Shown here piece after piece: positions 1-64,000 of a stretch of 64,000 bases of DNA; positions within the stretch are counted from its first letter, which is position 1; every line of letters begins with the position of its first letter. Both the position numbers and the translations under genes were made by a program. Source of the stretch: a virus. The DNA is taken from IMG/VR virus record IMGVR_UViG_3300014565_000223; one strand, written 5' to 3'. Below the pieces are notes generated by a model. It was not told the origin of the DNA and ran no database searches. It was given only the letters and a program-made list of their open reading frames with translations.

Positions 1-93
1 TAATAGAAATGGATATAATGCTGCAAAGAAATATGTCGAAGAAGCAGAGTTAATTATATTAAAGTAAATGAAACGATGATTTACTGACAGAAA

Positions 94-318
94 GTGAGGA
101 AAAATATTATGAAGACGAATACATTAATGCCTGTTATTAAAGCAATATTAAATGATGAAGAATTTTTATGTGGTGGAATTTTTACTAAAGAAAAACAATA
201 TGCGAAAAAATATGATTTGACAATGGAAGAAATAGGAAATATTCAGACCTGTTTATATTATGCATTACATATCAAAGATGAATGTTATAACGAGAGAATT
301 AATCATCTGTGTGATTGA
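94..318 (+). CDS. hypothetical protein (74 aa)
   Basis: ORF with upstream GAGGAAAAA; no recognisable motifs. Confidence 0.4.
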   Translation: MRKNIMKTNTLMPVIKAILNDEEFLCGGIFTKEKQYAKKYDLTMEEIGNIQTCLYYALHIKDECYNERINHLCD

Positions 319-332
319 GAGGTGGAAATTAA

Positions 333-551
333 ATGAAAATATATGTATTAGAAGAATACAACACAGGGCGCGTTGCTTGCATATCAGAAGATATTAACAT
401 GATAAGAAAGAAAATGTGTGACAAAACTTATTTTGATCCACAATATAATGATTACCCAATTTTAACAATCTGGGAAAATGGAGATAGCATTGAGAAAATA
501 GAAGGCGGTAATGTATTGAAGAAAATTGCAGAAGAAATTAACAAATTATAA
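333..551 (+). CDS. hypothetical protein (72 aa)
   Basis: ORF preceded by GAGAGGTGGAAATTAA RBS. Confidence 0.45.
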   Translation: MKIYVLEEYNTGRVACISEDINMIRKKMCDKTYFDPQYNDYPILTIWENGDSIEKIEGGNVLKKIAEEINKL

Positions 552-576
552 TATAAAAGAAGAATTGGAGGAAATT

Positions 577-738
577 ATGAGAAGTATTTCAAGTGCGATA
601 ATCAGTTTTGTAATTTTTTATATAGGGCTTTGTTTACCAAAAGATGAAAGAAAACAGTGTATGACTAGAGGATGTCTATTCTACTTATCATTTATAATGC
701 TGATAATAGCATTCACATTGATGATTTTAGGACTTTGA
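577..738 (+). CDS. small membrane protein (2 predicted TM helices)
   Basis: ATG at 577 with GGAGG RBS 8 nt upstream; hydrophobic stretches. Track start 526 overlaps the previous gene. Confidence 0.4.
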   Translation: MRSISSAIISFVIFYIGLCLPKDERKQCMTRGCLFYLSFIMLIIAFTLMILGL

Positions 739-774
739 TGAAATGATGATTTCAGATTGAGAAAGGTGAAATAT

Positions 775-1221
775 ATGGAATTTTATCCAACAAATGAATA
801 TAGAGAAGTTACTTTACAAGTAGGTCTTAATTCTGTCCAATTAGGAAATACAGATAAATTATTTTCTGATGGATTAGAAGAAGATGAATATATTTATTTT
901 GATGATAGTAAAGGATTTTGTTACGAAGATGGATGTGTTATTGGTGGAACTTATGATCAGACATTAAAAGTATTATATTCACAATGGGGATTTGATCATA
1001 AGTTTTATGTAAAAAGAACAGAGGCGAAAAAAATTAAATTGGAACTCACACAAGAAGAAATAAGTATTTTATCAAATGGATTGATTTGCTTAATTGATAA
1101 TGCTTACAAAGCAGAAAAATTAACATGTGAAACATCTATAATTAAAGCATTGGATGAATCAGTGAAAATATATCAGAAACTTAATCAGAAAATTTGTAAT
1201 TCAGTATCAAAAATGGAGTGA
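775..1221 (+). CDS. hypothetical protein
   Basis: ATG at 775 preceded by GAAAGGTGA. Track start 757 is TTG. Confidence 0.45.
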   Translation: MEFYPTNEYREVTLQVGLNSVQLGNTDKLFSDGLEEDEYIYFDDSKGFCYEDGCVIGGTYDQTLKVLYSQWGFDHKFYVKRTEAKKIKLELTQEEISILSNGLICLIDNAYKAEKLTCETSIIKALDESVKIYQKLNQKICNSVSKME

Positions 1222-1225
1222 TAAT

Positions 1226-1426
1226 ATGACACATTGTTGGTTATGCGGAGCAAGTGAAATTAAGTCACCTAATTCAAAATATACTTATTATGGCAAGATA
1301 TTAGGGAAAAGAGTACAGAAAACAATTCGAGTTTGTAATTGCTGCAGTGCTATGAGGGCTGATGAAGATATAAGAGAAGAAGTTGCGGAAATATTCGGAT
1401 GGGATTATAACGAGGAGGATGATTAG
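1226..1426 (+). CDS. small Zn-ribbon-like protein (CxxC...CNCC)
   Basis: ATG overlaps the previous stop; two Cys pairs. Confidence 0.4.
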   Translation: MTHCWLCGASEIKSPNSKYTYYGKILGKRVQKTIRVCNCCSAMRADEDIREEVAEIFGWDYNEEDD

Positions 1427-1502
1427 ATGTGGAAAACTGGATGTTTTGGAGTATATATAATGGAATTGAAAGACTGAATTTATTAAAATGGAGGTATGAT
1501 AT

Positions 1503-1724
1503 ATGGGACACGTTAATATTTTTAAAACAAAATCAAAAGAAGAATTAGTAAAATTGTATGGTGAATTTCTTAAAGTAGAAGAAACTGGATTTTTTGATCC
1601 TGAGACAGATTTGGGTGGAATCAGAGAAATTTACAGCTGTGATTTTGGAGCAAATACGACATGGATGTTGCAAATAGAATTAACTCATGCAATTTCTGAT
1701 TTGTGGTACGAAGAAAATAAATAA
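1503..1724 (+). CDS. hypothetical protein (73 aa)
   Basis: ORF with GGAGGTATGATAT upstream. Confidence 0.4.
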   Translation: MGHVNIFKTKSKEELVKLYGEFLKVEETGFFDPETDLGGIREIYSCDFGANTTWMLQIELTHAISDLWYEENK

Positions 1725-1750
1725 ATTTCGACTTTCATTTTGTGAGAAAG

Positions 1751-1948
1751 ATGGTGTTACAAATGGCAAAAGTAAAAGACACAGGGTATAGAATGATTAT
1801 AGAAAATCATGGTGGAAGATGGATGTTTGTTAATGATGATATTTATAGTTTTATGGAATGTTCAGGTTGTAAAGAGCAGGTTTTAATTAAAGATGTTGAA
1901 AAGTATTGTCCTAATTGCGGAGCAAAATTAGAAGGTGTGGGAGATTAA
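1751..1948 (+). CDS. small protein with C-terminal CxxC-x17-CxxC zinc ribbon
   Basis: ATG 1751 (track start 1742 is GTG); motifs CSGC and CPNCG. Confidence 0.4.
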   Translation: MVLQMAKVKDTGYRMIIENHGGRWMFVNDDIYSFMECSGCKEQVLIKDVEKYCPNCGAKLEGVGD

Positions 1949-2018
1949 TATGGAAAAATTAAAGCAAGGTGTGTGAATTTGGAATAACTGTCAATGATTT
2001 GTTGTGAGGAGAAATTTT

Positions 2019-2171
2019 ATGTATGATCGTAACGAAATCAAAGAAATAATTGACGAAATTGTGTTTCTGAAAAAATATACATTATTTGACAAGCAGGAAT
2101 ATGATGAAAAAGCAAAAGTTATAGAAGAATTAAAGTCGGATTTATACAATGCGTTTGGAATAGATGAATAA
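2019..2171 (+). CDS. small acidic protein (50 aa), not in ORF track (<60 aa)
   Basis: ATG 2019 with GAGGAG RBS at 2005-2010. Preferred over the antisense 1991..2188 ORF. Confidence 0.4.
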   Translation: MYDRNEIKEIIDEIVFLKKYTLFDKQEYDEKAKVIEELKSDLYNAFGIDE

Positions 2172-2297
2172 ACAACATATTGATTCATTAGATGACTTTA
2201 TGTATTGTGAGCAAAAAGAAATATGAAGAAAATTTTTCATTTATTATGATGAATTTTATGAACGGTAAATTATAAATTTTTGATTGGATGTGAAAAG

Positions 2298-2630
2298 ATG
2301 ATTAGAGTAACAGGAGAAAAACAGAAATCTGAAATTGCTTATGCAATTCAAAAATATAACAAATCTACTATTTATTCTTATGGTGACTTCTGTCCAAGTT
2401 ATCTGGATACTTATATGACGTATGATACAGAGTGCGATCCTATAAGTTTCTGTAAGTTTGTGATGGAAAATTTAGAAGAAAAAGTAAGAGATAACGAAGG
2501 ATTACCTATTCCAATGATTGTGATTTATACAAATTTAGATGATTTGGTTAAGATTACCGTCATTGAAAATTATATAAAAGAAATGGAAAATGAAAAATTA
2601 GTCGGAAATGTAGTATTTATGACACGATAA
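2298..2630 (+). CDS. hypothetical protein
   Basis: First in-frame ATG at 2298; track start 2280 is TTG. Confidence 0.4.
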   Translation: MIRVTGEKQKSEIAYAIQKYNKSTIYSYGDFCPSYLDTYMTYDTECDPISFCKFVMENLEEKVRDNEGLPIPMIVIYTNLDDLVKITVIENYIKEMENEKLVGNVVFMTR

Positions 2631-2664
2631 AAAAATTGCTTTCATTGTAAAGGATGTAAATAAT

Positions 2665-2892
2665 ATGACGTATGAAGAAACACAAAAAATCAAACATTTA
2701 CGAAAAGTGACTTCTGTTATGGTTGAGGAATCATCAAATGGAATTGAATGTACTAAAAATAGATTTGGAAACAGAACTATGGATGGCTGTAAAAATGTAA
2801 CTTTTGAAAAGATTGAGTTATCGAAAATTGACAATGATATTCATCATATAAGAAAAGAATATTATGGTAGAAATCTATGGGTAGTGTTATGA
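2665..2892 (+). CDS. hypothetical protein (75 aa)
   Basis: AAAGGATG RBS. Confidence 0.4.
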   Translation: MTYEETQKIKHLRKVTSVMVEESSNGIECTKNRFGNRTMDGCKNVTFEKIELSKIDNDIHHIRKEYYGRNLWVVL

Positions 2893-2921
2893 GATTGAAT
2901 TGCTTTTAAGGAGGTAAAAGT

Positions 2922-3155
2922 ATGAACAAGTATTCTTTAAGTATTAAATGGAAATTTAATGAGGAATTTGAATCATGGAACATGATTATTATATCTGACG
3001 ATAGTAAAGAACATGTTACAGAAGTAATTAAAAATTATCAGAAAACAAACAATGTGGAGTTTGAATCACCAGTAGACCTTATGGATGCTATTTGTGATGA
3101 ATACGGATGGCAGTGGGAAGATTTTTATTATGATATCGAGATTGTTTCGGATTAA
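2922..3155 (+). CDS. hypothetical protein (77 aa)
   Basis: Strong AAGGAGGT RBS. Confidence 0.5.
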   Translation: MNKYSLSIKWKFNEEFESWNMIIISDDSKEHVTEVIKNYQKTNNVEFESPVDLMDAICDEYGWQWEDFYYDIEIVSD

Positions 3156-3166
3156 GAAAGAATGAG

Positions 3167-3430
3167 GTGTATGTTATGGAACAATTGCTTAAATATGTAG
3201 AAGAATTGAATACAAACACTCCGGATGGTCAAATTGTTGATGCTGACACTATTTTAAAAGATATAATGGACGAGCAGGATTTTGAAATATCTGGTATGGC
3301 TCAAGACATATTCAATATTTATCATAAAAGTAGTGACAAACAAGCGGTAAAAGAAATGTTCTTTGAATTTACTGGTATGGAATTTGATCAGTATTTGATG
3401 AAATGTAGCAGAGAAATTACACGGAAATAA
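3167..3430 (+). CDS. hypothetical protein (87 aa)
   Basis: GAATGAGGTG RBS. Confidence 0.45.
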   Translation: MYVMEQLLKYVEELNTNTPDGQIVDADTILKDIMDEQDFEISGMAQDIFNIYHKSSDKQAVKEMFFEFTGMEFDQYLMKCSREITRK

Positions 3431-3454
3431 GATTTTTGATTTATAGAGGGACTA

Positions 3455-3487
3455 AAAAGAGGTAGCTAAGAGCTGCCTCTTTTTATT
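3455..3487 (+). terminator. rho-independent terminator
   Basis: AAGAGGTAGCT / AGCTGCCTCTT stem (one G.U pair), 3-nt loop, then TTTTTATT. Confidence 0.7.
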
Positions 3488-3534
3488 GCAAAAATATAAT
3501 ACGATAACAATATAATAACATAGGAGCTGATGAA

Positions 3535-4198
3535 ATGAAAGCAGTAAGAGAAAAATTTTTAACAGTAGTAGAGGCTGAAAAGGTAACTGGAGTTCATTAT
3601 ACTGTAAATCATTCAGGGAAAATGGAAGGAATGCAGAGTTTATCAACTAGCTGCTTGTGTAATGAATATTGCAAGAATCGATCAAGCAATTCTGAACTGG
3701 TGTGTTCACATTGTTATGCACAAAGACAAATGAAAAGGTATAAAAATTTGAATGCATGCCTGGAGCGAAATACAGAGATTTTAACTAGCAGAATATTAAA
3801 GGAAGCAGAGATTCCAATGATCAATGCTTCCTTTTTTAGATTCGAGAGTTTTGGTGATTTAATTAATGTTACACAAGTTATTAATTACTTTAATATTTGT
3901 AAGAGAAACAAGCATGTACACTTTGCTTTATGGACAAAAAATCCTTGGATTATCGAAGAAGCGTTAGAGACCAGCGAAAAAAAAGCCAAGTAACTTACAG
4001 ATTATATATAGTAGCCCTTGTATTAATGATCAAGCAGATCCTGGATATGATTTTATTGATAAGATCTTTACAGTATATGATAAAGATTATATCAACGCGC
4101 GCGATGTAAATATTAATTGTGGAGCAAAGAGTTGCCTTACATGCCATAAATGTTATGTAAAAAGTAAAATAAAATATATCAATGAAAAACTGAAATAA
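3535..4198 (+). pseudogene. Gp37/Gp68 (DUF5131)-like Cys-rich protein, split by a +1 frameshift at an A8 run (3977-3984)
   Basis: N-terminal CxCx3C and CSHCYAQRQ resemble the Gp37/Gp68 family. The ORF stops at 3993, but the +1 frame continues uninterrupted to 4198 with more Cys pairs (CGAKSCLTCHKC). Confidence 0.45.
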
Positions 4199-4258
4199 AA
4201 TTTAATTATACATGATTAATAAAATAAAATATTGAAAACGTAAAAGAGGAGTGGTATA

Positions 4259-4831
4259 ATGAAAACAGCAATTGGTTATAAGCTTTTTAGGGTGTCTAAA
4301 AAATATCCGGGGAAATTATTTCCTCTGTATGTAAATGCAAATACGAATATTCCAATTGGAGAATGGATTAGTGCAGAACCAGGAGAAAGATTAGAAAATG
4401 GAAAAGTAAAAAGTAAACTTGGGCCATTGAGATATCGTCCTGGCTTCCATATTAATGATGTAGCTCCGTATGTCTCACATATAGGGCAAAAGGTAAATGG
4501 CAAGATTACTTATATGCGGCCGGATACTGTATGGGCTATGGTTGAATATTGTATTGATCATGATTACTGTGAAGAAGCAGAAGCAAATGGGATTTCTGAA
4601 TCTGGAAAATTTAATTATATAAAAGCTGACTTAGATTATATTCCAAAACATGGATTTTACCGGTATAAAACGTCTCCTGTAATGACTGGAGAATGGATCA
4701 ATGCCGGAGAAATGAAAGTAATCAAGATATTAAGCGATCAGGAAGTCAAAGAAATTTGTGATTCATGTGGATCAGATTATTTACCTCGAAAAGAAACAAT
4801 TAATTTATCAGAATTTGGATTTGCAGCATAA
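4259..4831 (+). CDS. hypothetical protein (190 aa)
   Basis: AAAGAGGAG RBS. The motif TTTAATTATACA lies upstream at 4201. Confidence 0.5.
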   Translation: MKTAIGYKLFRVSKKYPGKLFPLYVNANTNIPIGEWISAEPGERLENGKVKSKLGPLRYRPGFHINDVAPYVSHIGQKVNGKITYMRPDTVWAMVEYCIDHDYCEEAEANGISESGKFNYIKADLDYIPKHGFYRYKTSPVMTGEWINAGEMKVIKILSDQEVKEICDSCGSDYLPRKETINLSEFGFAA

Positions 4832-4846
4832 GGAGGAAGTATTAAA

Positions 4847-5338
4847 ATGTCTAAAAAGAAACGAAGCACTATATCAAATTTTATATGCCCAGAATGTGGA
4901 CTTGAGTTCCCTATCCCAAGAAAAATTGGACAACAGAGAGAAAAGGGGCATATTAAAGATTTGTATTGTCCGATTTGTAATAAAATACAAAAATTTACAG
5001 AATATACATATAAGCAGTCTTATAAAACATTAGAAGGTGAAATAATAGAGGAAAAACCATTAACTGACTTTAAAATAATTATGGAGGATGGTCACTCAAA
5101 AGAAGAGACCATATCATATTTAAAAAATGGAGTTCTTGTTTTTGATAAAGAAGAATTTATTGAGAACTTTAATTCTTACATGATTGAATGGTGTTTTGAC
5201 AGAAGGCGAATTGAGAAATTGAAGAAGATGATAGATACAGGGGTTCCAATTCGTAATTGGGGAATAGTTACTAAAAATGGTAAAACTTATTATATTAGAT
5301 ATACTTGTTTAGAAAGGGGTAAGGTGATTTTAAAATGA
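4847..5338 (+). CDS. Zn-ribbon protein (CPECG...CPICN)
   Basis: AAGGAGGAAG RBS; two CPxC pairs. Confidence 0.5.
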   Translation: MSKKKRSTISNFICPECGLEFPIPRKIGQQREKGHIKDLYCPICNKIQKFTEYTYKQSYKTLEGEIIEEKPLTDFKIIMEDGHSKEETISYLKNGVLVFDKEEFIENFNSYMIEWCFDRRRIEKLKKMIDTGVPIRNWGIVTKNGKTYYIRYTCLERGKVILK

Positions 5339-6168
5339 GGTTAACAAAAGAAGAAGCCAGAGCATATAAGGGATATGCTCTAACTCCTAAGCAACTCATT
5401 GAGAAAGCAAAGAAATTTTATGATGATTTAACACCCGAAGAAAGAGATGAGGAATACATTGTCTATGGAAATAATATAAAATTTGAAAAAGTGGAGGTAG
5501 AAAGGCTTACTACTGGAGAATTTTATATGCGTTGTGTTAATGACATTGAAAAAAGATATGAAGAATTTAAAAATAGGGAACGTATTTACAATTCTTCAGC
5601 TGTAGCACCATATGATCCAAGATATAAAATGGATGATTTTACAGAATCAGAAAAAATGGTAAGTTTTCTATATTATTTAATGGACAATGGATTTTCTTTA
5701 GCAATATTATATCCTGAATATCCAATCGAAGTAATAGAAATGATTTTTTGGAGTATACCGGAAGTAAGAAAGACACCACAAGAAAGAGCAGCATCAAAAA
5801 TAACAGAAGAATATACTAAGTATATAAAACCAGGAGAAAAAAATGTCGGAGGAGCAGAACTTGTTAAAAGGAGAGCGAAAGCAAACCCACCACAGACTTC
5901 TTTGACTCCAGATGAAATTGCGAGTTTTGATCGTATGAGCGAAAAATGGCTAGTAAGATGGTGCAACTTTTCTACGAATTGGTTATGGGTAGCGCCATGT
6001 TTATTATTATGTATTGTGGTGAACAAAGGACTTATTTCAGCAATTGGATTACTTTTGTTTATGGGAATTGGAGAGTGGTATTCATGGAAAGTCAAGGAAT
6101 ATTGTAGTGTGATATTGCCATGGTATCAACAAGCTGGAATTATGTTAGAGAGGAGAATGAAGTTATGA
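5335..6168 (+). CDS. hypothetical protein with C-terminal transmembrane segments
   Basis: ATGA overlap with the previous gene; hydrophobic C-terminus. Confidence 0.5.
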   Translation: MRLTKEEARAYKGYALTPKQLIEKAKKFYDDLTPEERDEEYIVYGNNIKFEKVEVERLTTGEFYMRCVNDIEKRYEEFKNRERIYNSSAVAPYDPRYKMDDFTESEKMVSFLYYLMDNGFSLAILYPEYPIEVIEMIFWSIPEVRKTPQERAASKITEEYTKYIKPGEKNVGGAELVKRRAKANPPQTSLTPDEIASFDRMSEKWLVRWCNFSTNWLWVAPCLLLCIVVNKGLISAIGLLLFMGIGEWYSWKVKEYCSVILPWYQQAGIMLERRMKL

Positions 6169-7148
6169 ATGGAAGGTTGGAGCATGAATTAAAATTAAAT
6201 AAGAATGTTAAGAAAATTCTTAATGATATGCCACAATGCGTGAGTGATTTTTATATGAGTATTCAGGCTGTTCGCAGCCCGAATACTTGTTTAAATTATG
6301 TCAGAAAACTTCATCATTTCTTAGATTATATAGATGTAGAAGATATAAGCGAAATTGACGCAGATGATATCGCAAGGTATCTGGAGCATATTAAATACGT
6401 AAAAGATGGTAATGGTGAAATTAAAAAGTCGTCTGTGGCATATACTAAATTGGTATGTTGCACATTAAATAGGTTTTTTGATTTTTTGTATCGGAGAGGA
6501 GATATTGAAAGGAATCCGATGGACAATGTAAACCGGCCTATTAGAAAAGACTCGATTAAAAGAGTGTTTTTATCAATGGATGATTTAAATGGAATATTGG
6601 GTGCCGTAAAATATTCTTACATGCCAAAAGAATGGCATTCAAGAGATTATGCTATATTATATTTATTTATGGTTACCGGCATGAGAAAAACTGCATTAAG
6701 CGAAATTAACTTAAGTGATTTAAATTTTGAGACTCACAATTTGACTATTATCGACAAGCGAGATAAAGAACAGGTATATCAATTAAATGATGATTCCATA
6801 CGTGTATTAAGAGATTGGATCCTTGATCGAGATAAAATACTATATAATATGGGGATTAAAGAGGATGCTCTTTTTATATCAAAAAATGGAAAACGTATGG
6901 ATCCACAAACGATCTATTGTATGGTAGTCAAATATGCCGAGAAAGGAATTGGTAAACATGTGTCTCCGCATAAGTTAAGAGCTGCTTTTGCTTCATTATA
7001 TTATAAGGAGACAAAAGATATCGTTGCTACGAAAAATGCTGTAGGGCATGCGGATATACAGACAACCAGTATTTATACAGTTGAAGAAAATAACTCAAGA
7101 AAGGAAGCAACGGAGTTCATGTCGAAAAATTTATCATCAAAAATATAG
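6165..7148 (+). CDS. tyrosine site-specific recombinase / integrase (XerC/D-like)
   Basis: C-terminal HKLRAAFAS and GHADIQTTSIYT fit the R..HxxR..Y catalytic signature. ATG 6165 with GGAG RBS (track start 6120). Confidence 0.75.
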   Translation: MNGRLEHELKLNKNVKKILNDMPQCVSDFYMSIQAVRSPNTCLNYVRKLHHFLDYIDVEDISEIDADDIARYLEHIKYVKDGNGEIKKSSVAYTKLVCCTLNRFFDFLYRRGDIERNPMDNVNRPIRKDSIKRVFLSMDDLNGILGAVKYSYMPKEWHSRDYAILYLFMVTGMRKTALSEINLSDLNFETHNLTIIDKRDKEQVYQLNDDSIRVLRDWILDRDKILYNMGIKEDALFISKNGKRMDPQTIYCMVVKYAEKGIGKHVSPHKLRAAFASLYYKETKDIVATKNAVGHADIQTTSIYTVEENNSRKEATEFMSKNLSSKI

Positions 7149-7174
7149 ACAAAATTAACTTTGCGTGATATAAT
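7145..7174 (+). promoter_or_regulatory. sigma70-like promoter with extended -10 (TAGACA-18 nt-TGATATAAT)
   Basis: TGATATAAT at 7166-7174. Confidence 0.5.
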
Positions 7175-7186
7175 CTGAGGAAAGAG

Positions 7187-8467
7187 GTGAGAAAAATGAA
7201 TGTCGATAGAAGTATTTTAGAAGATTATTTATCCAAAAAGTTTTTTAATATCTTAATTAATAAGAGTGAAGAACTAGAAATTTACAATTATGCATATGAG
7301 AAATATAATTATCCAAAAGGCATTTTTTCAGATTTTCTATCTAGTAGAAAGAGTATTGAAGAAGCAAATGATTATACACTTTTTGTAATTGCAGATAGTA
7401 TTTTAAATGCCACTAAGAAAGATTATCGCAAAAAGTTATCTGACTTTTTTACAGACAGAGAAATAAGTAAATATAGTGGGATGCGATACGAAGAACCAAA
7501 TAAAATTGAATTCCCGTTAGTATTCAATATGATTCAGGTAAGCGATGATCAATGGATAGGATCTTTAAATGTAGATGCATTTTGCGCTCTGCAAGAATCA
7601 GGATTAATTAACTATAATCCTGTCACACAACGTGCTATGACTAAAGTAACACGAGATAATAATGAGCTATATCGTATTACATTGAATAAGAGTGCAGTAA
7701 AAGAAATTACGGCAGATATGTTGGAACATATTTATGTTCCGGATACAATCACTTTGAATATCCCGAAAGATGATATATACGCAGATTTTCATTATGATGA
7801 GCAATCACGTCAGCTTATTATTCATTCTTTAGAGGCATTTGATATAAACGATGGATATCATAGATATGTATCAATGTTCCAGGCCAGAAGTAAAAATCCA
7901 AATTTTAACTATCCAATGGAGCTGAGAATTACAAACTTTGACATTGATAAATCTCGCCGTATGATATATCAGTATGACCAGAAAACTAAAATGAGCAAAC
8001 AGTTAAGCGACACATATAACTCATATGCAGCTCAAAATAAAGTGGTCCAGCGTATTAATGAAAGCAGTATGTGTAATTTGCAAGGGAAAATAAAAATAGG
8101 TGGACTTATTGATTCAACAACCCTGGCAGAATGTATTAAGAGATTATATTTCAGTAAAAGGCAAAGTGATTCTCCTGAGCAACGAAAAGAAATCATTAGA
8201 GTATCAAAGGAATTTATCGAAGATCTTAATATGCTTACAGAAGAAGATGACAAGTATCTTGAAAAAGAATATTCAAAGAAAGAAATTATAATTCTTACGA
8301 TCTTGTTTCATTATTATGATGGAAAAAATAAAATATCAATGATAGAGAACTATAAGCGTTTTCTTATTGATGATGCGGAACGTGAGGAAAAAATAATATA
8401 TGATTTTTCGAGAAACTTTAATAGGATAAGGAAAAGATTAATTCCTTTTTTAGAGGAGAGAATGTAA
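7187..8467 (+). CDS. hypothetical protein with a DGxHR motif (DGYHRY), ParB-like / DndB-like
   Basis: FDINDGYHRY resembles the DGQHR / ParB-nuclease signature. Otherwise unrecognised. Confidence 0.3.
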   Translation: MRKMNVDRSILEDYLSKKFFNILINKSEELEIYNYAYEKYNYPKGIFSDFLSSRKSIEEANDYTLFVIADSILNATKKDYRKKLSDFFTDREISKYSGMRYEEPNKIEFPLVFNMIQVSDDQWIGSLNVDAFCALQESGLINYNPVTQRAMTKVTRDNNELYRITLNKSAVKEITADMLEHIYVPDTITLNIPKDDIYADFHYDEQSRQLIIHSLEAFDINDGYHRYVSMFQARSKNPNFNYPMELRITNFDIDKSRRMIYQYDQKTKMSKQLSDTYNSYAAQNKVVQRINESSMCNLQGKIKIGGLIDSTTLAECIKRLYFSKRQSDSPEQRKEIIRVSKEFIEDLNMLTEEDDKYLEKEYSKKEIIILTILFHYYDGKNKISMIENYKRFLIDDAEREEKIIYDFSRNFNRIRKRLIPFLEERM

Positions 8468-9379
8468 ATGTATAACGAAGATAGAAAACAAAGGTTTTAC
8501 GAATTTAAGTTAAAAACTGTTGCAAGCGTTACTCCTCTTGTGCCTAGATTTAAGAGAGTTGCGCCGTTTGAACATATGTATCAAAAGGATTTATGTGACT
8601 TTAATTTAAATGAGATTACAGAAATGTATAAGTTGTTCAAATTTACAACATTAGAGTCCATTATTGTAGTAAATAATACTCTTACACAATATACGGACTG
8701 GTGTGTTAATGAGAATTTAGTGTTAAATGGACAAAATATCTATGCAACTATCACACCTGATATGCTGGCAGCACTATTAAATAAGACATTGTTAAATCAT
8801 CAGATTGTATCAAGAGACACGATTTTAACATGGATCGAAGCATTAAAGAATCCTAGAGATCGATTCATGATTCTGAGCATTTTTGAATATGGCAAGTCTA
8901 AAGATTTTGAAGACACGATTAGAGCAAAACTTGATGATATCGACGTAGAAAATCATACAATGAAATTGTATTCCGGAAGAGTTGTAAATGTAAGTGAAGC
9001 ATTAATTTTAACTGCACAAAAGAGTAATATGACAATGGAATTAACATATCCATATGGAACTAAATCCAAACTCATGGATGATGGAACCATTATAAAAAGA
9101 TCTCATATTGTAAAAGATGATCCGCATTGTCTTGGAAGGCAAATGTATAATTCATTAGCAGCAGCATTGAAGTCTATAGATGTATCATATATGACTGCTG
9201 AAAAAATTAACATTTCCGGACAAATTCATATGACAAATGAATTAATCCGGAAGTATAATTCAAATAAAAACAAGATTTTATATGATGTTGAAACTCGGTC
9301 TATGATTGAACACCAATATGGAATTAAGATTAATAGACCTTCATATTTTCTTAAAAAATATGGTGACTATTTAATATAG
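8468..9379 (+). CDS. hypothetical protein (303 aa)
   Basis: TAAATG junction with the upstream gene. Confidence 0.5.
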   Translation: MYNEDRKQRFYEFKLKTVASVTPLVPRFKRVAPFEHMYQKDLCDFNLNEITEMYKLFKFTTLESIIVVNNTLTQYTDWCVNENLVLNGQNIYATITPDMLAALLNKTLLNHQIVSRDTILTWIEALKNPRDRFMILSIFEYGKSKDFEDTIRAKLDDIDVENHTMKLYSGRVVNVSEALILTAQKSNMTMELTYPYGTKSKLMDDGTIIKRSHIVKDDPHCLGRQMYNSLAAALKSIDVSYMTAEKINISGQIHMTNELIRKYNSNKNKILYDVETRSMIEHQYGIKINRPSYFLKKYGDYLI

Positions 9380-9452
9380 TCGCCATGTTTAAATAAAGTA
9401 ACAAGTTAAATTAACTTTCATTAAAATCAAATTTATTACGAGGAACAAAAAA

Positions 9453-9788
9453 ATGGTTAGAGAATTTGTAAAGAATGCAAGTAAAGTAGCTCAGAAAATC
9501 GATATTATGTTTGAAAAAGCAGCATATGACAATAAAACTGTTGCGGTACATTTCTCTGTAGGAGAAAAAGAATCTGCAATAATATCTCATATGCAGTTGA
9601 ATCCAGTTAATATTACAGTAAATGATAATATTATTACTTTTGAAGAGGGAACAGCAGAGCATTATATTGATATTTCTCAGTTTGATTCAGTCAAATGTGA
9701 TGACGAGTGCGTTAACGATATCGCGGATGCAACAATTGATATGATGTGTGATCATTGGTCAGTACATTTTGATATTTTGACGATTTAA
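9453..9788 (+). CDS. hypothetical protein (111 aa)
   Basis: ORF with RBS. Confidence 0.45.
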   Translation: MVREFVKNASKVAQKIDIMFEKAAYDNKTVAVHFSVGEKESAIISHMQLNPVNITVNDNIITFEEGTAEHYIDISQFDSVKCDDECVNDIADATIDMMCDHWSVHFDILTI

Positions 9789-9812
9789 TTATACATAATA
9801 CAGGAGGAAAAA

Positions 9813-11813
9813 ATGAACAAGATTGAAGAAATGAAAGCATTGGTTGAAAAACTTAATCAGTACCGAGATGCTTATTATAATAATGCAGAAAGTATTGTTA
9901 CGGATCATCAGTATGATGATCTGTGTGATCAGTTGGAAAAAATGGAAAAAGAAACAGGAGTTATTTTAAGTAATTCTCCAGTCCATAGTGTTGGATATGA
10001 AGTAAAAAGTAAATTAGAGAAAATTGAGCATTCACATTTAATGATGTCTCTTGATAAAACTAAAGATGTGAATATACTTCGAAAATTTATTGGTGATAAA
10101 GATTCTTTGCTAATGTGTAAGATGGATGGATTGACAATTCTTTTGACGTATGAAGATGGAGAGCTGATCCAGGCTGAAACTCGCGGAAACGGCGTCACAG
10201 GAGAAATTATTACTCACAATGCAAAGGCGTTCGAAAATATTCCTATGCATATTAATCAGAAAGGCCACGTTGAAATTGAAGGAGAAGCTATTATTACATA
10301 TACAGATTTTGAGAAAATTAATAATTTAATTAAACACGAAGAAGATAGATATAAGAACCCGCGAAATCTTGCTTCAGGATCAGTCAGACAGCTAGATAGT
10401 AAGATAGCAGCCAAACGTCATGTTCGTTTTATAGTATGGAAGGTACCTGCCGGTATGGATGAACTACCTTTAATGTCAGCAAGATTTGAAAAAGCAAGAG
10501 AACTTGGATTTGATATTGTACCCTATATTCGTGTATATAAAGAAAATCAGAATCTTGAAGAGCTTATTAATCTGTTAAAGGAAAAGGCAGCATACTTATC
10601 TTATCCAATTGATGGGCTTGTTGCTGCATATAATGATATCGCTTATGGATTATCACTTGGAGTCACAGATAAGTATCCACGTCATTCTCTGGCATACAAG
10701 TTCTATGATGATGAATTTGAGACAGTTTTGACTGATATTGAATGGACTATGGGTAAATCTGGACAATTAACGCCTACAGCAGTTTTTGAACCGGTCGATA
10801 TTGATGGAACATCTGTAAGCAGAGCGAGTCTACACAATGTGAGTATATTCAAAGGATTTTATCTCCATAAATATGATACCGTATCTGTGTATAAGGCAAA
10901 CCAGATAATTCCGCAGATTTCTCAAAACATAACAAGAGGTTATAATACCGGTGAAAAGTTTATAATTCCTAAAATATGTCCAATCTGTGGAGAACCAGTG
11001 TCTGTCGTAAAAGAGAACGATTCTGAAGTATTGATGTGCATGAATGCTGGATGCAAAGGCAAACTTTTGGGTGAGATGAATGCTTTTGTAGGGAAAAAGG
11101 CCCATGATATTAATGGATTATCTGAGGCCACATTGCAGCTATTGATTGATACTGGGCTTGTGACATCACCAATTGATCTGTATTATTTGAAGGATCATTC
11201 TACAGAATTGTCCAGATTACCTAGAATGGGAGCAAAGAAAATTGCGAATATTTTAGATTCTATTGAGTCTAGCAGGAATACTACCATAGAAAAATTTATT
11301 GTAGGATTAAATATTCCGTTAATTGGTGGTAGAGCTGCAAAGGATATTGCTAGATATGAAGAAATAAGAACCAGGGAATTAGGAATGCTATATCCATTTG
11401 AAACTTTTATTAAAGATGCTGCTTCTGATTTTAATTTTACCTGTATTGAAGGATTAGGGACGGAGCGAAATATTTCTATCCATAGATATTTTAAGGAAAA
11501 TTATGATTACGTTGTTGCTTTGGCAGAACAGTTCATATTTTCGAAACTTAATAATGATAAAATATCTTCTGAAAGCGATTCATTGTCCGGAAAGAAATTC
11601 TGTATCACTGGGAAGTTACATATTTTTGCTAACCGGGATGAACTTGTGGCGGATATAGAATCAAAAGGAGGGAAAGTTGTGTCCGGAGTTACAAAGGCAA
11701 CTGATTATCTAATTACCAATGATAAAAACAGTGGATCTAGTAAAAATAAGAAAGCTTCTGAGTTGAATATTCCTATTATCAGTGAAGAAGAATACAAAAA
11801 CAAATTAAATTAA
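9813..11813 (+). CDS. ligA: NAD+-dependent DNA ligase
   Basis: KMDGL adenylation motif, CPICGEP...C..C zinc finger, HhH region and C-terminal BRCT (GKKFCITGKL). N-terminus typical of LigA. Confidence 0.9.
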   Translation: MNKIEEMKALVEKLNQYRDAYYNNAESIVTDHQYDDLCDQLEKMEKETGVILSNSPVHSVGYEVKSKLEKIEHSHLMMSLDKTKDVNILRKFIGDKDSLLMCKMDGLTILLTYEDGELIQAETRGNGVTGEIITHNAKAFENIPMHINQKGHVEIEGEAIITYTDFEKINNLIKHEEDRYKNPRNLASGSVRQLDSKIAAKRHVRFIVWKVPAGMDELPLMSARFEKARELGFDIVPYIRVYKENQNLEELINLLKEKAAYLSYPIDGLVAAYNDIAYGLSLGVTDKYPRHSLAYKFYDDEFETVLTDIEWTMGKSGQLTPTAVFEPVDIDGTSVSRASLHNVSIFKGFYLHKYDTVSVYKANQIIPQISQNITRGYNTGEKFIIPKICPICGEPVSVVKENDSEVLMCMNAGCKGKLLGEMNAFVGKKAHDINGLSEATLQLLIDTGLVTSPIDLYYLKDHSTELSRLPRMGAKKIANILDSIESSRNTTIEKFIVGLNIPLIGGRAAKDIARYEEIRTRELGMLYPFETFIKDAASDFNFTCIEGLGTERNISIHRYFKENYDYVVALAEQFIFSKLNNDKISSESDSLSGKKFCITGKLHIFANRDELVADIESKGGKVVSGVTKATDYLITNDKNSGSSKNKKASELNIPIISEEEYKNKLN

Positions 11814-11822
11814 CTTTTACTA

Positions 11823-11851
11823 TTGACAAATGCAAATAATGGTGATATAGT
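11823..11851 (+). promoter_or_regulatory. sigma70-like promoter TTGACA-17-TATAGT
   Basis: Consensus -35, 17-nt spacer. Embedded in the repeat AAATTAAATTAACTTTTACTATTGACA. Confidence 0.6.
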
Positions 11852-11899
11852 TGACCTATCAAAACGAATTAGATTAACTCAATCAGAAAGGCATGAACA

Positions 11900-12532
11900 A
11901 TGATATGTTACTATTTAAAAGGAAAAAATGGAGAGTACATCGCAAGAGATCCAACAGGAAGAATCAAATTAGTATCTGATCTTGGTGATGCACTCTTGGT
12001 TCCTGAAATTGAAAAGAAAAAGATTAAGGCAATTCAAGCAAATAATATTCCAGACGTATTAAAAAAATTTGGACCATATGAAATTTGTGAAACCGATTAT
12101 AATGGAGTTGAAGCAATTACGACAGATGATATAGTTGGTGAAATTATCGGTAGTATAAATGAATTTTCAAGTAAGATGAATGAAATTACTGATTATTCAA
12201 AAGAACTTAATTCTATTATTTCATATACTGATTTACAAATTTCAGACATTTTGCATTATATTGAATTTCATAAGTTTTCTGCGGCAGAAGGATATAAATT
12301 ATGCAAAAAGTTGCAAGAGATTTGTGATAGACGAAGAGAAGCCAAAAATAAAATACAAATTATAAACACGATAAAACATCAATCGTGTGCAAGTGTTTTA
12401 TCTGGAAATGCTACTAAAATAATAGAAAAAATTGTACCAGATAAAAAATATACTCCAAGAGTATTTGATGAATTGTTCAAAAAGAATCAGTCACGAATAA
12501 GAAAAGAAAAATCAGTGAAAATAAAAATTTAA
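11900..12532 (+). CDS. hypothetical protein (210 aa)
   Basis: ORF. Confidence 0.45.
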   Translation: MICYYLKGKNGEYIARDPTGRIKLVSDLGDALLVPEIEKKKIKAIQANNIPDVLKKFGPYEICETDYNGVEAITTDDIVGEIIGSINEFSSKMNEITDYSKELNSIISYTDLQISDILHYIEFHKFSAAEGYKLCKKLQEICDRRREAKNKIQIINTIKHQSCASVLSGNATKIIEKIVPDKKYTPRVFDELFKKNQSRIRKEKSVKIKI

Positions 12533-12555
12533 TTAAACAATAAGGAGATAAAAAT

Positions 12556-14622
12556 ATGTTTAAAGATTTTGTAAAGGCAATCCAGAAAAATTTACAGCAG
12601 ATGTCTAAAGATTCTTCAAGATTATTCACAGTAAATGTGGATACCGAGGAGCTTTATAATTTATATCTGGATTCGTTTCCGGCAGGTACAAATGAAATTT
12701 ACAGAGAAAGAAGAGAATATGACTGTAGTTGCTGTAGACATTTTATCAGAGACGTTGGTAACGTTGTATCTATTAAAAATGGTGAGTTACATACCATTTG
12801 GGGAATTAATCCAGTATCAGATGATAAATATAATGTAGTCGCAGCTGCGCTTGATGCCTATGTAAAACAGAAAGCGGTATTAGGGGTATTCCTCAAAAAA
12901 GAGAAACGAATTGGTACTCCTGAAAATAGAGAAATGCTCCCGACAGGAAAAATTAATAAATACGAGCATTTCTTCGTAGATCTGCCAGAAATTTGTATCT
13001 TTAAGGAATGTTATGGACATACACTTGAAGGTGATTTAAGTCAATTCAGAGATGTCCGTAATGTATTTAAACGTTCTCTTGATGAAATTAGTAAAGAAGC
13101 TGTAGATACTGTACTTGAACTGATTGCTCAAAATTCTTTATATAAAGGTGCCGAATGGAAAAAGCAACTTACTGAATTTAAGAATTATCAGAAAGAATAT
13201 GGAAAGCTTACGGATGAACAGAAAGAACTTTGGATCTGGGAAAAGTCAATTGCTGCAGGTGCCGTTATCGGTAAGATTCGTAACCATAGTATTGGAACAT
13301 TGCTGGTAAATATTTCCGAAGGAATGGATCTTGACCTTGCCGTTAGAAAATATGAGCAGATTGTAGCCCCTGTAAATTATAAACGTCCAAAGGCAATTTT
13401 TACAAAGAAGATGCTTGAAGATGCAAAGAAGACTATTACAGAACTTGGTTATATGGATTCATTACAGAGAAGATTTGCTACCTTGGATGATATCACAGTG
13501 AACAATATACTTTTCTCTAATAAAGACGCAGCAAAGAGAATTACCGGCGCTATGGATTTGTTTGATGAAATGGAACAGGATGTTGCAATTGATCCAAAAC
13601 GATTCTCTAAGGTAGAGGAAATAAGTGCAGAAGATTTCATTAAGAATGTTCTGCCTGTAGCGAAAGAATTGGAAGTATATTTGGAGAATAAACATATTCA
13701 GAATATGGTATCTTTGATTGCTCCAGAAGTTGCTGATGCGAAAACAATGTTCAAATGGAACAATGGAATGTCTTGGGCGTATACCGGTAATATTACAGAT
13801 TCAGATATCAAAGAAAATGTAAAAGCTGCTGGTGGTTCAGTCACAGGCATTGTAAGATTTTCTATTCAATGGAATGATAAAGATGGAAAGGATAATTCTG
13901 ACCTTGATGCACATTGTATTGAACCAAAAGGTGGAGAGCATATTTATTTTGGTCACAAAAAAGCACGATCCGGTGGAGAATTGGATATTGATATTACTCA
14001 GCCAGTTGATCAGTGCTGGAATAGTAATGGAGTTGCCGTTGAAAATATTACATTTCCATCTAAAGAACGCATGATTCCTGGTACATATAAGTTTTTTGTA
14101 AATCAGTTCGCATACAGAGGATCTCAGGGATTTAAAGCCGAAATCGAAGTAAATGGAGAAATTCATTCTTATGAATATAATACTCCAGTACGTGGCGATG
14201 TAGATGTTGCAGAAGTAATTCTTGATCAGGCAGGTAATTTTAAAATTGTGGACAAACTTCCAGGAAATTGTTCTATGATCAGTAAAGATGTATGGGGAAT
14301 TAAAACTCTGCAGTTTACACCGGTATCTGTTGTATGCTACTCACCAAATTACTGGGATGAACAGAAGGGAATTGGTCATCAGCACTTATTCTTTATGCTG
14401 AAGGACTGCATCAATCCAGAAGAGCCGAATGGATATTATAATGAATTCTTGAAACCGGAACTTGAGCAGCACCGAAGAGTATTTGAAGCGCTTGGAGCAA
14501 AAGCACATGTAAAAGATGTTGATGATCAGCTTTCAGGAGTAGGATTTTCACTTACAAAGAGAAATGATCTAATTATTAAAGTAAAAGGCGCTACAGAGCG
14601 AGTATTAAAAATCAAATTCTAA
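12556..14622 (+). CDS. large hypothetical protein (688 aa) with N-terminal CSCCRHF motif
   Basis: AAGGAGATAAAAATATG RBS. Confidence 0.55.
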   Translation: MFKDFVKAIQKNLQQMSKDSSRLFTVNVDTEELYNLYLDSFPAGTNEIYRERREYDCSCCRHFIRDVGNVVSIKNGELHTIWGINPVSDDKYNVVAAALDAYVKQKAVLGVFLKKEKRIGTPENREMLPTGKINKYEHFFVDLPEICIFKECYGHTLEGDLSQFRDVRNVFKRSLDEISKEAVDTVLELIAQNSLYKGAEWKKQLTEFKNYQKEYGKLTDEQKELWIWEKSIAAGAVIGKIRNHSIGTLLVNISEGMDLDLAVRKYEQIVAPVNYKRPKAIFTKKMLEDAKKTITELGYMDSLQRRFATLDDITVNNILFSNKDAAKRITGAMDLFDEMEQDVAIDPKRFSKVEEISAEDFIKNVLPVAKELEVYLENKHIQNMVSLIAPEVADAKTMFKWNNGMSWAYTGNITDSDIKENVKAAGGSVTGIVRFSIQWNDKDGKDNSDLDAHCIEPKGGEHIYFGHKKARSGGELDIDITQPVDQCWNSNGVAVENITFPSKERMIPGTYKFFVNQFAYRGSQGFKAEIEVNGEIHSYEYNTPVRGDVDVAEVILDQAGNFKIVDKLPGNCSMISKDVWGIKTLQFTPVSVVCYSPNYWDEQKGIGHQHLFFMLKDCINPEEPNGYYNEFLKPELEQHRRVFEALGAKAHVKDVDDQLSGVGFSLTKRNDLIIKVKGATERVLKIKF

Positions 14623-14655
14623 TACAATTTAATTAAACAAAGAAGGGAGAAAGTT

Positions 14656-15150
14656 ATGAAATTTAAAGAAGCATTTGAAGAAATGAAATCTGGAATTCCA
14701 GTAAAACTTCCGTCATGGGCGGGTTATTGGTGGTGGGATGAAGAATCCCAGACAATCCTTATGTACACAAAAGATGGCGGCTGTCTGGATATAAGAGAAA
14801 CACAGAATGTGGAGTATACGCTTCAGAATATTCTTTCCGATGAGTGGGTTTATGCGGATAGTCGGAACTGTCCAATACTTGGTGGAGAAGCAACATTCTC
14901 ATTCGGAGAAGCGATTAAGTACCTGAAAAGAGGTATGAAAGTAGCGAGAAAAGGATGGAATGGAAAGAAACAGTACATTCAGCTTGCTACTGGGATTTCA
15001 TATAAGACTACTGACGACGAGATTGTAAATTGTGAGCATGATGCAATCGGAAATAAAGCCATCGCTTTTGTTGGAACATCTGGCGTACAGATGGGATGGC
15101 TTGCTACCCAGTCTGATATGCTCGCAGAAGACTGGATGTTTGTTAAATAA
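14656..15150 (+). CDS. DUF2829-like protein, tandem duplicated module
   Basis: MKFKEAFEEMKSG...WAGYWW and FGEAIKYLKRGMKVARKGWNGK both match the DUF2829 (Gp49-like) signature. Confidence 0.5.
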   Translation: MKFKEAFEEMKSGIPVKLPSWAGYWWWDEESQTILMYTKDGGCLDIRETQNVEYTLQNILSDEWVYADSRNCPILGGEATFSFGEAIKYLKRGMKVARKGWNGKKQYIQLATGISYKTTDDEIVNCEHDAIGNKAIAFVGTSGVQMGWLATQSDMLAEDWMFVK

Positions 15151-15177
15151 AATTATATGTATTGGAGGAATAAAAAC

Positions 15178-15558
15178 ATGGAACTTACAAAAATTTTTGA
15201 GGCGGCAACAAGATATAAATACAGATTCCCGTTCAAAGGAATGATTTCAGTAGAGGATTTATGGGATCTGAAATTGCAGGATTTGGATTCAGTATTTAAA
15301 CTGCTGAATAAAGAGAAAAAACAGAGTGATGAAGAAAGTCTGTTACAGGTTAAATCTGAAGCAGACCAGGCGCTGGAAAATAAAATTCAGATTGTAAAAT
15401 TCATCGTACAGGTAAAACAGGCAGAAACTGCAGAGAGATTAGCTGCAAAAGATAAGAAAGAGCGCAATCAGAAGATTATGAGAATCATTGAGAGAAAGCA
15501 GAACGAAGCTCTGGAAGGCAAGAGTCTTGAAGAACTGACAGCTATGTTAGAGGAGTAA
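15178..15558 (+). CDS. coiled-coil protein
   Basis: ATG 15178 with GGAGG RBS; charged heptad-like sequence. Confidence 0.5.
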   Translation: MELTKIFEAATRYKYRFPFKGMISVEDLWDLKLQDLDSVFKLLNKEKKQSDEESLLQVKSEADQALENKIQIVKFIVQVKQAETAERLAAKDKKERNQKIMRIIERKQNEALEGKSLEELTAMLEE

Positions 15559-15561
15559 TAT

Positions 15562-15735
15562 ATGGGAATACTCGGAGATATTGCGGCATTTCTGTTTATG
15601 GTGATTGTGATATTGATTTTACTACTAATTTTGTGTTTTATATGTGCTGCGGTATTAGCTGTAATTGTAGAAGCTATATACGAGGAAACCGGAAAATTAG
15701 AAGCTTTGTATAATATTTTACGTCATCTTCTTTAA
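15562..15735 (+). CDS. small single-pass membrane peptide (57 aa), C-terminal TGKLEALYNIL
   Basis: ATG 15562 directly after the upstream stop; hydrophobic core. Paralog of 15916..16107. Confidence 0.4.
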   Translation: MGILGDIAAFLFMVIVILILLLILCFICAAVLAVIVEAIYEETGKLEALYNILRHLL

Positions 15736-15739
15736 GGGA

Positions 15740-15919
15740 AATAAAATTCAGATTGTAAAATATATTGTTAAGTTTAAGCAGGAAGAGATTGAAGAGCGTC
15801 TTCAGGCAAAAGACAAAAAAGAATACAATCAGAAGCTGCTTGAACTGATCGAACGCAAACAGAATGAGGAGCTTGCCGGAAAGTCTATTGAGGAACTGCA
15901 GGCAATGCTTAAGGCATGA
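15740..15919 (+). pseudogene. start-less duplicated copy of the C-terminal ~60 aa of the 15178..15558 gene
   Basis: Reads NKIQIVKYIVKFKQEEIEERLQAKDKKEYNQKLLELIERKQNEELAGKSIEELQAMLKA, against ...NKIQIVKFIVQVKQAETAERLAAKDKKERNQKIMRIIERKQNEALEGKSLEELTAMLEE upstream. 23-nt identical core at 15378-15400 and 15739-15761. No in-frame ATG. Confidence 0.4.
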
Positions 15920-16107
15920 TGTTGATTACAGAATTGTTAAATATTACATTACTTACTGTGTACTTTGTATTGGTATCAATGGGAATATTAGTCTTTATAG
16001 TGTTTCTTACAACCTTTATGTACGCAGTAGTAATGATAATATATAGATTCACTGGAAAGCTGGGAAAGCTTTACAGAATACTAGAAGAAATAGAAAGGAA
16101 ATTTTAA
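15916..16107 (+). CDS. small membrane peptide (63 aa), C-terminal TGKLGKLYRIL
   Basis: ATGA overlap with the preceding frame; stop abuts the ATPase ATG. Paralog of 15562..15735. Confidence 0.45.
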   Translation: MMLITELLNITLLTVYFVLVSMGILVFIVFLTTFMYAVVMIIYRFTGKLGKLYRILEEIERKF

Positions 16108-18729
16108 ATGAAGAACGGCTTATCAAATGAACAGGTCGAAGAGAGTCGAAGATTACATGGAAGTAACAAGCTTCCTGAACCTGAATTGAAAAAATGGTAT
16201 CATTTTGCTAAGGAAGCATTAACTGAACCAATTACTATGATTCTAATAATAATTGCTTTATTCCAGTTAGTTTTAGGAGCTATGGGAGTAATGTCTCTTT
16301 CTGAACCTGTAATGATTATAGTAGTTTTAGCTATTGTTACTGAAATTGCTGTTAAGACAGGTCTAGGCATACAGAAATCTGCAGCAGAGTTAAGAGCAAA
16401 AACGGCAGTTAGATATTGTGATGTTGTCCGAGATGGAAGCGTACAGACAATTAATAAAGATGATCTGGTAGTAGGTGATTTAGTTCTATTGAGAACTGGA
16501 CAAGAGATTTTCGCAGATGGTTTTATTGTTGAAGGAGAAATTTCTGTTAATAATGCCGCTATCAATGGAGAGACAAAAGAATGTAGAAAAATTCCTAGTG
16601 CTAATTATAAACATGTTAAAACAACATCTACTGCTGCATATACGGATCAGTGTTCTCTCTTTGCAGGAACAGTTATTATGTCTGGTGAAGGAAAAATGAT
16701 TGTTACAGATGTTGGTGTTAATACAGTTAACGGTGATACTCTTGTCAAAATGCAGACTTTAGAGCCTCCTAAGACAGCTCTTGATATTGCTCTGGATCAT
16801 TTGTGTGATTTTATTTCAAAATGGGGAACAATTGCGGCAGCATTAGCATTTGTAATTATGACAATTGCAGGTATCTTAAATGCTGGAAGTTTAAGTCAGT
16901 ATTTCTCAGGAAACATTCTTGAAAATATTCAGAAAGTAGCACAGAATACCTCAAATGCATTAACAATTATTGTTGCGGCTGTACCGGAAGGTCTGCCACT
17001 CATTGTAAAACTTGTAACTAAACAGAATGTATCGACAATGGAAAAATTTAATATTCTTGCGAAGAATACTGGTAAAATTCCTGAATTGGCGTATGTTAAT
17101 TTAATTTGTACGGATAAGACAGGAACTCTCACAACAGGTGAAATGACTCCGGTAGCTATGATCAGTGGAGATTGTCATGATATTCTTAACGAGAAAAATG
17201 CGCTCAGACAAATGATTGATGTAAATATCTGTATGAATAATAGTGCAGTATTTGATTCCAATGGAAATATTACTGGTGGAAACTCTATTGACAGAGCAGT
17301 TCTTGGTATGATTACTCCAGAAGAAGTAAATGATATCAGCAATAGATTTAATATTAAAGAAAAACTTCCATTTAGCAGTAAAAATAAATATTCTTCTATT
17401 ACGTTAAACGATGAAGAAAATAATATTCTGAAATTTTATAAAGGTGCTCCAGAGAAAATCATTGCTAAATGTACACACATTGTTGATGCAGACGCACATT
17501 TAAGGGAATTTAAAGAAGAAGATAAAAATGAACTAAAATCATATATAAAAGGTATGACAGAAAAAGCAATGAGGTGTATTGCTTTAGCGGTATCAAATGA
17601 ATCAAATGATAGTGAATTGCCAGATATGGGATTGCTTGGTGTGATTGGTGTTGTGGATCCGGTTAGAAATGAGGTGCCAGAAGCTGTGAGTATAGCACAT
17701 AAAGCCGGTATACAAGTAATTGAAATCACCGGAGACTGCATGGAAACAGCAAAAGCAGTTGCAGCAGAAGCAGGTATTTATAAACCTGGAGATCTTGCAA
17801 TTACAAATGATGAATTTGAAGCAATAACAGATGAAAAAGCGAAAGAAATTATTCCGGATTTAAGAGTAATCTCCAGATGTTCACCAAATACAAAGCTTCG
17901 TCTTGTAACATTAGCACAAGAAATTGGAATGTCTGTTGCTATGACCGGTGACGGTGTAAATGATGCGCCTGCACTAAAGAAAGCAGATGTAGGCTTTGGA
18001 ATGCAGGATGGGTCTGATGTGGCAAAAGAAGCAGCAGATATTGTTTTGACAGACAATAATTTTGCAAGTGTGGTAAAGGCAGTCGAACTTGGTAGAACAT
18101 TTATGCATAACATTATGATGTTCCTTGAATTCCAGCTGCCTATCAATATTTCGTTGTTGATCTTAAGTATGGTATTTCCAATTATTTCTGGTGGCTCTGC
18201 TCTATTAGCAGCAGTTCAGATCCTTATTGTAAATATCATCATGGATTCACTTAACTCATTAAGCTTTGGTGGAGAACCGCCAAAAGAGGAATATATGAAT
18301 GAAGAACCTATCATGAAAGGATCCGGATTATTTATCCGTGGAGCGAAAGGGAGAATTGCATTAAGTTCAATTGTATTTATTGCTTTATTTGGTGTAATTA
18401 CATTTGGTCCAGTTGGAAATATGTTTGCAACAAAACTTTCGGCTATGACAGCGAGATTCGCTTTATTGTGTTTAATGGCAGTATTTAATGGATTCACTAT
18501 TAGAACAGATAGTATGAATCTTTTCAAAGGAATTAAAAATAACAAATTATTTGTGTATATCGCATTGGGTATTTTTGCAATGACTGTAGTTTTGTGTAAC
18601 TTTGTAGGAAATCTAGTACAGACAACTCCAATGGATGTTAAACAGTGGATTATAGTCTTAGTGACAGCATTTATGGTTGTGCCTGTAGATTGGATTAGAA
18701 AAGCAATTTGTAAGAAAGGAAGTAACTAA
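16108..18729 (+). CDS. P-type cation-transporting ATPase (type II, Ca2+-ATPase-like)
   Basis: DKTGTLT phosphorylation site, PEGLP in M4, TGDxxxTA, GDGVNDAPALKKADVG hinge. ~10 TM segments; 873 aa. Confidence 0.9.
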   Translation: MKNGLSNEQVEESRRLHGSNKLPEPELKKWYHFAKEALTEPITMILIIIALFQLVLGAMGVMSLSEPVMIIVVLAIVTEIAVKTGLGIQKSAAELRAKTAVRYCDVVRDGSVQTINKDDLVVGDLVLLRTGQEIFADGFIVEGEISVNNAAINGETKECRKIPSANYKHVKTTSTAAYTDQCSLFAGTVIMSGEGKMIVTDVGVNTVNGDTLVKMQTLEPPKTALDIALDHLCDFISKWGTIAAALAFVIMTIAGILNAGSLSQYFSGNILENIQKVAQNTSNALTIIVAAVPEGLPLIVKLVTKQNVSTMEKFNILAKNTGKIPELAYVNLICTDKTGTLTTGEMTPVAMISGDCHDILNEKNALRQMIDVNICMNNSAVFDSNGNITGGNSIDRAVLGMITPEEVNDISNRFNIKEKLPFSSKNKYSSITLNDEENNILKFYKGAPEKIIAKCTHIVDADAHLREFKEEDKNELKSYIKGMTEKAMRCIALAVSNESNDSELPDMGLLGVIGVVDPVRNEVPEAVSIAHKAGIQVIEITGDCMETAKAVAAEAGIYKPGDLAITNDEFEAITDEKAKEIIPDLRVISRCSPNTKLRLVTLAQEIGMSVAMTGDGVNDAPALKKADVGFGMQDGSDVAKEAADIVLTDNNFASVVKAVELGRTFMHNIMMFLEFQLPINISLLILSMVFPIISGGSALLAAVQILIVNIIMDSLNSLSFGGEPPKEEYMNEEPIMKGSGLFIRGAKGRIALSSIVFIALFGVITFGPVGNMFATKLSAMTARFALLCLMAVFNGFTIRTDSMNLFKGIKNNKLFVYIALGIFAMTVVLCNFVGNLVQTTPMDVKQWIIVLVTAFMVVPVDWIRKAICKKGSN

Positions 18730-18730
18730 A

Positions 18731-19498
18731 ATGGGATTTTTGGGAAAATTATTCGGAAAAAAAGATGAGGAAACAGCAGTAGAGTTATCTTCTGCTGTAA
18801 CTCAGCAACCTGTATATGAAGAAAAATTACAGACAATTGATATGTCTAAGCACAATGAAAATCTTGGCAAAGTACTTATTGATATGTCTAAGGGAAGCAA
18901 GATTGATATGACAAAACATACGGCTAGAGTAGCTCTTGCAATGGATTATTCAGGAAGTATGGATTGGCTGTATGATAATGGATCTGTACAGGAAACCATT
19001 TCTCGTTTGTTGCCTATTGCTCTAAGATTTGACGATAATGGAGAACTTGAGAGTTGGCTGTTCTCAAATGGAGCAGAGCGCTTAAAAGCTGCTAACGCTG
19101 ATAATTATAGTAGTTATGTTAAAAATGTTATGAAAAAAGCTCATATGTATATGGGTGGTACTAATTATGCTCCTGTATTGAAAGAAATGGTTACATATTA
19201 TAAAGATATCGAGCCAAGTGAGATTCCAGCATTTATCATCTTTATTACAGATGGTGAGAACAGTGATACTTTTGCCACCAATGCAGTTATTAAAGAGCTT
19301 TCAGAGTACAACATCTTCGTGCAGTTCATAGGAATTGGAGATGAAGATTTTGACTATTTAAAATCTCTTGATGGTATGAAAGGTAGAAAACATGACAACA
19401 CCGGTTTTACAGCAGTAAAAGACATGAATAAAATGTCTGATGAGCAGCTGTATACAGAGATTCTTCGTCAGTATAAAGATTGGCTCAATAAAAAATAA
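18731..19498 (+). CDS. von Willebrand factor A domain protein (TerY-like)
   Basis: MIDAS-like DYSGSM; sits beside a TerD-domain gene. Confidence 0.6.
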   Translation: MGFLGKLFGKKDEETAVELSSAVTQQPVYEEKLQTIDMSKHNENLGKVLIDMSKGSKIDMTKHTARVALAMDYSGSMDWLYDNGSVQETISRLLPIALRFDDNGELESWLFSNGAERLKAANADNYSSYVKNVMKKAHMYMGGTNYAPVLKEMVTYYKDIEPSEIPAFIIFITDGENSDTFATNAVIKELSEYNIFVQFIGIGDEDFDYLKSLDGMKGRKHDNTGFTAVKDMNKMSDEQLYTEILRQYKDWLNKK

Positions 19499-19557
19499 TT
19501 CTATACTGTAAATAATAAATTATATATAAATAACGTAAATTAAAGGAGATTAAGATT

Positions 19558-20196
19558 ATGGCAACAATTAATATGAGCAAAAAACAGAAAATCAGTATGA
19601 CAAAGGAAGATGGATCTGCAGTAAAGAATTTTTTTATTGGTGTGAACTGGGAGCAAAATAGATATGCCGGAGAAGCCGATATTGATTTTGACATCAATGG
19701 AATGCTTACTAATGGAGATCGGAAGGTGACATATCCGGGAGATTTGGTAAATTATAATACATATGGAGATGGATCTGCTTATCCGTGGATTGATTATTCC
19801 GGAGATAATCTCACTGGAAATGATTCTCAGGGCATGATGTTTAATGGAAAACATTACGATGAATATTTTATTGTCCACGCAGATCAGTTTCCGGAGAATA
19901 AAACAGACTTTACCATTTGTCTTACTATTTTTAGAGCGGTACAGCGCCTTCAGAATTTTGGTATGGTAAGTAATGCAACTATAATGATCTGTGATTATGA
20001 TAATCCAGACGGAGATAAGTACGAATATAATCTGTCTGAGAATGAGAATTTTGAAAATCTGAACGCTGTAGAGATGGGAAGGCTTTATAAATACGGAGAT
20101 GGATTTAAATTCCAGGCACTTGGATCAGGATATACCGGAGGAATGACAGAATTGTTTAAGAATTTCGGTCTTGACATTGATGAGGGAAGGGATTAA
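19558..20196 (+). CDS. TerD-domain protein
   Basis: ISMTKEDGSAVKNFFIGVNWE...DIDFDINGML matches the TerD/CAPAB signature (GLgWD...DLD). Confidence 0.6.
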   Translation: MATINMSKKQKISMTKEDGSAVKNFFIGVNWEQNRYAGEADIDFDINGMLTNGDRKVTYPGDLVNYNTYGDGSAYPWIDYSGDNLTGNDSQGMMFNGKHYDEYFIVHADQFPENKTDFTICLTIFRAVQRLQNFGMVSNATIMICDYDNPDGDKYEYNLSENENFENLNAVEMGRLYKYGDGFKFQALGSGYTGGMTELFKNFGLDIDEGRD

Positions 20197-20198
20197 TC

Positions 20199-20942
20199 AT
20201 GAAAATTACATTTGGAGCAGTATTATTAATTGCTATTATTGTTGCAGCGTTTTTCTTTTTCAGAAGTAAAACAGGGAAACGAGTAAAAACAAGAGCAACG
20301 GGTACAGCAACGGAGGCTATCATTAAAGATGCCTCCACCCCGGAAGGGGCAAAAGCTTATTATAACGAAGCTATTGATGCTAAAAAGGATCAGTATAATA
20401 AGGCAAATCAGATCTATACACAGATGCTTGGCAAGATCACTTCTTATGAGGAGCAGCTTCGAGCATTACAAAAAGAAAATATGCAGCTTAATTTAAACAT
20501 TAACGCTTGTATCGATAAAGGCGATGATGAAGGGGCTAAAGTATATTTGAAGAAACAGCAGGATGCAGAAGATAAGATTGCTGTTTTAAAAGATACACTT
20601 AAAGAACTTAGATCTAATGCAACCGCTCAAAAGGAAATGCTTGACAGTGCGCTTCAGGCGGTAAATGATCTTAAGTCTGAAAAGGATAAGGCAATTCTTA
20701 CTCTTGAAACGGCGCAGGTTACAAAATCCTTACAGGTTACTCCTGGCGCTTCAGACAAGGAAGAAGACAAAATGCTTGAAGTTGTTCGTGAAGGTATCAA
20801 AAAGCAAAAAGAAGCTGCAGACGGTACAAAGGCTGCATTTGATGCATCTGCAGATGTACAGCAGAAGCGCCTTGATAAGAAGATGAAAGACGAGGCCATT
20901 GATAAGAAACTGCAGGAGTTAAAAGCAAGGAAAGGAAAATAA
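20199..20942 (+). CDS. PspA/IM30-family protein with N-terminal TM helix
   Basis: N-terminal hydrophobic helix, then a long amphipathic coiled coil with PspA-like KGDDEGAKVYLKKQQDAEDKI. Confidence 0.55.
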   Translation: MKITFGAVLLIAIIVAAFFFFRSKTGKRVKTRATGTATEAIIKDASTPEGAKAYYNEAIDAKKDQYNKANQIYTQMLGKITSYEEQLRALQKENMQLNLNINACIDKGDDEGAKVYLKKQQDAEDKIAVLKDTLKELRSNATAQKEMLDSALQAVNDLKSEKDKAILTLETAQVTKSLQVTPGASDKEEDKMLEVVREGIKKQKEAADGTKAAFDASADVQQKRLDKKMKDEAIDKKLQELKARKGK

Positions 20943-20943
20943 A

Positions 20944-21036
20944 ATGGTCGCATTAAATATGGGAACATTTGTTGTATGCCTCGCGCTTGCCTTTCTGGCA
21001 GGTATTCTGGTTACAAAAATTAAATTAAAGAAATAA
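20944..21036 (+). CDS. 30-aa hydrophobic peptide (MVALNMGTFVVCLALAFLAGILVTKIKLKK)
   Basis: ATG 2 nt after the PspA-like stop; single TM. Not in track (<60 aa). Confidence 0.3.
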   Translation: MVALNMGTFVVCLALAFLAGILVTKIKLKK

Positions 21037-21048
21037 AGGAGAAAAATT

Positions 21049-21570
21049 ATGGGATTTACATTATTTGGAGAAAAATATAAATATGAAGTAGACAGTATTA
21101 ATATTGGGATTTTTTGTCCAGATGGGACATTATTAATAGTTTTAAAACTTAAAGATGGTACATATAAATCAATTGATGTTAATCTTGGAGCAGAAAAATA
21201 TAAGTCATTATGCAAAGAGAATAACATTACAAACAATGTGCCGGTTCTTGTTACACAAGAACATGTTAATAAATTAGATAAAGAAATAAAACCTAAGTAC
21301 AAATGGGGAGACTGGAAAGAAGGTTACACTTTTTTTATGGATCCATTTTCTCGTAGAGAAAAACTATTAGTATATAATGTTAGAACTAATGGTAAGAGAG
21401 TGCAGGTAGAATTCGACGGTGTAAAAGCTATGGCTTCTTGTAATATTGAAGCAGGAGATCAATTTGATTATAAGTTTGGTAGGGAACTGGCAGAGCGAAG
21501 ATTGATTGCGAAATTGATTGAGAAACGTGCAAATTCATATTATATAAGCAAAATCAACAAAACAAATTAA
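21049..21570 (+). CDS. hypothetical protein (173 aa)
   Basis: AAGGAGAAAAATTATG RBS. Confidence 0.5.
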   Translation: MGFTLFGEKYKYEVDSINIGIFCPDGTLLIVLKLKDGTYKSIDVNLGAEKYKSLCKENNITNNVPVLVTQEHVNKLDKEIKPKYKWGDWKEGYTFFMDPFSRREKLLVYNVRTNGKRVQVEFDGVKAMASCNIEAGDQFDYKFGRELAERRLIAKLIEKRANSYYISKINKTN

Positions 21571-21584
21571 ATTAACTTTGCATA

Positions 21585-21613
21585 TTGACAAACGAAACTT
21601 GATATGCTATACT
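21585..21613 (+). promoter_or_regulatory. sigma70-like promoter TTGACA-17-TATACT
   Basis: Consensus hexamers. Part of the repeat AAATTAAATTAACTTTGCATATTGACA, upstream of the tRNA. Confidence 0.6.
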
Positions 21614-21710
21614 AAATACATAGTCAAGGATGACAACAGCACAGAGGAGTGAAAGCTCCCTGTGCTAAATAAAAAGAAGAAAGAAATTTAATTATACAAA
21701 CAATGAATGT

Positions 21711-21795
21711 AGCGGTATGATGAAATTGGCTAGACATAATAGACTTTGACTCTATTGAGCAGTAGCTCGTGTGGGTTCGAATCCCACTACCGCCG
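21711..21795 (+). tRNA. tRNA, type II (long variable arm), anticodon UUG by manual fold; atypical
   Basis: T-arm GTGGG-TTCGAAT-CCCAC. Acceptor AGCGGTA/TACCGCC with an A1.C72 mismatch. 3-bp D-stem ATG/CAT. Anticodon stem ATAGA/TCTAT with loop CTTTGAC. Variable stem-loop GAGC-AGTA-GCTC. Confidence 0.6.
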
Positions 21796-21874
21796 TTTGG
21801 CAAGTATTTTATACAAATATACTCCAGCCGAATTGCAGAGAAATATAATTTAATTATACAAAAAGGAGATAAAA

Positions 21875-22993
21875 ATGAGTAAAATTATTAGTACAGGTTC
21901 CACTTTTAGAATCTACGGAGATGATCTTGTAACACATAATCAACTTCCGGCACAAATTTATTCTATCAGATGTTCACAGATGACAGGATTTTATTTAGAG
22001 AAACATGCTGATATTGAGATCAATGAAGATAAAATATACGGTGTGCACATGGAAAAAGTAAATAAAGTATTAAATGCTTTTCCAAATTTCAATAAAAATC
22101 TTGGCGTGATCTTATCTGGAGCCAAAGGAATTGGCAAATCTTTATTTTCTAAGATTCTTGCTGTAGAAGCTGTAAAAAAAGGATTACCAGTAATTATTGT
22201 TGATACATATATCCCTGGAATTGCTAATTTTATTGAAGAAATTGAACAGGAAGTATTAGTAATGTTTGATGAGTTTGATAAAACATTTGGTAATATTAAA
22301 GCTGCTGATGGTATGGCTAATCCACAAACAGAGCTGCTTACATTATTTGATGGATTAGCTCAAGGGAAAAAGTTATATGTTATTACTTGTAATAATCTTA
22401 ATACTCTGAGTGATTATTTGGTAAATAGACCTGGAAGATTTCATTATCATTTTAGATTTGATTATCCGACAGATTCTGAAATTACAGAATATATGAGAGA
22501 CAAGTTACACGAAGAATACTATGGCGAAATTAGTAAGGTAATTGCATTCTCTAAAAGAGTCAGCTTGAATTATGATTGTTTAAGAGCTATTGCATTTGAA
22601 CTTAATACAGGCTTACAATTTCAAGAAGCAATTAAAGATATGAATATCCTTCATATAAATAATACTGTTTATATAACTACTTTGTATACTAAAGATGGTA
22701 AAAAAGATACAGAAGAAAAAACTCTTGACTTGTTTGATAAGACTTCTAATCATAGTTTATATTTTACAATAGATGGAAAATGGTTCTATACAAAATTTTC
22801 TGGTGTTGATGTAAGATATGATTTTGACAGACACATTGATTTTGTTGATGGAAAAGATGTTGAAATTATTCCGGATGAAGACTATGCGGATCTTACAAAA
22901 GAAGAAAAGAAAAAATACGAAAATATTAAAATTGATCGTATCGTTTTTGCAAGAAAAGAAGAAAAGGGACTTCATTATAATCTTTCTGTATAA
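21875..22993 (+). CDS. AAA+ family ATPase
   Basis: Walker A GAKGIGKS, Walker B IIVDTY...FDEFD. Confidence 0.6.
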   Translation: MSKIISTGSTFRIYGDDLVTHNQLPAQIYSIRCSQMTGFYLEKHADIEINEDKIYGVHMEKVNKVLNAFPNFNKNLGVILSGAKGIGKSLFSKILAVEAVKKGLPVIIVDTYIPGIANFIEEIEQEVLVMFDEFDKTFGNIKAADGMANPQTELLTLFDGLAQGKKLYVITCNNLNTLSDYLVNRPGRFHYHFRFDYPTDSEITEYMRDKLHEEYYGEISKVIAFSKRVSLNYDCLRAIAFELNTGLQFQEAIKDMNILHINNTVYITTLYTKDGKKDTEEKTLDLFDKTSNHSLYFTIDGKWFYTKFSGVDVRYDFDRHIDFVDGKDVEIIPDEDYADLTKEEKKKYENIKIDRIVFARKEEKGLHYNLSV

Positions 22994-23160
22994 AAATTTA
23001 ATTAAACATTCCGATGAATAAAAACTTTAGATATGTGGAAGTTCGGTTATAAGCATGTGGCTTTCATTTTACTTTTTACCTCTTATAACTCGTTTGAAGC
23101 AGGTCTTACGAGTATAAATAAACTGTATAAGGGTAAGCCGGTAGTAACCTTATACAATAA

Positions 23161-23240
23161 GCGGATATGACGGAACTGGCAGACGTAGAAGGCTCAAACC
23201 CTTCGGAGAAATCGTGTGGGTTCGAATCCCACTATCCGTA
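23161..23240 (+). tRNA. tRNA-Leu (anticodon CAA), type II
   Basis: Acceptor GCGGATA/TATCCGT (G1.U72). D-arm ACG-11 nt loop with GG-CGT. Anticodon stem GAAGG/CCTTC, loop CTCAAAC. T-arm GTGGG-TTCGAAT-CCCAC. Confidence 0.75.
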
Positions 23241-23592
23241 TTCGGACTATTCTTACGGATTTACTTGATGGCCTAAATAGTAATGAGGAGAAATAAGTCC
23301 GAGAGGTTAACCTGTATATTATATAGCGTCTATAGGACATTAAAGAAGATTGAAAAGTTGGTGGAATACTGGAACCCAGTGATGAGGAAGCTGCGAATGT
23401 GTTGGTTGTATGGTTTGGACGCATTGAAAGGAAACATTTATATAGATGTGCTTTGTGCTAATGAGGTTGTGAGTTGGCGTTGGAGGATGATCTGGTAGCA
23501 GATGTGTAATTAGTTATGAAGCAAAAAAGTAATTGAGTCAGCGAGGTAGAGGTGAGTGATGGGGCAACGGAATGGTGACGACTGTTCGTGTA

Positions 23593-23622
23593 GCTGATGC
23601 GATTGCATAAGCAAGTTTTTTT
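23593..23622 (+). terminator. terminator-like hairpin followed by T7
   Basis: GCTGATGC-gatt-GCATAAGC (one mismatch), then AAGTTTTTTT. Confidence 0.45.
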
Positions 23623-23675
23623 ACAGATATTGTTACATTTCTATATTGTGGGTGTAATTATAACGCCCACTACAT

Positions 23676-23749
23676 GGAAACTTAGCTCAGTTGGTTAGAG
23701 CAACCGGCTCATAACCGGTCGGTCCTGGGTTCGAGTCCCAGAGTTTCCA
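23676..23749 (+). tRNA. tRNA-Met or Ile2 (anticodon CAT), elongator-like
   Basis: Acceptor GGAAACT/AGTTTCC. D-arm GCTC-AGTTGGTTA-GAGC. Anticodon stem ACCGG/CCGGT, loop CTCATAA. T-arm CTGGG-TTCGAGT-CCCAG. G1-C72 paired. Confidence 0.85.
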
Positions 23750-23833
23750 TTAAAAGAAAAATGAAAGGAGAGATATAAAATTCTTATAAATAATCCCGTA
23801 AAAATAATAATTTAAAATAAAGGAGATTAAATT

Positions 23834-24613
23834 ATGGCTATCGTTGGTGCAATCTTAGGTGATATTGCAGGTTCACAATATGAATTTGGTAGACCAATTG
23901 ATTTAGATTGGAAGAATTGTAAGTTATTTACTGATAGATGTTATTTTACAGATGATACTGTAATGACACTTGCTGCTAAATTAGCAATTATTAATAATAA
24001 ATCTTTCTCAGATTCATATAGAGAATGGGGAAGAAAATATCCAAATGCAGGATATGGAAATAATTTTGAAACGTGGTTAAGATACGATGATGAAACTGCA
24101 TATGGAAGTTGCGGTAATGGATCTGCAATGAGATGTTCTTATATTGGAGAACATTTTAATACAGAAAAAGAAGTTATCGAATGGGCTACAAAGTCTGCTG
24201 AGTGTACACATAATCATCCAGAAGGAATTAAAGGGGCGGTTGCAACGGCAATGTGCATTTATATGGCAAGAACAGGTGTTACAAAAGCAGAAATCTATGA
24301 ATATGTGAAGAAATACTATCCAAAAGATGATTACAAATATAGTGTTGAATATAAAATTGAAGACTATAGAAAGACATATCAGTGGAATGAAATTTGTCAA
24401 GGAAGTGTACCTGTTGCAATAAGATGTTTTCTGGAAAGTGATGATTATGAAAGTTTCTTGCGAAATGTATTCTCATTAAAGTGTGATATGGATACGTTAT
24501 GTGCTATAGGTGGTGGAATTGCGGAAGAATTTTATCACGGAACTGGATTAGACAATGATTACTTACTTGGACATTACCTGAATAGACAATTGTACAGGAT
24601 TGTAGAAATGTGA
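23834..24613 (+). CDS. ADP-ribosylglycohydrolase (DraG/ARH family)
   Basis: N-terminal GAILGDIAGSQYEFG plus YFTDDTVMTLA, typical of ADP-ribosyl-[protein] hydrolases. Confidence 0.75.
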   Translation: MAIVGAILGDIAGSQYEFGRPIDLDWKNCKLFTDRCYFTDDTVMTLAAKLAIINNKSFSDSYREWGRKYPNAGYGNNFETWLRYDDETAYGSCGNGSAMRCSYIGEHFNTEKEVIEWATKSAECTHNHPEGIKGAVATAMCIYMARTGVTKAEIYEYVKKYYPKDDYKYSVEYKIEDYRKTYQWNEICQGSVPVAIRCFLESDDYESFLRNVFSLKCDMDTLCAIGGGIAEEFYHGTGLDNDYLLGHYLNRQLYRIVEM

Positions 24614-24621
24614 GGTTAGAT

Positions 24622-24807
24622 ATGAAATCTTATATAGGATCATTATTGATAGGAATACTATTATCATTAATTTTTACAATTGGTATGTCTTTTTCAAGAC
24701 TCGATATTCTTGATGATAGAAAGAGACTTGTTTTGGCTATCGGTGATTTTATTATTATGTGTATATTATTTTCGTTGTTTATTACGGGAATGTTTTTAAT
24801 AGGATAA
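24622..24807 (+). CDS. small membrane protein (2 TM)
   Basis: ATG 24622 with GAGGTTAG RBS (track start 24610 is GTG); hydrophobic. Confidence 0.4.
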   Translation: MKSYIGSLLIGILLSLIFTIGMSFSRLDILDDRKRLVLAIGDFIIMCILFSLFITGMFLIG

Positions 24808-24847
24808 TAAGTGATTTGATAGAATGTGAGATTCGAGAGGTGACAAA

Positions 24848-25162
24848 ATGAAAGTTAAGAAACTATTAATTGGATTGCTTGTATCAGGATTGGCACTTTC
24901 GTTTATTGGATGTGGTGACAAAGTTATAAATGATAAAGATGAAAAAGTTCAGTCATTCGGTCAATTTATTGGAATTAAGAAAACAAGAATCGAACTATAT
25001 GGTGTGCATATACTCAGTCAATATTTTGTATATGATAAAACCACTAAAATTGTATATGTAGTACAAAGTTCAGACCGCTATAGTGGCATTACACCATATT
25101 ACGTATTAGATGAAAATGGCAAACCAGAAATCGCAATCTATGGAGAAAATTATAATGGATAA
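24848..25162 (+). CDS. putative lipoprotein
   Basis: Signal peptide with lipobox LSFIGC; GAGAGGTGACAAAATG RBS. Confidence 0.5.
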   Translation: MKVKKLLIGLLVSGLALSFIGCGDKVINDKDEKVQSFGQFIGIKKTRIELYGVHILSQYFVYDKTTKIVYVVQSSDRYSGITPYYVLDENGKPEIAIYGENYNG

Positions 25163-25233
25163 GGAGAAAGAATAAGTACACATAATTCTGTTGTGACTGC
25201 AGTACGACAGGTCATGCATGTAAAAAAAAAAGA

Positions 25234-25303
25234 TGACATATAGTCTAACGGAAAGAACGTGGCTTTTTAAGCTGAAATATTGGTTCGAATCCAATTGTGT
25301 CAT
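25234..25303 (+). tRNA. tRNA-like element (possible tRNA-Lys UUU or degenerate tRNA)
   Basis: Clean T-arm ATTGG-TTCGAAT-CCAAT and acceptor TGACATA/TGTGTCA (one G.U), but only a weak anticodon stem (2 G-C plus 2 G.U) around loop TTTTTAA. Preceded by an A10 run. Confidence 0.35.
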
Positions 25304-25380
25304 ATTTGTAATGATGTCGCGCGGATCATTACAGAAGAAAATAGTAACTACTGAAATGTATATTTAAGGAGGCAGTAAAC

Positions 25381-25734
25381 ATGACAAAATATGATTTATG
25401 TACGGGTGATATCGTTCTTTCTACAAAGGGAAGCTACGGTATTGTGCTAATCGGAACTAATGGAGATGATCAAATCAAATGGTACAGTAATAATAAAGGA
25501 CAGGTTATTAACAGATTTAGATCTTTTTCTATGATTAACGAAGATCTTACATTTAAATATGATTTAGGTAATCGTATTATTAAGGTATGGAGAACGAAAG
25601 ACAAACATTATCTTGGTGATAAAGCAATTACAGAATATAATGCAGCAGAATGTCATGGATTTGAATGCATCTATGAAGAGTTAATTAAGGAAGTACTATG
25701 GCTGAAGTTGAAGAAAAGTTTGGCTGCAAAGTAA
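25381..25734 (+). CDS. hypothetical protein (117 aa)
   Basis: AAGGAGGCAGTAAACATG RBS. Confidence 0.5.
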   Translation: MTKYDLCTGDIVLSTKGSYGIVLIGTNGDDQIKWYSNNKGQVINRFRSFSMINEDLTFKYDLGNRIIKVWRTKDKHYLGDKAITEYNAAECHGFECIYEELIKEVLWLKLKKSLAAK

Positions 25735-25886
25735 AAATTGTAAAGTAATAAAATTTAATTATACAGGCACGTATAAATGAGGAATAGGAAATAATATTTG
25801 AAGCACTATCTTAAAAGATCAGTGCATAGATGTCAGTGTGACAATAAACTGCAAAGTTATTCCACTTCGGAAAGCGAGGTGAAATA

Positions 25887-26807
25887 ATGGAGCAGAAGAA
25901 ATTTATGGATATTCAACGTCTGAAAGAAGGATATGCAGATGGATTTGTACCGGGTGACTTAATTGTTATCCAGGAAAAATTTGATGGATCTAATGCAGCA
26001 GCTAGATATGATGCAGAGACTGGCAAAATGGTAGCTTTTTCCAGAAGACATACGTTGAATCAGAACAATACATTAAATGGTTTTTATAATTATGTGCAGG
26101 AGTTAAATCCTGAAGATTATAAAGACGTTCCGGACTATGTAATATTTGGAGAATGGTCTGGAGCAAGAAATGCGATTATTTATTATCCAGAAAATACTAA
26201 GAAATGGTACGTATTTGATATTTATGATGTAAGGGAAGAAAAATATCTTCCTCAGTCAGAAGTAAAGGCATTTGCAGAAACGCATGGACTTACATATATC
26301 AATACATTTTATGTTGGACCATTTATTAGTTGGGAACATGTGCAAAGCTTTATGGATCATCCGGGGTATGGAGAGATTCAGGAAGGAATTGTAATTAAAA
26401 ATCAAACAAGATTAAACGATCCGAATAGCAGATTACCATTTGTAGTGAAAATCGTTGGAGATAAATTTCATGAAGTTGCAAAAATGAATCATGTTAAAAA
26501 GATTCAGGATCCGCAAAAGTTGCAAGAACGAACAGAAGCACAGGAACTTGTAAAATCTGTCGTGACGCGGCGTAGAGTTGAAAAAGAGTTATATAAAATG
26601 CGTGATGAAGGAATCATCCCAACAGAGTGGTGTGAACAGGATATGAAAACTGTTGCAAGGAATCTTCCAAACAGAATTTATACAGATTGTGTAAAAGAAG
26701 AACCGGAAGTAGTTCGAGCAGCAGGACAATATTTTGGAAAATTCTGTTCCGTTATTTCGATGAATTACGCACGAGAGATTATTCTCGGTCCGACTGGAGC
26801 AAAGTAA
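25887..26807 (+). CDS. ATP-dependent RNA ligase (Rnl2-like) or small nucleic-acid ligase
   Basis: Covalent nucleotidyltransferase motifs: I KFDGSN (lysine motif), IV EGIVIK, V FVVKIVGDKF. Size and layout fit Rnl2. Confidence 0.55.
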   Translation: MEQKKFMDIQRLKEGYADGFVPGDLIVIQEKFDGSNAAARYDAETGKMVAFSRRHTLNQNNTLNGFYNYVQELNPEDYKDVPDYVIFGEWSGARNAIIYYPENTKKWYVFDIYDVREEKYLPQSEVKAFAETHGLTYINTFYVGPFISWEHVQSFMDHPGYGEIQEGIVIKNQTRLNDPNSRLPFVVKIVGDKFHEVAKMNHVKKIQDPQKLQERTEAQELVKSVVTRRRVEKELYKMRDEGIIPTEWCEQDMKTVARNLPNRIYTDCVKEEPEVVRAAGQYFGKFCSVISMNYAREIILGPTGAK

Positions 26808-26825
26808 GGCGAAAGGAGGACACGA

Positions 26826-27041
26826 ATGGTGGCAACAGCATTTAGTAGATTATGTACTTCTTGTAAAAAAAGATTTGCATACAAACAAACAGACGCCATC
26901 TTTGATGAGAATGGATATGGATATTCAACCAAGCTTGTGAAATGCAAACATTGTGGGCGATTAAATGTGATTCGATATTTTGAAGATGACTCGATGAAAT
27001 TAAACAATGATAGAAAATATTATGATTATGACATGGTATAG
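26826..27041 (+). CDS. small zinc-ribbon protein (CTSC...CKHCG)
   Basis: Two Cys pairs; GAAAGGAGGACACGAATG RBS. Confidence 0.45.
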   Translation: MVATAFSRLCTSCKKRFAYKQTDAIFDENGYGYSTKLVKCKHCGRLNVIRYFEDDSMKLNNDRKYYDYDMV

Positions 27042-27060
27042 AATAGGAGAATAATAAATA

Positions 27061-28278
27061 ATGGCAAAACAGAAAGAAAAAAAACCGTTAGATAAAAAAG
27101 GCTGGGTTCAGACATTTGAATTGATTGGAAAGGCATGTATTAAAGATTACACATTCAAAATTGATGAACATTCTAAGAAAAGTGACTGGATTTACAATTC
27201 TATTAACCTGAATGTTGACTGCGGCGATAAATACGGAAAAGTTGGCTGCGAATTAATGGGTGGTTATGGAGCTGGCAGAAACAATGTTATTTATGTTCAT
27301 GGCAAAGATGAGAATGGTGGAGATGATTTTGATAACAGATACCAGATTGATTTTGATGATCGATTTGACGAGGATATTCTAAAAGATATCGGAGATCTTT
27401 GCTTTATCAAAATTGGTATTGAGAAGGATACAAAAGGTGAAGTTGTTATCAATAAATTCTTACATGCATATGATGCAATTAAATATCTGTCTGAAGCATT
27501 GCAGGATGGTATGGAGATTAAGGTAAGAGGGCAGTTAAAATATACTGTATATGACAAACATATACAAGTAAGAAAAGAAATTAACAGTATTTATCTTCCA
27601 AGAGAGAAAGAATTGAATACTTATGAAGCAGCATTTACTCAGTCGATGCTTCTTGACAAGTATTCAATCGGAAAAGCAGATAAAGATAAATGTGCGTTCC
27701 CGATAACGGCATACATTCTGGAGAAATTCAAAGAATATAATGGTAATGACTTGACTGAAGGTGGCGCTGTAAAAGGCGGAAAGTTTGTACCTTTGAGAAA
27801 GACATTTGAATATGTTTATGATCCGGAAGATGAAAAATCTATTGAACGCGCAGGAAAACTTTTCAAAGTTAAGAAAAACGTGACATTGATTACTTGTCAA
27901 GGAGTATTTGTTGAAGGCGGTGCAGTGATCCAGACAACTGAAGACGATTTACCAGATGATATTAAAGAACTGGTAGAAATGGGAGCTTACAGTTTGGAAG
28001 AAGCATTAGCACTTTGTACAGAAAATGCTAGTAAAGAACGCAGGATGTTACTTACTAGACCAGTTATTAAGTTAGTTGGAGAAGACGGATCTAAGATTCC
28101 ACAGATTCAGAAATTCGATTCTATGTATTCAGAAGATGATCTTGTATTAGATTATCTGATTGAAGCAGATGATGACGAAGAAGTGGATGAAGTAGAAGAA
28201 GATTCAGAAACTGATACAACGGATCAGGATGAAGAAATTGATTATGATTCAATGTTAGATTCGCTGCTTGATGATTAA
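27061..28278 (+). CDS. hypothetical protein with strongly acidic C-terminal tail (SSB-like or recombination mediator?)
   Basis: C-terminus DDDEEVDEVEEDSETDTTDQDEEIDYDSMLDSLLDD recalls SSB/gp2.5 acidic tails. Upstream of a RecA-fold ATPase. Confidence 0.35.
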   Translation: MAKQKEKKPLDKKGWVQTFELIGKACIKDYTFKIDEHSKKSDWIYNSINLNVDCGDKYGKVGCELMGGYGAGRNNVIYVHGKDENGGDDFDNRYQIDFDDRFDEDILKDIGDLCFIKIGIEKDTKGEVVINKFLHAYDAIKYLSEALQDGMEIKVRGQLKYTVYDKHIQVRKEINSIYLPREKELNTYEAAFTQSMLLDKYSIGKADKDKCAFPITAYILEKFKEYNGNDLTEGGAVKGGKFVPLRKTFEYVYDPEDEKSIERAGKLFKVKKNVTLITCQGVFVEGGAVIQTTEDDLPDDIKELVEMGAYSLEEALALCTENASKERRMLLTRPVIKLVGEDGSKIPQIQKFDSMYSEDDLVLDYLIEADDDEEVDEVEEDSETDTTDQDEEIDYDSMLDSLLDD

Positions 28279-28323
28279 CTATAATAATTAAATTATACAA
28301 AGTACAGAAAGGAAACAAATACT

Positions 28324-29472
28324 ATGGGATACGGAAAAAAGAATACAATTAAAATTGATCCTTTATCATATAATATTGGACTTATTGGGGAAAGTGGTAT
28401 CGGAAAAACAACAATTATTAAAGAGATGTGCGAGAAACTTGTAGGTGAAGATGGATATCGTTTTCTTGAGTGTGGTAAAGAAGATGGCGCTGACGGTATT
28501 AATGGAATCAACTATTTGAATTGTCCGGAATGGTCAATGGATTATGATGAAGAAACAAACAGTATTGGATTTGAAGATTTTGTGGATGATGTCGTTGAGA
28601 ATAAATCCACAGAATATCCTGATCTAAAGACAGTTGTTATTGATACATATGATCAGCTTGTAGAAATTGCAAAGCCAGAAGTTATTCGTATGCATAATGC
28701 GGAGAATCCTGAGAAACCGGTAAAATCTATTAAAGCAGCTTTTGGTGGTTATATGGCCGGAGAGGATAAGGCAACAGAAATTGTTCTGAATAAGTTATGG
28801 GAACTGAAATCGGTTGGTGTTCATTTCATTATTATTGGACACGTTAAGCAGCGTACACAAGACGATGTAACAACAGGACAGACATATACTTCTCTAACAA
28901 CTAATATGTCAATGAGAGATTTTAATGCAATTAAAACAAAATTACATTTTCTTGGTGTTGCTTCTATTGATAGAGAAATCGTGCAGGAAAAGACTGGCAA
29001 GACTAAAAAGGAAGGTAAAAAAGATGTAGATATTATGAAAGGTGTAATTACAAGCGAAAGCCGTAAAATTACATTCCGTGATGATTCTTATTCTATCGAT
29101 TCTAAATCAAGATTTGCTGACATTGTTCCGGAAATTGAATTTAGTTCAGATGCATTAATCAAGGCTCTTACAGATGCTATCAAAGCCGAAGCATCTAAAG
29201 GGAGTAAATCTGTTGATGAATTAAAGAAAGAACAGGATTCAGCTGCAGAAAAAAGAGCTGAAAAGATTGCGGAAGCTGAGGCAGAAGCTAAAATACAGAA
29301 AGAACTTAGTGAAATCACAGAAAAGATTAAGGCGTTCTGTATTGCTAATAAAGGTAAAACAGCAAAATTAAAACCACTTGTAGCTGCAGCTAAAGAAATG
29401 GGTTATGACAATCCGATGAAAGTAACAAATATTGATGACGCAAAAAAGATTCTTGAACTTACTGTTGCGTAA
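28324..29472 (+). CDS. RecA-fold P-loop ATPase (Sak4-like / AAA family)
   Basis: Walker A GESGIGKTT, Walker B VVIDTYD. Confidence 0.5.
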   Translation: MGYGKKNTIKIDPLSYNIGLIGESGIGKTTIIKEMCEKLVGEDGYRFLECGKEDGADGINGINYLNCPEWSMDYDEETNSIGFEDFVDDVVENKSTEYPDLKTVVIDTYDQLVEIAKPEVIRMHNAENPEKPVKSIKAAFGGYMAGEDKATEIVLNKLWELKSVGVHFIIIGHVKQRTQDDVTTGQTYTSLTTNMSMRDFNAIKTKLHFLGVASIDREIVQEKTGKTKKEGKKDVDIMKGVITSESRKITFRDDSYSIDSKSRFADIVPEIEFSSDALIKALTDAIKAEASKGSKSVDELKKEQDSAAEKRAEKIAEAEAEAKIQKELSEITEKIKAFCIANKGKTAKLKPLVAAAKEMGYDNPMKVTNIDDAKKILELTVA

Positions 29473-29482
29473 ATAAATATTG

Positions 29483-29510
29483 ATCCCAGGGCTTTTGCCT
29501 TGGGATTTCT
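29483..29510 (+). terminator. rho-independent terminator candidate
   Basis: 9-bp stem ATCCCAGGG / CCTTGGGAT with loop CTTTTG, then TTCT. Confidence 0.5.
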
Positions 29511-29523
29511 AAGGAGAATAACA

Positions 29524-29994
29524 TTGAGTAAGGAAAATAAAAAGGACACAACTGGTTGGAAAAATGAAGACTTCTTACAAATGTGTAATTGGGTTGAAAG
29601 AGAATTGATGGGGTATTCTGGGACGCAGCGTTTGCATAAGAACGCATGTCTAAGATTGCAGGGGCTAAGAAAAGGACAAAGTATGGCAAATAATTCTCAT
29701 GAAATGTATGGAGAATATCCTATTGATGTTATTTTTAATACTTTTAAAGCGAACAAATATGTCATTTTAAAAGCAATAAAAGGGAAAACATTTAACAGCG
29801 AAGATCAGAAAATGGCTTACATTTGTGCTATTGTAAGCAGTCGAATTAATGATATGTACACCAGAATGAAAAATGCAAAGAAAAGCGAAGAGAAATCTGA
29901 AAAGATTGATATAGGAGCGCAAAATAGTGAAGCCGCTAAATATCAACGTCAGACGGAAGAGGTCGTAAATTCTACATTCGAGGGGATTTGGTAA
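29524..29994 (+). CDS. hypothetical protein
   Basis: Start uncertain: TTG 29524 after the AAGGAGAAT RBS, or an ATG further downstream. Track start 29500 lies inside the terminator hairpin. Confidence 0.35.
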   Translation: MSKENKKDTTGWKNEDFLQMCNWVERELMGYSGTQRLHKNACLRLQGLRKGQSMANNSHEMYGEYPIDVIFNTFKANKYVILKAIKGKTFNSEDQKMAYICAIVSSRINDMYTRMKNAKKSEEKSEKIDIGAQNSEAAKYQRQTEEVVNSTFEGIW

Positions 29995-31518
29995 TTGACA
30001 TCTATCACTACTAAGACGAAAGATCGCAGTAGTGCGAAAACAATGTCCCCTTTTGAAAAGGAATGTATTGAGACTATTAAAAAGGTAAATGAATATAAGT
30101 TAATTGCAGAAGCAAATGCAGTATCTTCTATTTACAAGAACCCGGATTTAGTCAGAGACACTTCTTTGAAACTGGAAGATATAACAAATAATGCTTGGAG
30201 AGTATATTTTTCAATTGCGAACGATATCATCAATGTAGAACAAAAAAATACATTAGATGAAATTACAATCAATATGTATCTATCGAAACATTCAAAATTA
30301 AGTAAGAAATACGATGAATATGGTGGATATGGGAAGATTGAAAGTTCATTTACATACATCGAAGAGGCTAATTTCGATTCTTATGTGAATGAGGTAAAAA
30401 AGTGGAATGCTGTAATGAAATTAGCCCGAATGGGCTTTCCTGTAAAAGAAAAGTTAAGTAAATATGTCGATGCTAAAGCTGAAGATATATATAACGAACT
30501 TGAGGCACTTTTGAATCACACATTTATTAATGTGGAATCTGAAGTTAAAACTTATAATGCCTGCGACGGATTATTTGATTTGATTGATAAATTAAATGCT
30601 GGAAGTCAGGTAGGAATGCCACTTAAACATTGTGATATTTTGAACAGAGAAATTGGCGGCATTAATTTTAATGGAAACATTTATGGTCTAGGTGCCAATT
30701 CAGGTGTTGGAAAATCAACAACAGCAATCAACTATTTAATGCCTTCAGTGTTAGAACATAATGAAAAAATGGTCATTATGATTAATGAAGAAGATCAGGA
30801 CAAAGTAAAGAAAGAGTTACTTGTCTGGGTTGCAAATAATTTATATAGTGCTGGACTACATAAATATATTTTACGTGATGGCCATTTTAGTAAAGATGTT
30901 TTAGATAAGCTTCGTAAGGCAGCAAAATATCTTGAAGAGTTAAAAGAACGCAGAAATATTACAATCGTTCCTTTTGAAAAATATACCGTCAAAGCAGCAA
31001 TCAAAGTAATAAAAAAATACTCTAGCATGGGAGTAAGGCTATTTGTTCTGGATACATTAAAAGAATCATCTGATTCAAGAGACACAGAAACATGGAAATC
31101 TATGGAACGAGATATGGTTGATCTTTACGATGTTGTGAAACCAGCTGCTAAAAATGTAGCATTATTTGTTACATATCAGTTAGGGAAAGCTTCAGTAAAG
31201 ATGAGGTATCTTACAAATAATGAAATTGGACAAGCAAAGAATATATTGGATGTATTTAGTGTGAATTTAATGATGCGTAAACCATTTGAAGATGAGTTTC
31301 CTGGTGGTTCACATGAGATTAAAGCTTATAAGTTGGCTGGGAAAAATAATTCCTCAAAGATTCCATATCATTTGGATCCGGATAAACATTATATGATCAC
31401 ATTTATTACTAAAAATAGATTTGGGGCTACAGACCAATTCCAGATAATCTCAGAGTATGATTTGAGTACAAATATGCACAAAGATGTTGCTATTTGTAAT
31501 ATAGCACAAGATTTTTAA
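29995..31518 (+). CDS. replicative DNA helicase (DnaB / gp4-like)
   Basis: C-terminal RecA-like domain: Walker A GANSGVGKST, Walker B LFVLDTL. N-terminal helical domain. The start codon is TTG. Confidence 0.7.
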   Translation: MTSITTKTKDRSSAKTMSPFEKECIETIKKVNEYKLIAEANAVSSIYKNPDLVRDTSLKLEDITNNAWRVYFSIANDIINVEQKNTLDEITINMYLSKHSKLSKKYDEYGGYGKIESSFTYIEEANFDSYVNEVKKWNAVMKLARMGFPVKEKLSKYVDAKAEDIYNELEALLNHTFINVESEVKTYNACDGLFDLIDKLNAGSQVGMPLKHCDILNREIGGINFNGNIYGLGANSGVGKSTTAINYLMPSVLEHNEKMVIMINEEDQDKVKKELLVWVANNLYSAGLHKYILRDGHFSKDVLDKLRKAAKYLEELKERRNITIVPFEKYTVKAAIKVIKKYSSMGVRLFVLDTLKESSDSRDTETWKSMERDMVDLYDVVKPAAKNVALFVTYQLGKASVKMRYLTNNEIGQAKNILDVFSVNLMMRKPFEDEFPGGSHEIKAYKLAGKNNSSKIPYHLDPDKHYMITFITKNRFGATDQFQIISEYDLSTNMHKDVAICNIAQDF

Positions 31519-31531
31519 GCGGAGAGTAAAT

Positions 31532-32611
31532 ATGACTGCATTAGAGATTAAGGAATACATTCAAAAAAATGGAAAAATACCTTATGTTTTAGAAAGCATT
31601 GGGTGTAGCAATATAGTATATCATGATAACAAGGATTATTATAGCTGCTCTAATGCGGTGGGTGGTGACTGTAACAATCCAGCCGCCATCAATATAAGAA
31701 ATAATAAATATCTGAATTATCGAAATTATACCAGAGGAGTTGAATATGACGATGGTGAGGATTTAATTTCTTTAGTTCAGTATAATAAAAATATTGATTT
31801 TGCAAATGCAATGAAATATCTTCATAAACTTTTAGGATTGAAAAATTTATACAAAGGAAAAGAGGAGAAGAAAAAGCCGGATGATTCCTGGTTCGTGTTC
31901 TCAAGATTTGTGGTTAAGCGTAGGAAATGTATCGTAAATGACTTTGATCCTATGAGTGAAGATATTTTAAATGATTTTGTTCCATATATTCATATTGATT
32001 TATTTCGCGAAGGGATTGTAAAACGAACAATTAAAAAATTTGGACTTGGATATTCGTATAGATGGAGGAGAACAATATTTCCAATTAGATATTGGCTAGA
32101 TGGAACTCTGATGGGATATAATGCCAGAAGTTCCATCGAAAATTGTTCTGAATTTGGAATATCAAAGTACTTTATAACACCTGGGATGCGAAAAGAAATT
32201 AATATATATGGATTGTGGGAAAATTATAAAGATATTCAGAAAGCAGGATATATTGTTATATTCGAGGCCGAGAAATCTGTTCTTAAAAGAGATAGCAGAA
32301 TGGATCCAACCGGCGGTGCAATTGAAGGCCATGTACTTTCAGATGAGCAGGTGCGAATTATACTTGGTACCGGAGTAGAAGAAGTTATTATCGCGATGGA
32401 TAATGATGTTCCAATAGAAGAGGTCTGGAATATGTGTGAGAAGTTTTACGGATTACGTAAAGTCAGCTACATTCGTGATAAATGGAAACTGCTTGGCCCA
32501 AAGGACTCACCTGCAGATGCGCCAAATAAAATATACAATTTTCTGTTTAAATGGAGAATTCCTTATGATGAAAGTAAACACAGAGAATATTTAAAGAGTT
32601 TGAAAAAATAG
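31532..32611 (+). CDS. DNA primase (TOPRIM domain)
   Basis: TOPRIM Glu IVIFEAEKS and DxD IAMDNDVP; N-terminal Cys cluster. Confidence 0.6.
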   Translation: MTALEIKEYIQKNGKIPYVLESIGCSNIVYHDNKDYYSCSNAVGGDCNNPAAINIRNNKYLNYRNYTRGVEYDDGEDLISLVQYNKNIDFANAMKYLHKLLGLKNLYKGKEEKKKPDDSWFVFSRFVVKRRKCIVNDFDPMSEDILNDFVPYIHIDLFREGIVKRTIKKFGLGYSYRWRRTIFPIRYWLDGTLMGYNARSSIENCSEFGISKYFITPGMRKEINIYGLWENYKDIQKAGYIVIFEAEKSVLKRDSRMDPTGGAIEGHVLSDEQVRIILGTGVEEVIIAMDNDVPIEEVWNMCEKFYGLRKVSYIRDKWKLLGPKDSPADAPNKIYNFLFKWRIPYDESKHREYLKSLKK

Positions 32612-33793
32612 TTGAGATTAAGCTATGAAGAACTGCAGAAGATGTGCGAGGCACTTGGAGTCGATAGACTCAATTCATGGAGCCGTGTAAACTGCGTACA
32701 CAATGGTCTCTATGAGTATTTTTTGAAGTATGTATTACATAAAAAAGAGGATCGTGATGATTCTATTTATAAAGTAACTGGCGGTATTAGTCATGATATT
32801 ATAGAGCGATTTTATACTGAAGAATTAGCTTATGAAAAAATGGCTGAAGAGTTTGATGAAGGATGGATGATGGCATTTGATATTGCTGATCTAAAATTTG
32901 TTCGTGGAGATGGTGCCAGAAACAATAGTATTGCAACTAAGTATTATTATGATTTGAAAAATTTCTTTGAGACACACGAGAAGATTACTGATCATATTGA
33001 TATTGAAAAGTTTGTAACCGTAAAAGTTGGTGATGAATATTACCAGGGGTATATTGACGCTCTGGTGACAGATGAAAATGGTAATTATACTATATTAGAT
33101 TGGAAGACAAGCAGCATATATAAGGGAGATAAAGCGAAAAATGAATGTGGGCAGTTGGTAATGTACTCTTTGGCTTTACATCAGATGGGAATTCCGTTTG
33201 AAAAAATCAAAATTGCATGGAATTTCCTTAAATATCAGTGTGTAACTGTTCAATCTAAAAAAGGTGTAAAGAAAGTAAGAGAAATCGAACGCTTTGAGCT
33301 TGGGGAGAAGCTACAGGCAAATGCAAAGATGTGGTTAAAAGAATTCGGATATGAAGAAAACATGTTGGAGTATCTGGATAAATTAGCTCAAACAAATGAT
33401 ATTACCTGTCTTCCACCGGAAGTACAGGAGAAATATGAATTGCATGATTGTTATGTATATGTTGACTTGACTCCGGAGTTGATTCAGTATTGGGAAAATT
33501 TTATTATCAATACTATGAAAATGATTCGTGATAAAGAAGCTACATATGCGGAACTAAAGGCAGCAGGAAAATATGATGAAGCAGATAAACTTTGGTGGGA
33601 AGATGAAGAGAGTCTAAAAAAGCAAAGTTATTATCTTACGAATTTGTGTGGTTATTCCACTAAACTTTATAAACCGTTAAAAGCTTATCTTGATGCTCAA
33701 GATGCAAAGAAAAATGGAGATATTTTGGGTACGAAAAATAAGCAGGATGAAGAATACGACATTGACAATTTAGATTGGCTTAACGATTTATAA
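32612..33793 (+). CDS. PD-(D/E)XK family nuclease (RecB/Cas4-like fold)
   Basis: GYIDAL...ILDWKTS fits the D-x(n)-(D/E)xK motif. The start codon is TTG. Confidence 0.55.
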   Translation: MRLSYEELQKMCEALGVDRLNSWSRVNCVHNGLYEYFLKYVLHKKEDRDDSIYKVTGGISHDIIERFYTEELAYEKMAEEFDEGWMMAFDIADLKFVRGDGARNNSIATKYYYDLKNFFETHEKITDHIDIEKFVTVKVGDEYYQGYIDALVTDENGNYTILDWKTSSIYKGDKAKNECGQLVMYSLALHQMGIPFEKIKIAWNFLKYQCVTVQSKKGVKKVREIERFELGEKLQANAKMWLKEFGYEENMLEYLDKLAQTNDITCLPPEVQEKYELHDCYVYVDLTPELIQYWENFIINTMKMIRDKEATYAELKAAGKYDEADKLWWEDEESLKKQSYYLTNLCGYSTKLYKPLKAYLDAQDAKKNGDILGTKNKQDEEYDIDNLDWLNDL

Positions 33794-33802
33794 GGAGATA
33801 AA

Positions 33803-36800
33803 ATGGGACAGTATACTATTTATCATTGCCACTCAAACCGTTCTCTTCTTGATAGTTGTACTGGTTATAAAGAATATGCAGACCGTGTATCGGAGCTAGG
33901 GTATAAAGCCTTAGCTCTGACGGAACATGGTAATGCCTACAATTGGGTTGAAAAAAAGATGTATATCAATTCAAAAGGATTAAAATACATACACGGAGTT
34001 GAGTGTTATTTAACAGCTTCACTAGGAGAGAAGGTAAGGGACAATTATCATACAATTCTTTTGGCTAAGAACTATGAAGGTGTAAAAGAAATCAATCTTT
34101 TGATTGATAAATCTACACAACCGGATCATAGATATTATAAACCACGTATTACATTTGAAGAATTTTTTAATATTTCAGATAATGTAATCAAGATTTCTGC
34201 TTGTTTGGCATCACCTTTGAATAAATACCCAAAGGATGTCCAAAAGCAAATAGCGGAAAAGTCTGCAGTATTAAAGCAGGAACTGGCAAATAAAGTAGCT
34301 GAACTTGAAAAGCAAAAAAGTGATCAAAAAGCCATGATAAAGTGGTTCAAACAGTTTGATGACTTTGAAGAAGAGGAGTTACCGTGGGTAATAAACGGAT
34401 GTATTCCGGGGGATTCATATTTGCATTATATCGAAGCTCAAATTGATAAGTTGAAGCAATATTATGATAATCTGCTTGAAGAAGTTCAGCTTATGAATGT
34501 GACAGCGAGAGAGACTTTTTATAAGTTACTGGAAACATATGATTACTATGAAATTCAGCCGCATGATTTTCCAGAGCAGAAACGATATAACGAATTTTTA
34601 TATGCTGCATCAAAACAAACAGGGAAACCTTTAATCGCCGGAACAGATACACATAGCATTGATTATTATAAAGCTGAATGCAGAAGCATTTTACAGAAAG
34701 CAAAACGTATCGAATATGCTGATGAAGATAAATTTGATCTGACATTAAAGACTTACGAAGAGTTGGTTGAAATGTTTCGTGTTCAGAATTGCGATATTCC
34801 ATTTGATGTGATTCTGCAAGCAATAGAAAATACAAATGTGATGGCCGATTCTGTTACTGATTTCAAACTTGATACTTCTGTAAAATATCCAAAATTATAC
34901 GATAATGAAGAGGAAGTATTAAAGAAAAGAATTTTTGATAAATTGCATGAGAAAATTGATGCAGGAATTATCAAAAAGAAAAAAATTCCAGAATACGTGA
35001 AGCGTATCAAAGAGGAAATGCGTGTATTTAAAAAGATTAATATGATTGGATTTATGCTCTTTATGTCCGAACTGGTATGTTGGTGTTGGGAAAATGGTAT
35101 ACCAGTTGGGCCATGTAGAGGATCTGTAGGTGGTTCTACTGTTGCATACATAACAGATATCATTGATGTTGATCCAGTTATATGGAATACAATTTTCTCA
35201 CGATTTGCAAATGAAGATCGTGAAGAGGTTGGAGATATTGATCTTGATATTTCACCAGATCAGCGAGAATTAGTTTACAATCACATCATTGAGTCATTTG
35301 GATATGATAAGACAGCATATATTCTTGCTATCGGAACTGTGTCTGATAAAGGCACTATTGATGAAATCGGGCGCGCTTTAGATATTCCACTTGATGAGGT
35401 TGCACATATTAAGGAAATGTATAGTGCCTATAAAGATACAATTGAATCAACCGGAAAAAGAATTAAAGAAATCGAAGATATGATTCATTTCGATGAAATT
35501 AAACAGGCAGATAAAGAATCAGAATATTATGGCCTACGTCGTGATTATGAAAATAAAATAACTGAGCGTGACAAGGCTATAAAGCAAATGAATGATCTGA
35601 AAGATAATCAGTACAGGAAATTGTTCTATTATTTTGATGGAATTAATGGCACTCCGGTTTCTCAGTCAATTCATCCGGCAGGCATTGTAGTTTCTCCGGT
35701 AACACTTCCAGACAACTATGGAACGTTTTGGAATGATGGAAAACGTATTATGTGTATTAATATGGAAGAAATTCATGACGGAGCCGGTCTTGTTAAATAC
35801 GATTTACTTGGCCTAAAGAATCTGGAAATTATTCGAAAGTGCTATGAATATGCCGGACTTCCATATCCAAAATCACATCAGATTAACTGGAATGATAAGA
35901 AGGTATGGAATGATATTGTTCTTTGTCCTGCTGGTGTATTTCAGTTCGAATCGCCATACGCATATGAAATGCTCAAGAATTACGGCCCACAATGTATCAA
36001 CGATTTATCAATGATAAATGCGTCACTAAGACCATCTGGGGCTTCATATCGAGATAGGCTGCTGGCAGGTGAGACAAATAAAAATCCATCACCACTTATT
36101 GATGAATTGCTGAAAGATAATAGAGGATTTCTTATTTTTCAGGAGGACACCATTAAGTTTCTTCAAAATATATGCGGGTTAAGTGGGTCTGCTGCTGATA
36201 ACGTTCGACGAGCAATCGGACGTAAACAGATGGATCGACTGCAGAAAGCTTTGCCTGATATTTTGAATGGGTATTGTAAAATGTCTTCTCAGCCAAGAGA
36301 AATAGCAGAGAAGGAAGCAAGGGCGTTCTTACAGATTATTGAGGATAGTGCAAATTATCAATTTGGGTATAACCATTCAACAGGATATTCTATGATTGGT
36401 TATATGTGTGCATTCTGCCGGTATTATTATCCAGAAGAATTTATCGCTGCATATCTAAACTGTGCAAACAATACAGACGATATTCTGATGGGGACTGAAT
36501 TGGCGAAGATAAAGAACATTGAAATAAAAAATATCAAGTTCCGAAAATCCGGTGCCGAATATACCGTAGATAAAGCGAATCATGCATTATATAAGGGTAT
36601 TGCATCAATTAAATTCTGTAATGCTCAAATAGCAGATGATCTTCTTGAATTAGCAACGAATCGATATAACAATTTTACAGAAGTTCTGGCAGATGTAAAT
36701 ACAAAAACATCTGTAAATTCCAGACAGCTAACGATTCTTATTGGATTAAATTATTTCGAGGAGTTTGGAAAAAATCAGTATTTGATGCAAGTATCCGAGA

Positions 36801-37312
36801 TCTACGACAAATTTGCTTTATGTAAGATTATCAGTAAAAAAAAGATGGAAAGTCTTGGCTTGACAGAGTATCTGATGAAGAAATATGCCGGGAAAGAGAC
36901 TGCTTCTCAATATAGGGATTTGGATAATACAGGGCTTATAGCTGAGTTATCTAGTCGTTTAGAAAATAAAGCAATGTCTGTCATTGATCAGGTAAAATTC
37001 GAAAAGGAATATCTTCAGTATGTTGTATATGTAAATCCAAAAGTAAATCAATGTTTTTACGTCGTGACAGATTATAAAACATTCAAGGAAGTCAGAAAAC
37101 CATATTGTGTATTACATAATATTAAAACCGGAGAGGATGTAAAAGCAAGAGTAACCAGTATAAAAGTATATCAGGATAATCCATTTGGTGAATTTTCTAT
37201 TTTGAAAGTTCCACACTTTACAAAGAAAAAGAAGAAAAAATGTGTGAATGGAACATGGCAGGAAACAGATGAACTTGAAAATATACTTGATGAATATGAA
37301 GTAATTAAATAG
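33803..37312 (+). CDS. dnaE: DNA polymerase III alpha subunit (DnaE-type, N-terminal PHP domain)
   Basis: N-terminal PHP (HCHSNRSLLDS, LTEHGN), palm-region GDIDLD, HhH and OB regions. 1169 aa; TAAGGAGATAAAATG RBS. Confidence 0.85.
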   Translation: MGQYTIYHCHSNRSLLDSCTGYKEYADRVSELGYKALALTEHGNAYNWVEKKMYINSKGLKYIHGVECYLTASLGEKVRDNYHTILLAKNYEGVKEINLLIDKSTQPDHRYYKPRITFEEFFNISDNVIKISACLASPLNKYPKDVQKQIAEKSAVLKQELANKVAELEKQKSDQKAMIKWFKQFDDFEEEELPWVINGCIPGDSYLHYIEAQIDKLKQYYDNLLEEVQLMNVTARETFYKLLETYDYYEIQPHDFPEQKRYNEFLYAASKQTGKPLIAGTDTHSIDYYKAECRSILQKAKRIEYADEDKFDLTLKTYEELVEMFRVQNCDIPFDVILQAIENTNVMADSVTDFKLDTSVKYPKLYDNEEEVLKKRIFDKLHEKIDAGIIKKKKIPEYVKRIKEEMRVFKKINMIGFMLFMSELVCWCWENGIPVGPCRGSVGGSTVAYITDIIDVDPVIWNTIFSRFANEDREEVGDIDLDISPDQRELVYNHIIESFGYDKTAYILAIGTVSDKGTIDEIGRALDIPLDEVAHIKEMYSAYKDTIESTGKRIKEIEDMIHFDEIKQADKESEYYGLRRDYENKITERDKAIKQMNDLKDNQYRKLFYYFDGINGTPVSQSIHPAGIVVSPVTLPDNYGTFWNDGKRIMCINMEEIHDGAGLVKYDLLGLKNLEIIRKCYEYAGLPYPKSHQINWNDKKVWNDIVLCPAGVFQFESPYAYEMLKNYGPQCINDLSMINASLRPSGASYRDRLLAGETNKNPSPLIDELLKDNRGFLIFQEDTIKFLQNICGLSGSAADNVRRAIGRKQMDRLQKALPDILNGYCKMSSQPREIAEKEARAFLQIIEDSANYQFGYNHSTGYSMIGYMCAFCRYYYPEEFIAAYLNCANNTDDILMGTELAKIKNIEIKNIKFRKSGAEYTVDKANHALYKGIASIKFCNAQIADDLLELATNRYNNFTEVLADVNTKTSVNSRQLTILIGLNYFEEFGKNQYLMQVSEIYDKFALCKIISKKKMESLGLTEYLMKKYAGKETASQYRDLDNTGLIAELSSRLENKAMSVIDQVKFEKEYLQYVVYVNPKVNQCFYVVTDYKTFKEVRKPYCVLHNIKTGEDVKARVTSIKVYQDNPFGEFSILKVPHFTKKKKKKCVNGTWQETDELENILDEYEVIK

Positions 37313-37320
37313 GTGTGAAT

Positions 37321-39618
37321 ATGAGTAAAAAAGAAGTGAAATTTAATTGTAAAATCGTAAAGTGTATGTATAATTCGGAGAATTACAAGATTTATGCTAC
37401 AGATGTAGATAAAAAAGAGTTCCCCAATATTAAACATAACAAATATGATAATGTCACCATTTATGGAGATGTACATAATTTAGTAGTTTCACAGTCGTAT
37501 GAAATTACGGCTGTGGAACAGCTCGATAAATATGGTTTTGGATATGATATTGTAAATGTGAGAATGGATAAGCCTAAAAATGAAGAAGAAGTTTATATGT
37601 TCTTAAGAGAAATTTTAACTGAGAACCAGGCAGGAGTACTTTGGCAGCATTATCCAGATATTATTGATATTGTGTTAAGGGGAGAAGCTGACACTGTTGA
37701 TCTTGATAAATTAAAAGGTATCGGAGAAAAAACATTTGAAACTATTAAAACAAAAATAGTTGAGAATTATTGTATCTATGATTTAGTAATTGAATTTGGT
37801 GGAATTCTCACAATGTCAATGTTAAAGAAATTATATGATGAATTTAAATCAATCCATAAAATGAAACAAGAATTAAGGAAGCAACCATATAAATCTTTGA
37901 CAAAAATATCTGGGGTAGGTTTTATTAAGGCAGATAGTATTCTCTTAGAATTGCAGAGACTCGGCAAGATCAATTTTCCGTTTGAATTAAAATCATCTGC
38001 GCAAAGATGTGCAGCATGTATGGAATATTATTTGGAAGAGAATCAAAAAGAGGGAAATACTAAAATGGATCTCCGCGATCTCAGAAAACAGGTTGTAAGA
38101 CTTGTTCCTGCTTGTTCATCACATTATGTTGAATGTTTAAAGGATCCAGATATTTATTATAACAAAGATACTTTTGAAGTATCTTTAAAAGCCACACATG
38201 ATACTGAAACTGCTATAGCTGCTATATTATTTGTAGCAAACTTAAAACCTAAAATATGGGATTTTGACTGGAAGAGTTATCAGACGTCGGGAGAGTATCA
38301 TTTAACTGACGAACAAACCAGTGCATTGGAATGTATATGTAACAATAATATTATGATACTGAATGGTTTTGCAGGATCAGGTAAAAGTGCCACTTCCGCA
38401 ATGATCATTAAAATGTTGGAGGATAACAATATTTCATATACTTTAATGGCTCCAACAGGACGCGCTGCAAAAGTGTTGAGTGATTATACCGGTAAGCCAG
38501 CGGCTACAATTCATCGTGGCTTAGGTTATATGCCGAAGAATAGGTGGGGATATGATAGTGAATGCAAACTCCCATTTGATGTTGTTCTTGTAGATGAATT
38601 CTCTATGACAGATATATTTCTGTTCTTACATTTGTGTGACGCAATTGATTTTAGCAGAACGAAACTTATTGTTGTAGGTGATTCAGCGCAGCTTCCATCT
38701 GTTGGACCGGGAAATCTACTTTATGATGTGATCAATTCATTTGTTATACCTACAGTGACTTTGAATCAAATTTTCAGGTATGCTGAGGGTGGGTTAATGA
38801 AAGTTGCTACTGATGTTAGAAATATGAAACCATATTTATATGATTTGAGTAATGGTATGGTAAAATTTGGCAAGGATTATACTTTTATTAATGCTAATAA
38901 TGAACAAGCAGTAAAATGTGCAATTGGATTATATCAGAAGCTTCTTTCTCAATATGTTCCTGAAGATATTCTTGTTCTATCTGCTTTCAATAAAGGTGAT
39001 TGTGGTACTATTGCAATTAATAATGCAGTCCAGAAAATTGCTAATCCAAACTATGGATCAGAAAAATGTATCAAATCTGGAGATACGACATATTACGTGG
39101 GTGATATAGTAATTCAGATCAAAAATAATTATGAAGCAGAAGTAGATATGGGGGATATGGAAATAGAAAATGCTTCTCAAAATGATGAACCTTCTATAGA
39201 TAAAACATTTATTCCTAATGGTATGTTAGGAAAGATTATTGATATTTATGACGAAATTGTTCCATATACAAATGAACATAAGACAGGCGCTATTATTGAT
39301 TTTGATGGTGTCAGAGTAAAATATGAAAAATCAGAAATGTCAATGTTGCTGCTTGGATATGCAATTTCTATTCATAAAAGCCAAGGAGGAAGTGCTAAGG
39401 TGACGATTACACTTACACCATCTTGTCATGCTTATATGATGAATTCTAATTTATTATATGTGGCATTAACACGTACAAAAGAAAAATGCTTTCATATTGG
39501 AGATAAAGACACTGTAAACAGATCCATTAAAAAGAAAGAGAATTTTAAGAGGAACACTTTTTTATTAGATATATTAAAGAAGTTAAAAATTAAATTAAAC
39601 AAAAAGGAGAGCAAATGA
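37321..39618 (+). CDS. RecD-like / SF1 5'-3' DNA helicase
   Basis: Walker A GFAGSGKS, Walker B VLVDEFSM, C-terminal SF1 motifs (SIHKSQGGS). ATG 37321 (track start 37315 is GTG). Confidence 0.8.
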   Translation: MSKKEVKFNCKIVKCMYNSENYKIYATDVDKKEFPNIKHNKYDNVTIYGDVHNLVVSQSYEITAVEQLDKYGFGYDIVNVRMDKPKNEEEVYMFLREILTENQAGVLWQHYPDIIDIVLRGEADTVDLDKLKGIGEKTFETIKTKIVENYCIYDLVIEFGGILTMSMLKKLYDEFKSIHKMKQELRKQPYKSLTKISGVGFIKADSILLELQRLGKINFPFELKSSAQRCAACMEYYLEENQKEGNTKMDLRDLRKQVVRLVPACSSHYVECLKDPDIYYNKDTFEVSLKATHDTETAIAAILFVANLKPKIWDFDWKSYQTSGEYHLTDEQTSALECICNNNIMILNGFAGSGKSATSAMIIKMLEDNNISYTLMAPTGRAAKVLSDYTGKPAATIHRGLGYMPKNRWGYDSECKLPFDVVLVDEFSMTDIFLFLHLCDAIDFSRTKLIVVGDSAQLPSVGPGNLLYDVINSFVIPTVTLNQIFRYAEGGLMKVATDVRNMKPYLYDLSNGMVKFGKDYTFINANNEQAVKCAIGLYQKLLSQYVPEDILVLSAFNKGDCGTIAINNAVQKIANPNYGSEKCIKSGDTTYYVGDIVIQIKNNYEAEVDMGDMEIENASQNDEPSIDKTFIPNGMLGKIIDIYDEIVPYTNEHKTGAIIDFDGVRVKYEKSEMSMLLLGYAISIHKSQGGSAKVTITLTPSCHAYMMNSNLLYVALTRTKEKCFHIGDKDTVNRSIKKKENFKRNTFLLDILKKLKIKLNKKESK

Positions 39619-40388
39619 AGTCAGAATTATTTAAAAACGAATTAAAAACAATTACTTCAGATGATATTCGTGATTTTGCAAAAGTTGTTTTGGACGATGC
39701 CCCAGACTATTTTTTCAAAGTTGCGGCAAGTTCTACAGGTAAATATCACCCGGCATACGCGCTGGGTGATGGCGGTTTAATGCGTCATACAAAAGCAGTA
39801 TTAAGGATTTACAATTATATCATCGGATTAGAACAGTACCAGAATCAGTTTGATGAGAGATGGATAGATCTTGGACGTGTTGCTTGTTTGGCACATGATA
39901 TTCAAAAGTCTGGTACTGCAGAAATATATGAAGAAAAGGCAAAGGATGGAAAAAAGGTGTTTACTGTATTTAATCATCCGTTGTTGGCAGCAGAATATAT
40001 TCGTAATTATAAAGGATTATATCTCGAAGATGATGAACTTGAGATTATTGCTGATGCTGTTTCGTCTCATATGGGACAATGGAACACAAGTGATAGAGAA
40101 AGTATTGTATTACCAAAGCCAAAATCACAGTTAGGGAAAATTGTACATGTAGCAGATTATTTGGCTTCCAGAAAAGACATTGATATTTCTTTTAAAGATG
40201 ATACTGATGCATATGATTTACCGGATATTGAGACATACAAATGTCCATACAAAAAGCATAAGGATGAATTACTGACAGATGTTGCAAAGACAGATCCTGA
40301 GTATCTGGAGTGGCTACATGAAAATGTTAATATGAGAGAACCTATGAAAACATTCGTAAATGAACTTTTAAAAAATAAAACAAATTAA
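39615..40388 (+). CDS. HD-domain phosphohydrolase
   Basis: H...HD metal-binding signature (KYHPAY...LAHDIQK). Confidence 0.65.
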   Translation: MKSELFKNELKTITSDDIRDFAKVVLDDAPDYFFKVAASSTGKYHPAYALGDGGLMRHTKAVLRIYNYIIGLEQYQNQFDERWIDLGRVACLAHDIQKSGTAEIYEEKAKDGKKVFTVFNHPLLAAEYIRNYKGLYLEDDELEIIADAVSSHMGQWNTSDRESIVLPKPKSQLGKIVHVADYLASRKDIDISFKDDTDAYDLPDIETYKCPYKKHKDELLTDVAKTDPEYLEWLHENVNMREPMKTFVNELLKNKTN

Positions 40389-40402
40389 ATTAACTTTTAC
40401 TA

Positions 40403-40431
40403 TTGACATCAGAAACCTATAGTGCTATTAT
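40403..40431 (+). promoter_or_regulatory. sigma70-like promoter TTGACA-17-TATTAT
   Basis: Consensus -35. Within the repeat CAAATTAAATTAACTTTTACTATTGACA. Confidence 0.55.
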
Positions 40432-40479
40432 AATGGCACAGGGAAAACAAATTAAATTAACTCAAGGAGATATGTAGAC

Positions 40480-41232
40480 ATGAAAGTAACCCTTACAGAA
40501 ATGCACTCAATAAGAGATGCAATCAGAACAATGTACATGAGCAAAAGAACATGGAATATGGAGATAGAGCAGCAGCTCAAAGAAATGGTAGATTATTGCA
40601 CAGATCGTTATGGAAGGCCATTAGATCTGCCAGAGGATGATGAATTAAAAATTAAATTCGACAAAGAAGTAGCAAAACTTCTTAAATGGGGACAAAAGCA
40701 TATCACAATGCTGCGATTTGAAGATATTTCAGTTGTTGTAGAAGGTCTTCATAGAGGAGCAACCGACGATCTTGACTCCCACGCAAAGAGAATGGATAAC
40801 AGAATTATTCGTAGCAGTACAAGGCTTGCAGATTACCATGAAGGAGAAGTTTCTGAATGGTACGAAGATAAAATTATCACATGGGATGAAGTATTAAAAT
40901 ATCTTGGTACGAAAATTCCTGGTGAGATTAGTTATTATGGTGATACTTATGTAAGGTCAAATAATGGTTTCATTAAAAAAGGATTAGAAAATAATAAAGA
41001 TGTAAAACGTGGTTTATATCCACTGGCAATTCCCATGAATTTTACTTTCAAAATAAATATTACTGAATTAGCGCATATTTATGTTGAGAGAGGATCAAAA
41101 GATGGTGGCGCTCATGGAACAGCTGCACCGGAGCTTCAGATCATGATTGAAGATTTAATTAATCAGATTGAGTCTTGGTATCCGGGAATTAATAGAGAAT
41201 TACTTTTAAAGATTGCGAGTAATAATGTATGA
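40480..41232 (+). CDS. hypothetical protein; weak ThyX-like motifs (LDSHAKR, RIIRSSTR)
   Basis: Sits among nucleotide-metabolism genes. The Arg/Ser/His pieces recall flavin-dependent thymidylate synthase but in non-canonical order. Confidence 0.3.
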   Translation: MKVTLTEMHSIRDAIRTMYMSKRTWNMEIEQQLKEMVDYCTDRYGRPLDLPEDDELKIKFDKEVAKLLKWGQKHITMLRFEDISVVVEGLHRGATDDLDSHAKRMDNRIIRSSTRLADYHEGEVSEWYEDKIITWDEVLKYLGTKIPGEISYYGDTYVRSNNGFIKKGLENNKDVKRGLYPLAIPMNFTFKINITELAHIYVERGSKDGGAHGTAAPELQIMIEDLINQIESWYPGINRELLLKIASNNV

Positions 41233-41459
41233 ATGTATATTTTGCAAACGGAACTAATATTGTAGTTGGATGCGATAATGAAAAAGATAGTTATTATTTT
41301 TGCCAGAAAGATGGTAATGAGTGCTGCAAGAAAGATACTTGCAAAAGATTTCTTGATTCAGATGGCAATGTAAGCACAAGACTTTTTAAGATTATGTGTA
41401 ATGATGAAAATCATCACATCTTATATATACCGGAAAGGAATGAAACAAATAATGCATAA
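41229..41459 (+). CDS. small Cys-rich protein (76 aa)
   Basis: Seven Cys; ATGA overlap with the upstream gene. Confidence 0.35.
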   Translation: MNVYFANGTNIVVGCDNEKDSYYFCQKDGNECCKKDTCKRFLDSDGNVSTRLFKIMCNDENHHILYIPERNETNNA

Positions 41460-42024
41460 AAAGTTAGTATTTTTATTTATTGGAAGAACCGCTTCTGGTA
41501 AATCATCGCTTGCAAGATATATATGCGAGACATTAGGACTTCGACAGGTAAAAAGCATTACAACAAGACTGCCGCGCAAAGATGAAATAACAGGATATGA
41601 AGATCATTACTTTGTATCTGAGAGTGAATTCGATGAAATTAAATTTAAAGAAGGCTTTGTAGCGTATACTGAAATTAACGGAATTAAATATGGCACTACA
41701 TATAATGAAATTGTGAACTCAGATATTTATGTAATTGATCCGAACGGAGCAAAGTATTTGAAAGAACATTGCAAAGATGAATTTAAATTTATCGAGATTT
41801 ATTTTTCTTCACCATTTGAATTAGCAAAAGACAGGTTCCTTAAAAGAGATGGATCAGAAGAAGAATTTTACTCCAGATATAACAGTGAAGATGAACAATT
41901 CACTAAATATGAAGAAGCTGAAGGGTATGACCACTTATTTGTGAATGATATGAGCTTTTCGAAAGCTTCAGAAGCATTACGTGACTTACTTAAGAGTGAA
42001 ATGGAAAAGGAGAAATCGTTATGA
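41440..42024 (+). CDS. (deoxy)nucleoside monophosphate kinase (P-loop kinase)
   Basis: P-loop GRTASGKSS. ATG 41440 with GGAAAGGA RBS (track start 41401). Confidence 0.55.
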   Translation: MKQIMHKKLVFLFIGRTASGKSSLARYICETLGLRQVKSITTRLPRKDEITGYEDHYFVSESEFDEIKFKEGFVAYTEINGIKYGTTYNEIVNSDIYVIDPNGAKYLKEHCKDEFKFIEIYFSSPFELAKDRFLKRDGSEEEFYSRYNSEDEQFTKYEEAEGYDHLFVNDMSFSKASEALRDLLKSEMEKEKSL

Positions 42025-44198
42025 ATGTAGTTAAAAAGGATTTAACAGTTGAACCTTTTGACGATCAGAAAATTGTTGATGCTGTAAATAAGTCAGCATC
42101 ACGAGTAATGGTCGAGTTAACAAATGATGATTATAAAAGAATCATAGATCTTGTTTGGGACGAGCTTATTGCTGATGATATAGATGAAAATACCACATGT
42201 ACAGTAGAAGAATTACATAATGCAGTAGAATCCGCATTGGATGAATTTAATCCAAAGATTGCAAAATCTTATAAAGATTATCGTAATTATAAGAAAGAAT
42301 TTGTTCATATGATGGATGACGTTTTCACCAAGAGTCAGGCTATCCGCTATATTGGTGATAAGAGTAATGCCAATACAGACAGTGCGCTTGTAGCTACAAA
42401 GCGAAGCCTGATCTTTAATGAACTGAACAAAAACTTGTATAGAAAATTCTTCATGACAAGAGATGAATTACAGGCATGCAAGGACGGATATATTTATATT
42501 CATGATCAGTCTGCCAGACTTGATACTATTAACTGTTGCTTATTTAGAGTTGGAGAAGTTATGAAAGGCGGATTCGAAATGGGAAATGTCTGGTATAACG
42601 AACCAAATTCTCTTGATACTGCGTTTGATGTTATGGGTGATATTATCCTGAGCACTGCTGCACAGCAGTATGGCGGATTCACAGTACCGGAAGTAGACAA
42701 GATTTTGGAACCATATGCAGAAAAAAGTTATCAGAAATATTATAAAGAATTTTTGGAAATCTTTTATTCTGATATTGATGGTGTATATATTGATGTGCTT
42801 TCAACATCTGAATATAAAATTGCAGAAAAAGCATGTGAATATGCAACTGAAAAAGTTAAAAGAGATTTTGAACAGGGATGGCAAGGAATTGAGTATAAGT
42901 TAAATACCGTAGGATCATCAAGAGGCGATTATCCATTTGTAACAATGACATTCGGTCTCTCAACCACAAAATTTGGTAAAATGGCTTCTATTACATTCTT
43001 AAATGTTCATAAAGAAGGCCAAGGTAAAGCCGGTAATAAGAAACCTGTGTTATTCCCCAAATTGGTATTTTTATATGATGAGAAGTTACATGGACCAGGA
43101 AAGGTTAATGAAGATGTATTTAATGCAGGTATTGAATGTAGTATGAAGACAATGTATCCAGACTGGTTATCTCTAACAGGTGAAGGATATGTACCAAGTA
43201 TGTACAAAAAATATGGTACGGTTGTTAGTCCAATGGGGTGTCGCGCATTCTTAAGTCCTTGGTATGAAAAAGGTGGAATAGAACCGGAGGATGAGAACGA
43301 TAAAGCAATTTTTGAAGGACGTTTCAATCTTGGTGTTGTAAGCCTTCATCTTCCAATGATTTTGGCAAAAGCGCAGCGTGAAAGTAGAGATTTCTATGAA
43401 GTATTGGATTATTATCTTGAGATGATACGTAGCATTCATAAGAGAACATATGACTATATTGGTGAAATGAAAGCTAGTACGAATCCATTGGCATATTGTG
43501 AAGGTGGCTTCCTTAATGGTTATTTAAAACCAGATGAAAAAATACGTTCAATTCTTAAACCTATGACTTTATCATTTGGAATTACTGCTTTGAATGAATT
43601 GCAGGAACTTTATAATAAGAAGTCATTAGTTGAGGATGGTAAGTTTGCTGTAGATGTAATGAAATACATTAATAAAAAGATTACTCAATTTAAACATGAG
43701 GACGGATTATTATATGCGATTTATGGAACACCAGCAGAGAGTTTATGTGGACTGCAGGTGGAACAGTTCCGTAAGATGTATGGCATTGTGAAAGGAGTTT
43801 CTGATAGAGAATATGTAAGCAATAGTTTCCACTGCCATGTAACTGAAGATATTACACCAATTCAGAAACAAGATCTGGAAAATAGATTTTGGAATCTGTT
43901 TAATGGCGGCAAAATCCAGTATGTACGTTATCCGATCAATTACAATCGTGAAGCTGTTGTTACTTTAATCAGAAGAGCAATGAAGATGGGATATTACGAA
44001 GGTGTCAATTTGGCGTTATCTTATTGTGAACATTGTGGCTATGAAGAATTAAATATGGATATGTGTCCTAAATGTGGCAGCGAAGACATTACAAAGATAG
44101 ATCGCATGAACGGATATATTGGTTATACTCGTGTTCACGGTGATACAAGATATAATAAAGCGAAAATGGCTGAAATTGCAGAGAGGAGATCGATGTAA
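42021..44198 (+). CDS. nrdD: anaerobic ribonucleoside-triphosphate reductase (class III)
   Basis: N-terminal ATP-cone-like region; C-terminal Zn site CEHCGY...CPKCGS; glycyl-radical-like RMNGYIGY, then a conserved basic tail. 725 aa. Confidence 0.85.
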   Translation: MNVVKKDLTVEPFDDQKIVDAVNKSASRVMVELTNDDYKRIIDLVWDELIADDIDENTTCTVEELHNAVESALDEFNPKIAKSYKDYRNYKKEFVHMMDDVFTKSQAIRYIGDKSNANTDSALVATKRSLIFNELNKNLYRKFFMTRDELQACKDGYIYIHDQSARLDTINCCLFRVGEVMKGGFEMGNVWYNEPNSLDTAFDVMGDIILSTAAQQYGGFTVPEVDKILEPYAEKSYQKYYKEFLEIFYSDIDGVYIDVLSTSEYKIAEKACEYATEKVKRDFEQGWQGIEYKLNTVGSSRGDYPFVTMTFGLSTTKFGKMASITFLNVHKEGQGKAGNKKPVLFPKLVFLYDEKLHGPGKVNEDVFNAGIECSMKTMYPDWLSLTGEGYVPSMYKKYGTVVSPMGCRAFLSPWYEKGGIEPEDENDKAIFEGRFNLGVVSLHLPMILAKAQRESRDFYEVLDYYLEMIRSIHKRTYDYIGEMKASTNPLAYCEGGFLNGYLKPDEKIRSILKPMTLSFGITALNELQELYNKKSLVEDGKFAVDVMKYINKKITQFKHEDGLLYAIYGTPAESLCGLQVEQFRKMYGIVKGVSDREYVSNSFHCHVTEDITPIQKQDLENRFWNLFNGGKIQYVRYPINYNREAVVTLIRRAMKMGYYEGVNLALSYCEHCGYEELNMDMCPKCGSEDITKIDRMNGYIGYTRVHGDTRYNKAKMAEIAERRSM

Positions 44199-44835
44199 TA
44201 TAACAAAAGATTTTCGAGAATATATTGGACGAGAATATACTACTAACGAAGGATATAAAATTACCATTTTAGATTATATTGGAAGACATGAAATTTTAAT
44301 AAAATTTAATGATAATCCAGATGTTACTATTTGGACAACTTTACAAAATATCAAAAATGGTCAGATAAAAAATCCATATAAAAGGTCTGTATATAATATA
44401 GGATATTATGGAGTTGGTAATTATACCGCTAGAAATAATAATATAAAAACAGAAGAATATATCAAATGGATTAGCATGTTTGTTCGTTGTTATGATGATA
44501 AATATCATGAAAGACAACCCTCATATATAGGATGTACTGTAGCAGAACCATTTCAAAATTTTCAAATTTTTGCTGAATGGTATAACCATAATATATATGA
44601 ATGTAATTATCCATTAGAACTTGATAAAGATTTCTTATATGAAGGTAATAAAATATATTCGCCTGCAACGTGCTGTTTTCTACCTAAAGAAATAAATACT
44701 GCAATTAATTATAAAAGACATGATGTTGAATATATGCAAAAATTATATTTGAAATATAAAATGGAATTACCTTATAGACTACGTATGGAATTATATTATG
44801 TTTCTCATCCTAAAGAAATTAAGAAAGCGAGTTAA
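44119..44835 (+). CDS. freestanding ORF inserted between nrdD and nrdG, possibly homing-endonuclease-like
   Basis: 640-nt insertion between genes that are usually adjacent. Overlaps the nrdD 3' end in another frame; no obvious ATG or RBS (TTG/GTG candidates only). YIGREYTTNEGYKITILDYIG reminiscent of phage HNH-type endonuclease N-termini. Confidence 0.3.
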   Translation: MVILVFTVIQDIIKRKWLKLQRGDRCNITKDFREYIGREYTTNEGYKITILDYIGRHEILIKFNDNPDVTIWTTLQNIKNGQIKNPYKRSVYNIGYYGVGNYTARNNNIKTEEYIKWISMFVRCYDDKYHERQPSYIGCTVAEPFQNFQIFAEWYNHNIYECNYPLELDKDFLYEGNKIYSPATCCFLPKEINTAINYKRHDVEYMQKLYLKYKMELPYRLRMELYYVSHPKEIKKAS

Positions 44836-44841
44836 AATGTA

Positions 44842-45357
44842 ATGAATTATCACGATATTAAACATGACGACATGAACAATGGGCCAGGATTAAGAGTCAC
44901 CCTTTTTGTTTCCGGTTGTGATCATTATTGCAATGGCTGTCAAAACCCGGAAACATGGGACACCAAATCTGGAATTCCATTTGATAATACAGCAATAGAA
45001 GAGATTTTTAAACAGCTTGATAATGATTATATTTCTGGGATTACTTTTTCCGGCGGAGATCCGCTAAATGCAAACAACAGAGTTGAAGTTTGTAGTTTAA
45101 TTCATCAGATTCGATTGAAATATGGTAAAAGTAAATCTATTTGGATTTATACCGGATATACTTGGGAGGAAATTGTAAATACTTTAACACCCGTATTATT
45201 AGGAGTCGATGTTCTTATTGATGGTATGTTTGACAAAGATCTTGCAGATGTAAATTATCATTGGGCTGGATCGACTAATCAAAGAGTAATTGATGTACAG
45301 AGATCGCTTGAAGAGAAAAAGGTTATTCTGTATAAAGATAATATTGGCAATGATTGA
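44842..45357 (+). CDS. nrdG: anaerobic RNR activating protein (radical SAM)
   Basis: CDHYCNGC CxxxCxxC cluster, GGDPL motif; 171 aa. Confidence 0.8.
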   Translation: MNYHDIKHDDMNNGPGLRVTLFVSGCDHYCNGCQNPETWDTKSGIPFDNTAIEEIFKQLDNDYISGITFSGGDPLNANNRVEVCSLIHQIRLKYGKSKSIWIYTGYTWEEIVNTLTPVLLGVDVLIDGMFDKDLADVNYHWAGSTNQRVIDVQRSLEEKKVILYKDNIGND

Positions 45358-45425
45358 TAAGCTATTATAGCTTTGATATAAAAATTTAATTAAACAAAAC
45401 ACAGAGAAAAAGGAGAACTAAAAAC

Positions 45426-46406
45426 ATGGCAGAAATTACAATGAAATCAACAAAGGCAGAAATTATGGAAGCGTATAAGGCAGCAGTGGAGAAACTTGAT
45501 ACAAGAGACCGAATGATTGATGATCCTGCAAAAGAAGCAGCGAAGGCTAAAAAGGTAGAAGTTATCGAATCTGCAGATAAAACAGCTAAAGAAGATATTT
45601 TTAATCCGGAGATTATCAAGAAGTACAATGATCTTACAGAAGCAATTACAATGAAGCAGATTGAACTGGATGATCTTTATGGAATTGAAGCAAAAGCCAA
45701 TGCTATGGCAGCTATGATCAATGCTTATAAAGAGAAAAATGAAGAGTTAAAAGAGGCTCAGGCAGCGAAAGAAGCAGAGATTGAAGCTGAATTAGGAGAG
45801 AAAAAAGACACACTGAGAGCTGAAATTGAGTCGCTGAAGCAGCAGAAACAGGAAATTATTGATTCTATCAATGCAGAAGCTAAAGCAAGAGAAAATGAAA
45901 TTAAATTAACTCGTAGTCGTGAGGAAGATGAATACACCTATAATCTGAAACGCAGTCGTAAAGCTGAAAATGATAAATGGGAAGATGAGAAAGCTGCTAG
46001 AGAAAAGATTTTGGAACTTAGAGAAACAGCGGCTCTTGAGAAAGAAACAGAACTGAATGCAAAAGCTGATCATGTAAAGGAATTAGAAGCAAAAGTAGAA
46101 GAGATTCCGACATTGATTGCAGCAGCAACAGAGGAAGGTATTAAAAAAGGTAAAGCCGATGCTGATAAATCAAATGCTTTTGAAGTTAGAGCACTTAAGA
46201 AAGATGCTGAATATCAGAAACAGCTTCTGGAAGATAAAAATGAAAGACTTGCAGAGGATCTGGCTAATGCGAGAGCAGAAAAAGTTGAATTACAGCAGAA
46301 ACTTGACGATGCATATGCTCAGATGAGAGAACTTGCTGCTAAGACTGTAGAATCTACCGGTGGAGTTAAAATTCTGAACGGACAGACTCAGCAGAATAAT
46401 AAATGA
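45426..46406 (+). CDS. long coiled-coil protein (326 aa), Lys/Glu/Ala-rich
   Basis: GAAAAAGGAGAACTAAAAACATG RBS; heptad character throughout. Confidence 0.5.
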   Translation: MAEITMKSTKAEIMEAYKAAVEKLDTRDRMIDDPAKEAAKAKKVEVIESADKTAKEDIFNPEIIKKYNDLTEAITMKQIELDDLYGIEAKANAMAAMINAYKEKNEELKEAQAAKEAEIEAELGEKKDTLRAEIESLKQQKQEIIDSINAEAKARENEIKLTRSREEDEYTYNLKRSRKAENDKWEDEKAAREKILELRETAALEKETELNAKADHVKELEAKVEEIPTLIAAATEEGIKKGKADADKSNAFEVRALKKDAEYQKQLLEDKNERLAEDLANARAEKVELQQKLDDAYAQMRELAAKTVESTGGVKILNGQTQQNNK

Positions 46407-46420
46407 TAATTTAATTATAC

Positions 46421-46445
46421 GGTATGCGTGAGAAAACGCATACCG
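46421..46445. other. 9-bp perfect hairpin GGTATGCGT-GAGAAAA-ACGCATACC without U-tract
   Basis: Sits immediately after an AATTTAATTATAC motif. Confidence 0.4.
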
Positions 46446-46461
46446 TAGCAAGGAGAATTAT

Positions 46462-46623
46462 ATGAATCCGGTATTTATATTTTTGGTATTAGTTGGAGCA
46501 GTAATTTTATGGTTTCTATTATCTGCACTGTTTTATCCATTTGGGAGATTCTTACATAGAATCTGGAAAGATGCAGCAGATGAAATAAATAGAGAAGATC
46601 AAAACAAGGAGAAAAAAGATTAA
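46462..46623 (+). CDS. small membrane protein (53 aa), NfeD-like partner of the SPFH gene?
   Basis: AAGGAGAATTATATG RBS; TAATG overlap with the SPFH gene. Confidence 0.4.
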   Translation: MNPVFIFLVLVGAVILWFLLSALFYPFGRFLHRIWKDAADEINREDQNKEKKD

Positions 46624-47585
46624 TGAAAAAAGGATTTTTAGGTAGTATTGGATTAGCAGTGATTATTGTAGCAGGATTAATTTGTGTAGCAAAGTGTACG
46701 GTAAGAGTACCTGCCGGTTACGTGGCGGTACAATATGAGATGAATGGAGGAATTTCTGATGATACGCTTACTCAGGGATGGCATTTAGTTTCTCCAACGA
46801 TCAAAACATCTTTATATTCAGTGGGTATCGAGCAGTCATATCTTACATCTGAAGATAAGGGTGATTCTCCAAAGGATGAAAGCTTTAAAACTCCTACTGC
46901 AGATGGTAAGCAACTTCTTGTAGATCTTGAGTTTTCATATAAATTTGATCAGGAACATGTTGCTGATGTATTTACAAGATTTAAAGGTCAGTCCGGAGAA
47001 AGTGTAAAAAATACTTTCATTAAACCTAAAATGAAAGCATGGACACAGGAAGTGACTGCTAAGTATCCAGTAACAGATGTATTTGGTGATAAACGTCAAG
47101 AACTGAACGAGGCTCTTGACACATATCTGAAAAAGAAATTTGAGCCATATGGAATTATCATTGACACTGTAAACTTTACTTCAATTTCTACAGATGATGA
47201 AACTCAAGCAGCTATTCAGAAGAAAGTAAATGCACAGCAGGAACTGGAACTTGCAAATATTGAAGCCAAGACTGCAAAAGTACAGGCAGATAAAGATAAA
47301 GAAGTTGCTCTTATTGCAGCTGAACAGGATAAAGAGAAAGCTGCTATTGAAGCTGAACAGGCAAAAATCACTGCGGAAGGTAAGGCGGAAGCTACAAAAA
47401 TTAAAGCGGATGCTGAAGCAGAAGCAAATAAAAAGATCGCTGAGTCACTTACTCCAGAACTTATTGAGAAACAGAAGATTGATAAGTGGAATGGTGATGT
47501 GCCGAAGGTACAAGGTGGAAATGCTGCAACAATTGTTGATGCAGGTGATTTAACATCAGGAACAGCAAGTGTAAAAGGAGAATAA
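46623..47585 (+). CDS. SPFH / band-7 (prohibitin/flotillin-like) domain protein
   Basis: N-terminal TM, then an SPFH-like core and a long Ala/Glu/Lys coiled-coil tail (EAEQAKITAEGKAEA), typical of flotillin/HflK-like proteins. Confidence 0.6.
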   Translation: MKKGFLGSIGLAVIIVAGLICVAKCTVRVPAGYVAVQYEMNGGISDDTLTQGWHLVSPTIKTSLYSVGIEQSYLTSEDKGDSPKDESFKTPTADGKQLLVDLEFSYKFDQEHVADVFTRFKGQSGESVKNTFIKPKMKAWTQEVTAKYPVTDVFGDKRQELNEALDTYLKKKFEPYGIIIDTVNFTSISTDDETQAAIQKKVNAQQELELANIEAKTAKVQADKDKEVALIAAEQDKEKAAIEAEQAKITAEGKAEATKIKADAEAEANKKIAESLTPELIEKQKIDKWNGDVPKVQGGNAATIVDAGDLTSGTASVKGE

Positions 47586-47586
47586 T

Positions 47587-47760
47587 ATGAGGGGAATGTT
47601 ACTTATTATTATGTCATTATTGGCATTAGCTTTCAGTTGGATCGTAACATGTGGAATTATAAAATTAATCACATTATGTTTCGGGGTCGCTTTCAGCTGG
47701 TTGATTGCTACAGGAATTTGGCTTGTAATCTTATTACTGAAATCAGTATTTGGGAAATAA
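47587..47760 (+). CDS. small 2-TM membrane peptide (57 aa)
   Basis: ATG 2 nt after the SPFH stop. Internal duplication (LAFSW / VAFSW). Confidence 0.35.
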   Translation: MRGMLLIIMSLLALAFSWIVTCGIIKLITLCFGVAFSWLIATGIWLVILLLKSVFGK

Positions 47761-47763
47761 ACT

Positions 47764-48390
47764 ATGATTAGATGGAAAATAGAAAAATTTATTGTTGGCG
47801 ATTATGTAAAATTAACCAATCTCCCTCAAGGTTACGAACGCCTTGAGGGAACTGAGGGAATCATCACGAACATTAATTGCGAATTATATACAGTACATAA
47901 TTCTGATTCTATGATTTTTGAAGTAGAAAAACAATATTTGACGCATTTATATAAATCAGAAGAGGAGAATGGACAAATGGCAAAATTAACAGGATATTAT
48001 GCAGTAGCAGTAATTGAAGAAGTAACTTGTTGTTGTAAGAAAGACTATTATTATGCAGTCTTTGACGATGGCAATACATATAAAGCCGGAGACCAGGTTT
48101 TAGTAAGTGGTTGTAATAAAGATGTTCTGACAATTAAAGAAATTTTAACTGTGTCGGAAGCAGAAGCAAAATGCACCAAGAATATTACTGCAGAAATTAT
48201 CTGTAGAGTTGATACATCTGCATATGACCAGCGTGTTGAAAATAGAAAGAAAGCTGAGAAGCTTAAAAAAGATATGGATGCAGTTATTAAGCAGATGGAT
48301 GTAACAAAGAAATATGAAATGTATGCGGCTGAGAATCCGGAGTTAGCGGCCTTACTTGATCAGTATAAAGAACTTGGAGGAAACATTTGA
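47764..48390 (+). CDS. hypothetical protein (208 aa)
   Basis: ORF. Confidence 0.45.
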   Translation: MIRWKIEKFIVGDYVKLTNLPQGYERLEGTEGIITNINCELYTVHNSDSMIFEVEKQYLTHLYKSEEENGQMAKLTGYYAVAVIEEVTCCCKKDYYYAVFDDGNTYKAGDQVLVSGCNKDVLTIKEILTVSEAEAKCTKNITAEIICRVDTSAYDQRVENRKKAEKLKKDMDAVIKQMDVTKKYEMYAAENPELAALLDQYKELGGNI

Positions 48391-48641
48391 TGAGTAATCA
48401 TCGTAATCTTATTGATGTAATTGATAAAATTATAGCAATCACTCCAGAATCTGAAACAAAGTTTCTTTATGATTTAGAAGAATGTAGAAAAAAAATATGG
48501 TACCTCCCACCAGAACTTCTTGAAAATTATTGGATAAATGTATTTGATATATTATATTGCAATGTTTTTGATGAAAATTTCTTTGATAAGGATTCATGGA
48601 TGGAAGATGTACGTAAAGTTTGGATAGGAGAACATTTATGA
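48387..48641 (+). CDS. hypothetical protein (84 aa)
   Basis: ATGA overlaps on both sides. Confidence 0.4.
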   Translation: MMSNHRNLIDVIDKIIAITPESETKFLYDLEECRKKIWYLPPELLENYWINVFDILYCNVFDENFFDKDSWMEDVRKVWIGEHL

Positions 48642-49375
48642 TCTGGGTAACCGGAGATACGCATGGGGATTGGATCCATAGAGTTAATATGGATTCTTTT
48701 CCCGAACAGCGTGAGATGTCAAAGGACGATTATGTGATAATTCTTGGAGATTTTGGGATATGGAGAGATTCACCGCAGCAAAGGTGGTATCTGAATTGGC
48801 TTGAAGAGAAGCATTTCACAACACTCTTTATTGACGGAAATCATGAGAATTACGATATATTAGATTCTTATCCGGTAGAAGAATGGCATGGTGGTAAGGT
48901 GCATTTTATTAAACCATCGATAATTCATCTTATGAGAGGACAGGTATTTGATATAGACGGATTAAAATTCATTACCTTTGGAGGGGCTTCAAGTCATGAT
49001 ATTTCAGATGGAGTATTAGAGATTGACGATCCAAGAGTAAAGGAATGGAGAGATGATCCAGATAAAATGTACCGAATCAATCATATTTCATGGTGGGAAC
49101 GAGAAATGCCAAATCAAGAAGAGATGGATGAGGGTATAAAGAATCTGGCAGAACATAATAATAAGGTAGATTTTATCTTAACACATTGTACAGCTTCTTC
49201 TACAGCAGCATTATTATCACATGGACTATATAAGCCGGATAAGTTAACAAATTATCTGGAAGAAATAAGGCGCAATGTTGATTATAAGCGTTGGTTGTGT
49301 GGGCATTACCACGACAATAAAGCAATAACAATAAAAGATATAGTTATATATGAACAGATTGTGAGGATCGCATAA
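48638..49375 (+). CDS. calcineurin-like metallophosphoesterase
   Basis: GDTHGD, GDFG and GNHE motifs. ATG 48638 with AGGAG RBS. Confidence 0.7.
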   Translation: MIWVTGDTHGDWIHRVNMDSFPEQREMSKDDYVIILGDFGIWRDSPQQRWYLNWLEEKHFTTLFIDGNHENYDILDSYPVEEWHGGKVHFIKPSIIHLMRGQVFDIDGLKFITFGGASSHDISDGVLEIDDPRVKEWRDDPDKMYRINHISWWEREMPNQEEMDEGIKNLAEHNNKVDFILTHCTASSTAALLSHGLYKPDKLTNYLEEIRRNVDYKRWLCGHYHDNKAITIKDIVIYEQIVRIA

Positions 49376-49833
49376 TGGTAGATATATCAGAACTTACAGA
49401 AAGTGTTAAGGGTTACATTGAAGGATTGCAAGCTGTATTACAAAGAAAATATCAAATTTCAGAAGAGAAGGCTTTAAATATGATTACTTCTTCTTATATT
49501 ATGGATTCTCTTATAGATTACCCAGAAGAGACGTTACATGATGATATTGAAGCACATGCAGATAATATATATGAAGACCAAGTATCAAAAACAGAACGGT
49601 TATTGTTAGAGGCCGGATACGAGGGAACGATATTTTTTACAAATCCATCTTATGAAGATGCATTTCTTGGTATTTCTTCTGATGATAGAGCAATATATGA
49701 TTACGAAAAAATGGTTGAATCTTTAGTTAACCATGAGGATATGACAGAAGATGAAGCTAGAGAATTTATAGATTACAATGCGACGTTCTATATTGAAGGT
49801 GGACCAATTATTTTGTATAGACTGGAGGAATAG
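49375..49833 (+). CDS. acidic hypothetical protein (152 aa)
   Basis: ORF. Confidence 0.45.
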   Translation: MVDISELTESVKGYIEGLQAVLQRKYQISEEKALNMITSSYIMDSLIDYPEETLHDDIEAHADNIYEDQVSKTERLLLEAGYEGTIFFTNPSYEDAFLGISSDDRAIYDYEKMVESLVNHEDMTEDEAREFIDYNATFYIEGGPIILYRLEE

Positions 49834-49835
49834 TA

Positions 49836-50192
49836 ATGCCGGAACGTAACAGAGGGTATTTGAGAAAGCAAAGACTACGAAATATTGAACGTAGAAAAAA
49901 ATTAATAAGTCAACGAGAACTTATGTATCATGGATATAAAACTTTGAACGATCCTGATTTTAAAGAGGGGATGTTACATAAAGGACACAGTGGACGACTT
50001 GGCATGGGTGGAACTGCAGTAAAAACTAATACTCGTAAAGGACATGCTTCATATCGACATAAAGGTGCTTATGGTCAAGCTGATAATTATTCAAGACATG
50101 ATAAGCAGCAAGTTGAAGATGGAGCACAGCAAATTAAAGAATGGGAGAACGAAGATGGAAGAAGAGAAAAAGAAGGTTCTGATTGTAGTTGA
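49836..50192 (+). CDS. small basic protein (118 aa)
   Basis: Arg/Lys-rich N-terminus. Confidence 0.4.
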   Translation: MPERNRGYLRKQRLRNIERRKKLISQRELMYHGYKTLNDPDFKEGMLHKGHSGRLGMGGTAVKTNTRKGHASYRHKGAYGQADNYSRHDKQQVEDGAQQIKEWENEDGRREKEGSDCS

Positions 50193-50706
50193 TGTACAGA
50201 ATGATTTTGTAACCGGTTCACTTGGTACGCCGGAAGCCCAAGCTATTATTCCGAATGTAAAAGAGAAATTTGATGAATATAAGAATAATAAGAACTATGT
50301 AATTCTTACAAAGGATACTCATCATTCAGATTACGCAGATACTTCAGAGGGCAGAAAACTTCCTGAACATTGTATGTATGGTACTAAAGGTTGGGAAATT
50401 GTTGATGAACTTGATTATAAAAATCTCGATAGTTTTATGGTATGTTGTAAATCTACTTTTGGATTTGATGACTGGAATTGGGAAGAAATATTTAATACTA
50501 CAGATGGTTCTTTATTAGATATTGAAATTATTGGCATATGCACAGATATCTGTGTTATTACGAACGCTCTTTTGATTAAAACTTATTATCCAGAGGCAAA
50601 AATCACAGTTGATGCGTCATGTTGTGCCGGAACTACACCGGAGAAGCATAAAGCAGCACTTGATGTCATGGAAAGCTGTCAAATTAATGTGATAAATAAA
50701 AATTAA
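50155..50706 (+). CDS. isochorismatase-family hydrolase, nicotinamidase (PncA)-like
   Basis: LIVVDVQNDF N-terminal signature; catalytic Cys context IGICTDICV. ATG 50155. Confidence 0.65.
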   Translation: MEEEKKKVLIVVDVQNDFVTGSLGTPEAQAIIPNVKEKFDEYKNNKNYVILTKDTHHSDYADTSEGRKLPEHCMYGTKGWEIVDELDYKNLDSFMVCCKSTFGFDDWNWEEIFNTTDGSLLDIEIIGICTDICVITNALLIKTYYPEAKITVDASCCAGTTPEKHKAALDVMESCQINVINKN

Positions 50707-50714
50707 ATTAAACA

Positions 50715-51347
50715 ATGGAGGAAATCAAAATGATGAACAATTTTATGAATGGAATGTTTGGAAAAATCGGTAGTGGAATGTGCAAGTTATCCATGAGCGG
50801 TAATATTGCGGTAAAAACTTCTAATGGATATAAGAGTTACAATGTTAAATCCGGCAAGCTCACAAACTGTGGCAATTTCGTGTTTCCTGGAGTAGATGAA
50901 AACTTTTTCTTCGTCATTCCTACAAATAAGGTAACTAAAGGAGATATTATCCTTGTAAATGGCAAACCTAAGTGCGTCATCGAAGCAGATAAAACAAAGA
51001 TCACTGTAATCAATTATGAAGATTCTACAGTTGAAACAATTCTGCCGGAGCGCCATGTATTTATGGGAAATACTTATTTCTATGGAAAAATTGTATCTAT
51101 GTTCGGAAGTAATCTTGGAAAAGATAAGAATAGTGCAAATAAAATCTTTAAATATATGATGATGTCCCAGATGATGAATGGAGCGGCCGGTACCGGAACT
51201 GGAACAGACAGTAATCCAATGAGTGCTATGATGCCATTTATGATGATGAATGGTGGTATTGGTGATGTATTTGACGGTATGTTTGATTTTAGCATGGATG
51301 ATACAGACACAGAAGATAGTGAAGATGATTTAGAGGAGGATGAATAA
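50715..51347 (+). CDS. Met/Gly-rich protein with acidic C-terminal tail
   Basis: ATGGAGGAAATCAAAATG RBS. Confidence 0.45.
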   Translation: MEEIKMMNNFMNGMFGKIGSGMCKLSMSGNIAVKTSNGYKSYNVKSGKLTNCGNFVFPGVDENFFFVIPTNKVTKGDIILVNGKPKCVIEADKTKITVINYEDSTVETILPERHVFMGNTYFYGKIVSMFGSNLGKDKNSANKIFKYMMMSQMMNGAAGTGTGTDSNPMSAMMPFMMMNGGIGDVFDGMFDFSMDDTDTEDSEDDLEEDE

Positions 51348-51349
51348 TT

Positions 51350-52249
51350 ATGGGAAGCGGAAGTTGGGATACTAGAAGTTTTGTAAGTTATTCAACATCA
51401 AAAGGATATGGCACTGATTCACGAGGAGTAGTTACAGGAAGTTATTCTAATCAGGAAATGTTTAAAGCAAAAAATATTGATGCAGCACTCGATCCTAAAG
51501 GTGTTATTAGAGAATGTTGTGATAATGAAGAGCATCCGAATACTTTACCAGTCATTTTAGCTTTGGATGTCACAGGATCTATGGGACAGACCGCAGTAGA
51601 AATTGCAAAAAGACTTAATGAAATCATGACAAAATTATATGGTCAGATTAAAGATGTAGAATTTATGATTATGGGTATTGGTGATTTAGCATATGATAAT
51701 TATCCAATTCAGGCATCACAGTTTGAATCCGATATTAGAATTGCGGAGCAGCTTGATAAAATCTATTTTGAATTTGGCGGCGGAGGTAATTGTTTCGAGT
51801 CATATACTGCTGCTTGGTATTTTGGATCTCGTCATACAAAACTTGATTGTTGGAATAGGGGTAAAAAAGGCGTAATTATCACAATTGGGGACGAACGTCT
51901 TAATCCGTACTTACCAGTATCAGGACGACGCTCTGGATTAGGAATTACAACTGGCGATACGCTTCAGGCCGATGTAGAAACTAAAGATTTATATATGGAA
52001 ACATCTGAGAAATTTGATATTTATCACATTAATGTAAATCATCGTGATGGATATGACCAGAGAGGAATAGTTGAGTCTTTTTCAGAGTATCTTGATGATA
52101 ATCATTTTAGGACCATTAATCGTCTTGATGATATTGCAGATGAAATTGTAAAGATTGTAGTTGCGGCTGCAGAAAATAATGAACCTGTAGTAGTCTCATC
52201 CACTGTAATTTCTGCAGAGACAGATGAATCAGGAGCTATTGTTTGGTAA
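51350..52249 (+). CDS. von Willebrand factor A domain protein
   Basis: MIDAS motif LDVTGSMG. Confidence 0.6.
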   Translation: MGSGSWDTRSFVSYSTSKGYGTDSRGVVTGSYSNQEMFKAKNIDAALDPKGVIRECCDNEEHPNTLPVILALDVTGSMGQTAVEIAKRLNEIMTKLYGQIKDVEFMIMGIGDLAYDNYPIQASQFESDIRIAEQLDKIYFEFGGGGNCFESYTAAWYFGSRHTKLDCWNRGKKGVIITIGDERLNPYLPVSGRRSGLGITTGDTLQADVETKDLYMETSEKFDIYHINVNHRDGYDQRGIVESFSEYLDDNHFRTINRLDDIADEIVKIVVAAAENNEPVVVSSTVISAETDESGAIVW

Positions 52250-52261
52250 GGAGAATAACTT

Positions 52262-53371
52262 ATGAAAGATATAAAAATTGTCATCGGAGCAAACTTTGGT
52301 GACGAGGGCAAGGGTAAATTAACAGATTATTATACTAAAAATGCAGATAACTGTATCGTTGTGTGTTCAAATGGCGGTGCTCAAAGAGGACACACAGTAT
52401 TAAAATCAGACGGAACCCGGCATGTCTTTCATCATTTCGGCTCTGGAACATTAAACGGAGCAGATACTTATTTACCGGAGGATTTTATTTTAAATCCTCT
52501 GGTATTTAGGGAAGAATGGGAAGAGTTGAAGAAATTAGGATGGGAACCTTATGTGTACGTTCATGAACAATGTATGATTACGAATCCTCTTGATATGATG
52601 GCAAATCAAATTATTGAGCGAAGTCGCGGTAATAATAAACACGGAAGTTGTGGAATGGGTATTTATAATACCATTCAACGATATAAAAAGCATATTGATT
52701 CATATTCATTATCATGGACATATTATATGAACATGTTCAAAAACATGGGAATTACGTTATCTGAGCAGGAAGAAGAATTATTTCATCCCGTAAAAAATCC
52801 TGGGCTTCGAGACCATTACAATGAAGATCTTGATTTTATGATGTCTCATGTACATGTTGTAAATAATATTCAATTACTACTTAATGGATACGACACCATT
52901 GTGTTTGAAAATGGTCAGGGGCTTCTTTTGGATCAAAATAATACTGAATATTACCCACATCTTACACCATCAAATACTGGTATTAAGAATCCTGCCAGAA
53001 TTATAAAGGCTATAAGATGGACTGATGAAATTAATATAGAAGCTTGTTATGTGACACGTACATATATGACGCGGCATGGAGCCGGTGCGTTCCCAACTGA
53101 ATGTAATAAGGAAGAGATTAATCCGGACATCAAAGATTTAACCAATGTTCCAAATCCACATCAGGATACTTTGAGATATGGGAAGTTAAATGTGGAAGAA
53201 TTACATGAAAGATGTCAAGCAGACATAAAAACCTCTGGAATCCCATGTCGGAAGACATTGGCTATGACTCATATGAATGAATATTGCGAGTCTAATATAT
53301 CTCTTTATGAAATACATAAAATATTCAAAGATAACTGGAAATTAAAATTGTTTGAACGTGAGGAGAACTAA
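52262..53371 (+). CDS. adenylosuccinate synthetase-like protein, short form (PurA/PurZ family)
   Basis: N-terminal P-loop GANFGDEGKGKLTDYY matches the PurA signature GxQWGDEGKGK. At 369 aa it is shorter than bacterial PurA (~430), like archaeal PurA / phage PurZ. Confidence 0.6.
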   Translation: MKDIKIVIGANFGDEGKGKLTDYYTKNADNCIVVCSNGGAQRGHTVLKSDGTRHVFHHFGSGTLNGADTYLPEDFILNPLVFREEWEELKKLGWEPYVYVHEQCMITNPLDMMANQIIERSRGNNKHGSCGMGIYNTIQRYKKHIDSYSLSWTYYMNMFKNMGITLSEQEEELFHPVKNPGLRDHYNEDLDFMMSHVHVVNNIQLLLNGYDTIVFENGQGLLLDQNNTEYYPHLTPSNTGIKNPARIIKAIRWTDEINIEACYVTRTYMTRHGAGAFPTECNKEEINPDIKDLTNVPNPHQDTLRYGKLNVEELHERCQADIKTSGIPCRKTLAMTHMNEYCESNISLYEIHKIFKDNWKLKLFEREEN

Positions 53372-54169
53372 ATGATTAAATTAAACGACGTAGAAATCAA
53401 ACTTGATAAATATCCGGATGGAACATTCTTATTTAAGGATATTCCTCCTATTGGACCAAAAAACCTTATTGAATGGTTTTTTGAGTCAATGGAAGAAATG
53501 TCAGCAATTATTTATCTTACTCAATATTGTAAAGATCAGGGTACTGAAATTTATTTAGATATGCCATATATTCCTGATGCACGTATGGATAGAGTAAAAA
53601 AAAGAAAAGAAATCTTTACACTGAAATATTTTGCTCAAATTATTAACTTGTTGAATTTTAAACAGGTAGAAGTTTTAGATCCTCACTCTGATGTATCTGC
53701 CGCATTATTTAATAAAGTACATGTAGGAACCCCGAATCGAATGATTGAAACTGCTGTCAAGAAGATTGCTAGTAATAATCTCATGATGTTTTATCCAGAT
53801 GCGGGATCTATGAAAAGATATTCTTCAGCAGTACATCTTCCATATGCTTTCGGTATTAAGAATAGAGATTGGAAAACTGGAGAGATTAAAGGCTTAGATT
53901 TATCAGGTGAAATTGATCAGTTACCAGGTAAAGATATCCTTATTGTAGATGATATTTGTAGCAGAGGTGGTACTTTTTATTATAGTGCTAAAAAGCTGAA
54001 AGAGGCCGGTGTAGGTAAGATTTATCTTTATGTAACTCATTGTGAAAACACTATTTATGAAGGAGAACTTCTGAAAAATAATGGATTAATTGAGAAGATT
54101 TATACGACAGATACGATTTTGACAAATCTGGAAAGTCCTAAGATTGAATTGGTTGAGAGGTTTAGATAA
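53372..54169 (+). CDS. ribose-phosphate pyrophosphokinase-like protein (PRPP synthetase / Adps-like)
   Basis: PRPP-binding loop ILIVDDICSRGGT. 265 aa, shorter than canonical Prs. Confidence 0.6.
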   Translation: MIKLNDVEIKLDKYPDGTFLFKDIPPIGPKNLIEWFFESMEEMSAIIYLTQYCKDQGTEIYLDMPYIPDARMDRVKKRKEIFTLKYFAQIINLLNFKQVEVLDPHSDVSAALFNKVHVGTPNRMIETAVKKIASNNLMMFYPDAGSMKRYSSAVHLPYAFGIKNRDWKTGEIKGLDLSGEIDQLPGKDILIVDDICSRGGTFYYSAKKLKEAGVGKIYLYVTHCENTIYEGELLKNNGLIEKIYTTDTILTNLESPKIELVERFR

Positions 54170-54217
54170 GGAGGAATATTATGAAACAAATTATTATTCC
54201 TTTAGGGTGGTGAGAAA

Positions 54218-54688
54218 ATGAAAGAAATTTTAGGAAATAATCTTGAACAATTCTTTTTTGTATTATTAGATTTATTAGATTACCAAAAAGAATGTGGAGC
54301 GATATGCACATACAAGAGTAATAGATATGAAGTTTGGTTAATGTATGATGAAACATTTAATAGGATCTCAGATATGTCAGAAGAAGAATTTGTTAAATTC
54401 GCAGGTGAAGATGCTTGGTGGAGAAGTAGCAATGGTAGTGTATTATATTCACTTGATAAAGGAGAAATAACAATTAATCATAAGAAAATGATTGGATGGA
54501 TTAGAAAACCTGGGGATGAAGAAATATCAACAGATATTGAATATTCATCATTAACAGAATATTTATGTGAATTTATTGGGGCTTCTACACCTCATAATGT
54601 TGTTGCTTGTGCAATGGATTTGGGTAAATTTAATCATTTGACAATGGGTAGATTGTTTAAAAAATATGAACCAGTGGAGGATGAATGA
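54218..54688 (+). CDS. hypothetical protein (156 aa)
   Basis: GGGTGGTGAGAAAATG RBS. Confidence 0.45.
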   Translation: MKEILGNNLEQFFFVLLDLLDYQKECGAICTYKSNRYEVWLMYDETFNRISDMSEEEFVKFAGEDAWWRSSNGSVLYSLDKGEITINHKKMIGWIRKPGDEEISTDIEYSSLTEYLCEFIGASTPHNVVACAMDLGKFNHLTMGRLFKKYEPVEDE

Positions 54689-54983
54689 AGAAATGATGTT
54701 TACAGTTTGTAATGTTCCAAAGTTTTTAGAGGAACAGATGAATAAAATGAAAGACACTATTACGAGTGATATGAATGAAGATAATCTTAAAGGTTATGAG
54801 TATGCAGTTGAAACTATGTTAAGTATTATTAGACAGACAATTCATGCTGCCGAGATGGATGATGAAATTCTTGTGCATAGCGATAAGATTGCTGATGAGA
54901 ACGATATTGAAGAGTTTGATTTACATGATTTGTTAGGACTTTATGGTTGTAGAGTTGTGGCACAGAAAGAATTTGAAGAATAA
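54681..54983 (+). CDS. hypothetical acidic protein
   Basis: ATG 54681 with GTGGAGG RBS. Confidence 0.4.
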   Translation: MNEEMMFTVCNVPKFLEEQMNKMKDTITSDMNEDNLKGYEYAVETMLSIIRQTIHAAEMDDEILVHSDKIADENDIEEFDLHDLLGLYGCRVVAQKEFEE

Positions 54984-55061
54984 TACATGCAAAAAAGCAA
55001 TCTTTTTTCGGAGAATCAATGTGAAATATGAAAGAATGCAAGAGGAATGGAGAAATAGTAT

Positions 55062-55403
55062 ATGAAAGCACAGATTTGCGAAACGTGTGTACATAAACAT
55101 GATAGATGTTATTGCAGTCCGAATAGTACATGTGATAAGTATAAGAAAATTCAAATGGTAGAAAAGAAATCATGGGAAGAATTTAAGAATAACGGATTTC
55201 TCTGGTGGATTAATATGATTTTACATACATTCGGATGGGCGATTTGTGTAGATATCGAAGAAGACGGATCAGTTTCAAATGCTTATCCTGCCAGAGTAAA
55301 ATTCAGAGGATTTGCAGAGAAGAATAATACAGATGGTTATATTAAAGTCAGTCAATATTTGAAAGACAATGTGGACGAGCTTGTAAAAGAAGCGAATGAT
55401 TAA
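55062..55403 (+). CDS. Cys-rich protein (CETCVHKHDRCYCSPNSTC) with TM segment
   Basis: ORF. Confidence 0.4.
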   Translation: MKAQICETCVHKHDRCYCSPNSTCDKYKKIQMVEKKSWEEFKNNGFLWWINMILHTFGWAICVDIEEDGSVSNAYPARVKFRGFAEKNNTDGYIKVSQYLKDNVDELVKEAND

Positions 55404-55412
55404 GGAGGAGTT

Positions 55413-56888
55413 ATGAATAATACTTTAGCAATTTTACTTTCAGATACATATAAACAAATTCATAATAAAATCTATCCAAAAGGATTAACAAAACTTGTTT
55501 CCTACTGGACTCCACGACGATCAATGCTTAAGAATCAGAACAAAATGGTATTCTTTGGTCTACAGGCATTTATTGAAGAATATCTGATTGATTATTTTAA
55601 TAAAAACTTTTTTGAATTAACAGCAGCAGAAGTTGAGCATACATATAAATACAGTATGGATATACAGTTAGGAAATAGTTATGACCTAGAGCCTATTATA
55701 AAACTTCATAAATTAGGCTATCTTCCAATTCGGATTCGTGCTATTCCGGAAGGAACATTGGTACCAATGGGTATTCCATGTATTGAAATTACAAATACAC
55801 ATCCAGATTTTGCTTGGGTAGTACAGTGGATCGAATGTATCCTGCAGGTTGAACTCTGGAAACCATGTGCTCATGCAACAATTGGTCATATGTATAGAGA
55901 ACTTGCAAATGACTACTATAAAATGACCTGTGATGACTTTTTAAGACCTGAAATGGCCTGCTCAGACTTTGGTATGAGAGGAATGTCTTGTATGGAAGAG
56001 GCCGTGAGATGCTCGTCTGCTTGGTTATTATCATTTGATAAGACAAGCACAATTCCTGCTATTGATTATATAGATACATATTATGATGCTTGCTGTTGGA
56101 CTGAAAGAATCGGAATTGGTGCTGTATCAACAGAACATTCAGTTATGGCTTCAAATTATGCAGTAGACGGTGATGAAATCACATTTGTAAAAAGACTACT
56201 TACGGAACTATATCCTAATGCATCTTTTAGTATGGTATCTGACACTTATGATTACTGGAACATGATTGATAATATTCTTCCGGCTTGTAAAAAAGAAATC
56301 ATGCAGCATAATGGCAAACTTCTGGTCCGTCCAGATTCCGGAGATATGGTAGAAATTGCTGTAGAGACAATTGAAAAGCTTTGGAATACATTCGGCGGAA
56401 CAGTAAATAGCAAAGGATATAAAGTACTTGATTCTCACATTGGAATTATCTATGGAGACGGATGTACTCTTAATAATGTAAAGCAGGTATGGGAAGAACT
56501 GAAGAAAAAAGGATTTGCTGCAAACAATATCGTATTCGGAGTCGGAGCATTTTGCTTCTCAGCAGTTATAGAACCTGATGGATACATGGTTGTTGTAACT
56601 AGAGATATGTTTGGCATTGCTATGAAAGCTACATATGGAATCGTCAACGGTGAACCAATTATGATTTATAAAGATCCCAAAACCGATACGAGTCATTTGA
56701 AAAAATCTCATAAAGGGTGTTGTTGTATATATTACGATGACAATGGAGAATTACAGTGTGAAGACGGGTATAATGATGTATTTCGTGACGGAGCGTTAAG
56801 TACCGTATTTGTAGATGGGAAAGCTTGCAATAAAGAAACATTTGAAGACATTAGAGAAAGATTAAACGGAGGAAACAAAGATGAGTAA
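55413..56888 (+). CDS. nicotinamide phosphoribosyltransferase family (Nampt / NadV; could be the Namat variant)
   Basis: Collinear with Nampt: DTYK (DSYK), FFGLQ, IRAIPEGTLVP...WIECILQ, DFGMRG, SDTYD, VRPDSGD, NSKGYKVL...YGDG. Confidence 0.85.
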   Translation: MNNTLAILLSDTYKQIHNKIYPKGLTKLVSYWTPRRSMLKNQNKMVFFGLQAFIEEYLIDYFNKNFFELTAAEVEHTYKYSMDIQLGNSYDLEPIIKLHKLGYLPIRIRAIPEGTLVPMGIPCIEITNTHPDFAWVVQWIECILQVELWKPCAHATIGHMYRELANDYYKMTCDDFLRPEMACSDFGMRGMSCMEEAVRCSSAWLLSFDKTSTIPAIDYIDTYYDACCWTERIGIGAVSTEHSVMASNYAVDGDEITFVKRLLTELYPNASFSMVSDTYDYWNMIDNILPACKKEIMQHNGKLLVRPDSGDMVEIAVETIEKLWNTFGGTVNSKGYKVLDSHIGIIYGDGCTLNNVKQVWEELKKKGFAANNIVFGVGAFCFSAVIEPDGYMVVVTRDMFGIAMKATYGIVNGEPIMIYKDPKTDTSHLKKSHKGCCCIYYDDNGELQCEDGYNDVFRDGALSTVFVDGKACNKETFEDIRERLNGGNKDE

Positions 56889-57354
56889 AATTACAGATTA
56901 TTTATTAAAAGATGATGTAATTGTAGTAATGGATGTGGACGGTGTGCTTGCTCCATATGAATTTTCAGAACTGAGTCACAGTATGACTGATGATGAATGG
57001 GATAGACTTGTAGCTTCCGGTGAGAATCCGTATAAAGATGTACGTCCGATTAAATTAATGCAAGAGTTTATTCAGAAGAAAGGTATTGATAAAGTATATA
57101 CCTGTTCAAAGAGTCCTTTCAGTGAGATCCCCGGCAAAAGAGCTTTTATCAAAGATAATTACGGCCTTCCGGATGATAATATCTATTTTACTTTAGAAAA
57201 GACAGAAAAACTTACTGTGCTTCAGACGCTGCAACAAAAGCTTGGGCTTAAGCCGTCTCAGATTGCAATTGTAGAGGATACAGTAAAAACTTTGGATTAT
57301 ATTCGTGCACATAGTGATTTTGTAACTGTACACGTTTCATCATTTATGGAGTAA
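56881..57354 (+). CDS. HAD-superfamily 5'(3')-deoxyribonucleotidase-like (NT5C family)
   Basis: N-terminal VVMDVDGVLAPYEF matches the NT5C DMDGVLADFE motif. Confidence 0.5.
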   Translation: MSKITDYLLKDDVIVVMDVDGVLAPYEFSELSHSMTDDEWDRLVASGENPYKDVRPIKLMQEFIQKKGIDKVYTCSKSPFSEIPGKRAFIKDNYGLPDDNIYFTLEKTEKLTVLQTLQQKLGLKPSQIAIVEDTVKTLDYIRAHSDFVTVHVSSFME

Positions 57355-57369
57355 AGAGGAGTAAAGAGA

Positions 57370-57909
57370 ATGAATTTACAAAGTATTAGTAGATATATAA
57401 GTCTTATATTAAGACATAAGCCTGAAGTTATTGGTATTACTATAGATGAACATGGTTGGGCGAATGTAGAAGAACTGATTCAGGGTATCGCTAAAAACAA
57501 TCCCGGATTCAACAAAGAATTTTTAGAGGAAATTGTACGGACTGACAATAAGCAGCGATATTCTTTCAATGATGACAAGACATTGATCAGAGCGAATCAG
57601 GGACATTCAATTCCGGTAGATGTAGAACTGGAAGAGAAAGAGCCACCTAAAATTCTTTATCATGGAACTGGCGAGAAATATATAGCGTCTATTGATCAGA
57701 ATGGACTGATTCCTAAAAGTCGTTTATATGTTCATTTGTCAAAAGATGTTGAAACCGCCAAAGCTGTCGGCAAGAGACATGGTAAAGAAGTTGTTTATTC
57801 TATCAATAGTGAACAGATGTACAAAGATGGATACAAATTTTACTTATCTAAAAATGGAGTTTGGCTGACTAAAAGGGTTCCAGTGAAATATTTAATGAAG
57901 GAGGTATAA
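57370..57909 (+). CDS. RNA 2'-phosphotransferase Tpt1/KptA family
   Basis: N-terminal [13 protein letters not shown] signature of Tpt1; HGT and R-rich catalytic region; 179 aa. Confidence 0.7.
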
Positions 57910-57911
57910 AA

Positions 57912-58319
57912 ATGAGTAGTACATATTTTACGGATTCAGTTTCAGATCTTTGTCAGGGGATTGTTGATAAAGCAGATACTTATGAAAAACGAATTAAATA
58001 CTTAGAAGAAGAAAACAAGAAGCTCAAAGATGAGCATTATAAAGATTCTGAAATGCAGAGAATGGAAGCAGAATTGAAAAAAGCGAAAGAGGATCTGTAT
58101 AGAGGATTTCCAATTTCAGAAAAAGAACAAGAGAAAATCAGAGAGTGGGAATTAAAACATGATGCTGAGAAACATGGTTTGAAAACTATGGAACAGAGAG
58201 CAATGGGACATGGTTGCATAGGCGGCTCTCTTACATGGTGCTTTACACCAACATCAATCGGAACTATTGGAGAAGTGATTTGCTCCTGTGGTGAGAAGTT
58301 TACATTTCAGGATTTATAG
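57912..58319 (+). CDS. coiled-coil protein with C-terminal Cys cluster
   Basis: ORF; HGCIGG...CSCGE. Confidence 0.4.
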   Translation: MSSTYFTDSVSDLCQGIVDKADTYEKRIKYLEEENKKLKDEHYKDSEMQRMEAELKKAKEDLYRGFPISEKEQEKIREWELKHDAEKHGLKTMEQRAMGHGCIGGSLTWCFTPTSIGTIGEVICSCGEKFTFQDL

Positions 58320-58329
58320 GAAAAGATTT

Positions 58330-58830
58330 ATGATTAAAATTATTGAAGGTAATATCGTTAATGCAAAGACAGATTTTATAATTCATCAGGTTAACTGCCA
58401 AGGAGAAATGAACACTGGAGTTGCTAAAGCATTAAGAGATTATGATGAAGGTATTTATAAACACTATAGAAAGTTTTGTGAATTTTGTAAGTTCGAGTCG
58501 GAAAAACTACTCGGAACGTGTGATACATATTTCTTGAAAGATAGATGTCAAATTGTATTGTCTTTATTCGCACAAAATAAATATGGATATGATGGTAAAC
58601 AGTATACAGATCTTGAAGCTTTTAGAGAAGGTTTAAGATATATTTCGCAACATTTTGGAGTATGGTGTGAAATAAATGGACCAGAGGGAAAAGATCTTCG
58701 TAGAATCTCAGTAGCGCTTCCGTATAAGATTGGTTGTGGAAGAGGGGGAGCAGACTGGGAAATGGTTTATAAAATCATTGAAGAGGAACTTAAAGATTAT
58801 GATGTGGAATTATGGAGGCTGGATGAATGA
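58330..58830 (+). CDS. macro domain protein (ADP-ribose / Appr-1''-p processing)
   Basis: IIHQVNCQGEMNTGVAKAL matches the macro-domain N-terminal motif. ATG 58330. Confidence 0.6.
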   Translation: MIKIIEGNIVNAKTDFIIHQVNCQGEMNTGVAKALRDYDEGIYKHYRKFCEFCKFESEKLLGTCDTYFLKDRCQIVLSLFAQNKYGYDGKQYTDLEAFREGLRYISQHFGVWCEINGPEGKDLRRISVALPYKIGCGRGGADWEMVYKIIEEELKDYDVELWRLDE

Positions 58831-59252
58831 GCGAGGCGATGAATATTATTATAGCCGGTTCACGAGATTTTGATGATTATCGTTTGCTTAAGAAAACTGT
58901 GTCAGATTATATCGAAGAGAATCAAGTTAATAACACTCAGCAAATTAGAGTTATCAGTGGTGGTGCAAAAGGTGCAGATAGGCTTGGTGAATGTTATGCG
59001 TTTGATAATGGTTACTCCGTTATAAGATTTCAAGCGTTATGGGGAGTTTATGGAAAGTCTGCTGGCCCTAGACGTAATAATGAAATGGCAAAATTTGCAT
59101 CAGAATCAGGCTCTGGTACGTTGATCGCATTTTGGGATGGTGAATCGCGAGGTACAAAAAATATGATTGATACTGCAAGAAGATATGGATTACATGTAAT
59201 TGTAGTTGAATATGAAAAAGATTCGGAGGAATTAAATGAACAGAAAAGATAA
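58827..59252 (+). CDS. SLOG-superfamily protein (DUF2493 / Smf-DprA-LOG like)
   Basis: Rossmann-like AGSRDF, GGAKGADRLGE and WDGESRGT motifs. Confidence 0.45.
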   Translation: MSEAMNIIIAGSRDFDDYRLLKKTVSDYIEENQVNNTQQIRVISGGAKGADRLGECYAFDNGYSVIRFQALWGVYGKSAGPRRNNEMAKFASESGSGTLIAFWDGESRGTKNMIDTARRYGLHVIVVEYEKDSEELNEQKR

Positions 59253-59520
59253 TACATTAGAAGGAATAGGTGCGTTTACAGTAATCATCCTTGCGATTTT
59301 CACTCTTGTTATTAGTCCGGCATTATCATTTATGTTTGCTTACATAGGTGGATGTATACTGAAATTTTTTGTAGGGGACGCATTGGTTAATGGATTAAAT
59401 ATCATATTTAATACAACTAGATTTACGAAACCAATGATCCCTGTTATTTGTGCAACAATTGCAACAATTGGTAAATATTTTAAAACAACAGTCGATATGT
59501 CAAGACATAAAGGACAGTAG
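59236..59520 (+). CDS. small membrane protein (94 aa)
   Basis: Two hydrophobic helices. Confidence 0.4.
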   Translation: MNRKDNTLEGIGAFTVIILAIFTLVISPALSFMFAYIGGCILKFFVGDALVNGLNIIFNTTRFTKPMIPVICATIATIGKYFKTTVDMSRHKGQ

Positions 59521-59574
59521 GAGTTACATATAAATTCTTATGAAAGTAAGAAAGGAACTGCAGGAGGAATCAAA

Positions 59575-59934
59575 ATGAAAAAGGTAACTACTATATTAAT
59601 TCTTCTGCTTATCAGTGCATTTATGTTGACTGGTTGCGCTAAATGTATTGATAAGAAAGAAGAAAGTGTAAAAGTCAAAATTGTTAATGAATACTATAAA
59701 CCGAAAGAAACTCGTTTCATAGGTATAATTAATCATGTTCCACAATTTCGGACAGATTATGCCGAGTATGAAATTACGGTAGACTATAACGGAGTGGAAT
59801 ATTCACTTAGTGATGAAAGTACATATCGTAAATATCATGGAAGAATAGGACAAACAGTGTCTGCCGTATTGATTACAAAGACATATGATAATGGCAATGT
59901 TAAACAATATATTAATTGTTTAGGAGGATTATAA
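59575..59934 (+). CDS. putative lipoprotein
   Basis: Signal peptide plus lipobox LTGC; GGAGGAATCAAAATG RBS. Confidence 0.5.
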   Translation: MKKVTTILILLLISAFMLTGCAKCIDKKEESVKVKIVNEYYKPKETRFIGIINHVPQFRTDYAEYEITVDYNGVEYSLSDESTYRKYHGRIGQTVSAVLITKTYDNGNVKQYINCLGGL

Positions 59935-59935
59935 G

Positions 59936-60697
59936 ATGAAATATTACGATGGATATTTTAAAGAACTCAAGAATGAAATTGTACAGTGGATCAGAGACTG
60001 GTTCGATCAGAATGGTCCCGGCTGCAATGCAATTGTAGGAATCTCTGGTGGAAAAGATTCTTCTGTAGTAGCAGCGCTTTGTGCAGAAGCTCTTGGAAAA
60101 GATCGTGTAATTGGTGTACTGATGCCACAGGGTCAGCAGAAAGATATTTATGCTGCGTATAAGCTTTGTGAATTTCTTGATATTAAATCATACGAAATCA
60201 ACATTGGCGACACAGTTCGAAGTGTATTGTCAAGACTCGAAAGCTCAGGAATCGAGATCAGCGAACAGACAAAAATAAATCTTCCGGCACGTATTAGAAT
60301 GTCTACATTATATGCTGTCTCTCAGTCTTGTAATGGAAGAGTAGCAAATACATGTAATCTTTCAGAATCATATGTCGGTTATGAAACCAGGTATGGTGAT
60401 TCGGCAGGGGATTTTAGTCCGTTAGGAAAATTAACTGTATATGAAGTTAAAAAACTTGGATATGAATTATTGCTTCCTACAGAACTTATTGAAAAGATTC
60501 CAATTGATGGATTATGTGGAAAGACAGATGAGGACAATTTAGGATTCCCATATGAAGTTCTGGACAGATATCTTCGTACAGGAGAGATTGACGATCTGGC
60601 TGTAAAAGCTAAGATTGATTTAATGCATAAACGATGTCTCTTCAAATCAGAGAAGATTCCGGTATTTAATCCTGAATTAAAAGTGGAGGCAGAATAA
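59936..60697 (+). CDS. nadE: NH3-dependent NAD+ synthetase
   Basis: PP-loop GISGGKDSS; 253 aa. Confidence 0.8.
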   Translation: MKYYDGYFKELKNEIVQWIRDWFDQNGPGCNAIVGISGGKDSSVVAALCAEALGKDRVIGVLMPQGQQKDIYAAYKLCEFLDIKSYEINIGDTVRSVLSRLESSGIEISEQTKINLPARIRMSTLYAVSQSCNGRVANTCNLSESYVGYETRYGDSAGDFSPLGKLTVYEVKKLGYELLLPTELIEKIPIDGLCGKTDEDNLGFPYEVLDRYLRTGEIDDLAVKAKIDLMHKRCLFKSEKIPVFNPELKVEAE

Positions 60698-60957
60698 TGG
60701 AGAACATATTTATATCATTCTTGTTAATCGAAATTCTTTTCACAACAATTTTAATAATTAATTGTGCAATTGATGAATTATTACCAATAAAAGAATATAA
60801 AAAGTGGTCCCAAAATAAAAATTGGTTCGGTAAGATATATATATTTCTTACAGTTATATTTACTATTCCTGCAGCAATTATTATATATATCGCTTTTTCC
60901 ATTGTGTTCTTAGTAACATTTATTTATACACTTGGAATTAAAGAGGAGAAGAAATAA
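60697..60957 (+). CDS. small membrane protein (86 aa)
   Basis: Two TM helices. Confidence 0.4.
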   Translation: MENIFISFLLIEILFTTILIINCAIDELLPIKEYKKWSQNKNWFGKIYIFLTVIFTIPAAIIIYIAFSIVFLVTFIYTLGIKEEKK

Positions 60958-60958
60958 C

Positions 60959-61507
60959 ATGAAACCATATGATGTTGGGCTTGTTTGTGGGCGTTTTCAA
61001 ACGTTCCACAAAGGCCATGAAAAACTTATTGATACTGGTTTGTTGATTTGTGATCGGATGCTCATTCTTGTTGGTAGTGCTCAAGAATGCGGGACAGAAC
61101 GTAATCCTTTGAATGTCAATACTAGAATCAAGATGATACGTGAAGTGTATGGTGATAATCCGAATATTATGATTTATGCATTATCAGACCTTACTGATGA
61201 AAATGATATCACACCAGATTGGGGTAGATATCTTCTTCAAAATGCAGATCGATATATTTATAAAAATCCAGATGTAATGATTTATGGTAATGATGATAGC
61301 CGGAGTGGATGGTTCGACAAGAAAGATTTAAAGAACACAACCGAATTAATAATTAATCGTGAAGAATTACCCATCTCTGGGACCATGTTGAGAGCACTTA
61401 TGATACAGGATAAACGGCGAGAATGGATGACTTTTGTTAATCCTAAGTTACATAAAATGTATGATGAAATTCGTAGTGAACTTATGGAAAGCATAAAGGA
61501 GAATTAA
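60959..61507 (+). CDS. nicotinamide/nicotinate mononucleotide adenylyltransferase (archaeal/NadM-type NMNAT)
   Basis: VGLVCGRFQTFHKGHEKLI, the (H/T)xGH nucleotidyltransferase motif. ATG 60959 after AAGAGGAGAAGAAATAAC. Confidence 0.75.
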   Translation: MKPYDVGLVCGRFQTFHKGHEKLIDTGLLICDRMLILVGSAQECGTERNPLNVNTRIKMIREVYGDNPNIMIYALSDLTDENDITPDWGRYLLQNADRYIYKNPDVMIYGNDDSRSGWFDKKDLKNTTELIINREELPISGTMLRALMIQDKRREWMTFVNPKLHKMYDEIRSELMESIKEN

Positions 61508-61545
61508 AATTATGATAAAAACATTAAAGGAATTATATTAAATTA

Positions 61546-61788
61546 ATGGAGGAAGCAGATATGACACCAGGAAGGCCGCAACAATTGCCTTACGTATCAC
61601 CACCAGATAAAAAAACGTCTCAGGAAAAATCCGGTAGTAACATTGTTGTTGAATGGATGTCTGAAATAAAAGAGCTTGCGAAAAATGGATATGAGATATC
61701 TAGCGTAAATGCTTGTATGAAGGATGAAAAATTTCAAAGAATTATTGGTATCTGTGATGCAGTAATTATGGTATTGAAGGAGAATTAG
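61546..61788 (+). CDS. hypothetical protein (80 aa)
   Basis: AATGGAGGAAGCAGATATG RBS. Confidence 0.4.
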   Translation: MEEADMTPGRPQQLPYVSPPDKKTSQEKSGSNIVVEWMSEIKELAKNGYEISSVNACMKDEKFQRIIGICDAVIMVLKEN

Positions 61789-61791
61789 GAT

Positions 61792-61911
61792 ATGGAATTT
61801 GCAAAAGCAGCAGCATGGATTTCAACTGCATTAGCAGTAATTGTAGGCATTGAAGTCACGCATTCAGCATGGTGCTTATGGGCGTTTTTGTTACCATTGT
61901 TAATGAGTTAA
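61792..61911 (+). CDS. 39-aa hydrophobic peptide
   Basis: Strong AGGAGAATTAGGATATG RBS. Not in track (<60 aa). Confidence 0.35.
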   Translation: MEFAKAAAWISTALAVIVGIEVTHSAWCLWAFLLPLLMS

Positions 61912-61929
61912 AGGGAGTAAAAAACTAAA

Positions 61930-62136
61930 ATGAATTGTCTCAATTGTGATTATTATAGAGAAAATTATTTATTTAACTGTTGTGAGTTAACGCAAGAGGA
62001 ATGCTTCTTTATAAAGACAAAAAAGCATCCATGTTACTATATTAATGATGATTATACTTTTAAAGAAGATGTTCCGTTCTTTGGATTTAAGAAAGGAACT
62101 GATTCTAAAGAGGTTTTTAAATGGCAAAATATCTAA
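61930..62136 (+). CDS. small Cys-rich protein (CLNCDYY...CC...C)
   Basis: AAGGGAGTAAAAAACTAAAATG RBS. Confidence 0.4.
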   Translation: MNCLNCDYYRENYLFNCCELTQEECFFIKTKKHPCYYINDDYTFKEDVPFFGFKKGTDSKEVFKWQNI

Positions 62137-62813
62137 TGAAATATAAAGGTACTTACAGACTAAAAGCTGCAATAGATCAAAGTACCAATGATTATCCCAG
62201 AGATGATTCTGGAGGAATAGATCCAAGCTTTGATGATATTTATATTAAGTGTTATGGTGGTGCTCAAATATATCATTATGGTTTTTCTACTCTTGTAGCT
62301 TATATCCCATCTATAGGAAGAGGACACAATATTTTAAAAGCTATAGCTAATGATATTGGGTTACCGGAATATGAAACTTATGAAGAATTATATAAGGCAC
62401 TTGAAGATGAAGGAACTGTACGAAGTATCATGGAAAACGACAAAGAAATAGAGTTTAAGTTCCATGCTCGTAAGTTAGAATACATAGCACTTTTTCTTAA
62501 ACCTGCGATTGCAGGAGCTGATATTAGTCCTTTCTCGACTAAGAACTTACCCAAATGTAATTACCCTATTCCTGAGGAAGATTTAGCAGAATACAACGCT
62601 ATTTTGGATTCTATGGACAGTAAGGATTACTTGTTAGTCTCTAGGGTAACCGATGCTTTTTTGACCAATAAACTTCAAAAAAGTAAGCAGTATAGGACAA
62701 TTGATTTGAAAAAAGATATGAAGAAAAAATGTTTAAAAACTAAAGAATATATCCATTCATTAGGCGAATGGAATGAATATATTGAATATTTAAAAAAGGA
62801 GATTTGTAAATGA
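62121..62813 (+). CDS. hypothetical protein (230 aa)
   Basis: ORF. Confidence 0.5.
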   Translation: MAKYLMKYKGTYRLKAAIDQSTNDYPRDDSGGIDPSFDDIYIKCYGGAQIYHYGFSTLVAYIPSIGRGHNILKAIANDIGLPEYETYEELYKALEDEGTVRSIMENDKEIEFKFHARKLEYIALFLKPAIAGADISPFSTKNLPKCNYPIPEEDLAEYNAILDSMDSKDYLLVSRVTDAFLTNKLQKSKQYRTIDLKKDMKKKCLKTKEYIHSLGEWNEYIEYLKKEICK

Positions 62814-63346
62814 AAAGAATAGCAAAGTTTGAAAAAGTGAGCTTAGAAGAATTCATGAAAGATTGGTGTGATACATTCGAATTAGACGCCTCTGATGCTG
62901 ACACGAGACGTGAAATAGAAGGCATTTATGGTAGTATTGAACTTCCTAAAAGAGCAACAGTAGGAAGTGCCGGTTATGACTTCTTCACACCGCTTACACT
63001 TAATATGAAACCAGGTGAAACAGTAAAAGTGCCAACTGGAATTAGATGTAAGATTGATGAAGGATGGGTACTGAAATGCTATCCAAGAAGCGGCCTTGGA
63101 TTCAAATACCGTCTGCAGCTTGATAATACAGTAGGTATCATCGACAGTGATTACTATGATTCTGATAATGAAGGTCATATCTTTATTAAAGTTACTAATG
63201 ATAGTAAAAGACCATGGAAAACTCTTAATGTACTTCGCGGAGAAGGATTCGCTCAGGGTATTTTTGTTGAATATGGTATTACTATTGATGATGAAGCAAC
63301 AGGCATAAGAAATGGCGGATTTGGAAGTACAACAGAGAATAAATAG
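62810..63346 (+). CDS. dut: dUTP diphosphatase
   Basis: dUTPase motifs GSAGYDF, GIIDSDYY and RNGGFGSTT. Confidence 0.85.
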   Translation: MKRIAKFEKVSLEEFMKDWCDTFELDASDADTRREIEGIYGSIELPKRATVGSAGYDFFTPLTLNMKPGETVKVPTGIRCKIDEGWVLKCYPRSGLGFKYRLQLDNTVGIIDSDYYDSDNEGHIFIKVTNDSKRPWKTLNVLRGEGFAQGIFVEYGITIDDEATGIRNGGFGSTTENK

Positions 63347-63355
63347 GAGGGTTTT

Positions 63356-63661
63356 ATGTGGATCAGAAGTCAAAATCAAGAAAATTATTTAGATGCATCT
63401 GGAAAGACATTTTCTATATATAATGGAAATCAGATTCGTATGAAATATGCAAATAGTTCTGTATTACTTGGAGAATATTCTTCTTCTAAAAAAGCACATA
63501 ATGTATTGAATAAATTAAGAAAACAAAATGATAAATGGCATTCTATGAATGTATTTTATTCAAGTAATAATATGGGTTTAACTATTTCATCTATGAATAA
63601 TGTACTTGCTGCACTAGAAGAAACCAATACATTTGAAATGCCACAGGATGAAGACGTGTAA
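63356..63661 (+). CDS. hypothetical protein (101 aa)
   Basis: AGGAGGGTTTTATG RBS. Confidence 0.45.
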   Translation: MWIRSQNQENYLDASGKTFSIYNGNQIRMKYANSSVLLGEYSSSKKAHNVLNKLRKQNDKWHSMNVFYSSNNMGLTISSMNNVLAALEETNTFEMPQDEDV

Positions 63662-63663
63662 CT

Positions 63664-63843
63664 ATGCTTACAACAGACAAAGAAAAGGCTATATGCGAAA
63701 AATATAGCGCATATGATAAAAATAATCGTGTCCATTGTAATGAGTGTCCACTTATTAAAGGGGATCCTGCTCAACATGACTTCCGGTGCAAAGCGAATAG
63801 TCATTATAATAGACACACTCGTGAATGGGAATATGATGATTAA
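63664..63843 (+). CDS. small Cys/His-rich protein (59 aa)
   Basis: ATG 63664 overlapping the upstream stop; motifs CNECP and CKANSH. Not in track (<60 aa). Confidence 0.35.
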   Translation: MLTTDKEKAICEKYSAYDKNNRVHCNECPLIKGDPAQHDFRCKANSHYNRHTREWEYDD

Positions 63844-63853
63844 AAGTAAAAAA

Positions 63854-63887
63854 AGAGGCACTCCGTATATGGTTAGTGCCTCTTTAA
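63854..63887 (+). terminator. terminator-like 9-bp hairpin AGAGGCACT...AGTGCCTCT followed by TTTAAAG
   Basis: Perfect stem with weak U-tract. The flanks are A-rich upstream and T-rich downstream, so possibly bidirectional. Confidence 0.45.
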
Positions 63888-64000
63888 AGAAAAATGTGTA
63901 TGGTTATATGTATGAATGCTATACATCAAATACAACCATGCATAGTATATCATTTTATTTGATAAAAAGAAAGGATAACTATGAAAATTCGACTAAATAA

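Follow-up and report, generated by a model that had tools for sequence, protein, structure and literature searches.

An AT-rich box repeated before genes of a distant SPbeta relative is probably the site of its own MrpR/SroF-family lysogeny repressor

Dispersed repressor sites in SPbeta-like phages

MrpR binds a 15-bp element, SPBRE, at 10 intergenic sites, as found by ChAP-seq and EMSA (PMC10516654). Monomeric SroF recognises an asymmetric A-tract box of 24-26 bp at many sites genome-wide, and the boxes of this type differ from phage to phage (bioRxiv 10.1101/2025.11.27.690993). SPbeta-like phages have a second repressor, YopQ/SroE; SroE is needed for lysogeny (bioRxiv 10.1101/2025.11.27.690993). 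We mapped SPBRE in SPbeta and found it always in gene orientation, in three contexts: inside TAGACA-17-TATAAT promoters, directly before the Shine-Dalgarno sequence (SD; yopV, yopM and yonX) and before a -35 element (aimR). The same three contexts occur in the DNA analysed here, a stretch of 64,000 nucleotides (the window).

The window comes from a temperate siphovirus-type phage of large size (about 145-175 kb) with a low-GC Firmicute host, a distant relative of SPbeta. The host is anaerobic and is not Bacillus; the phage carries NrdD/NrdG. Its exact repressor protein was found on contigs as long as 405 kb, and 151 collection blocks had contigs of 0.2-1 Mb. Since the carrier contigs are far longer than the phage itself, the phage occurs as a prophage.

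The boxes of the window resemble SPBRE and the SroF box in being AT-rich, asymmetric, 15-26 bp long and dispersed in many copies through intergenic regions of the early arm. They likewise run always in the direction of the genes, lie within sigmaA-type promoters, beside them or directly before the SD, and change in sequence between phages together with the repressor. The promoter at 7146 even has the SPbeta layout, TAGACA-box-TATAAT. Two differences from SPbeta are an approximately doubled box density per kb (19 in 64 kb, with further boxes upstream) and the lack of an adjacent promoter at most boxes.

Sequence, placement and conservation of the box

The first-pass annotation had reported an AT-rich word recurring before many genes, and the word is real. 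The consensus AATTWAATTAWACA has 16 matches in the window at no more than one mismatch, all 16 on the + strand (shuffled sequences, 1.52 ± 1.30), and a weight matrix gave 19 hits on the + strand and 0 on the - strand (shuffles, 0-6). Of 15 strong copies, 13 lie mostly in non-coding sequence, which makes up only 5.4% of the window (binomial P = 3e-15). In 11 of the 15, a gene start follows the 3' end of the copy within 45 nt (P = 1e-10); the SD mostly follows strong copies after 2-13 nt and is immediately 3' of the box at 9 sites, and one strong copy has a tRNA 12 nt downstream. About 19 nt are conserved, ATAAA plus AATTWAATTAWACA, and the element is asymmetric. Thirteen of 14 boxes have at their 5' edge a hexamer, nAnAAT, that resembles a -10 element, and no -35-like element is conserved upstream of the box. 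An Rfam search yielded tRNAs only.

All 13 positions listed earlier carry the motif, 0-2 nt from the coordinate then given: 40448 is of the second form, and the others are the first-form cores of Table 1 except 9782 and 21018. The two variants proposed near 9400 and 7151 also held up, the former as a second-form copy and the latter as a half box within a promoter. Absent from that list were two first-form copies (9782, 21018), three second-form copies (11801, 21563, 40381) and one copy inside a gene (10323).

The two forms, the first with 14 boxes and the second, CAAATTAAATTAAC, with 5 copies, differ in context. A recognisable host-type promoter within 60 nt upstream is absent for most first-form boxes. 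Each of the three best host-type promoters in the window has a second-form box exactly 18 nt before its -35, and strong host-type promoters have boxes on both sides, upstream and downstream.

Among near-identical phages, 3 of 238 box columns were variable, compared with 144 of 1360 in the ±40-nt flanks (Fisher p = 1.4e-7). The exact copy at 10323 is variable at 8 of its 14 positions among relatives, and for this reason we judge it a chance copy outside the system.

Table 1. Boxes, host-type promoters and repressor-region genes of the window, with counterparts in sister lineages (L numbers)
Feature	Position	Strand	Setting
First-form box AATTTAATTATACA	4199-4212	+	46 nt before start codon of gene 4259; matrix score 24.0
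First-form box GATTTAATTATACA	9782-9795	+	6 nt before SD of NAD-ligase gene 9813; L075 has a lineage-specific box at the same place
First-form box	12526-12539	+	2 nt before SD of 688-aa gene 12556; L075 orthologous box 12814
First-form box	14626-14639	+	3 nt before SD of Tad2-like gene 14656
First-form box, one mismatch, AATTAAATTAAAGA	21018-21031	+	before gene 21049
First-form box	21685-21698	+	12 nt before tRNA-Gln (21710-21796), downstream of promoter 21585-21613; orthologous pre-tRNA boxes in L075 (21652) and L094 (21921)
First-form box	21847-21860	+	2 nt before SD of AAA ATPase gene 21875
First-form box	22995-23008	+	head of tRNA-Leu/tRNA-Met region
First-form box	25752-25765	+	121 nt before RNA ligase gene 25887
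First-form box	28286-28299	+	before AAA_24 (YorG-like) gene 28324, head of replication module; L022 orthologous box 4402
First-form box	39588-39601	+	within 3' end of helicase gene; 2 nt before SD of HD-domain gene 39615
First-form box	45383-45396	+	before gene 45426; TTGATA-17-TATAAA directly upstream; L022 orthologous box 19693
First-form box, ends ACG	46408-46421	+	followed by perfect 9-bp hairpin, then SD of gene 46462; L022 orthologous box 20710
First-form box	50701-50714	+	2 nt before SD of gene 50730
Second-form box CAAGTTAAATTAAC	9402-9415	+	directly after repressor gene, before acidic 111-aa gene 9453; lineage-specific box at the same place in L075, L094 and L063
Second-form box CAAATTAAATTAAC	11801-11814	+	TTAAATTAAC core starts 18 nt before -35 of promoter 11823-11851; orthologous box plus promoter in L075 at 11999
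Second-form box	21563-21576	+	core 18 nt before -35 of promoter 21585-21613; L075 orthologue 21531
Second-form box	40381-40394	+	core 18 nt before -35 of promoter 40403-40431; orthologous box-promoter-box units in L018, L019 and L022
Second-form box	40448-40461	+	between promoter 40403-40431 and SD of ThyX-like gene 40480
Exact motif copy	10323-10336	+	inside ligase gene
Host-type promoter TAGACA-17-TATAAT, TG-extended	7146-7174	+	yopQ-like/repressor operon; half box AAATTAACTTTG in spacer
Host-type promoter TTGACA-17-TATAGT, TG-extended	11823-11851	+	
Host-type promoter TTGACA-17-TATACT, TG-extended	21585-21613	+	
Host-type promoter TTGACA-17-TATTAT, TG-extended	40403-40431	+	
YopP/SroD-like tyrosine recombinase gene	6165-7148	+	Pfam Phage_integrase at 3.5e-26
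YopQ/SroE-like (DndB-type) gene	7187-8467	+	Pfam DndB; BLASTP against SPbeta YopQ, 1e-13
MrpR/SroF (YopR)-family integrase-fold repressor gene, proposed box-binding protein	8468-9379	+	303 aa; Pfam PF22822, PDB profile

The repressor and its co-variation with the box

The product of 8468-9379 matched PF22822 (MrpR_N_CB) at 1e-16. A PDB-wide search with a profile built from three gut-phage repressor alleles returned SroF (9rd5) at 5.5e-20 and SPbeta YopR/MrpR at about 5e-15 as its sole hits, over residues 1-281. The precomputed record also lists PF22823 for this protein; hmmscan at E <= 0.01 did not reproduce the C-terminal Pfam domain. The protein is thus homologous over its full length to MrpR (YopR, SroF) of SPbeta and phi3T, and the YopP-like, YopQ-like and repressor genes stand in the order of SPbeta yopP-yopQ-yopR. 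The replication module at 28324-37312 is also syntenic with SPbeta, in the order yorG to yorL. The window departs from SPbeta and phi3T in that its repressor and YopR share only about 19-28% identity and its host is an anaerobic low-GC Firmicute; moreover, arbitrium genes, a LexA box and a recognisable Sar antirepressor were not seen in the window, and the box-binding role is predicted here. A protein with a P22 Ant-type antirepressor domain is encoded upstream.

Repressor and box vary together. In sister lineages whose PolIII is 74-79% or whose ligase is 62-69% identical, the repressor is only 33-37% identical, and the box has changed to TGWTTTAATCAA in L075, AATAAATTTKAT in L094 and L019, TAAACTAATTAA in L063 and AATAATGTAAAATTT in L022. 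These boxes are found at orthologous sites, ahead of the ligase gene, the 688-aa gene and the tRNA, behind the repressor gene and flanking the same promoters. Phages of the window's own group retain the box and have 92-100% identical repressors, including those whose ligase identity drops to 85-89%. No clear box was found in the L130/L095 lineage, which has a repressor homologue. The co-variation is not exclusive to the repressor, because the YopQ-like gene diverges between lineages too (40-45% identity).

On these grounds we consider it likely that the motif serves as operators and stoperators, the DNA sites at which the phage's own 303-aa MrpR/SroF(YopR)-family lysogeny repressor would bind.

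Other readings of the box

Short, conserved, strand-specific words at a fixed place before many genes are also the mark of phage-specific promoters, such as T4 late TATAAATA with gp55, T7-type promoters and those of SPO1 gp28/gp34. The first-pass annotation had taken the motif for such a promoter. What stands of that proposal is a phage-specific, strand-oriented cis-signal of transcription control at gene starts; the sigma or RNA polymerase mechanism is not supported. If the box were a compact promoter for a phage sigma factor, RNA polymerase or activator whose gene lies outside the window, transcripts would begin at its ACA end and carry short leaders starting just before the SD. The compact, strand-specific box 2-13 nt before the SD agrees with this, as do its lineage-specific sequence, the -10-like 5' edge and the hairpin that begins exactly at the 3' end of the 46408 box, where a 5' stabiliser would sit. 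So does the copy before a tRNA, because of which the box is not a translation signal. SPbeta-like phages do have a polymerase, YonO, but it transcribes the SPbeta late genes as a single operon from a start upstream of yonK, and not from many early-region promoters (PMC5467207). Pfam scans of the + strand genes bore out the earlier statement that the window holds no recognisable RNA polymerase subunit, and the suggested search beyond it came back empty: there was no sigma or polymerase domain in these genes or in 20 kb upstream. The 688-aa protein is not YonO-like and is common to many unrelated lytic phages. Unlike T4, T7 or SPO1 promoters, the word flanks strong host-type promoters on either side, and its homologues in SPbeta and phi3T have been shown to be repressor sites. 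The published binding of MrpR and SroF to dispersed AT-rich boxes, together with a homologue in the window, counts against a phage-polymerase promoter, which we regard as unlikely.

The boxes, or the second form CAAATTAAATTAAC alone, might instead be bound by another phage protein, for which the YopQ/SroE-like protein of 7187-8467 is the candidate. The existence of two slightly different forms in different contexts, the divergence of the YopQ-like protein between lineages and the need for SroE in lysogeny (bioRxiv 10.1101/2025.11.27.690993) are consistent with this. However, sister lineages use a single box form in both contexts, and it was MrpR itself that pulled down the SPbeta boxes (PMC10516654), which leaves this a quite improbable reading. 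A motif acting in RNA, as a translational operator or a sequence-specific RNase cleavage site just before the ribosome-binding site, would fit an AU-rich word found only on the coding strand and followed at once by the SD at 9 sites, but is very unlikely given the copy ahead of a tRNA, those 18 nt upstream of a promoter -35, the Rfam result, the homologous element being a DNA site, and the lineage-specific switching of the box, for which a host RNase would not account.

Proposed mode of action and immunity groups

For repressor boxes, the mode of action can be modelled on the described systems. As in SPbeta and phi3T, one monomer of the 8468-9379 repressor would clamp round each asymmetric AT-rich box, and the protein would act by repression of initiation and by a block to elongation. 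Boxes adjoining or inside the few strong host-type promoters would be operators: those 18 nt before the -35 at 11823, 21585 and 40403, those just downstream of the 21585 and 40403 promoters, and the one in the spacer of the 7146 promoter. Repressor bound there would shut off initiation.

Most boxes would belong to a stoperator-like class, located in the short space that separates a gene from the following ribosome-binding site, all oriented with transcription and lacking a promoter of their own. Here the repressor most likely would halt RNA polymerase reading through, as at the stoperators of mycobacteriophage L5. Predicted terminators in the window are not more frequent than by chance, making long read-through transcripts plausible and a roadblock useful. 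Alternatively, the repressor may occlude very weak promoters lacking a -35, with the -10-like nAnAAT at the 5' edge of the box. As most first-form boxes have no recognisable host-type promoter within 60 nt upstream, an operator role for the promoterless ones depends on the elongation-block idea.

That idea comes from a repressor family unrelated to MrpR/SroF. In Cluster A mycobacteriophages (L5, TipsytheTRex) the gp71-type repressor is, like that proposed here, monomeric on an asymmetric site, with more than 20 sites at promoters and in short intergenic gaps, oriented with transcription, and immunity groups arise as repressor and site diversify (PMC9283540, PMC6550527). Unlike the integrase fold in the window, the gp71-type fold is an HTH plus a stoperator domain, and the sites, in actinobacteriophages, are 13 bp and GC-rich. 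The likeness is one of way of working, not of membership.

Together, the two classes of box would silence about 85 kb of the prophage, comprising early, replication and auxiliary genes. A diverged repressor with a different box in each sister lineage would then mean that these lineages form separate immunity groups.

A strand-specific box at gene boundaries

The AT-rich word AATTWAATTAWACA occurred 16 times in the window with at most one mismatch, always on the + strand, against 1.5 matches expected. A weight matrix built from 14 sites gave 19 matches on the + strand and 0 on the − strand. The first-pass annotation had reported such a recurrent motif in two sub-types; the motif proved real, and all the annotated coordinates were right to within 2 nt. 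The tally in the 64 kb is 14 boxes of this first form and five of the second form, CAAATTAAATTAAC, all on the + strand, with further copies in the 20 kb upstream of the window. Conservation extends over about 19 nt (ATAAA plus AATTWAATTAWACA), and there is none at the place of a −35 element.

Thirteen of the 15 strong copies are mostly non-coding, although non-coding sequence makes up just 5.4% of the window (P = 3e-15), so the motif is not equally frequent in coding regions. The lone exact copy within a gene, at 10323 in the ligase gene, varies among relatives at 8 of its 14 positions and is therefore a chance copy. Among relatives, 3 of 238 columns are variable in the boxes, compared with 144 of 1360 in the flanks (p = 1.4e-7). 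The distance from the 3′ end of the box to the Shine-Dalgarno (SD) core is 2-13 nt in nine copies; tRNA-Gln begins 12 nt past the end of one box, and another box opens the tRNA-Leu/Met region. The last bases of the box at 46408 are also the start of a perfect 9-bp hairpin, GGTATGCGT-gagaaa-ACGCATACC, which has no T run after it and may serve as a 5′ stabiliser or as a regulatory stem.

A candidate repressor and its co-variation with the box

Sequence comparison places the product of the last gene of a contiguous trio (YopP-like, YopQ-like, repressor) in the MrpR/SroF (YopR) family. The 303-aa protein matched Pfam MrpR_N_CB (PF22822) at 1e-16 (61.8 bits, cut-off 27), and its only PDB matches were SroF and YopR/MrpR chains. 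A profile of three gut-phage alleles matched SroF at 5.5e-20 and YopR/MrpR at about 5e-15 over positions 1-281, and matched no true recombinase in the PDB. The C-terminal domain PF22823 is in the precomputed record of the protein; hmmscan here gave no match to it at E ≤ 0.01. The C-terminal 20-30 residues were unaligned, and a single-sequence AlphaFold model (pLDDT 33) was unusable. As to a possible loss of the catalytic tyrosine and of the recombinase active site, the repressor has no match to PF00589, while the nearby YopP-like gene has one (3.5e-26).

The order of the trio is that of yopP-yopQ-yopR at the end of the SPβ repressor operon. The annotation of Geobacillus virus E3 includes a corresponding YopP/YopQ/MrpR-like trio (GP148-146). 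E3 also has a + strand word of its own, ATTGAATAAAA, in at least 15 copies at gene boundaries over 41 kb. The gene that immediately follows the repressor gene, with a box in front of it, encodes an acidic 111-aa protein without a Pfam match, and each lineage has a small gene at this position. By its position, the protein is a candidate antirepressor. The LexA box GAACN4GTTC was absent from the window, and no Sar-like antirepressor was recognised near the repressor gene. A LexA-controlled Sar antirepressor is a mark of the induction switch, not of the box-repressor pair.

The window's own box was absent from sister lineages, each of which carries its own recurrent + strand word at corresponding positions. 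In L075, TGWTTTAATCAA (10 copies) precedes the ligase gene, the 688-aa gene, the Tad2-like gene, a tRNA and three TTGACA promoters. The L094/L019 box, AATAAATTTKAT, lies within a TTGAMA-17-kATnTn frame, and the L063 box, TAAACTAATTAA, is the −10 element of a TTGACA promoter in two cases; the boxes of L022 and L018 are AATAATGTAAAATTT and AATATTAAAA. The repressor gene is followed by a box in every lineage examined; in L130/L095 a clear box was not found.

The window shares 74-79% identity with the sister lineages in PolIII, or 62-69% in ligase, but only 33-37% in the repressor. Across four lineages, repressors only 33-37% identical go with distinct boxes at orthologous sites. Within the window's own group, where the repressor is 92-100% identical, the box is retained even at 85-89% ligase identity. 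Such a pattern would be expected of an immunity determinant and its sites. The pairing does not single out one protein, because the YopQ-like gene also diverges between lineages (40-45%). An alignment-based search for extra repressor lineages added no new one; for L108-L129 the common part is a 148-aa protein only, and the repressor homologue is absent. Recurrent boxes may be general among phages with a YopP/YopQ/MrpR-like trio.

Coordinates of the features discussed (window positions unless another sequence is named)
Feature	Position	Remarks
YopP/SroD-like gene	6165-7148	tyrosine recombinase
Fourth strong promoter	7146-7174	TAGACA-17-TATAAT; half box AAATTAACTTTG in spacer
YopQ/SroE-like gene	7187-8467	DndB-like; similarity to SPβ YopQ 1e-13
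Repressor gene	8468-9379	+ strand
Acidic 111-aa protein	9453-9788	
Host-type promoters	11823, 21585, 40403	TTGACA-17-TATAGT/TATACT/TATTAT, TG-extended
688-aa protein	12556-14622	
NAD and anti-defence genes	14656-15150, 23834-24613, 25887-26807, 50071-61507	
ATPase/Ter-like/PspA group	16108-20942	
Leader upstream of tRNA-Gln	21620-21684	between promoter 21585-21613 and box 21685
Boxes downstream of promoters	21685, 40448	before tRNA; before ThyX-like gene
Replication genes in SPβ order	28324-37312	yorG to yorL
238-aa ORF	44119-44835	TTG start
Hairpin	46420-46445	
Reverse transcriptase (RVT_1)	L100:208-1503	5.7e-20; 9 kb upstream of window start
P22 Ant N-terminal domain protein	L100:3151-4347	6 kb upstream of window start
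Split NAD-ligase gene	L135, L137, L139 (about 5484-6044); L077-L090	ligase match 2569 nt vs 1998 nt elsewhere
Trio and recurrent word of Geobacillus virus E3 (L184)	NC_029073.1 86126-127007	

Possible roles: operators, roadblocks or promoters

Three of the five second-form copies carry the TTAAATTAAC core exactly 18 nt 5′ of a −35 element, and the promoters concerned are the best sigma-70-type promoters of the window. The constant offset from sigmaA-type promoters holds for the second form (n = 3 promoters); most first-form boxes are without a −35. Further boxes downstream of two of the three promoters make a box-promoter-box unit. The fourth strong promoter drives the operon of the YopQ-like gene and the repressor gene. 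Predicted intrinsic terminators were no more frequent than expected by chance. The leader of about 65 nt between one promoter and its downstream box holds the stem CACAGAGGAG-tgaaa-GCTCCCTGTG.

Boxes of this kind have known counterparts. ChAP-seq of MrpR gave ten peaks, all on the 15-bp SPBRE (SPβ repeated element) and intergenic, and EMSA and reporter fusions confirmed binding and repression (PMC10516654). SroF, the homologue in phage phi3T, binds as a monomer that closes like a clamp on an asymmetric, 26-bp A-tract box, at many sites of the genome; boxes differ from phage to phage, and there is no cross-repression (bioRxiv 10.1101/2025.11.27.690993). When mapped in the SPβ record, SPBRE (CAAATACAAAWAATATGTATA) was always oriented toward the downstream gene. 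It lies within TAGACA-17-TATAAT promoters (yonP, yorZ, yorE, yosX, yorM), directly before the SD (yopV, yopM, yonX) or before the −35 (aimR), the same three contexts as those of the window boxes. The monomeric repressor of mycobacteriophage L5 has over 20 asymmetric sites, which lie in promoters and in short gaps between genes; their orientation is tied to transcription, and the elongation block is orientation-dependent (PMC9283540). The likeness to such stoperators is functional only: the window's candidate repressor has an integrase fold, unlike the gp71-type repressor of Cluster A mycobacteriophages (HTH plus stoperator domain), and no protein of that type was found here.

The motif is a phage-specific transcription-control signal, most likely a repressor box and not a promoter. 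The first-pass annotation had also seen in it a phage-specific signal, and this part stands. It had taken the signal for a probable promoter, or an RNA-processing consensus, used by a phage sigma factor or RNA polymerase, and the promoter reading is the less likely one, as no such domain was found in the window or in the 20 kb upstream. Pfam detected no sigma or RNA polymerase domain in the window, in agreement with the annotation's own failure to see a polymerase subunit there. The gene that it proposed to seek elsewhere was also missing from the 20 kb upstream, which are themselves box-bearing; together, the negative results cover about half of the genome. The two upstream 10-kb steps (L100, L141) returned only a reverse transcriptase, an Ant-domain protein and DUFs. 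A phage transcription factor encoded elsewhere in the genome could conceivably read the boxes as promoters. The 688-aa protein of unknown function was rejected as a hidden RNA polymerase, since it has no similarity to YonO and is common to hundreds of unrelated lytic phages. The core AATTWAATT might be taken for a palindrome that binds a dimer; this reading was dropped because the site of SroF is asymmetric and is bound by a monomer. Chi-like or KOPS-like polar words, iterons, parS sites and recombinase arm sites were discarded too, since the copies keep to gene boundaries and are spread over more than 80 kb.

As repressor sites, boxes that adjoin one of the few strong host-type promoters, or lie within it, would be operators. 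Those in short pre-SD gaps without a promoter would be roadblocks to read-through transcription in the lysogen, a role proposed because most boxes share the L5 layout of a short pre-SD gap with no promoter nearby. In a variant, each box would cover a weak −35-less promoter; the nAnAAT found at the 5′ edge of 13 of 14 boxes would put transcription starts close to their ACA ends. The boldest reading is that the integrase-fold repressor acts as a genome-wide stoperator protein, its monomers bound one-way at 25 or more SD-proximal boxes and halting host RNA polymerase, or else that the boxes are −35-less promoters that need the lineage-specific protein as a specificity factor. We consider it speculative and rather doubtful. 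To our knowledge, the elongation-halting stoperator mode has so far been shown for the gp71 repressors of mycobacteriophages only. A moderately interesting twist is that the putative sites of an integrase-fold repressor are laid out like stoperators, and this in a very common prophage.

A widespread prophage

The window has 33% G+C, a strongly positive GC skew, credible genes on the + strand throughout and strong SD sequences. It encodes a PolIII alpha subunit, DnaB-like and RecD-like helicases, an NAD-dependent ligase, anaerobic ribonucleotide reductase NrdD/NrdG, a P-type ATPase, many NAD-metabolism genes and four tRNAs, and its replication genes keep the SPβ order. Dozens of near-identical contigs, each 145-175 kb long, are present in IMG/VR. 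No GenBank phage was nearly identical to the window; the nearest cultured relatives are large Clostridioides and Bacillus siphoviruses (37-45% PolIII identity).

The public assembly collection has the exact 303-aa repressor in 9476 of its blocks; the phage is therefore very widespread. The protein was found on contigs of up to 405 kb, with 151 blocks having contigs of 0.2-1 Mb; as these are far longer than the 145-175 kb phage, it occurs integrated, as a prophage. The tyrosine recombinase gene in the window and the P22 Ant-type domain gene upstream are further marks of a temperate phage. The latter stands, with the reverse transcriptase gene, among more box-bearing + strand genes. A ligase scan of genome contigs returned only a cellular ligase with 52% GC (Candidatus Merdisoma), and no prophage.

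Several gene groups deserve mention. The gene for an 873-aa P-type cation-transporting ATPase stands ahead of vWA-TerF-like, TerD-like and PspA/IM30-like genes, and together they make a membrane and stress module that is unusual for a phage. NAD and anti-defence genes are dense in four regions (Tad2-like, ADP-ribosylglycohydrolase, RNA ligase, nicotinamidase-like, PRPP-synthetase-like, NAMPT, Tpt1/KptA, NAD synthase and NMNAT-like), and the set seems to be directed against defence systems that deplete NAD. In some near-identical phages a 186-aa NUMOD4/HNH homing-endonuclease ORF interrupts the NAD-ligase gene. A 238-aa ORF between NrdD and NrdG, which overlaps the end of NrdD and has no Pfam match, may be another homing endonuclease.

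Until now, the system of an integrase-fold repressor and its boxes had been worked out in Bacillus SPβ-like phages alone. Outside Bacillus it appears here in a large prophage whose host is an anaerobic Firmicute, and gene trio and box logic are the same. The boxes would mark the genes silenced in the lysogen, and the many that stand directly before ribosome-binding sites, promoter-free, raise the idea that this repressor family blocks elongation. The pair of box and repressor would be a simple sequence read-out of immunity groups among closely related phages, that is, of which prophage should exclude which.

Follow-up and report, generated by a model that had tools for sequence, protein, structure and literature searches.

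To our knowledge, integrase-fold repressors that work on long asymmetric boxes were characterised between 2023 and 2025, solely in SPbeta-like phages of Bacillus. The characterised MrpR/SroF relatives act as monomers that clamp around an AT-rich box of 24-26 bp: MrpR binds the SPBRE boxes both in vivo and in vitro (PMC10516654), and SroF, a monomer, binds an asymmetric AT-rich box of 26 bp (bioRxiv 10.1101/2025.11.27.690993). In SPbeta the genes follow the order yopP-yopQ-yopR, in an operon reported as unique to the SPbeta-like group (PMC8612738). Reading of the SPbeta genome revealed a box-promoter-box-RBS arrangement at yonX, with the two boxes 64 nt apart, and a pair 68 nt apart at yosX. 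SPBRE also lies just upstream of the -35 element at aimR, within the promoters of yorE, yonP, yorM, yorZ and yosX in the form TAGAC-SPBRE-TATAAT, and just before the RBS of yopV and yopM; the boxes listed in SPbeta are all co-oriented with the downstream gene.

Here we describe a comparable arrangement in a 64,000-nt stretch of viral DNA (IMG/VR record IMGVR_UViG_3300014565_000223), hereafter the window. Like SPbeta, the window encodes a homologue of the MrpR integrase-fold family within the yopP-yopQ-yopR order, and both phages possess asymmetric, AT-rich, dispersed boxes that are co-oriented with transcription and share three placements: upstream of the -35 element, inside the spacer of a TAGACA-17-TATAAT promoter, and before the RBS. 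In both phages a distance of 64-68 nt separates the two boxes of a box-promoter-box pair (64 and 67 nt in the window). However, the window phage comes from a gut bacterium rather than from Bacillus, neither arbitrium genes nor a Sar-like antirepressor were identified in the window, and an extra, commoner motif class (M2) shares the core of the box. Moreover, the window repressor is 16-18% identical to the SPbeta and Phi3T proteins and its box is unrelated in sequence to SPBRE (AAATACAAAWAATATGTATA), which is a counterpoint to reading the boxes as operators. The boxes and promoters most likely constitute a system of the MrpR/SroF-SPBRE kind, in which binding is predicted.

Megablast of positions 9800-14700 against isolated phages retrieved nothing, and a distant mode gave only partial matches of 64-69%, so that the phage has no annotated close relative. 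Neither the MrpR-like protein nor a 13-sequence alignment detected a relative when scanned against 185,579 reference bacterial genomes.

Anatomy and conservation of the box and its promoters

The box (box R) is an asymmetric, AT-rich element of 19 nt that is present in multiple dispersed copies co-oriented with the downstream gene. The copies and the associated elements are as follows.

11797..11815, + strand: upstream copy of box R at site A, at about -61 to -43, overlapping the last codons and stop of the NAD-ligase gene
11823..11851, + strand: promoter A, sigma-A-type, TTGACA, 17-nt spacer, TGATATAGT (extended -10)
11861..11879, + strand: downstream copy of box R at site A, at about +4 to +22, with 2 mismatches, 64 nt past the upstream copy
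21559..21577, + strand: upstream copy of box R at site B, overlapping the stop of ORF 21049-21570
21585..21613, + strand: promoter B, sigma-A-type, TTGACA, 17 nt, TGCTATACT
21684..21698, + strand: M2 box of the AT-rich class, AAATTTAATTATACA, 11 nt before tRNA-Gln; at site B it holds the place of a downstream box
40377..40395, + strand: upstream copy of box R at site C, overlapping the stop of the HD-domain ORF 39615-40388
40403..40431, + strand: promoter C, sigma-A-type, TTGACA, 17 nt, TGCTATTAT
40444..40462, + strand: downstream copy of box R at site C, perfect, 67 nt past the upstream copy
9398..9416, + strand: solo R-like box, GTAACAAGTTAAATTAACT, 19 nt past the stop of the MrpR-like gene
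7146..7174, + strand: promoter TAGACA-17-TGATATAAT (TATAAT) whose spacer contains the half-box AAATTAACTTTG; the DndB/YopQ-like and MrpR-like genes lie downstream
45893..45911, + strand: intragenic copy of the box, AAATTAAATTAACTC, inside ORF 45426-46406, identical to the downstream-copy form

The repeat is real. The composite AAAACAAATTAAATTAACT-TTnnnTA-TTGACA-17 nt-TGnTAT..T was found at 11797, 21559 and 40377, compared to 0 occurrences expected by chance. Its 55-nt form, AAAACAAATTAAATTAACTTTNNNTATTGACA-N14-TGNTATNNT, has three exact matches (11797-11851, 21559-21613 and 40377-40431), all on the + strand, and matched none of 100 dinucleotide-preserving shuffles, which bears out the three-copy repeat with a promoter described in an earlier note on this DNA. 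The interval between AACTTT and TATTGACA, put there at 3-6 nt, measures exactly 3 nt in each copy, at the low end of that range. At each locus the TAA of the upstream gene lies inside the box, as had been claimed, and the KTN ending noticed for two of these genes is found in ORF 21049-21570 (...SKINKTN-stop) and ORF 39615-40388 (...LLKNKTN-stop); the ligase ORF ends in ...EEYKNKLN-stop at 11811-11813, inside the site-A box.

Further analysis revealed that the description of a stop-spanning sequence fused to a promoter is incomplete. The 19-nt box forms a conserved element of its own: at two of the promoters it reappears on the downstream side, and at 9398 it stands alone, in an SPBRE-like arrangement. 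The 18-mer of the box gave 9 matches in the window with up to 3 mismatches (0.92 expected), and the census of the 19-nt box comprises 4 perfect and 3-4 imperfect copies across 38 kb, with 8/9 on the + strand. The pairs 11797/11861 and 40377/40444 form the top local direct-repeat family of the window. Exact 18-mer matches listed from IMG/VR mostly represent an unrelated marine-phage motif and are no measure of box number per genome. Copies beyond the three first noticed lie at 40444-40462 (19/19 positions matching), 11861-11879 (17/19), 9398-9416 (16/19) and, within ORF 45426-46406, at 45893-45911, in addition to the half-box at 7146-7174. The intragenic copy is kept in L053 despite differing synonymous sites around it.

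The downstream copies are placed immediately ahead of translation signals. At site A, the box sits just 5' of the RBS of ORF 11900-12532, and the relative L201 carries the consensus form of the box, GAAACAAATTAAATTAACT, at this position; at site C, CAAGGAG, the RBS of the ThyX-like gene 40480-41232, directly follows the box. Promoter B lies about 90 nt upstream of tRNA-Gln (21710-21796), and the divergent lineage L149/L159 has its own flanking box 11 nt ahead of the tRNA; Rfam detected only the four tRNAs in the window. The solo box at 9398 is preceded by a hairpin and followed by the RBS of ORF 9453-9788. It is invariant in 9 unique orthologous sequences, in which the bases downstream vary, and its position carries its own box type in each divergent lineage. 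The half-box of the 7146 promoter likewise reads AACT, AGTC or AAGC by lineage.

The -10 hexamers of the three promoters are TATAGT, TATACT and TATTAT, each preceded by TGn, and are therefore extended -10 elements. Loci orthologous to sites A and C were anchored on proteins, so that the conservation footprint is unbiased for the box. Among 15 unique sequences at site C, variable columns number 0/19 in the upstream box, 5/7 in the linker, 0/6 in the -35 element, 10/14 in the spacer upstream of TGn, 1/9 in TGn-10 and 0/19 in the downstream box. Among 12 unique sequences at site A, they number 0/19 in the upstream box, 0/6 in the -35 element, 8/14 in the spacer and 0/9 in TGn-10. At site B, variation in relatives is limited to the linker and the spacer; since the exact box was used to find these loci, their conservation is informative for the promoter part only.

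The assignment of host sigma-A-type promoters made in the earlier note holds as far as can be judged from sequence, with hexamers that are invariant while the spacers drift. Only five sites in the window combine an 11/12 score with TG, namely those at 4232, 7146, 11823, 21585 and 40403. As a class, sigma-70-like matches show no enrichment, with 100 over 1-20 kb where 106.6 are expected; the case for the three promoters comes from their quality and conservation rather than from the scan. The data support three candidate extended -10 promoters of host sigma-A, which would presumably fire early.

Candidate repressor and its gene module

The candidate trans factor is encoded in a module spanning 6120..9379.

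6120-7148, + strand: tyrosine-integrase gene, YopP-like (Phage_integrase)
7187-8467, + strand: DndB/ParB-Srx-like gene, YopQ-like, in a module with the repressor gene
8468..9379, + strand: MrpR/YopR/SroF-family integrase-fold repressor of 303 aa, candidate trans factor (by Pfam, PDB and Foldseek)

The 303-aa protein matched Pfam MrpR_N_CB (1e-16; 61.8 bits against a cutoff of 27), and for the identical protein P0001 the precomputed annotations list PF22822 and PF22823. A phmmer search against the PDB retrieved 9rd5, 8bjv and 8a0a, with E values of 7e-6 to 5e-5. Foldseek on the AF2 model (pLDDT 89.8) demonstrated that the best seven matches all belong to the MrpR/YopR/SroF family (E 4e-13 to 4e-9), with 8a0a, 8bj6, 9rd5 and 9rgl among the top matches and ordinary recombinases at 2e-3 or worse. 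The model superimposes best on SroF in its closed, DNA-bound conformation (9rd5), with a TM score of 0.83 and an rmsd of 3.6. Residues K297 and Y298 do not vary among 13 homologues. The order of the integrase, DndB-like and MrpR-like genes equals yopP-yopQ-yopR and is kept in L207-L212 and in phage c-st.

The ORF downstream of the repressor gene, 9453-9788, co-diverges with the repressor. Neither sequence nor fold supports it as a Sar/YopT-like antirepressor: it has no sequence match in the PDB, and a fold search with its AF2 model (pLDDT 78.8) retrieved no Sar/YopT protein, ChuX being the top match (E 7e-3). An antirepressor could be encoded elsewhere in the genome.

On this evidence we propose, as a probable though far from certain account, that the sigma-A promoters are bracketed by asymmetric operators of the phage's own MrpR/SroF-type monomeric clamp repressor, the product of 8468-9379. 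We infer that this protein binds the boxes and that its binding represses. The 19-nt box at about -61 to -43 of each promoter would serve as its operator, and at sites A and C the second, co-oriented box, which spans about +4 to +25 and directly precedes the RBS, would place repressor on both sides of the promoter, where it would block RNA polymerase binding or promoter escape. Bound repressor could also halt read-through from the upstream gene. If this holds, the ligase-downstream, tRNA/ATPase and nucleotide-metabolism operons would be kept silent until the repressor is removed.

Concerted box change between lineages and other readings of the box

The repressor alleles of five syntenic lineages share 46-59% identity with one another, and every lineage has a box of its own, altered in both copies together: within a pair, 15-20 of 20 positions agree, compared to a mean of 11 and a maximum of 14 for boxes of different lineages. 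The divergent alleles were taken from the protein database and contig look-ups; a single-protein MrpR search of IMG/VR returned only alleles of at least 92% identity and one at 33%. In L208, whose box type is AAATAACTGYAATAATTAAA, protein identity to the window is minimal at dndB (65%), mrpR (59%) and orf111 (66%), compared to 83-98% in the flanks. The site-A intergenic region forms a separate island of DNA divergence 2.4 kb away, with 71-73% identity between flanks of 87-98%. As the DndB-like gene and orf111 diverge along with mrpR, either could be the specificity determinant instead of the MrpR-like protein.

The earlier note set the three promoters against an AT-rich motif class, a contrast that is only partly right. 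This class, the M2 family AAATTWAATTA, has 16 sites in the window (1.35 expected), 15 of them on the + strand, and the box core AAATTAAATTA falls within it; at the 21585 promoter, the AT-rich-class box at 21684 takes the position of the second copy before the tRNA. Lacking a conserved -35 element, M2 was rejected as a sigma-A promoter of the ordinary kind. Its sequence is the same in L208, even though both the repressor allele and the flanking box differ there. This conservation, together with the same core in c-st, indicates that part of the box may be recognised otherwise, through DNA shape or by some other conserved factor.

In its full form, this alternative holds that the boxes are a subclass of M2 bound by another phage factor, with M2 as a possible promoter or activator site of a phage-specific transcription factor or polymerase, which would make the promoters composites of host and phage-specific elements with two temporal modes; we consider it unlikely, yet deserving of weight. 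It would account for the shared core and the excess of sites, for M2 boxes just before RBSs and 11 nt before tRNA-Gln, in the manner of the downstream R copies, for the use of one motif in both kinds of position by L210 and L212, and for an M2 common to the window and L208 despite their different repressor alleles; a -10-like TAAAAT lies within M2. However, M2 lacks any other conserved upstream element as well as a -35, and no phage sigma factor or polymerase was identified among about 29 window proteins scanned. A factor of this kind leaves the copy upstream of a strong sigma-A promoter unexplained. The same triple placement is documented for the SPbeta repressor box.

The position of the upstream copy, -61 to -43, and its A-tract composition also fit an UP element contacted by the alpha subunit of RNA polymerase, which would strengthen the promoters, with the downstream copies as incidental AT-rich leader, and all three promoters are near-consensus. 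This is quite improbable: UP elements tolerate variation, whereas the box is invariant at 19/19 positions beside a varying linker, has a near-identical downstream copy and changes together with that copy between lineages. UP-element and operator roles could nevertheless coexist.

Action in RNA, with the box as a processing, stability or translational control site at the 5' end of the transcript or the 3' end of the upstream message, seems very improbable. The downstream copies do begin a few bases past the predicted transcript start and abut the RBS, and every copy lies on the transcribed strand; however, ahead of tRNA-Gln the box has no RBS on which to act, the positions of the upstream copy and of the half-box in the 7146 spacer are those of DNA regulation, and the homologous SPbeta system acts on DNA. 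Hardly credible is a mobile or recombining promoter cassette, with the repeats as target-site duplications or module-shuffling homologies: direct repeats of 19-24 nt do bracket each promoter, and in L005 divergence is far greater in the upstream gene than from the box on, but the sequences between the repeats are unrelated except for the hexamers, the 23-24 orthologous loci per site have no presence/absence polymorphism, both copies are under purifying selection, and L005 and L052 carry the same upstream gene, merely diverged, which likewise makes a weak case for the boxes as breakpoints of gene replacement.

Parallels in other phages

This family of repressors, its gene module and the box-promoter-box design are found in uncultivated phages of about 100-250 kb that are abundant in the human gut, and likewise in Clostridium phage c-st. 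If the predicted binding is true, this design would be general to large Firmicute phages, and the lineages would provide a natural allelic series, 46-59% identical and each with its own box, from which to learn how AT-rich DNA of 20-26 bp is recognised by an integrase fold. Going further, the R and M2 boxes together (more than 20 sites in 64 kb with the AAATTWAATTA core, nearly all co-oriented with transcription and at operon starts) might conceivably form a genome-wide roadblock network for monomeric integrase-fold clamp repressors, with allele-specific flanks giving a heteroimmune series, a reading we regard as speculative. If correct, the same logic would extend from phages of gut Clostridia to c-st, and maintenance of the toxin phage would be under a SroF-type switch.

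Dispersed asymmetric operators are familiar from phages with other repressors. The stoperators of mycobacteriophage L5, bound by gp71, are reportedly numerous, asymmetric and in one orientation relative to transcription, and are said by Brown et al. (1997) to lie in short intergenic gaps, often over stop codons, with one at the early promoter; repressor and site specificity reportedly diverge together between heteroimmune relatives of cluster A. The window boxes are alike in orientation, in their gaps and in this co-divergence, but the L5 repressor is a helix-turn-helix protein with 13-bp GC-rich sites, and the absence of homology places the window phage outside the L5 family. C1 of P1, a monomer-type repressor, also uses asymmetric AT-rich operators of 17 bp that are dispersed over a large genome and in some cases paired at promoters; its fold is unrelated to that of the window repressor, with no match in sequence or structure.

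Phage c-st (AP008983) is a toxin-converting, plasmid-like prophage of Clostridium botulinum. A phage related to c-st has been termed pseudolysogen-like (PMC3622972). The annotation of c-st itself includes YopQ and YopR homologues, and the YopQ-like CST029, YopR-like CST030, a small ORF and the NAD ligase CST032 follow each other in the order seen in the window; we did not find a published account of its boxes. Compared to the window protein, the c-st repressor homologue differs considerably, with about 27% identity over the aligned N-terminal 57% of the query. Directly after the c-st ligase gene lies AACAAAATTAAATTAAAAAATAGTTGACA, as at site A, and the core AAATTAAATTAA (up to 1 mismatch) occurs at 10 sites in 14.5 kb, all on the + strand, three of them shortly ahead of TTGACA and seven shortly ahead of an RBS.

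Box-promoter composites and their conservation

The repeat observation is real. The 19-nt AT-rich repeat (hereafter the box) forms part of a composite, AAAACAAATTAAATTAACTTT-N3-TATTGACA-N14-TGnTATnnT, which has exactly three matches in the window, all on the + strand (11797, 21559 and 40377; sites A, B and C), and none in 100 shuffles of the window. The gap between box and -35 is constant (N3) in all three, and a TGn stands ahead of every -10 (TGATATAGT, TGCTATACT and TGCTATTAT), giving the extended -10 that is typical of Firmicutes. At each site the stop codon of the upstream ORF lies inside the box, with the ligase C-terminus reading KNKLN* and the other two KTN*; a tRNA-Gln lies downstream of the second promoter (21585). 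The composite count, ORF ends and tRNA position therefore bear out the earlier note, which had described three copies, an upstream stop within the motif, two genes ending in KTN* and a tRNA after the 21585 copy. Its inventory stood for these three sites and overlooked further copies, among them those at 11861, 40444, 9398 and 45893: allowing up to three mismatches gave nine box matches in the window versus 0.92 expected.

Further box copies
11861: second box of site A, two mismatches, 64 nt past the first copy, 5' of the RBS of ORF 11900
40444: second box of site C, perfect, 67 nt past the first copy, adjoining a ThyX-like gene's RBS
9398: solo box, found in the three-mismatch search
45893-45911: intragenic box within ORF 45426-46406, its AAATTAAATTAACTC identical to the downstream-copy form
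7146: half-box AAATTAACTTTG, filling the spacer within a promoter TAGACA-17-TGATATAAT

The local pairs at sites A and C are the top direct-repeat family of the window. Counting from a start placed ~7 nt past the -10, the upstream copy spans about -61 to -43, and the first base of the downstream copy is at about +4 to +7. The intragenic box is the same in the 93% lineage L053, despite differing nearby synonymous sites.

Orthologous loci were retrieved via neighbouring proteins and are thus unbiased for the box (15 unique sequences for site C, 12 for site A).

Variable columns (site C; site A)
Upstream box: 0/19; 0/19
Linker: 5/7; 1/7
-35: 0/6; 0/6
Spacer, 14 nt before TGn: 10/14; 8/14
TGn-10: 1/9; 0/9
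Downstream box: 0/19; 3/19

In the 92% lineage L201 the downstream box at site A has the consensus form, and the 7146 promoter and the 9398 solo box are conserved as well. Given the few variable columns in these elements, selection acts on the boxes as well as on the promoter elements. Such selection on both element types marks the box as a functional element separate from the promoter, and supports the sigma-A promoter reading already proposed from the sequence.

Lineage-specific boxes and a candidate repressor

In distant ThyX-like relatives (63-68% identity), the same promoter again lies between direct repeats, of other sequence: TTGAAACTATCAATAATAAATTTT in L138, AAACAACTAATCAATATTA in L136 and ATAATGTAAAATTTGAAAA in L135. 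The L138-lineage repeat also occurs at the tRNA locus and at a gene of 698 aa, and as a single copy ahead of other genes. Copies of a pair agree at 15-20 of 20 positions, compared to a mean of 11 and a maximum of 14 for boxes between lineages. As independent drift would not keep two changing copies alike, the pattern points to a sequence-specific trans-acting factor that differs per lineage.

A candidate gene lies 2.4 kb upstream of site A. ORF 8468-9379 (mrpR, + strand, 303 aa) matches Pfam MrpR_N_CB, with both MrpR domains on the identical database protein, and its PDB sequence matches are YopR/MrpR/SroF chains. A Foldseek search with its AlphaFold model (pLDDT 89.8) returned MrpR/YopR/SroF structures as the best seven, with ordinary tyrosine recombinases ~nine orders of magnitude worse; the predicted fold resembles DNA-bound Phi3T SroF with a TM-score of 0.83. 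Upstream lie a gene for a true integrase and one of DndB/ParB-Srx-like type (dndB, 7187-8467), so that the three follow the yopP-yopQ-yopR order of Bacillus phage SPbeta. MrpR is the SPbeta master repressor and binds the repeated element SPBRE at ~ten promoter regions (PMC10516654). Phi3T SroF binds an asymmetric AT-rich 26-bp box in monomeric form, surrounding the DNA and reading 24 bp including A-tracts (bioRxiv 10.1101/2025.11.27.690993).

SPBRE sites were read directly from the SPbeta genome; all boxes examined share the orientation of the downstream gene.

SPBRE layout in SPbeta
yonX: box, TTGATT-17-TATAAT, box, RBS; copies 64 nt apart
yosX: SPBRE pair, 68 nt apart
aimR: box a few bases upstream of the -35
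yorE, yonP, yorM, yorZ, yosX: TAGAC-box-TATAAT
yopV, yopM: box immediately 5' of the RBS

Each of the SPBRE position classes is matched in the window, including the unusual TAGACA -35 at 7146. We therefore favour, with some reservation, reading the repeat as an SPBRE-like putative operator that brackets sigma-A promoters and is bound by the candidate MrpR/SroF-type repressor. Such a box-repressor arrangement would belong to a recently described kind and extend it to a new clade of phages and a new group of hosts.

Syntenic contigs carry four divergent repressor alleles (49-59% identity to that of the window, 46-58% among themselves), each with its own box type at the site-A promoter: AAATAACTGYAATAATTAAA in L208 (copies 66 nt apart), AAATAGTGAAATTAAATTT in L210, ATAATTAAATTAGC in L212 and AATAGTAAAATTAATCA in L209. 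Behind the repressor gene, and within the spacer of the dndB promoter, each lineage likewise has a box of its own. Between the window and L208, protein identity falls to 65% (dndB), 59% (mrpR) and 66% (orf111, 9453-9788) versus 83-98% in the flanks, and the DNA profile has a second, isolated dip (71-73%; flanks 87-98%) exactly at the site-A intergenic region. Such twin divergence islands are the pattern expected for a putative immunity determinant with dispersed operators.

In L207 and L211, whose repressor alleles are 33-36% identical, the DndB-like gene is still preceded by a sigma-A-like promoter, which in L211 retains the TAGACAAAATTA start; the flanking repeats are less clear. The 111-aa orf111, directly after the repressor gene, co-diverges with it (66, 53 and 55% versus 82-98% in the flanks), conserves CDDEC and HFDI motifs, has no match in Pfam or PDB, and is possibly a repressor partner. 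Its identification as a Sar-type antirepressor is not supported, as its predicted structure lacks the Sar fold.

The M2 motif and phage c-st

The box core is part of a commoner AT-rich gene-start motif, M2, (A)ATAAAATTWAATTAWACA, written out as (A)ATAAAATT[T/A]AATTA[T/A]ACA. It has at least 14 copies in the window, just 5' of an RBS or, for tRNA-Gln, 11 nt before the gene; overlap with the stop codon upstream is frequent.

M2 copies, + strand
4198, 9781, 12525, 14625, 21017, 21684, 21846, 22994, 25751, 28285, 39587, 45382, 46407, 50700

The shared core AAATTWAATTA occurs at 16 sites versus 1.35 expected, with all but one (15) lying on the + strand, and no conserved -35 was found upstream of M2 copies. 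M2 is the same in L208 despite the other repressor allele. In L210 and L212 one motif fills both roles, with the lineage's flanking box at M2 positions. Clostridium phage c-st (AP008983 19071-33589), the botulinum-toxin phage, likewise has the order YopQ-like, YopR-like, small ORF, NAD ligase, and a AAATTAAATTAA core at the same two positions: ten boxes on one strand over 14.5 kb, of which three lie upstream of TTGACA and the other seven each precede an RBS. Accordingly, the core may be recognised through DNA shape or conserved contacts while the flanks supply specificity, or M2 may serve another factor.

A third motif type is present once, ATACTGTAAATAATAAATTATATATAAATA (19503-19532), before the TerD-domain gene; it includes the T4-late-like TATAAATA, has an identical counterpart in L159 and is similar to the L138- and L208-lineage flanking boxes. 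An unrelated group of mainly marine viral contigs (L001, L002, L004, L008 and at least ~50 further IMG/VR loci) carries AAACAAATTAAATTAACTTAAATTAAA(T)AAAATG directly before a charged-residue-rich ORF of 90-105 aa; the exact 18-mer shared with the window is probably a chance product of AT-rich leader sequence.

Source phage and gene content

All window genes are on the + strand and include NAD ligase, DnaE, a RecD-like helicase, NrdD and four tRNAs. A search of isolated phages gave no near match; judged by DnaE, Clostridioides phiCD211-type phages (45% identity) come nearest, together with large Bacillus siphoviruses. Human-gut samples in IMG/VR have many near-identical contigs, 100-250 kb long, and a search of reference genomes revealed no prophage copy.

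Accessory genes, + strand
14656-15150: Tad2-like anti-Thoeris domain protein
16108-18729: P-type cation ATPase
19558-20196: TerD-domain protein
55413-56888: NAMPT/NAPRTase-family enzyme

A strong conserved hairpin (21638-21666) without an Rfam match lies in the leader between the 21585 promoter and tRNA-Gln, and this leader of 90 nt folds at -22.3 kcal/mol (z-score -5.5); since an A-run follows rather than a T-run, a standard terminator was rejected. A GP88-like ORF (3535-4258 region) has 152 aa here versus 220 aa in L208, L209 and L212, and the following gap of 265 nt (3994-4258) may represent the decayed remains of its 3' part.

Follow-up and report, generated by a model that had tools for sequence, protein, structure and literature searches.

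Why should a phage carry a gene for a Ca2+ pump, and why is this gene preceded by what looks like a duplicated pair of small membrane peptides? The locus in question lies within a window of 64,000 nucleotides (the whole stretch of DNA that was analysed, an IMG/VR virus record), and it comprises the following features:

15178-15558, plus strand: phrog_2018 gene, A-type (backbone) allele, 'cc1'; PHROG match with E 1.3e-42, function unknown
15378-15400, plus strand: first copy of a 23-nt core, exact match, inside cc1
15562-15735, plus strand: tm57, a 57-aa membrane peptide with a GAGGAG Shine-Dalgarno sequence 7 nt upstream; likely partner of phrog_2018 in the backbone
15736-15748, plus strand: left recombination junction, from a three-way comparison of the window, A-type loci (L081, L087, L094) and B-type loci (L023, L106, L109)
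15739-15761, plus strand: second copy of the 23-nt core, exact match, contained in the cc2/junction stretch
15746-15919, plus strand: cc2, a 5'-truncated relic of the donor phrog_2018 gene; no ATG, GTG or TTG, ending in TGA at 15917-15919
15916-16107, plus strand: tm63, a membrane peptide of 63 aa that corresponds to tm57 in the donor lineage; its start codon (ATG) overlaps with the stop codon (TGA) of cc2
16108-18729, plus strand: PMCA-type (P2B-like) Ca2+ P-type ATPase, 873 aa; Pfam E1-E2_ATPase, Cation_ATPase_N, Cation_ATPase_C and Hydrolase
18731-19498, plus strand: vWA domain protein of the TerF C-terminal type; PF10138, E 7e-59
19558-20196, plus strand: TerD-domain protein; PF02342, E 4e-33; K. 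pneumoniae TerD (2kxt), E 1e-19, with GDNxTG aligned
20199-20942, plus strand: divergent PspA/IM30-like protein, 247 aa, with an N-terminal TM helix; PF04012, E 1.6e-5
20944-21036, plus strand: 30-aa single-pass micropeptide MVALNMGTFVVCLALAFLAGILVTKIKLKK, of the 'MIVLNxGxFxxC...G + basic tail' family

Very probably, the apparent repeat is the recombination scar of a ~5.2-kb pump/TerD/PspA cassette; the pump is probably a Ca2+ exporter captured from a host, and the peptides more likely belong with phrog_2018 than with the pump. The analysis shows where the junctions lie, which way the cassette was transferred, that cc2 is decaying, how the genes are linked and to which subfamily the pump belongs.

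The 23-mer AAATAAAATTCAGATTGTAAAAT has exactly two exact matches in the whole 64 kb, one at 15378 and one at 15739, against none expected by chance (100 shuffles), and the surrounding units align head-to-tail across ~360 nt with a spacing of 361 nt. This confirms the identical cores and the ~360-bp repeated unit of coiled coil plus peptide that had been noted in a preliminary description of this DNA. A repeat scan based on ungapped identity thresholds omitted the ~360-nt repeat, presumably through those thresholds; alignment and exact-match search reveal it. Between the two units, the coiled-coil segments cc1 and cc2 share 70% protein identity over 57 aa (~69% in DNA), and the peptides tm57 and tm63 share 35%.

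The origin of the two units becomes apparent from a comparison with two types of related phages. A-type loci, which have the order phrog_1735, phrog_2018, tm57 and then an ABC-transporter cassette, are ~97% identical to the window over 9160-15747 and again from 20944 onwards, with a 4.25-kb ABC cassette and no pump in between. B-type loci match the window over 15740-20976 and have the order phrog_2018', tm63, Ca2+ P-type ATPase, vWA-TerF, TerD, PspA-like and ~30-aa micropeptide, an arrangement also found inside a 499-kb contig of the cultured Ruminococcus sp. AM36-2AA. At the left junction, the ribosome-binding site of the A-type permease gene that was displaced, AAGGGAAATAAA, is followed by ATT (15746-15748), whereas A-type phages have ATG here. 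An AATAA(A/G)AT microhomology contains the crossover, which can be placed between 15745 and 15748, and the second core takes its initial 9 nt from the A-type intergenic ribosome-binding site. The right junction is found at the start codon of the micropeptide (20944). Flank identity of the window falls from ~97% to ~75% at the junction. In L018, a recombinant relative, identity to B-type is 91.6-92.3% over the entire cassette and drops to 71-75% in the flanks. In IMG/VR, the same left junction recurs in 12 distinct contigs, which come from seven or more datasets.

The cassette (15748-20943 in the window) moved by recombination from a B-type into an A-type backbone among large Ruminococcus-type gut phages. 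On the left, the crossover was illegitimate and fused the A-type spacer between tm57 and the permease gene with the inside of B-type phrog_2018'; on the right, it was homologous and took place where the micropeptide gene, common to both types, begins. The products are the apparent tandem repeat, a startless and decaying cc2, and tm57 and tm63 side by side. Subsequently, the ATPase and vWA alleles were exchanged for those from a third lineage, resulting in a second-order mosaic. The sharp breakpoints at gene borders, the microhomology junction, the gene remnant and the alternative cargo are all shared with mosaic cassette exchange in phages (moron or cargo slots), of which the present exchange is a textbook example and in itself nothing unusual. 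Derivation of the A- or B-type from the window type by deletion was considered and rejected, as the B-type N-terminal domain and flanks are less similar to the window than cc2 is.

Judged by its sequence, the pump is a Ca2+-type P2 pump of the PMCA-type subfamily. The 873-aa reading frame has the type II P-type ATPase motifs previously noted in it (PEGLP at residue 293, DKTGT at residue 336, GDGVNDAPAL at residue 614), and the earlier assignment to the Ca2+ type holds: the PMCA-type equivalog TIGR01517 is passed narrowly, with 511.7 bits against a cut-off of 507.05, followed by the PMR1-type (407.8, cut-off 798) and SERCA-type (326.5, cut-off 703) profiles, and the closest solved structures in the PDB are ACA8, SPCA1, LMCA1 and PMCA1/2. 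Like these pumps, it has DKTGT, VPEGLP with the M4 Glu, an FQLxxN motif in M5 (FQLPIN, aligned with FQLTVN of PMCA1 and ACA8) and a VNxIMD motif in M6 (VNIIMD, aligned with VNLIMD). The M4 Glu, M5 Asn, and M6 Asn and Asp are presumably the ligands of Ca2+ site II, as in SERCA and PMCA; the ion specificity in vivo is an inference. Unlike the known pumps named above, it has NGET in place of TGES in the A-domain loop, with the catalytic Glu kept and Thr replaced by Asn, which is common to the whole clade (more than 100 viral and 16 bacterial homologs). The calmodulin-binding autoinhibitory extension of the eukaryotic PMCA and ACA pumps was not found in the 873 aa, residues 2-863 of which align end to end with the model core (TIGR01517 positions 53-875 of 882), as in bacterial pumps.

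The preliminary description had considered such a pump to be rare in phage genomes, which is true among GenBank isolates only: IMG/VR holds at least 152 relatives, PHROGs has a family for them, and phage Ca2+ P-type ATPases are already known from a 2026 publication (PMC12880540). That report describes a host-derived Ca2+ P-type ATPase carried by gut phages (Jug phages, with Bacteroides hosts), lists four phages of 159-197 kb as well as Bacillota-like pumps, and mentions genes of the terD and pspA-like kinds and, upstream, a small gene put forward as a regulator of the pump. The Jug phages form a clade independent of the present one, in which the host lineage is Ruminococcus/Oscillospiraceae and not Bacteroides. 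The sampled chromosomal homologs of the pump in Ruminococcus are 63-66% identical and have housekeeping neighbours, without TerD or PspA. The phage pump is probably a PMCA-type Ca2+ exporter that is constitutively active and was acquired from Ruminococcus/Oscillospiraceae hosts.

Both peptides announced by the preliminary description exist as reading frames of 57 and 63 codons with a single hydrophobic stretch each (maximum 19-residue Kyte-Doolittle mean 2.8-3.6), placed N-terminally and followed, in tm57, by an amphipathic C-terminal tail (TGKLEALYNIL). They are real genes under purifying selection, one per parent lineage, given pN/pS values of about 0.2: 0.19 for tm57 (34 loci, 15 nucleotide alleles) and 0.22 for tm63. 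The latter is 90-100% identical to the B-type peptide, which is translationally coupled to the intact phrog_2018 gene. Neither peptide has a Pfam, PHROG or NCBIfam match, and a family search returned the same contigs only.

The same description had also suggested that the peptides regulate the pump. That tm63, and perhaps tm57, would bind its TM domain in analogy to phospholamban, sarcolipin, KdpF or MgtS has several points in its favour: tm63 abuts the pump start codon without a gap in all B-type and recombinant loci; it was transferred with the cassette and is intact in 20 of 20 recombinant loci (where it varies at only one synonymous and two nonsynonymous sites) in spite of being redundant with tm57 and lying beside the decaying cc2; and both peptides are under purifying selection. 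Nor is a pump-associated small protein implausible, considering the unrelated small gene that is co-transcribed upstream of the Ca2+ pump in Jug phages (PMC12880540); the upstream small peptides of the present phages differ in not being conserved with the pump. We nevertheless hold regulation by these peptides to be improbable. Among 90 pump loci, tm63 precedes the pump in 26, all within one backbone lineage, and another small TM reading frame does so in three, leaving 61 without any; one of these (L001) has a pump allele 97% identical to that of the window, yet no small TM reading frame upstream. Conversely, tm57 is kept in 14 pump-less A-type contigs, ahead of the ABC permease, and the Ruminococcus chromosomal homologs sampled have neither a tm57- nor a tm63-like peptide at the locus. 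Co-transfer of tm63 follows simply from the position of the crossover further upstream. As small single-pass peptides beside a P-type ATPase gene, tm57 and tm63 do resemble phospholamban, sarcolipin and other regulins, KdpF and MgtS/MgtR, but they show no sequence similarity to them (including no Pfam match to regulin or KdpF families), and they do not co-occur with the pump in a conserved manner. Moreover, regulins are tail-anchored, whereas here the TM stretch comes first and the basic or amphipathic tail last, the reverse layout.

The peptides thus track the phrog_2018 backbone gene and not the pump, and are therefore unlikely to be dedicated pump regulators. It is more likely that they belong with the phrog_2018 protein, for example by tethering its coiled coil to the membrane; this partnership is suggested by adjacency and by start/stop coupling in two lineages only; more distant phrog_2018 homologs have no tm57- or tm63-like peptide. 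The phrog_2018 product has a small N-terminal domain followed by a long C-terminal helix, placed at residues 52-113 in a low-confidence AF2 single-sequence model, and the gene has a pN/pS of 0.07-0.11. Its open reading frame as called by program (15157-15558) has 133 aa, with homologs aligning only from residues 4-8 onward; the start is probably the ATG at 15178, giving a product of 126 aa.

The second coiled-coil copy indeed lacks a start codon, as first described, and its frame is open to the TGA. Its counterpart in B-type phages forms the C-terminal part of a phrog_2018 gene that is intact and encodes 126 aa, and cc2 is a decaying relic of this donor-lineage gene, because recombinants differ in it at one synonymous and four nonsynonymous sites (V>A, R>C twice and L>P) and two contigs from different datasets carry an allele with a 1-nt deletion, whereas the intact B-type counterpart has 14 synonymous and no nonsynonymous sites. 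No Pfam, PHROG or NCBIfam match was found for cc2. It is very unlikely that cc2 is nevertheless expressed and functional, be it from the ATT at 15746, which follows the inherited Shine-Dalgarno sequence, or by a +1 frameshift at the CUU_UAA_G that ends tm57, which would yield a fusion of tm57 with the coiled coil. The frame does stay open for 60 codons in most alleles, the ATT sits exactly at the position of the A-type permease ATG, 7 nt past AAGGG, and CUU UAA G is similar to CUU UGA C, at which prfB shifts frame. However, the substitutions are relaxed and disruptive (L>P and the two R>C), the frameshift allele recurs across datasets, CUU UAA G is equally present in A-type phages, where the +1 frame leads to nothing, and there is no Shine-Dalgarno-like stimulator 5' of the putative shift site.

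The repeat had been attributed to a recent tandem duplication, of which the rearrangement stands and the duplication in place does not: two phage lineages join there. Head-to-tail units, the 361-nt spacing and the identical cores are what one would expect from a ~361-bp unit duplicated within one genome and then diverged, but the units differ by ~30% in DNA and 65% in their peptides, each is 96-100% identical to a single copy in a different phage lineage, and the second core begins with 9 nt of an intergenic ribosome-binding site rather than of a duplicated gene. With single-copy counterparts in two lineages and the junction sequence both contradicting it, we rejected this scenario as most improbable. 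An assembly chimera of two co-occurring strains has next to no probability, for although A- and B-type phages occur together in one large dataset (3300045988), 12 contigs, drawn from seven or more datasets, share this novel junction in identical form, with mutations on both of its sides since it formed.

The constant partners of the pump are instead the genes downstream of it: vWA-TerF or TerD, TerD, the membrane-anchored PspA-like gene and usually the micropeptide. The order ATPase, vWA or TerD, TerD, PspA-like was seen in every locus with enough downstream sequence (~90 loci); the gene directly behind the ATPase is vWA-TerF in about half of them, one or two extra TerD genes taking its place elsewhere, and in the window the TerD and vWA-TerF domains are both present and adjacent. 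PF04012 scores 25.1 bits on the PspA-like protein of the window, below the gathering score of 33.9. The same family is the top full-length match for each of 10 diverse homologs and exceeds the cut-off in two (40.7 and 35.3 bits); a search of the PDB gave no sequence match for the 247-aa protein.

The micropeptide at 20944-21036 had been overlooked earlier. Its family (27-39 aa; 41 peptide variants across 104 loci) is a usual member of the downstream set: it starts -4 to +1 nt from the PspA-like gene in ~90% of cassettes, in all contexts, while neither the pump loci on bacterial chromosomes nor the loci without the PspA-like cassette have it. Pfam, the only database searched with it, gave no credible match, the best being a chance-level hit to PF04846 (Herpes_pp38; E 0.0021, 18.4 bits against a cut-off of 26).

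TerD binds Ca2+ (PMC8779313), and PspA-YdjGHI, with an SPFH component, is a membrane-stress system of Bacillus subtilis (PMC8581546). As in Ter modules and in this system, the cassette clusters TerD, vWA-TerF and a PspA/IM30 homolog; in contrast to them, its PspA-like protein has a TM anchor of its own, and the module is phage-borne and coupled to a Ca2+ pump. A fixed operon of pump, vWA or TerD, TerD, PspA-like and ~30-aa micropeptide was not found described in the available part of PMC12880540. The pump probably acts together with Ca2+-binding partners, the TerD and vWA proteins, and with the membrane-anchored PspA-like protein; jointly, they may control Ca2+ and membrane integrity of the infected cell. 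A bolder proposal, which we offer tentatively and regard as rather doubtful, is that of a five-gene mobile phage operon, with a deregulated PMCA-type exporter, that would link the extrusion and sensing of Ca2+ with membrane repair in infected Ruminococcus. The downstream micropeptide, or tm63 in one lineage, would then be a true subunit of either the pump or the PspA assembly. If true, such an operon might, for example, suppress a host response triggered by Ca2+ or envelope stress, and the subunit would be an independently arisen bacterial or phage counterpart of regulins. In some relatives (L072 and L112), an SPFH protein adjoins the cassette, a further likeness to the B. subtilis system.

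The window contains exactly two copies of the 23-mer AAATAAAATTCAGATTGTAAAAT, one starting at 15378 and the other at 15739 (shuffles: 0 expected), and the two units of ~360 nt that they mark align head to tail. Each unit consists of a coiled-coil coding segment followed by a small membrane peptide: cc1, the C-terminal part of the phrog_2018 gene (15178-15558), with the 57-aa peptide tm57, and cc2 with the 63-aa peptide tm63. The coiled-coil copies are 70% identical across 57 aa and the peptides are 35% identical to each other. The identical cores, the repeated unit and the startless second coiled-coil copy had all been pointed out in the preliminary description, and exact-match search and alignment bear them out; the cc2 frame (frame 2) is open for 60 codons and contains no ATG, GTG or TTG. 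While the observation is thus confirmed, the interpretation attached to it, namely a tandem duplication of putative regulators of a neighbouring Ca2+ pump, is partly supported. The features concerned are:

15382-15555: cc1, coiled-coil coding segment
15562-15735: tm57, small hydrophobic ORF
15743-15916: cc2, coiled-coil coding segment
15916-16107: tm63, small hydrophobic ORF
16108-18729, + strand: pump, 873-aa ATPase ORF with DKTGT, PEGLP and GDGVNDAPAL motifs and Pfam P-type ATPase domains
20944-21036, + strand: micropeptide MVALNMGTFVVCLALAFLAGILVTKIKLKK, directly after the PspA-like gene and missing from the preliminary description

Related loci sort into three arrangements. In A-type phages (14 contigs), phrog_2018 with cc1 is followed by tm57 and then by an ABC-transporter cassette (BPD_transp_1 permease, ABC ATPase, a 177-aa ORF, a PspA-like protein and an NMT1-like binding protein fused to OmpA), and the pump is absent. 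B-type loci, found in four viral contigs and in a 499-kb contig of the cultured Ruminococcus sp. AM36-2AA, carry a divergent phrog_2018' (N-domain 81% identical) of which cc2 is the genuine C-terminus, followed by tm63, whose start overlaps the stop (ATGA), and by the pump. The C-type, which comprises the window and 12 contigs from at least seven datasets, has the A-type layout followed by a cc2 fragment, tm63 and the pump. Window positions 9160-15747, and again those from 20944, are ~97% identical to A-type phages, and 15740-20976 matches B-type sequence only.

The junction is mosaic at the level of single nucleotides. The A-type sequence ...CTTTAAGGGAAATAAAAT/GAAGACA represents the permease ribosome-binding site and ATG, and the B-type sequence ...GATAATAAGAT/TCAGATTGTAAAAT the interior of phrog_2018'; the left half of the window junction is A-type and the right half B-type, which places the crossover between 15745 and 15748, at an AATAA(A/G)AT microhomology. 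The former permease ATG position now reads ATT, and the second 23-nt core takes its first 9 nt from the A-type intergenic region, the other 14 nt being a conserved gene stretch. The right crossover lies at 20944, where the following small gene has its ATG. In L018, another C-type locus, identity to the B-type is 91.6-92.3% over the entire cassette and 71-75% in both flanks, a contrast which establishes that B-like sequence was transferred into an A-like backbone. The breakpoints therefore put the two units in different lineages, and the proposed tandem duplication does not hold; the apparent repeat is a recombination scar. Base composition shows no break at the cassette borders, and a promoter/terminator scan of 12000-22000 gave counts at chance level, with no transcription-unit boundaries callable.

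The fate of cc2 fits this origin. The segment has 14 synonymous and 0 nonsynonymous variable sites in intact B-type genes; in C-type fragments it has 1 synonymous and 4 nonsynonymous sites (V>A, R>C twice, L>P), and two C-type contigs from different datasets carry a frame-breaking 1-nt deletion in an A-run. Such a pattern is that of a gene remnant no longer under selection, and it argues against expression of cc2 via ATT initiation or a +1 frameshift, both of which we consider unlikely. Also counting against a programmed frameshift, CUU_UAA_G is present in A-type phages with nothing after it in the +1 frame. Stop-codon recoding is ruled out as a way of opening the cc2 frame, because the frame upstream holds many stops of every kind.

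Both small membrane peptides are real genes, with pN/pS of 0.19 (15 alleles) for tm57 and 0.22 for tm63 indicating purifying selection, and they are lineage counterparts set side by side rather than in-place paralogs. In recombinants, tm63 has 1 synonymous and 2 nonsynonymous sites, too few to judge ongoing selection. The suggestion that they regulate the pump fares poorly, as the pairing is not conserved: among 90 viral pump loci with upstream sequence (a few contigs fetched twice), tm63 precedes the pump in 26, all of B/C backbone, another small TM ORF does so in 3, and 61 have none. Upstream genes in these 61 loci are highly variable, and they include pumps 89-97% identical to that of the window behind an RlaP-like gene. 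Furthermore, tm57 is kept in pump-less A-type phages, and both peptides are absent from Ruminococcus/Oscillospiraceae pump homologs (63-66% identity), of which two checked loci lie amid housekeeping genes (DnaB_2/DnaI, LeuA, CDF transporter). A profile search of IMG/VR for distant tm57/tm63 relatives returned the same contigs only. The conserved neighbour of these peptides is thus phrog_2018, not the pump, and tm63 was co-transferred because the crossover fell upstream of it. As an alternative, we tentatively favour a role as membrane partner of the phrog_2018 coiled coil, in which tm57 or tm63 would act together with phrog_2018; our caution comes from more distant phrog_2018 homologs, where a tm57/tm63-like peptide is absent. 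An AlphaFold2 single-sequence model of phrog_2018 reached a mean pLDDT of 62, with <50 in the N-domain. More generally, a small ORF beside a pump should not be labelled a regulator before conservation of the pairing is checked.

The assignment of the pump to the Ca2+-type P2 ATPases, made in the preliminary description, is supported by its motifs, by TIGR01517 and by its solved relatives. It narrowly passes TIGR01517, the NCBI PMCA-type equivalog (511.7 bits vs a cut-off of 507.05), and fails each of the PMR1, SERCA, H+, Mg2+ and Na/K models by a wide margin; the proteins of solved structure that match it best are plant ACA8, SPCA1, Listeria LMCA1 and PMCA1/2. The membrane half best matches the PMCA type (FQLPIN in M5 aligning with FQLTVN, VNIIMD in M6 with VNLIMD), and there is no regulatory tail. 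We infer from these likenesses that the transported ion is Ca2+. In place of the canonical TGES, the A-domain dephosphorylation loop at residue 153 has NGET, or NGES in some homologs; this departure is clade-wide, being shared by every one of the 100+ viral and 16 bacterial homologs inspected.

In all of the ~90 loci with enough sequence, spanning several unrelated contexts, the pump is followed by a vWA-TerF gene or one to two TerD genes, then TerD and a ~250-aa protein with an N-terminal TM helix. For the latter, PF04012 ranks first among full-length matches in the window and in 10/10 diverse homologs, two of which exceed the gathering cut-off, with the window protein below it; a PDB sequence search with the window protein gave no match. 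We take it to be a probable divergent PspA/IM30. The window TerD aligns with K. pneumoniae TerD, which binds Ca2+ (PMC8779313).

The micropeptide ORF (27-39 aa, single-pass) sits directly downstream of the PspA-like gene (-4 to +1 nt) and conforms to the consensus MIVLNxGxFxxCxxxxFxxG followed by a basic tail, with 41 peptide variants across 104 loci; a Pfam scan gave no credible match to a known family. About 90% of pump cassettes have it, as do A-type phages, which carry a PspA-like gene and no pump. It is retained where the PspA-like protein is only 35% identical; bacterial chromosomal pump loci lack it, and so do loci that have no PspA-like cassette. Given this distribution and conservation, it is a stronger candidate than tm57 or tm63 for a subunit of the cassette, and the PspA-like protein matches its occurrence no less well than the pump does. 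One locus, L113 (~5684-5776), has a micropeptide gene with an in-frame stop at codon 7 (MVALNM*TF...), and the gene is missing from six further cassettes (L027, L079, L041, L058, L077, L146).

TerD-family and PspA-like genes thus accompany the pump in every case, usually joined by a tiny conserved membrane peptide. A fixed operon of this kind suggests a function in Ca2+/membrane stress more than an auxiliary transporter acting by itself. Under this model, the pump would export Ca2+ from the infected cell, free of calmodulin-type control, the TerD and vWA proteins would bind or sense Ca2+, and the PspA-like protein, perhaps with the 30-aa peptide, would stabilise the membrane, so that the whole operon could manage Ca2+ and envelope stress during infection.

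The cassette itself is a second-order mosaic. Window 16100-19400 (pump, vWA) is 96-100% identical (about 97% for the two alleles) to the lineage of locus L001, whose genomic context differs from that of the window, and 65-80% identical to other C-type phages; conversely, 19500-20900 (TerD, PspA-like) is 99-100% identical to other C-type phages (100% to L018) and 60-76% to L001. A further divergent patch is seen in L002 at 17100-17800. The place beside phrog_1735/phrog_2018 holds the Ca2+ pump cassette, the ABC cassette (as in L087, 6590-10833, with its PspA-like gene and SBP-OmpA fusion) or, in L112, an SPFH/Band-7 protein, and can be viewed as a variable cargo slot in which three membrane-related cargoes alternate. 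An SPFH gene also follows the pump cassette in L072 (11122-12314), which recalls the PspA-SPFH link of B. subtilis (PMC8581546). In both L112 (6395-7767) and L072 this gene is preceded by a 'YRPIG' TM peptide, for which homology to tm57/tm63 is unsupported (hhalign probability 27%, then 9%); L112 additionally encodes an 808-aa MVP-shoulder/SPFH-like protein upstream of phrog_1735. One 250-kb viral contig (IMGVR_UViG_3300029402_000234, loci L013 and L018) has two pump cassettes in different contexts, with pumps 88% and 72% identical to that of the window; this may reflect either the assembly of two related phages into a chimera or concatemer, or a two-copy genome.

The view that such a pump is rare in phage genomes was not borne out. 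Among GenBank phages, megablast of 15100-18800 gave no match, and the pump reached no more than 33.5% identity by tblastn, mostly to short unannotated records; in IMG/VR, at least 152 stretches on contigs of ~50-250 kb encode relatives, and PHROGs contains a matching family. One passage of a 2026 publication describes a small co-transcribed gene upstream of a phage Ca2+ pump as "perhaps regulating its activity" (PMC12880540). Given these relatives and that report, the gene is not rare, and neither it nor the idea of a regulator is without precedent. Ordinary phage mosaicism and a pump family reported in 2026 largely account for the finding as first described, and the window adds another example of two known kinds, the phage Ca2+ pump and the mosaic cassette junction.

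The window belongs to a large phage of a Clostridia host: every long ORF lies on one strand, it encodes a DnaE-type polymerase, NrdD and four tRNAs, and the polymerase shares 37-45% identity with its counterparts in Clostridioides and Bacillus phages. The Ruminococcus sp. AM36-2AA contig (QTYB01000001.1, 330289-348874) contains the complete donor-type arrangement in the order phrog_1735, phrog_2018', tm63, pump, vWA, TerD, PspA-like and micropeptide, which suggests a prophage or carried phage and names a host. Besides Bacteroides jumbo phages, Ruminococcus-type phages commonly carry Ca2+ pumps, and the cultured strain offers an experimental handle.

Several neighbouring genes deserve mention. 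An NAD-dependent DNA ligase (LigA-type, BRCT domain; 9813-11813, + strand) lies upstream of the cassette, and A-type relatives show an indel near 10809-10955 in this region. The 688-aa phrog_1735 protein (12556-14622, + strand) adjoins the cassette, upstream in B/C types and downstream in the L030 type; a DLDAHC...IYFG...GELDIDI stretch in its C-terminal part looks TerD-like by eye, and a TerD-like domain was discarded after BLASTP against the window TerD proved not significant. Between phrog_1735 and phrog_2018, a Tad2-like (Thoeris anti-defence 2) domain protein is encoded at 14656-15150 on the + strand (PF11195, E 1.4e-23), a gene that only some relatives have. The four tRNA genes (Gln-TTG, Leu-CAA, Met-CAT, Lys-TTT) are located at 21710-25304, just downstream of the cassette.
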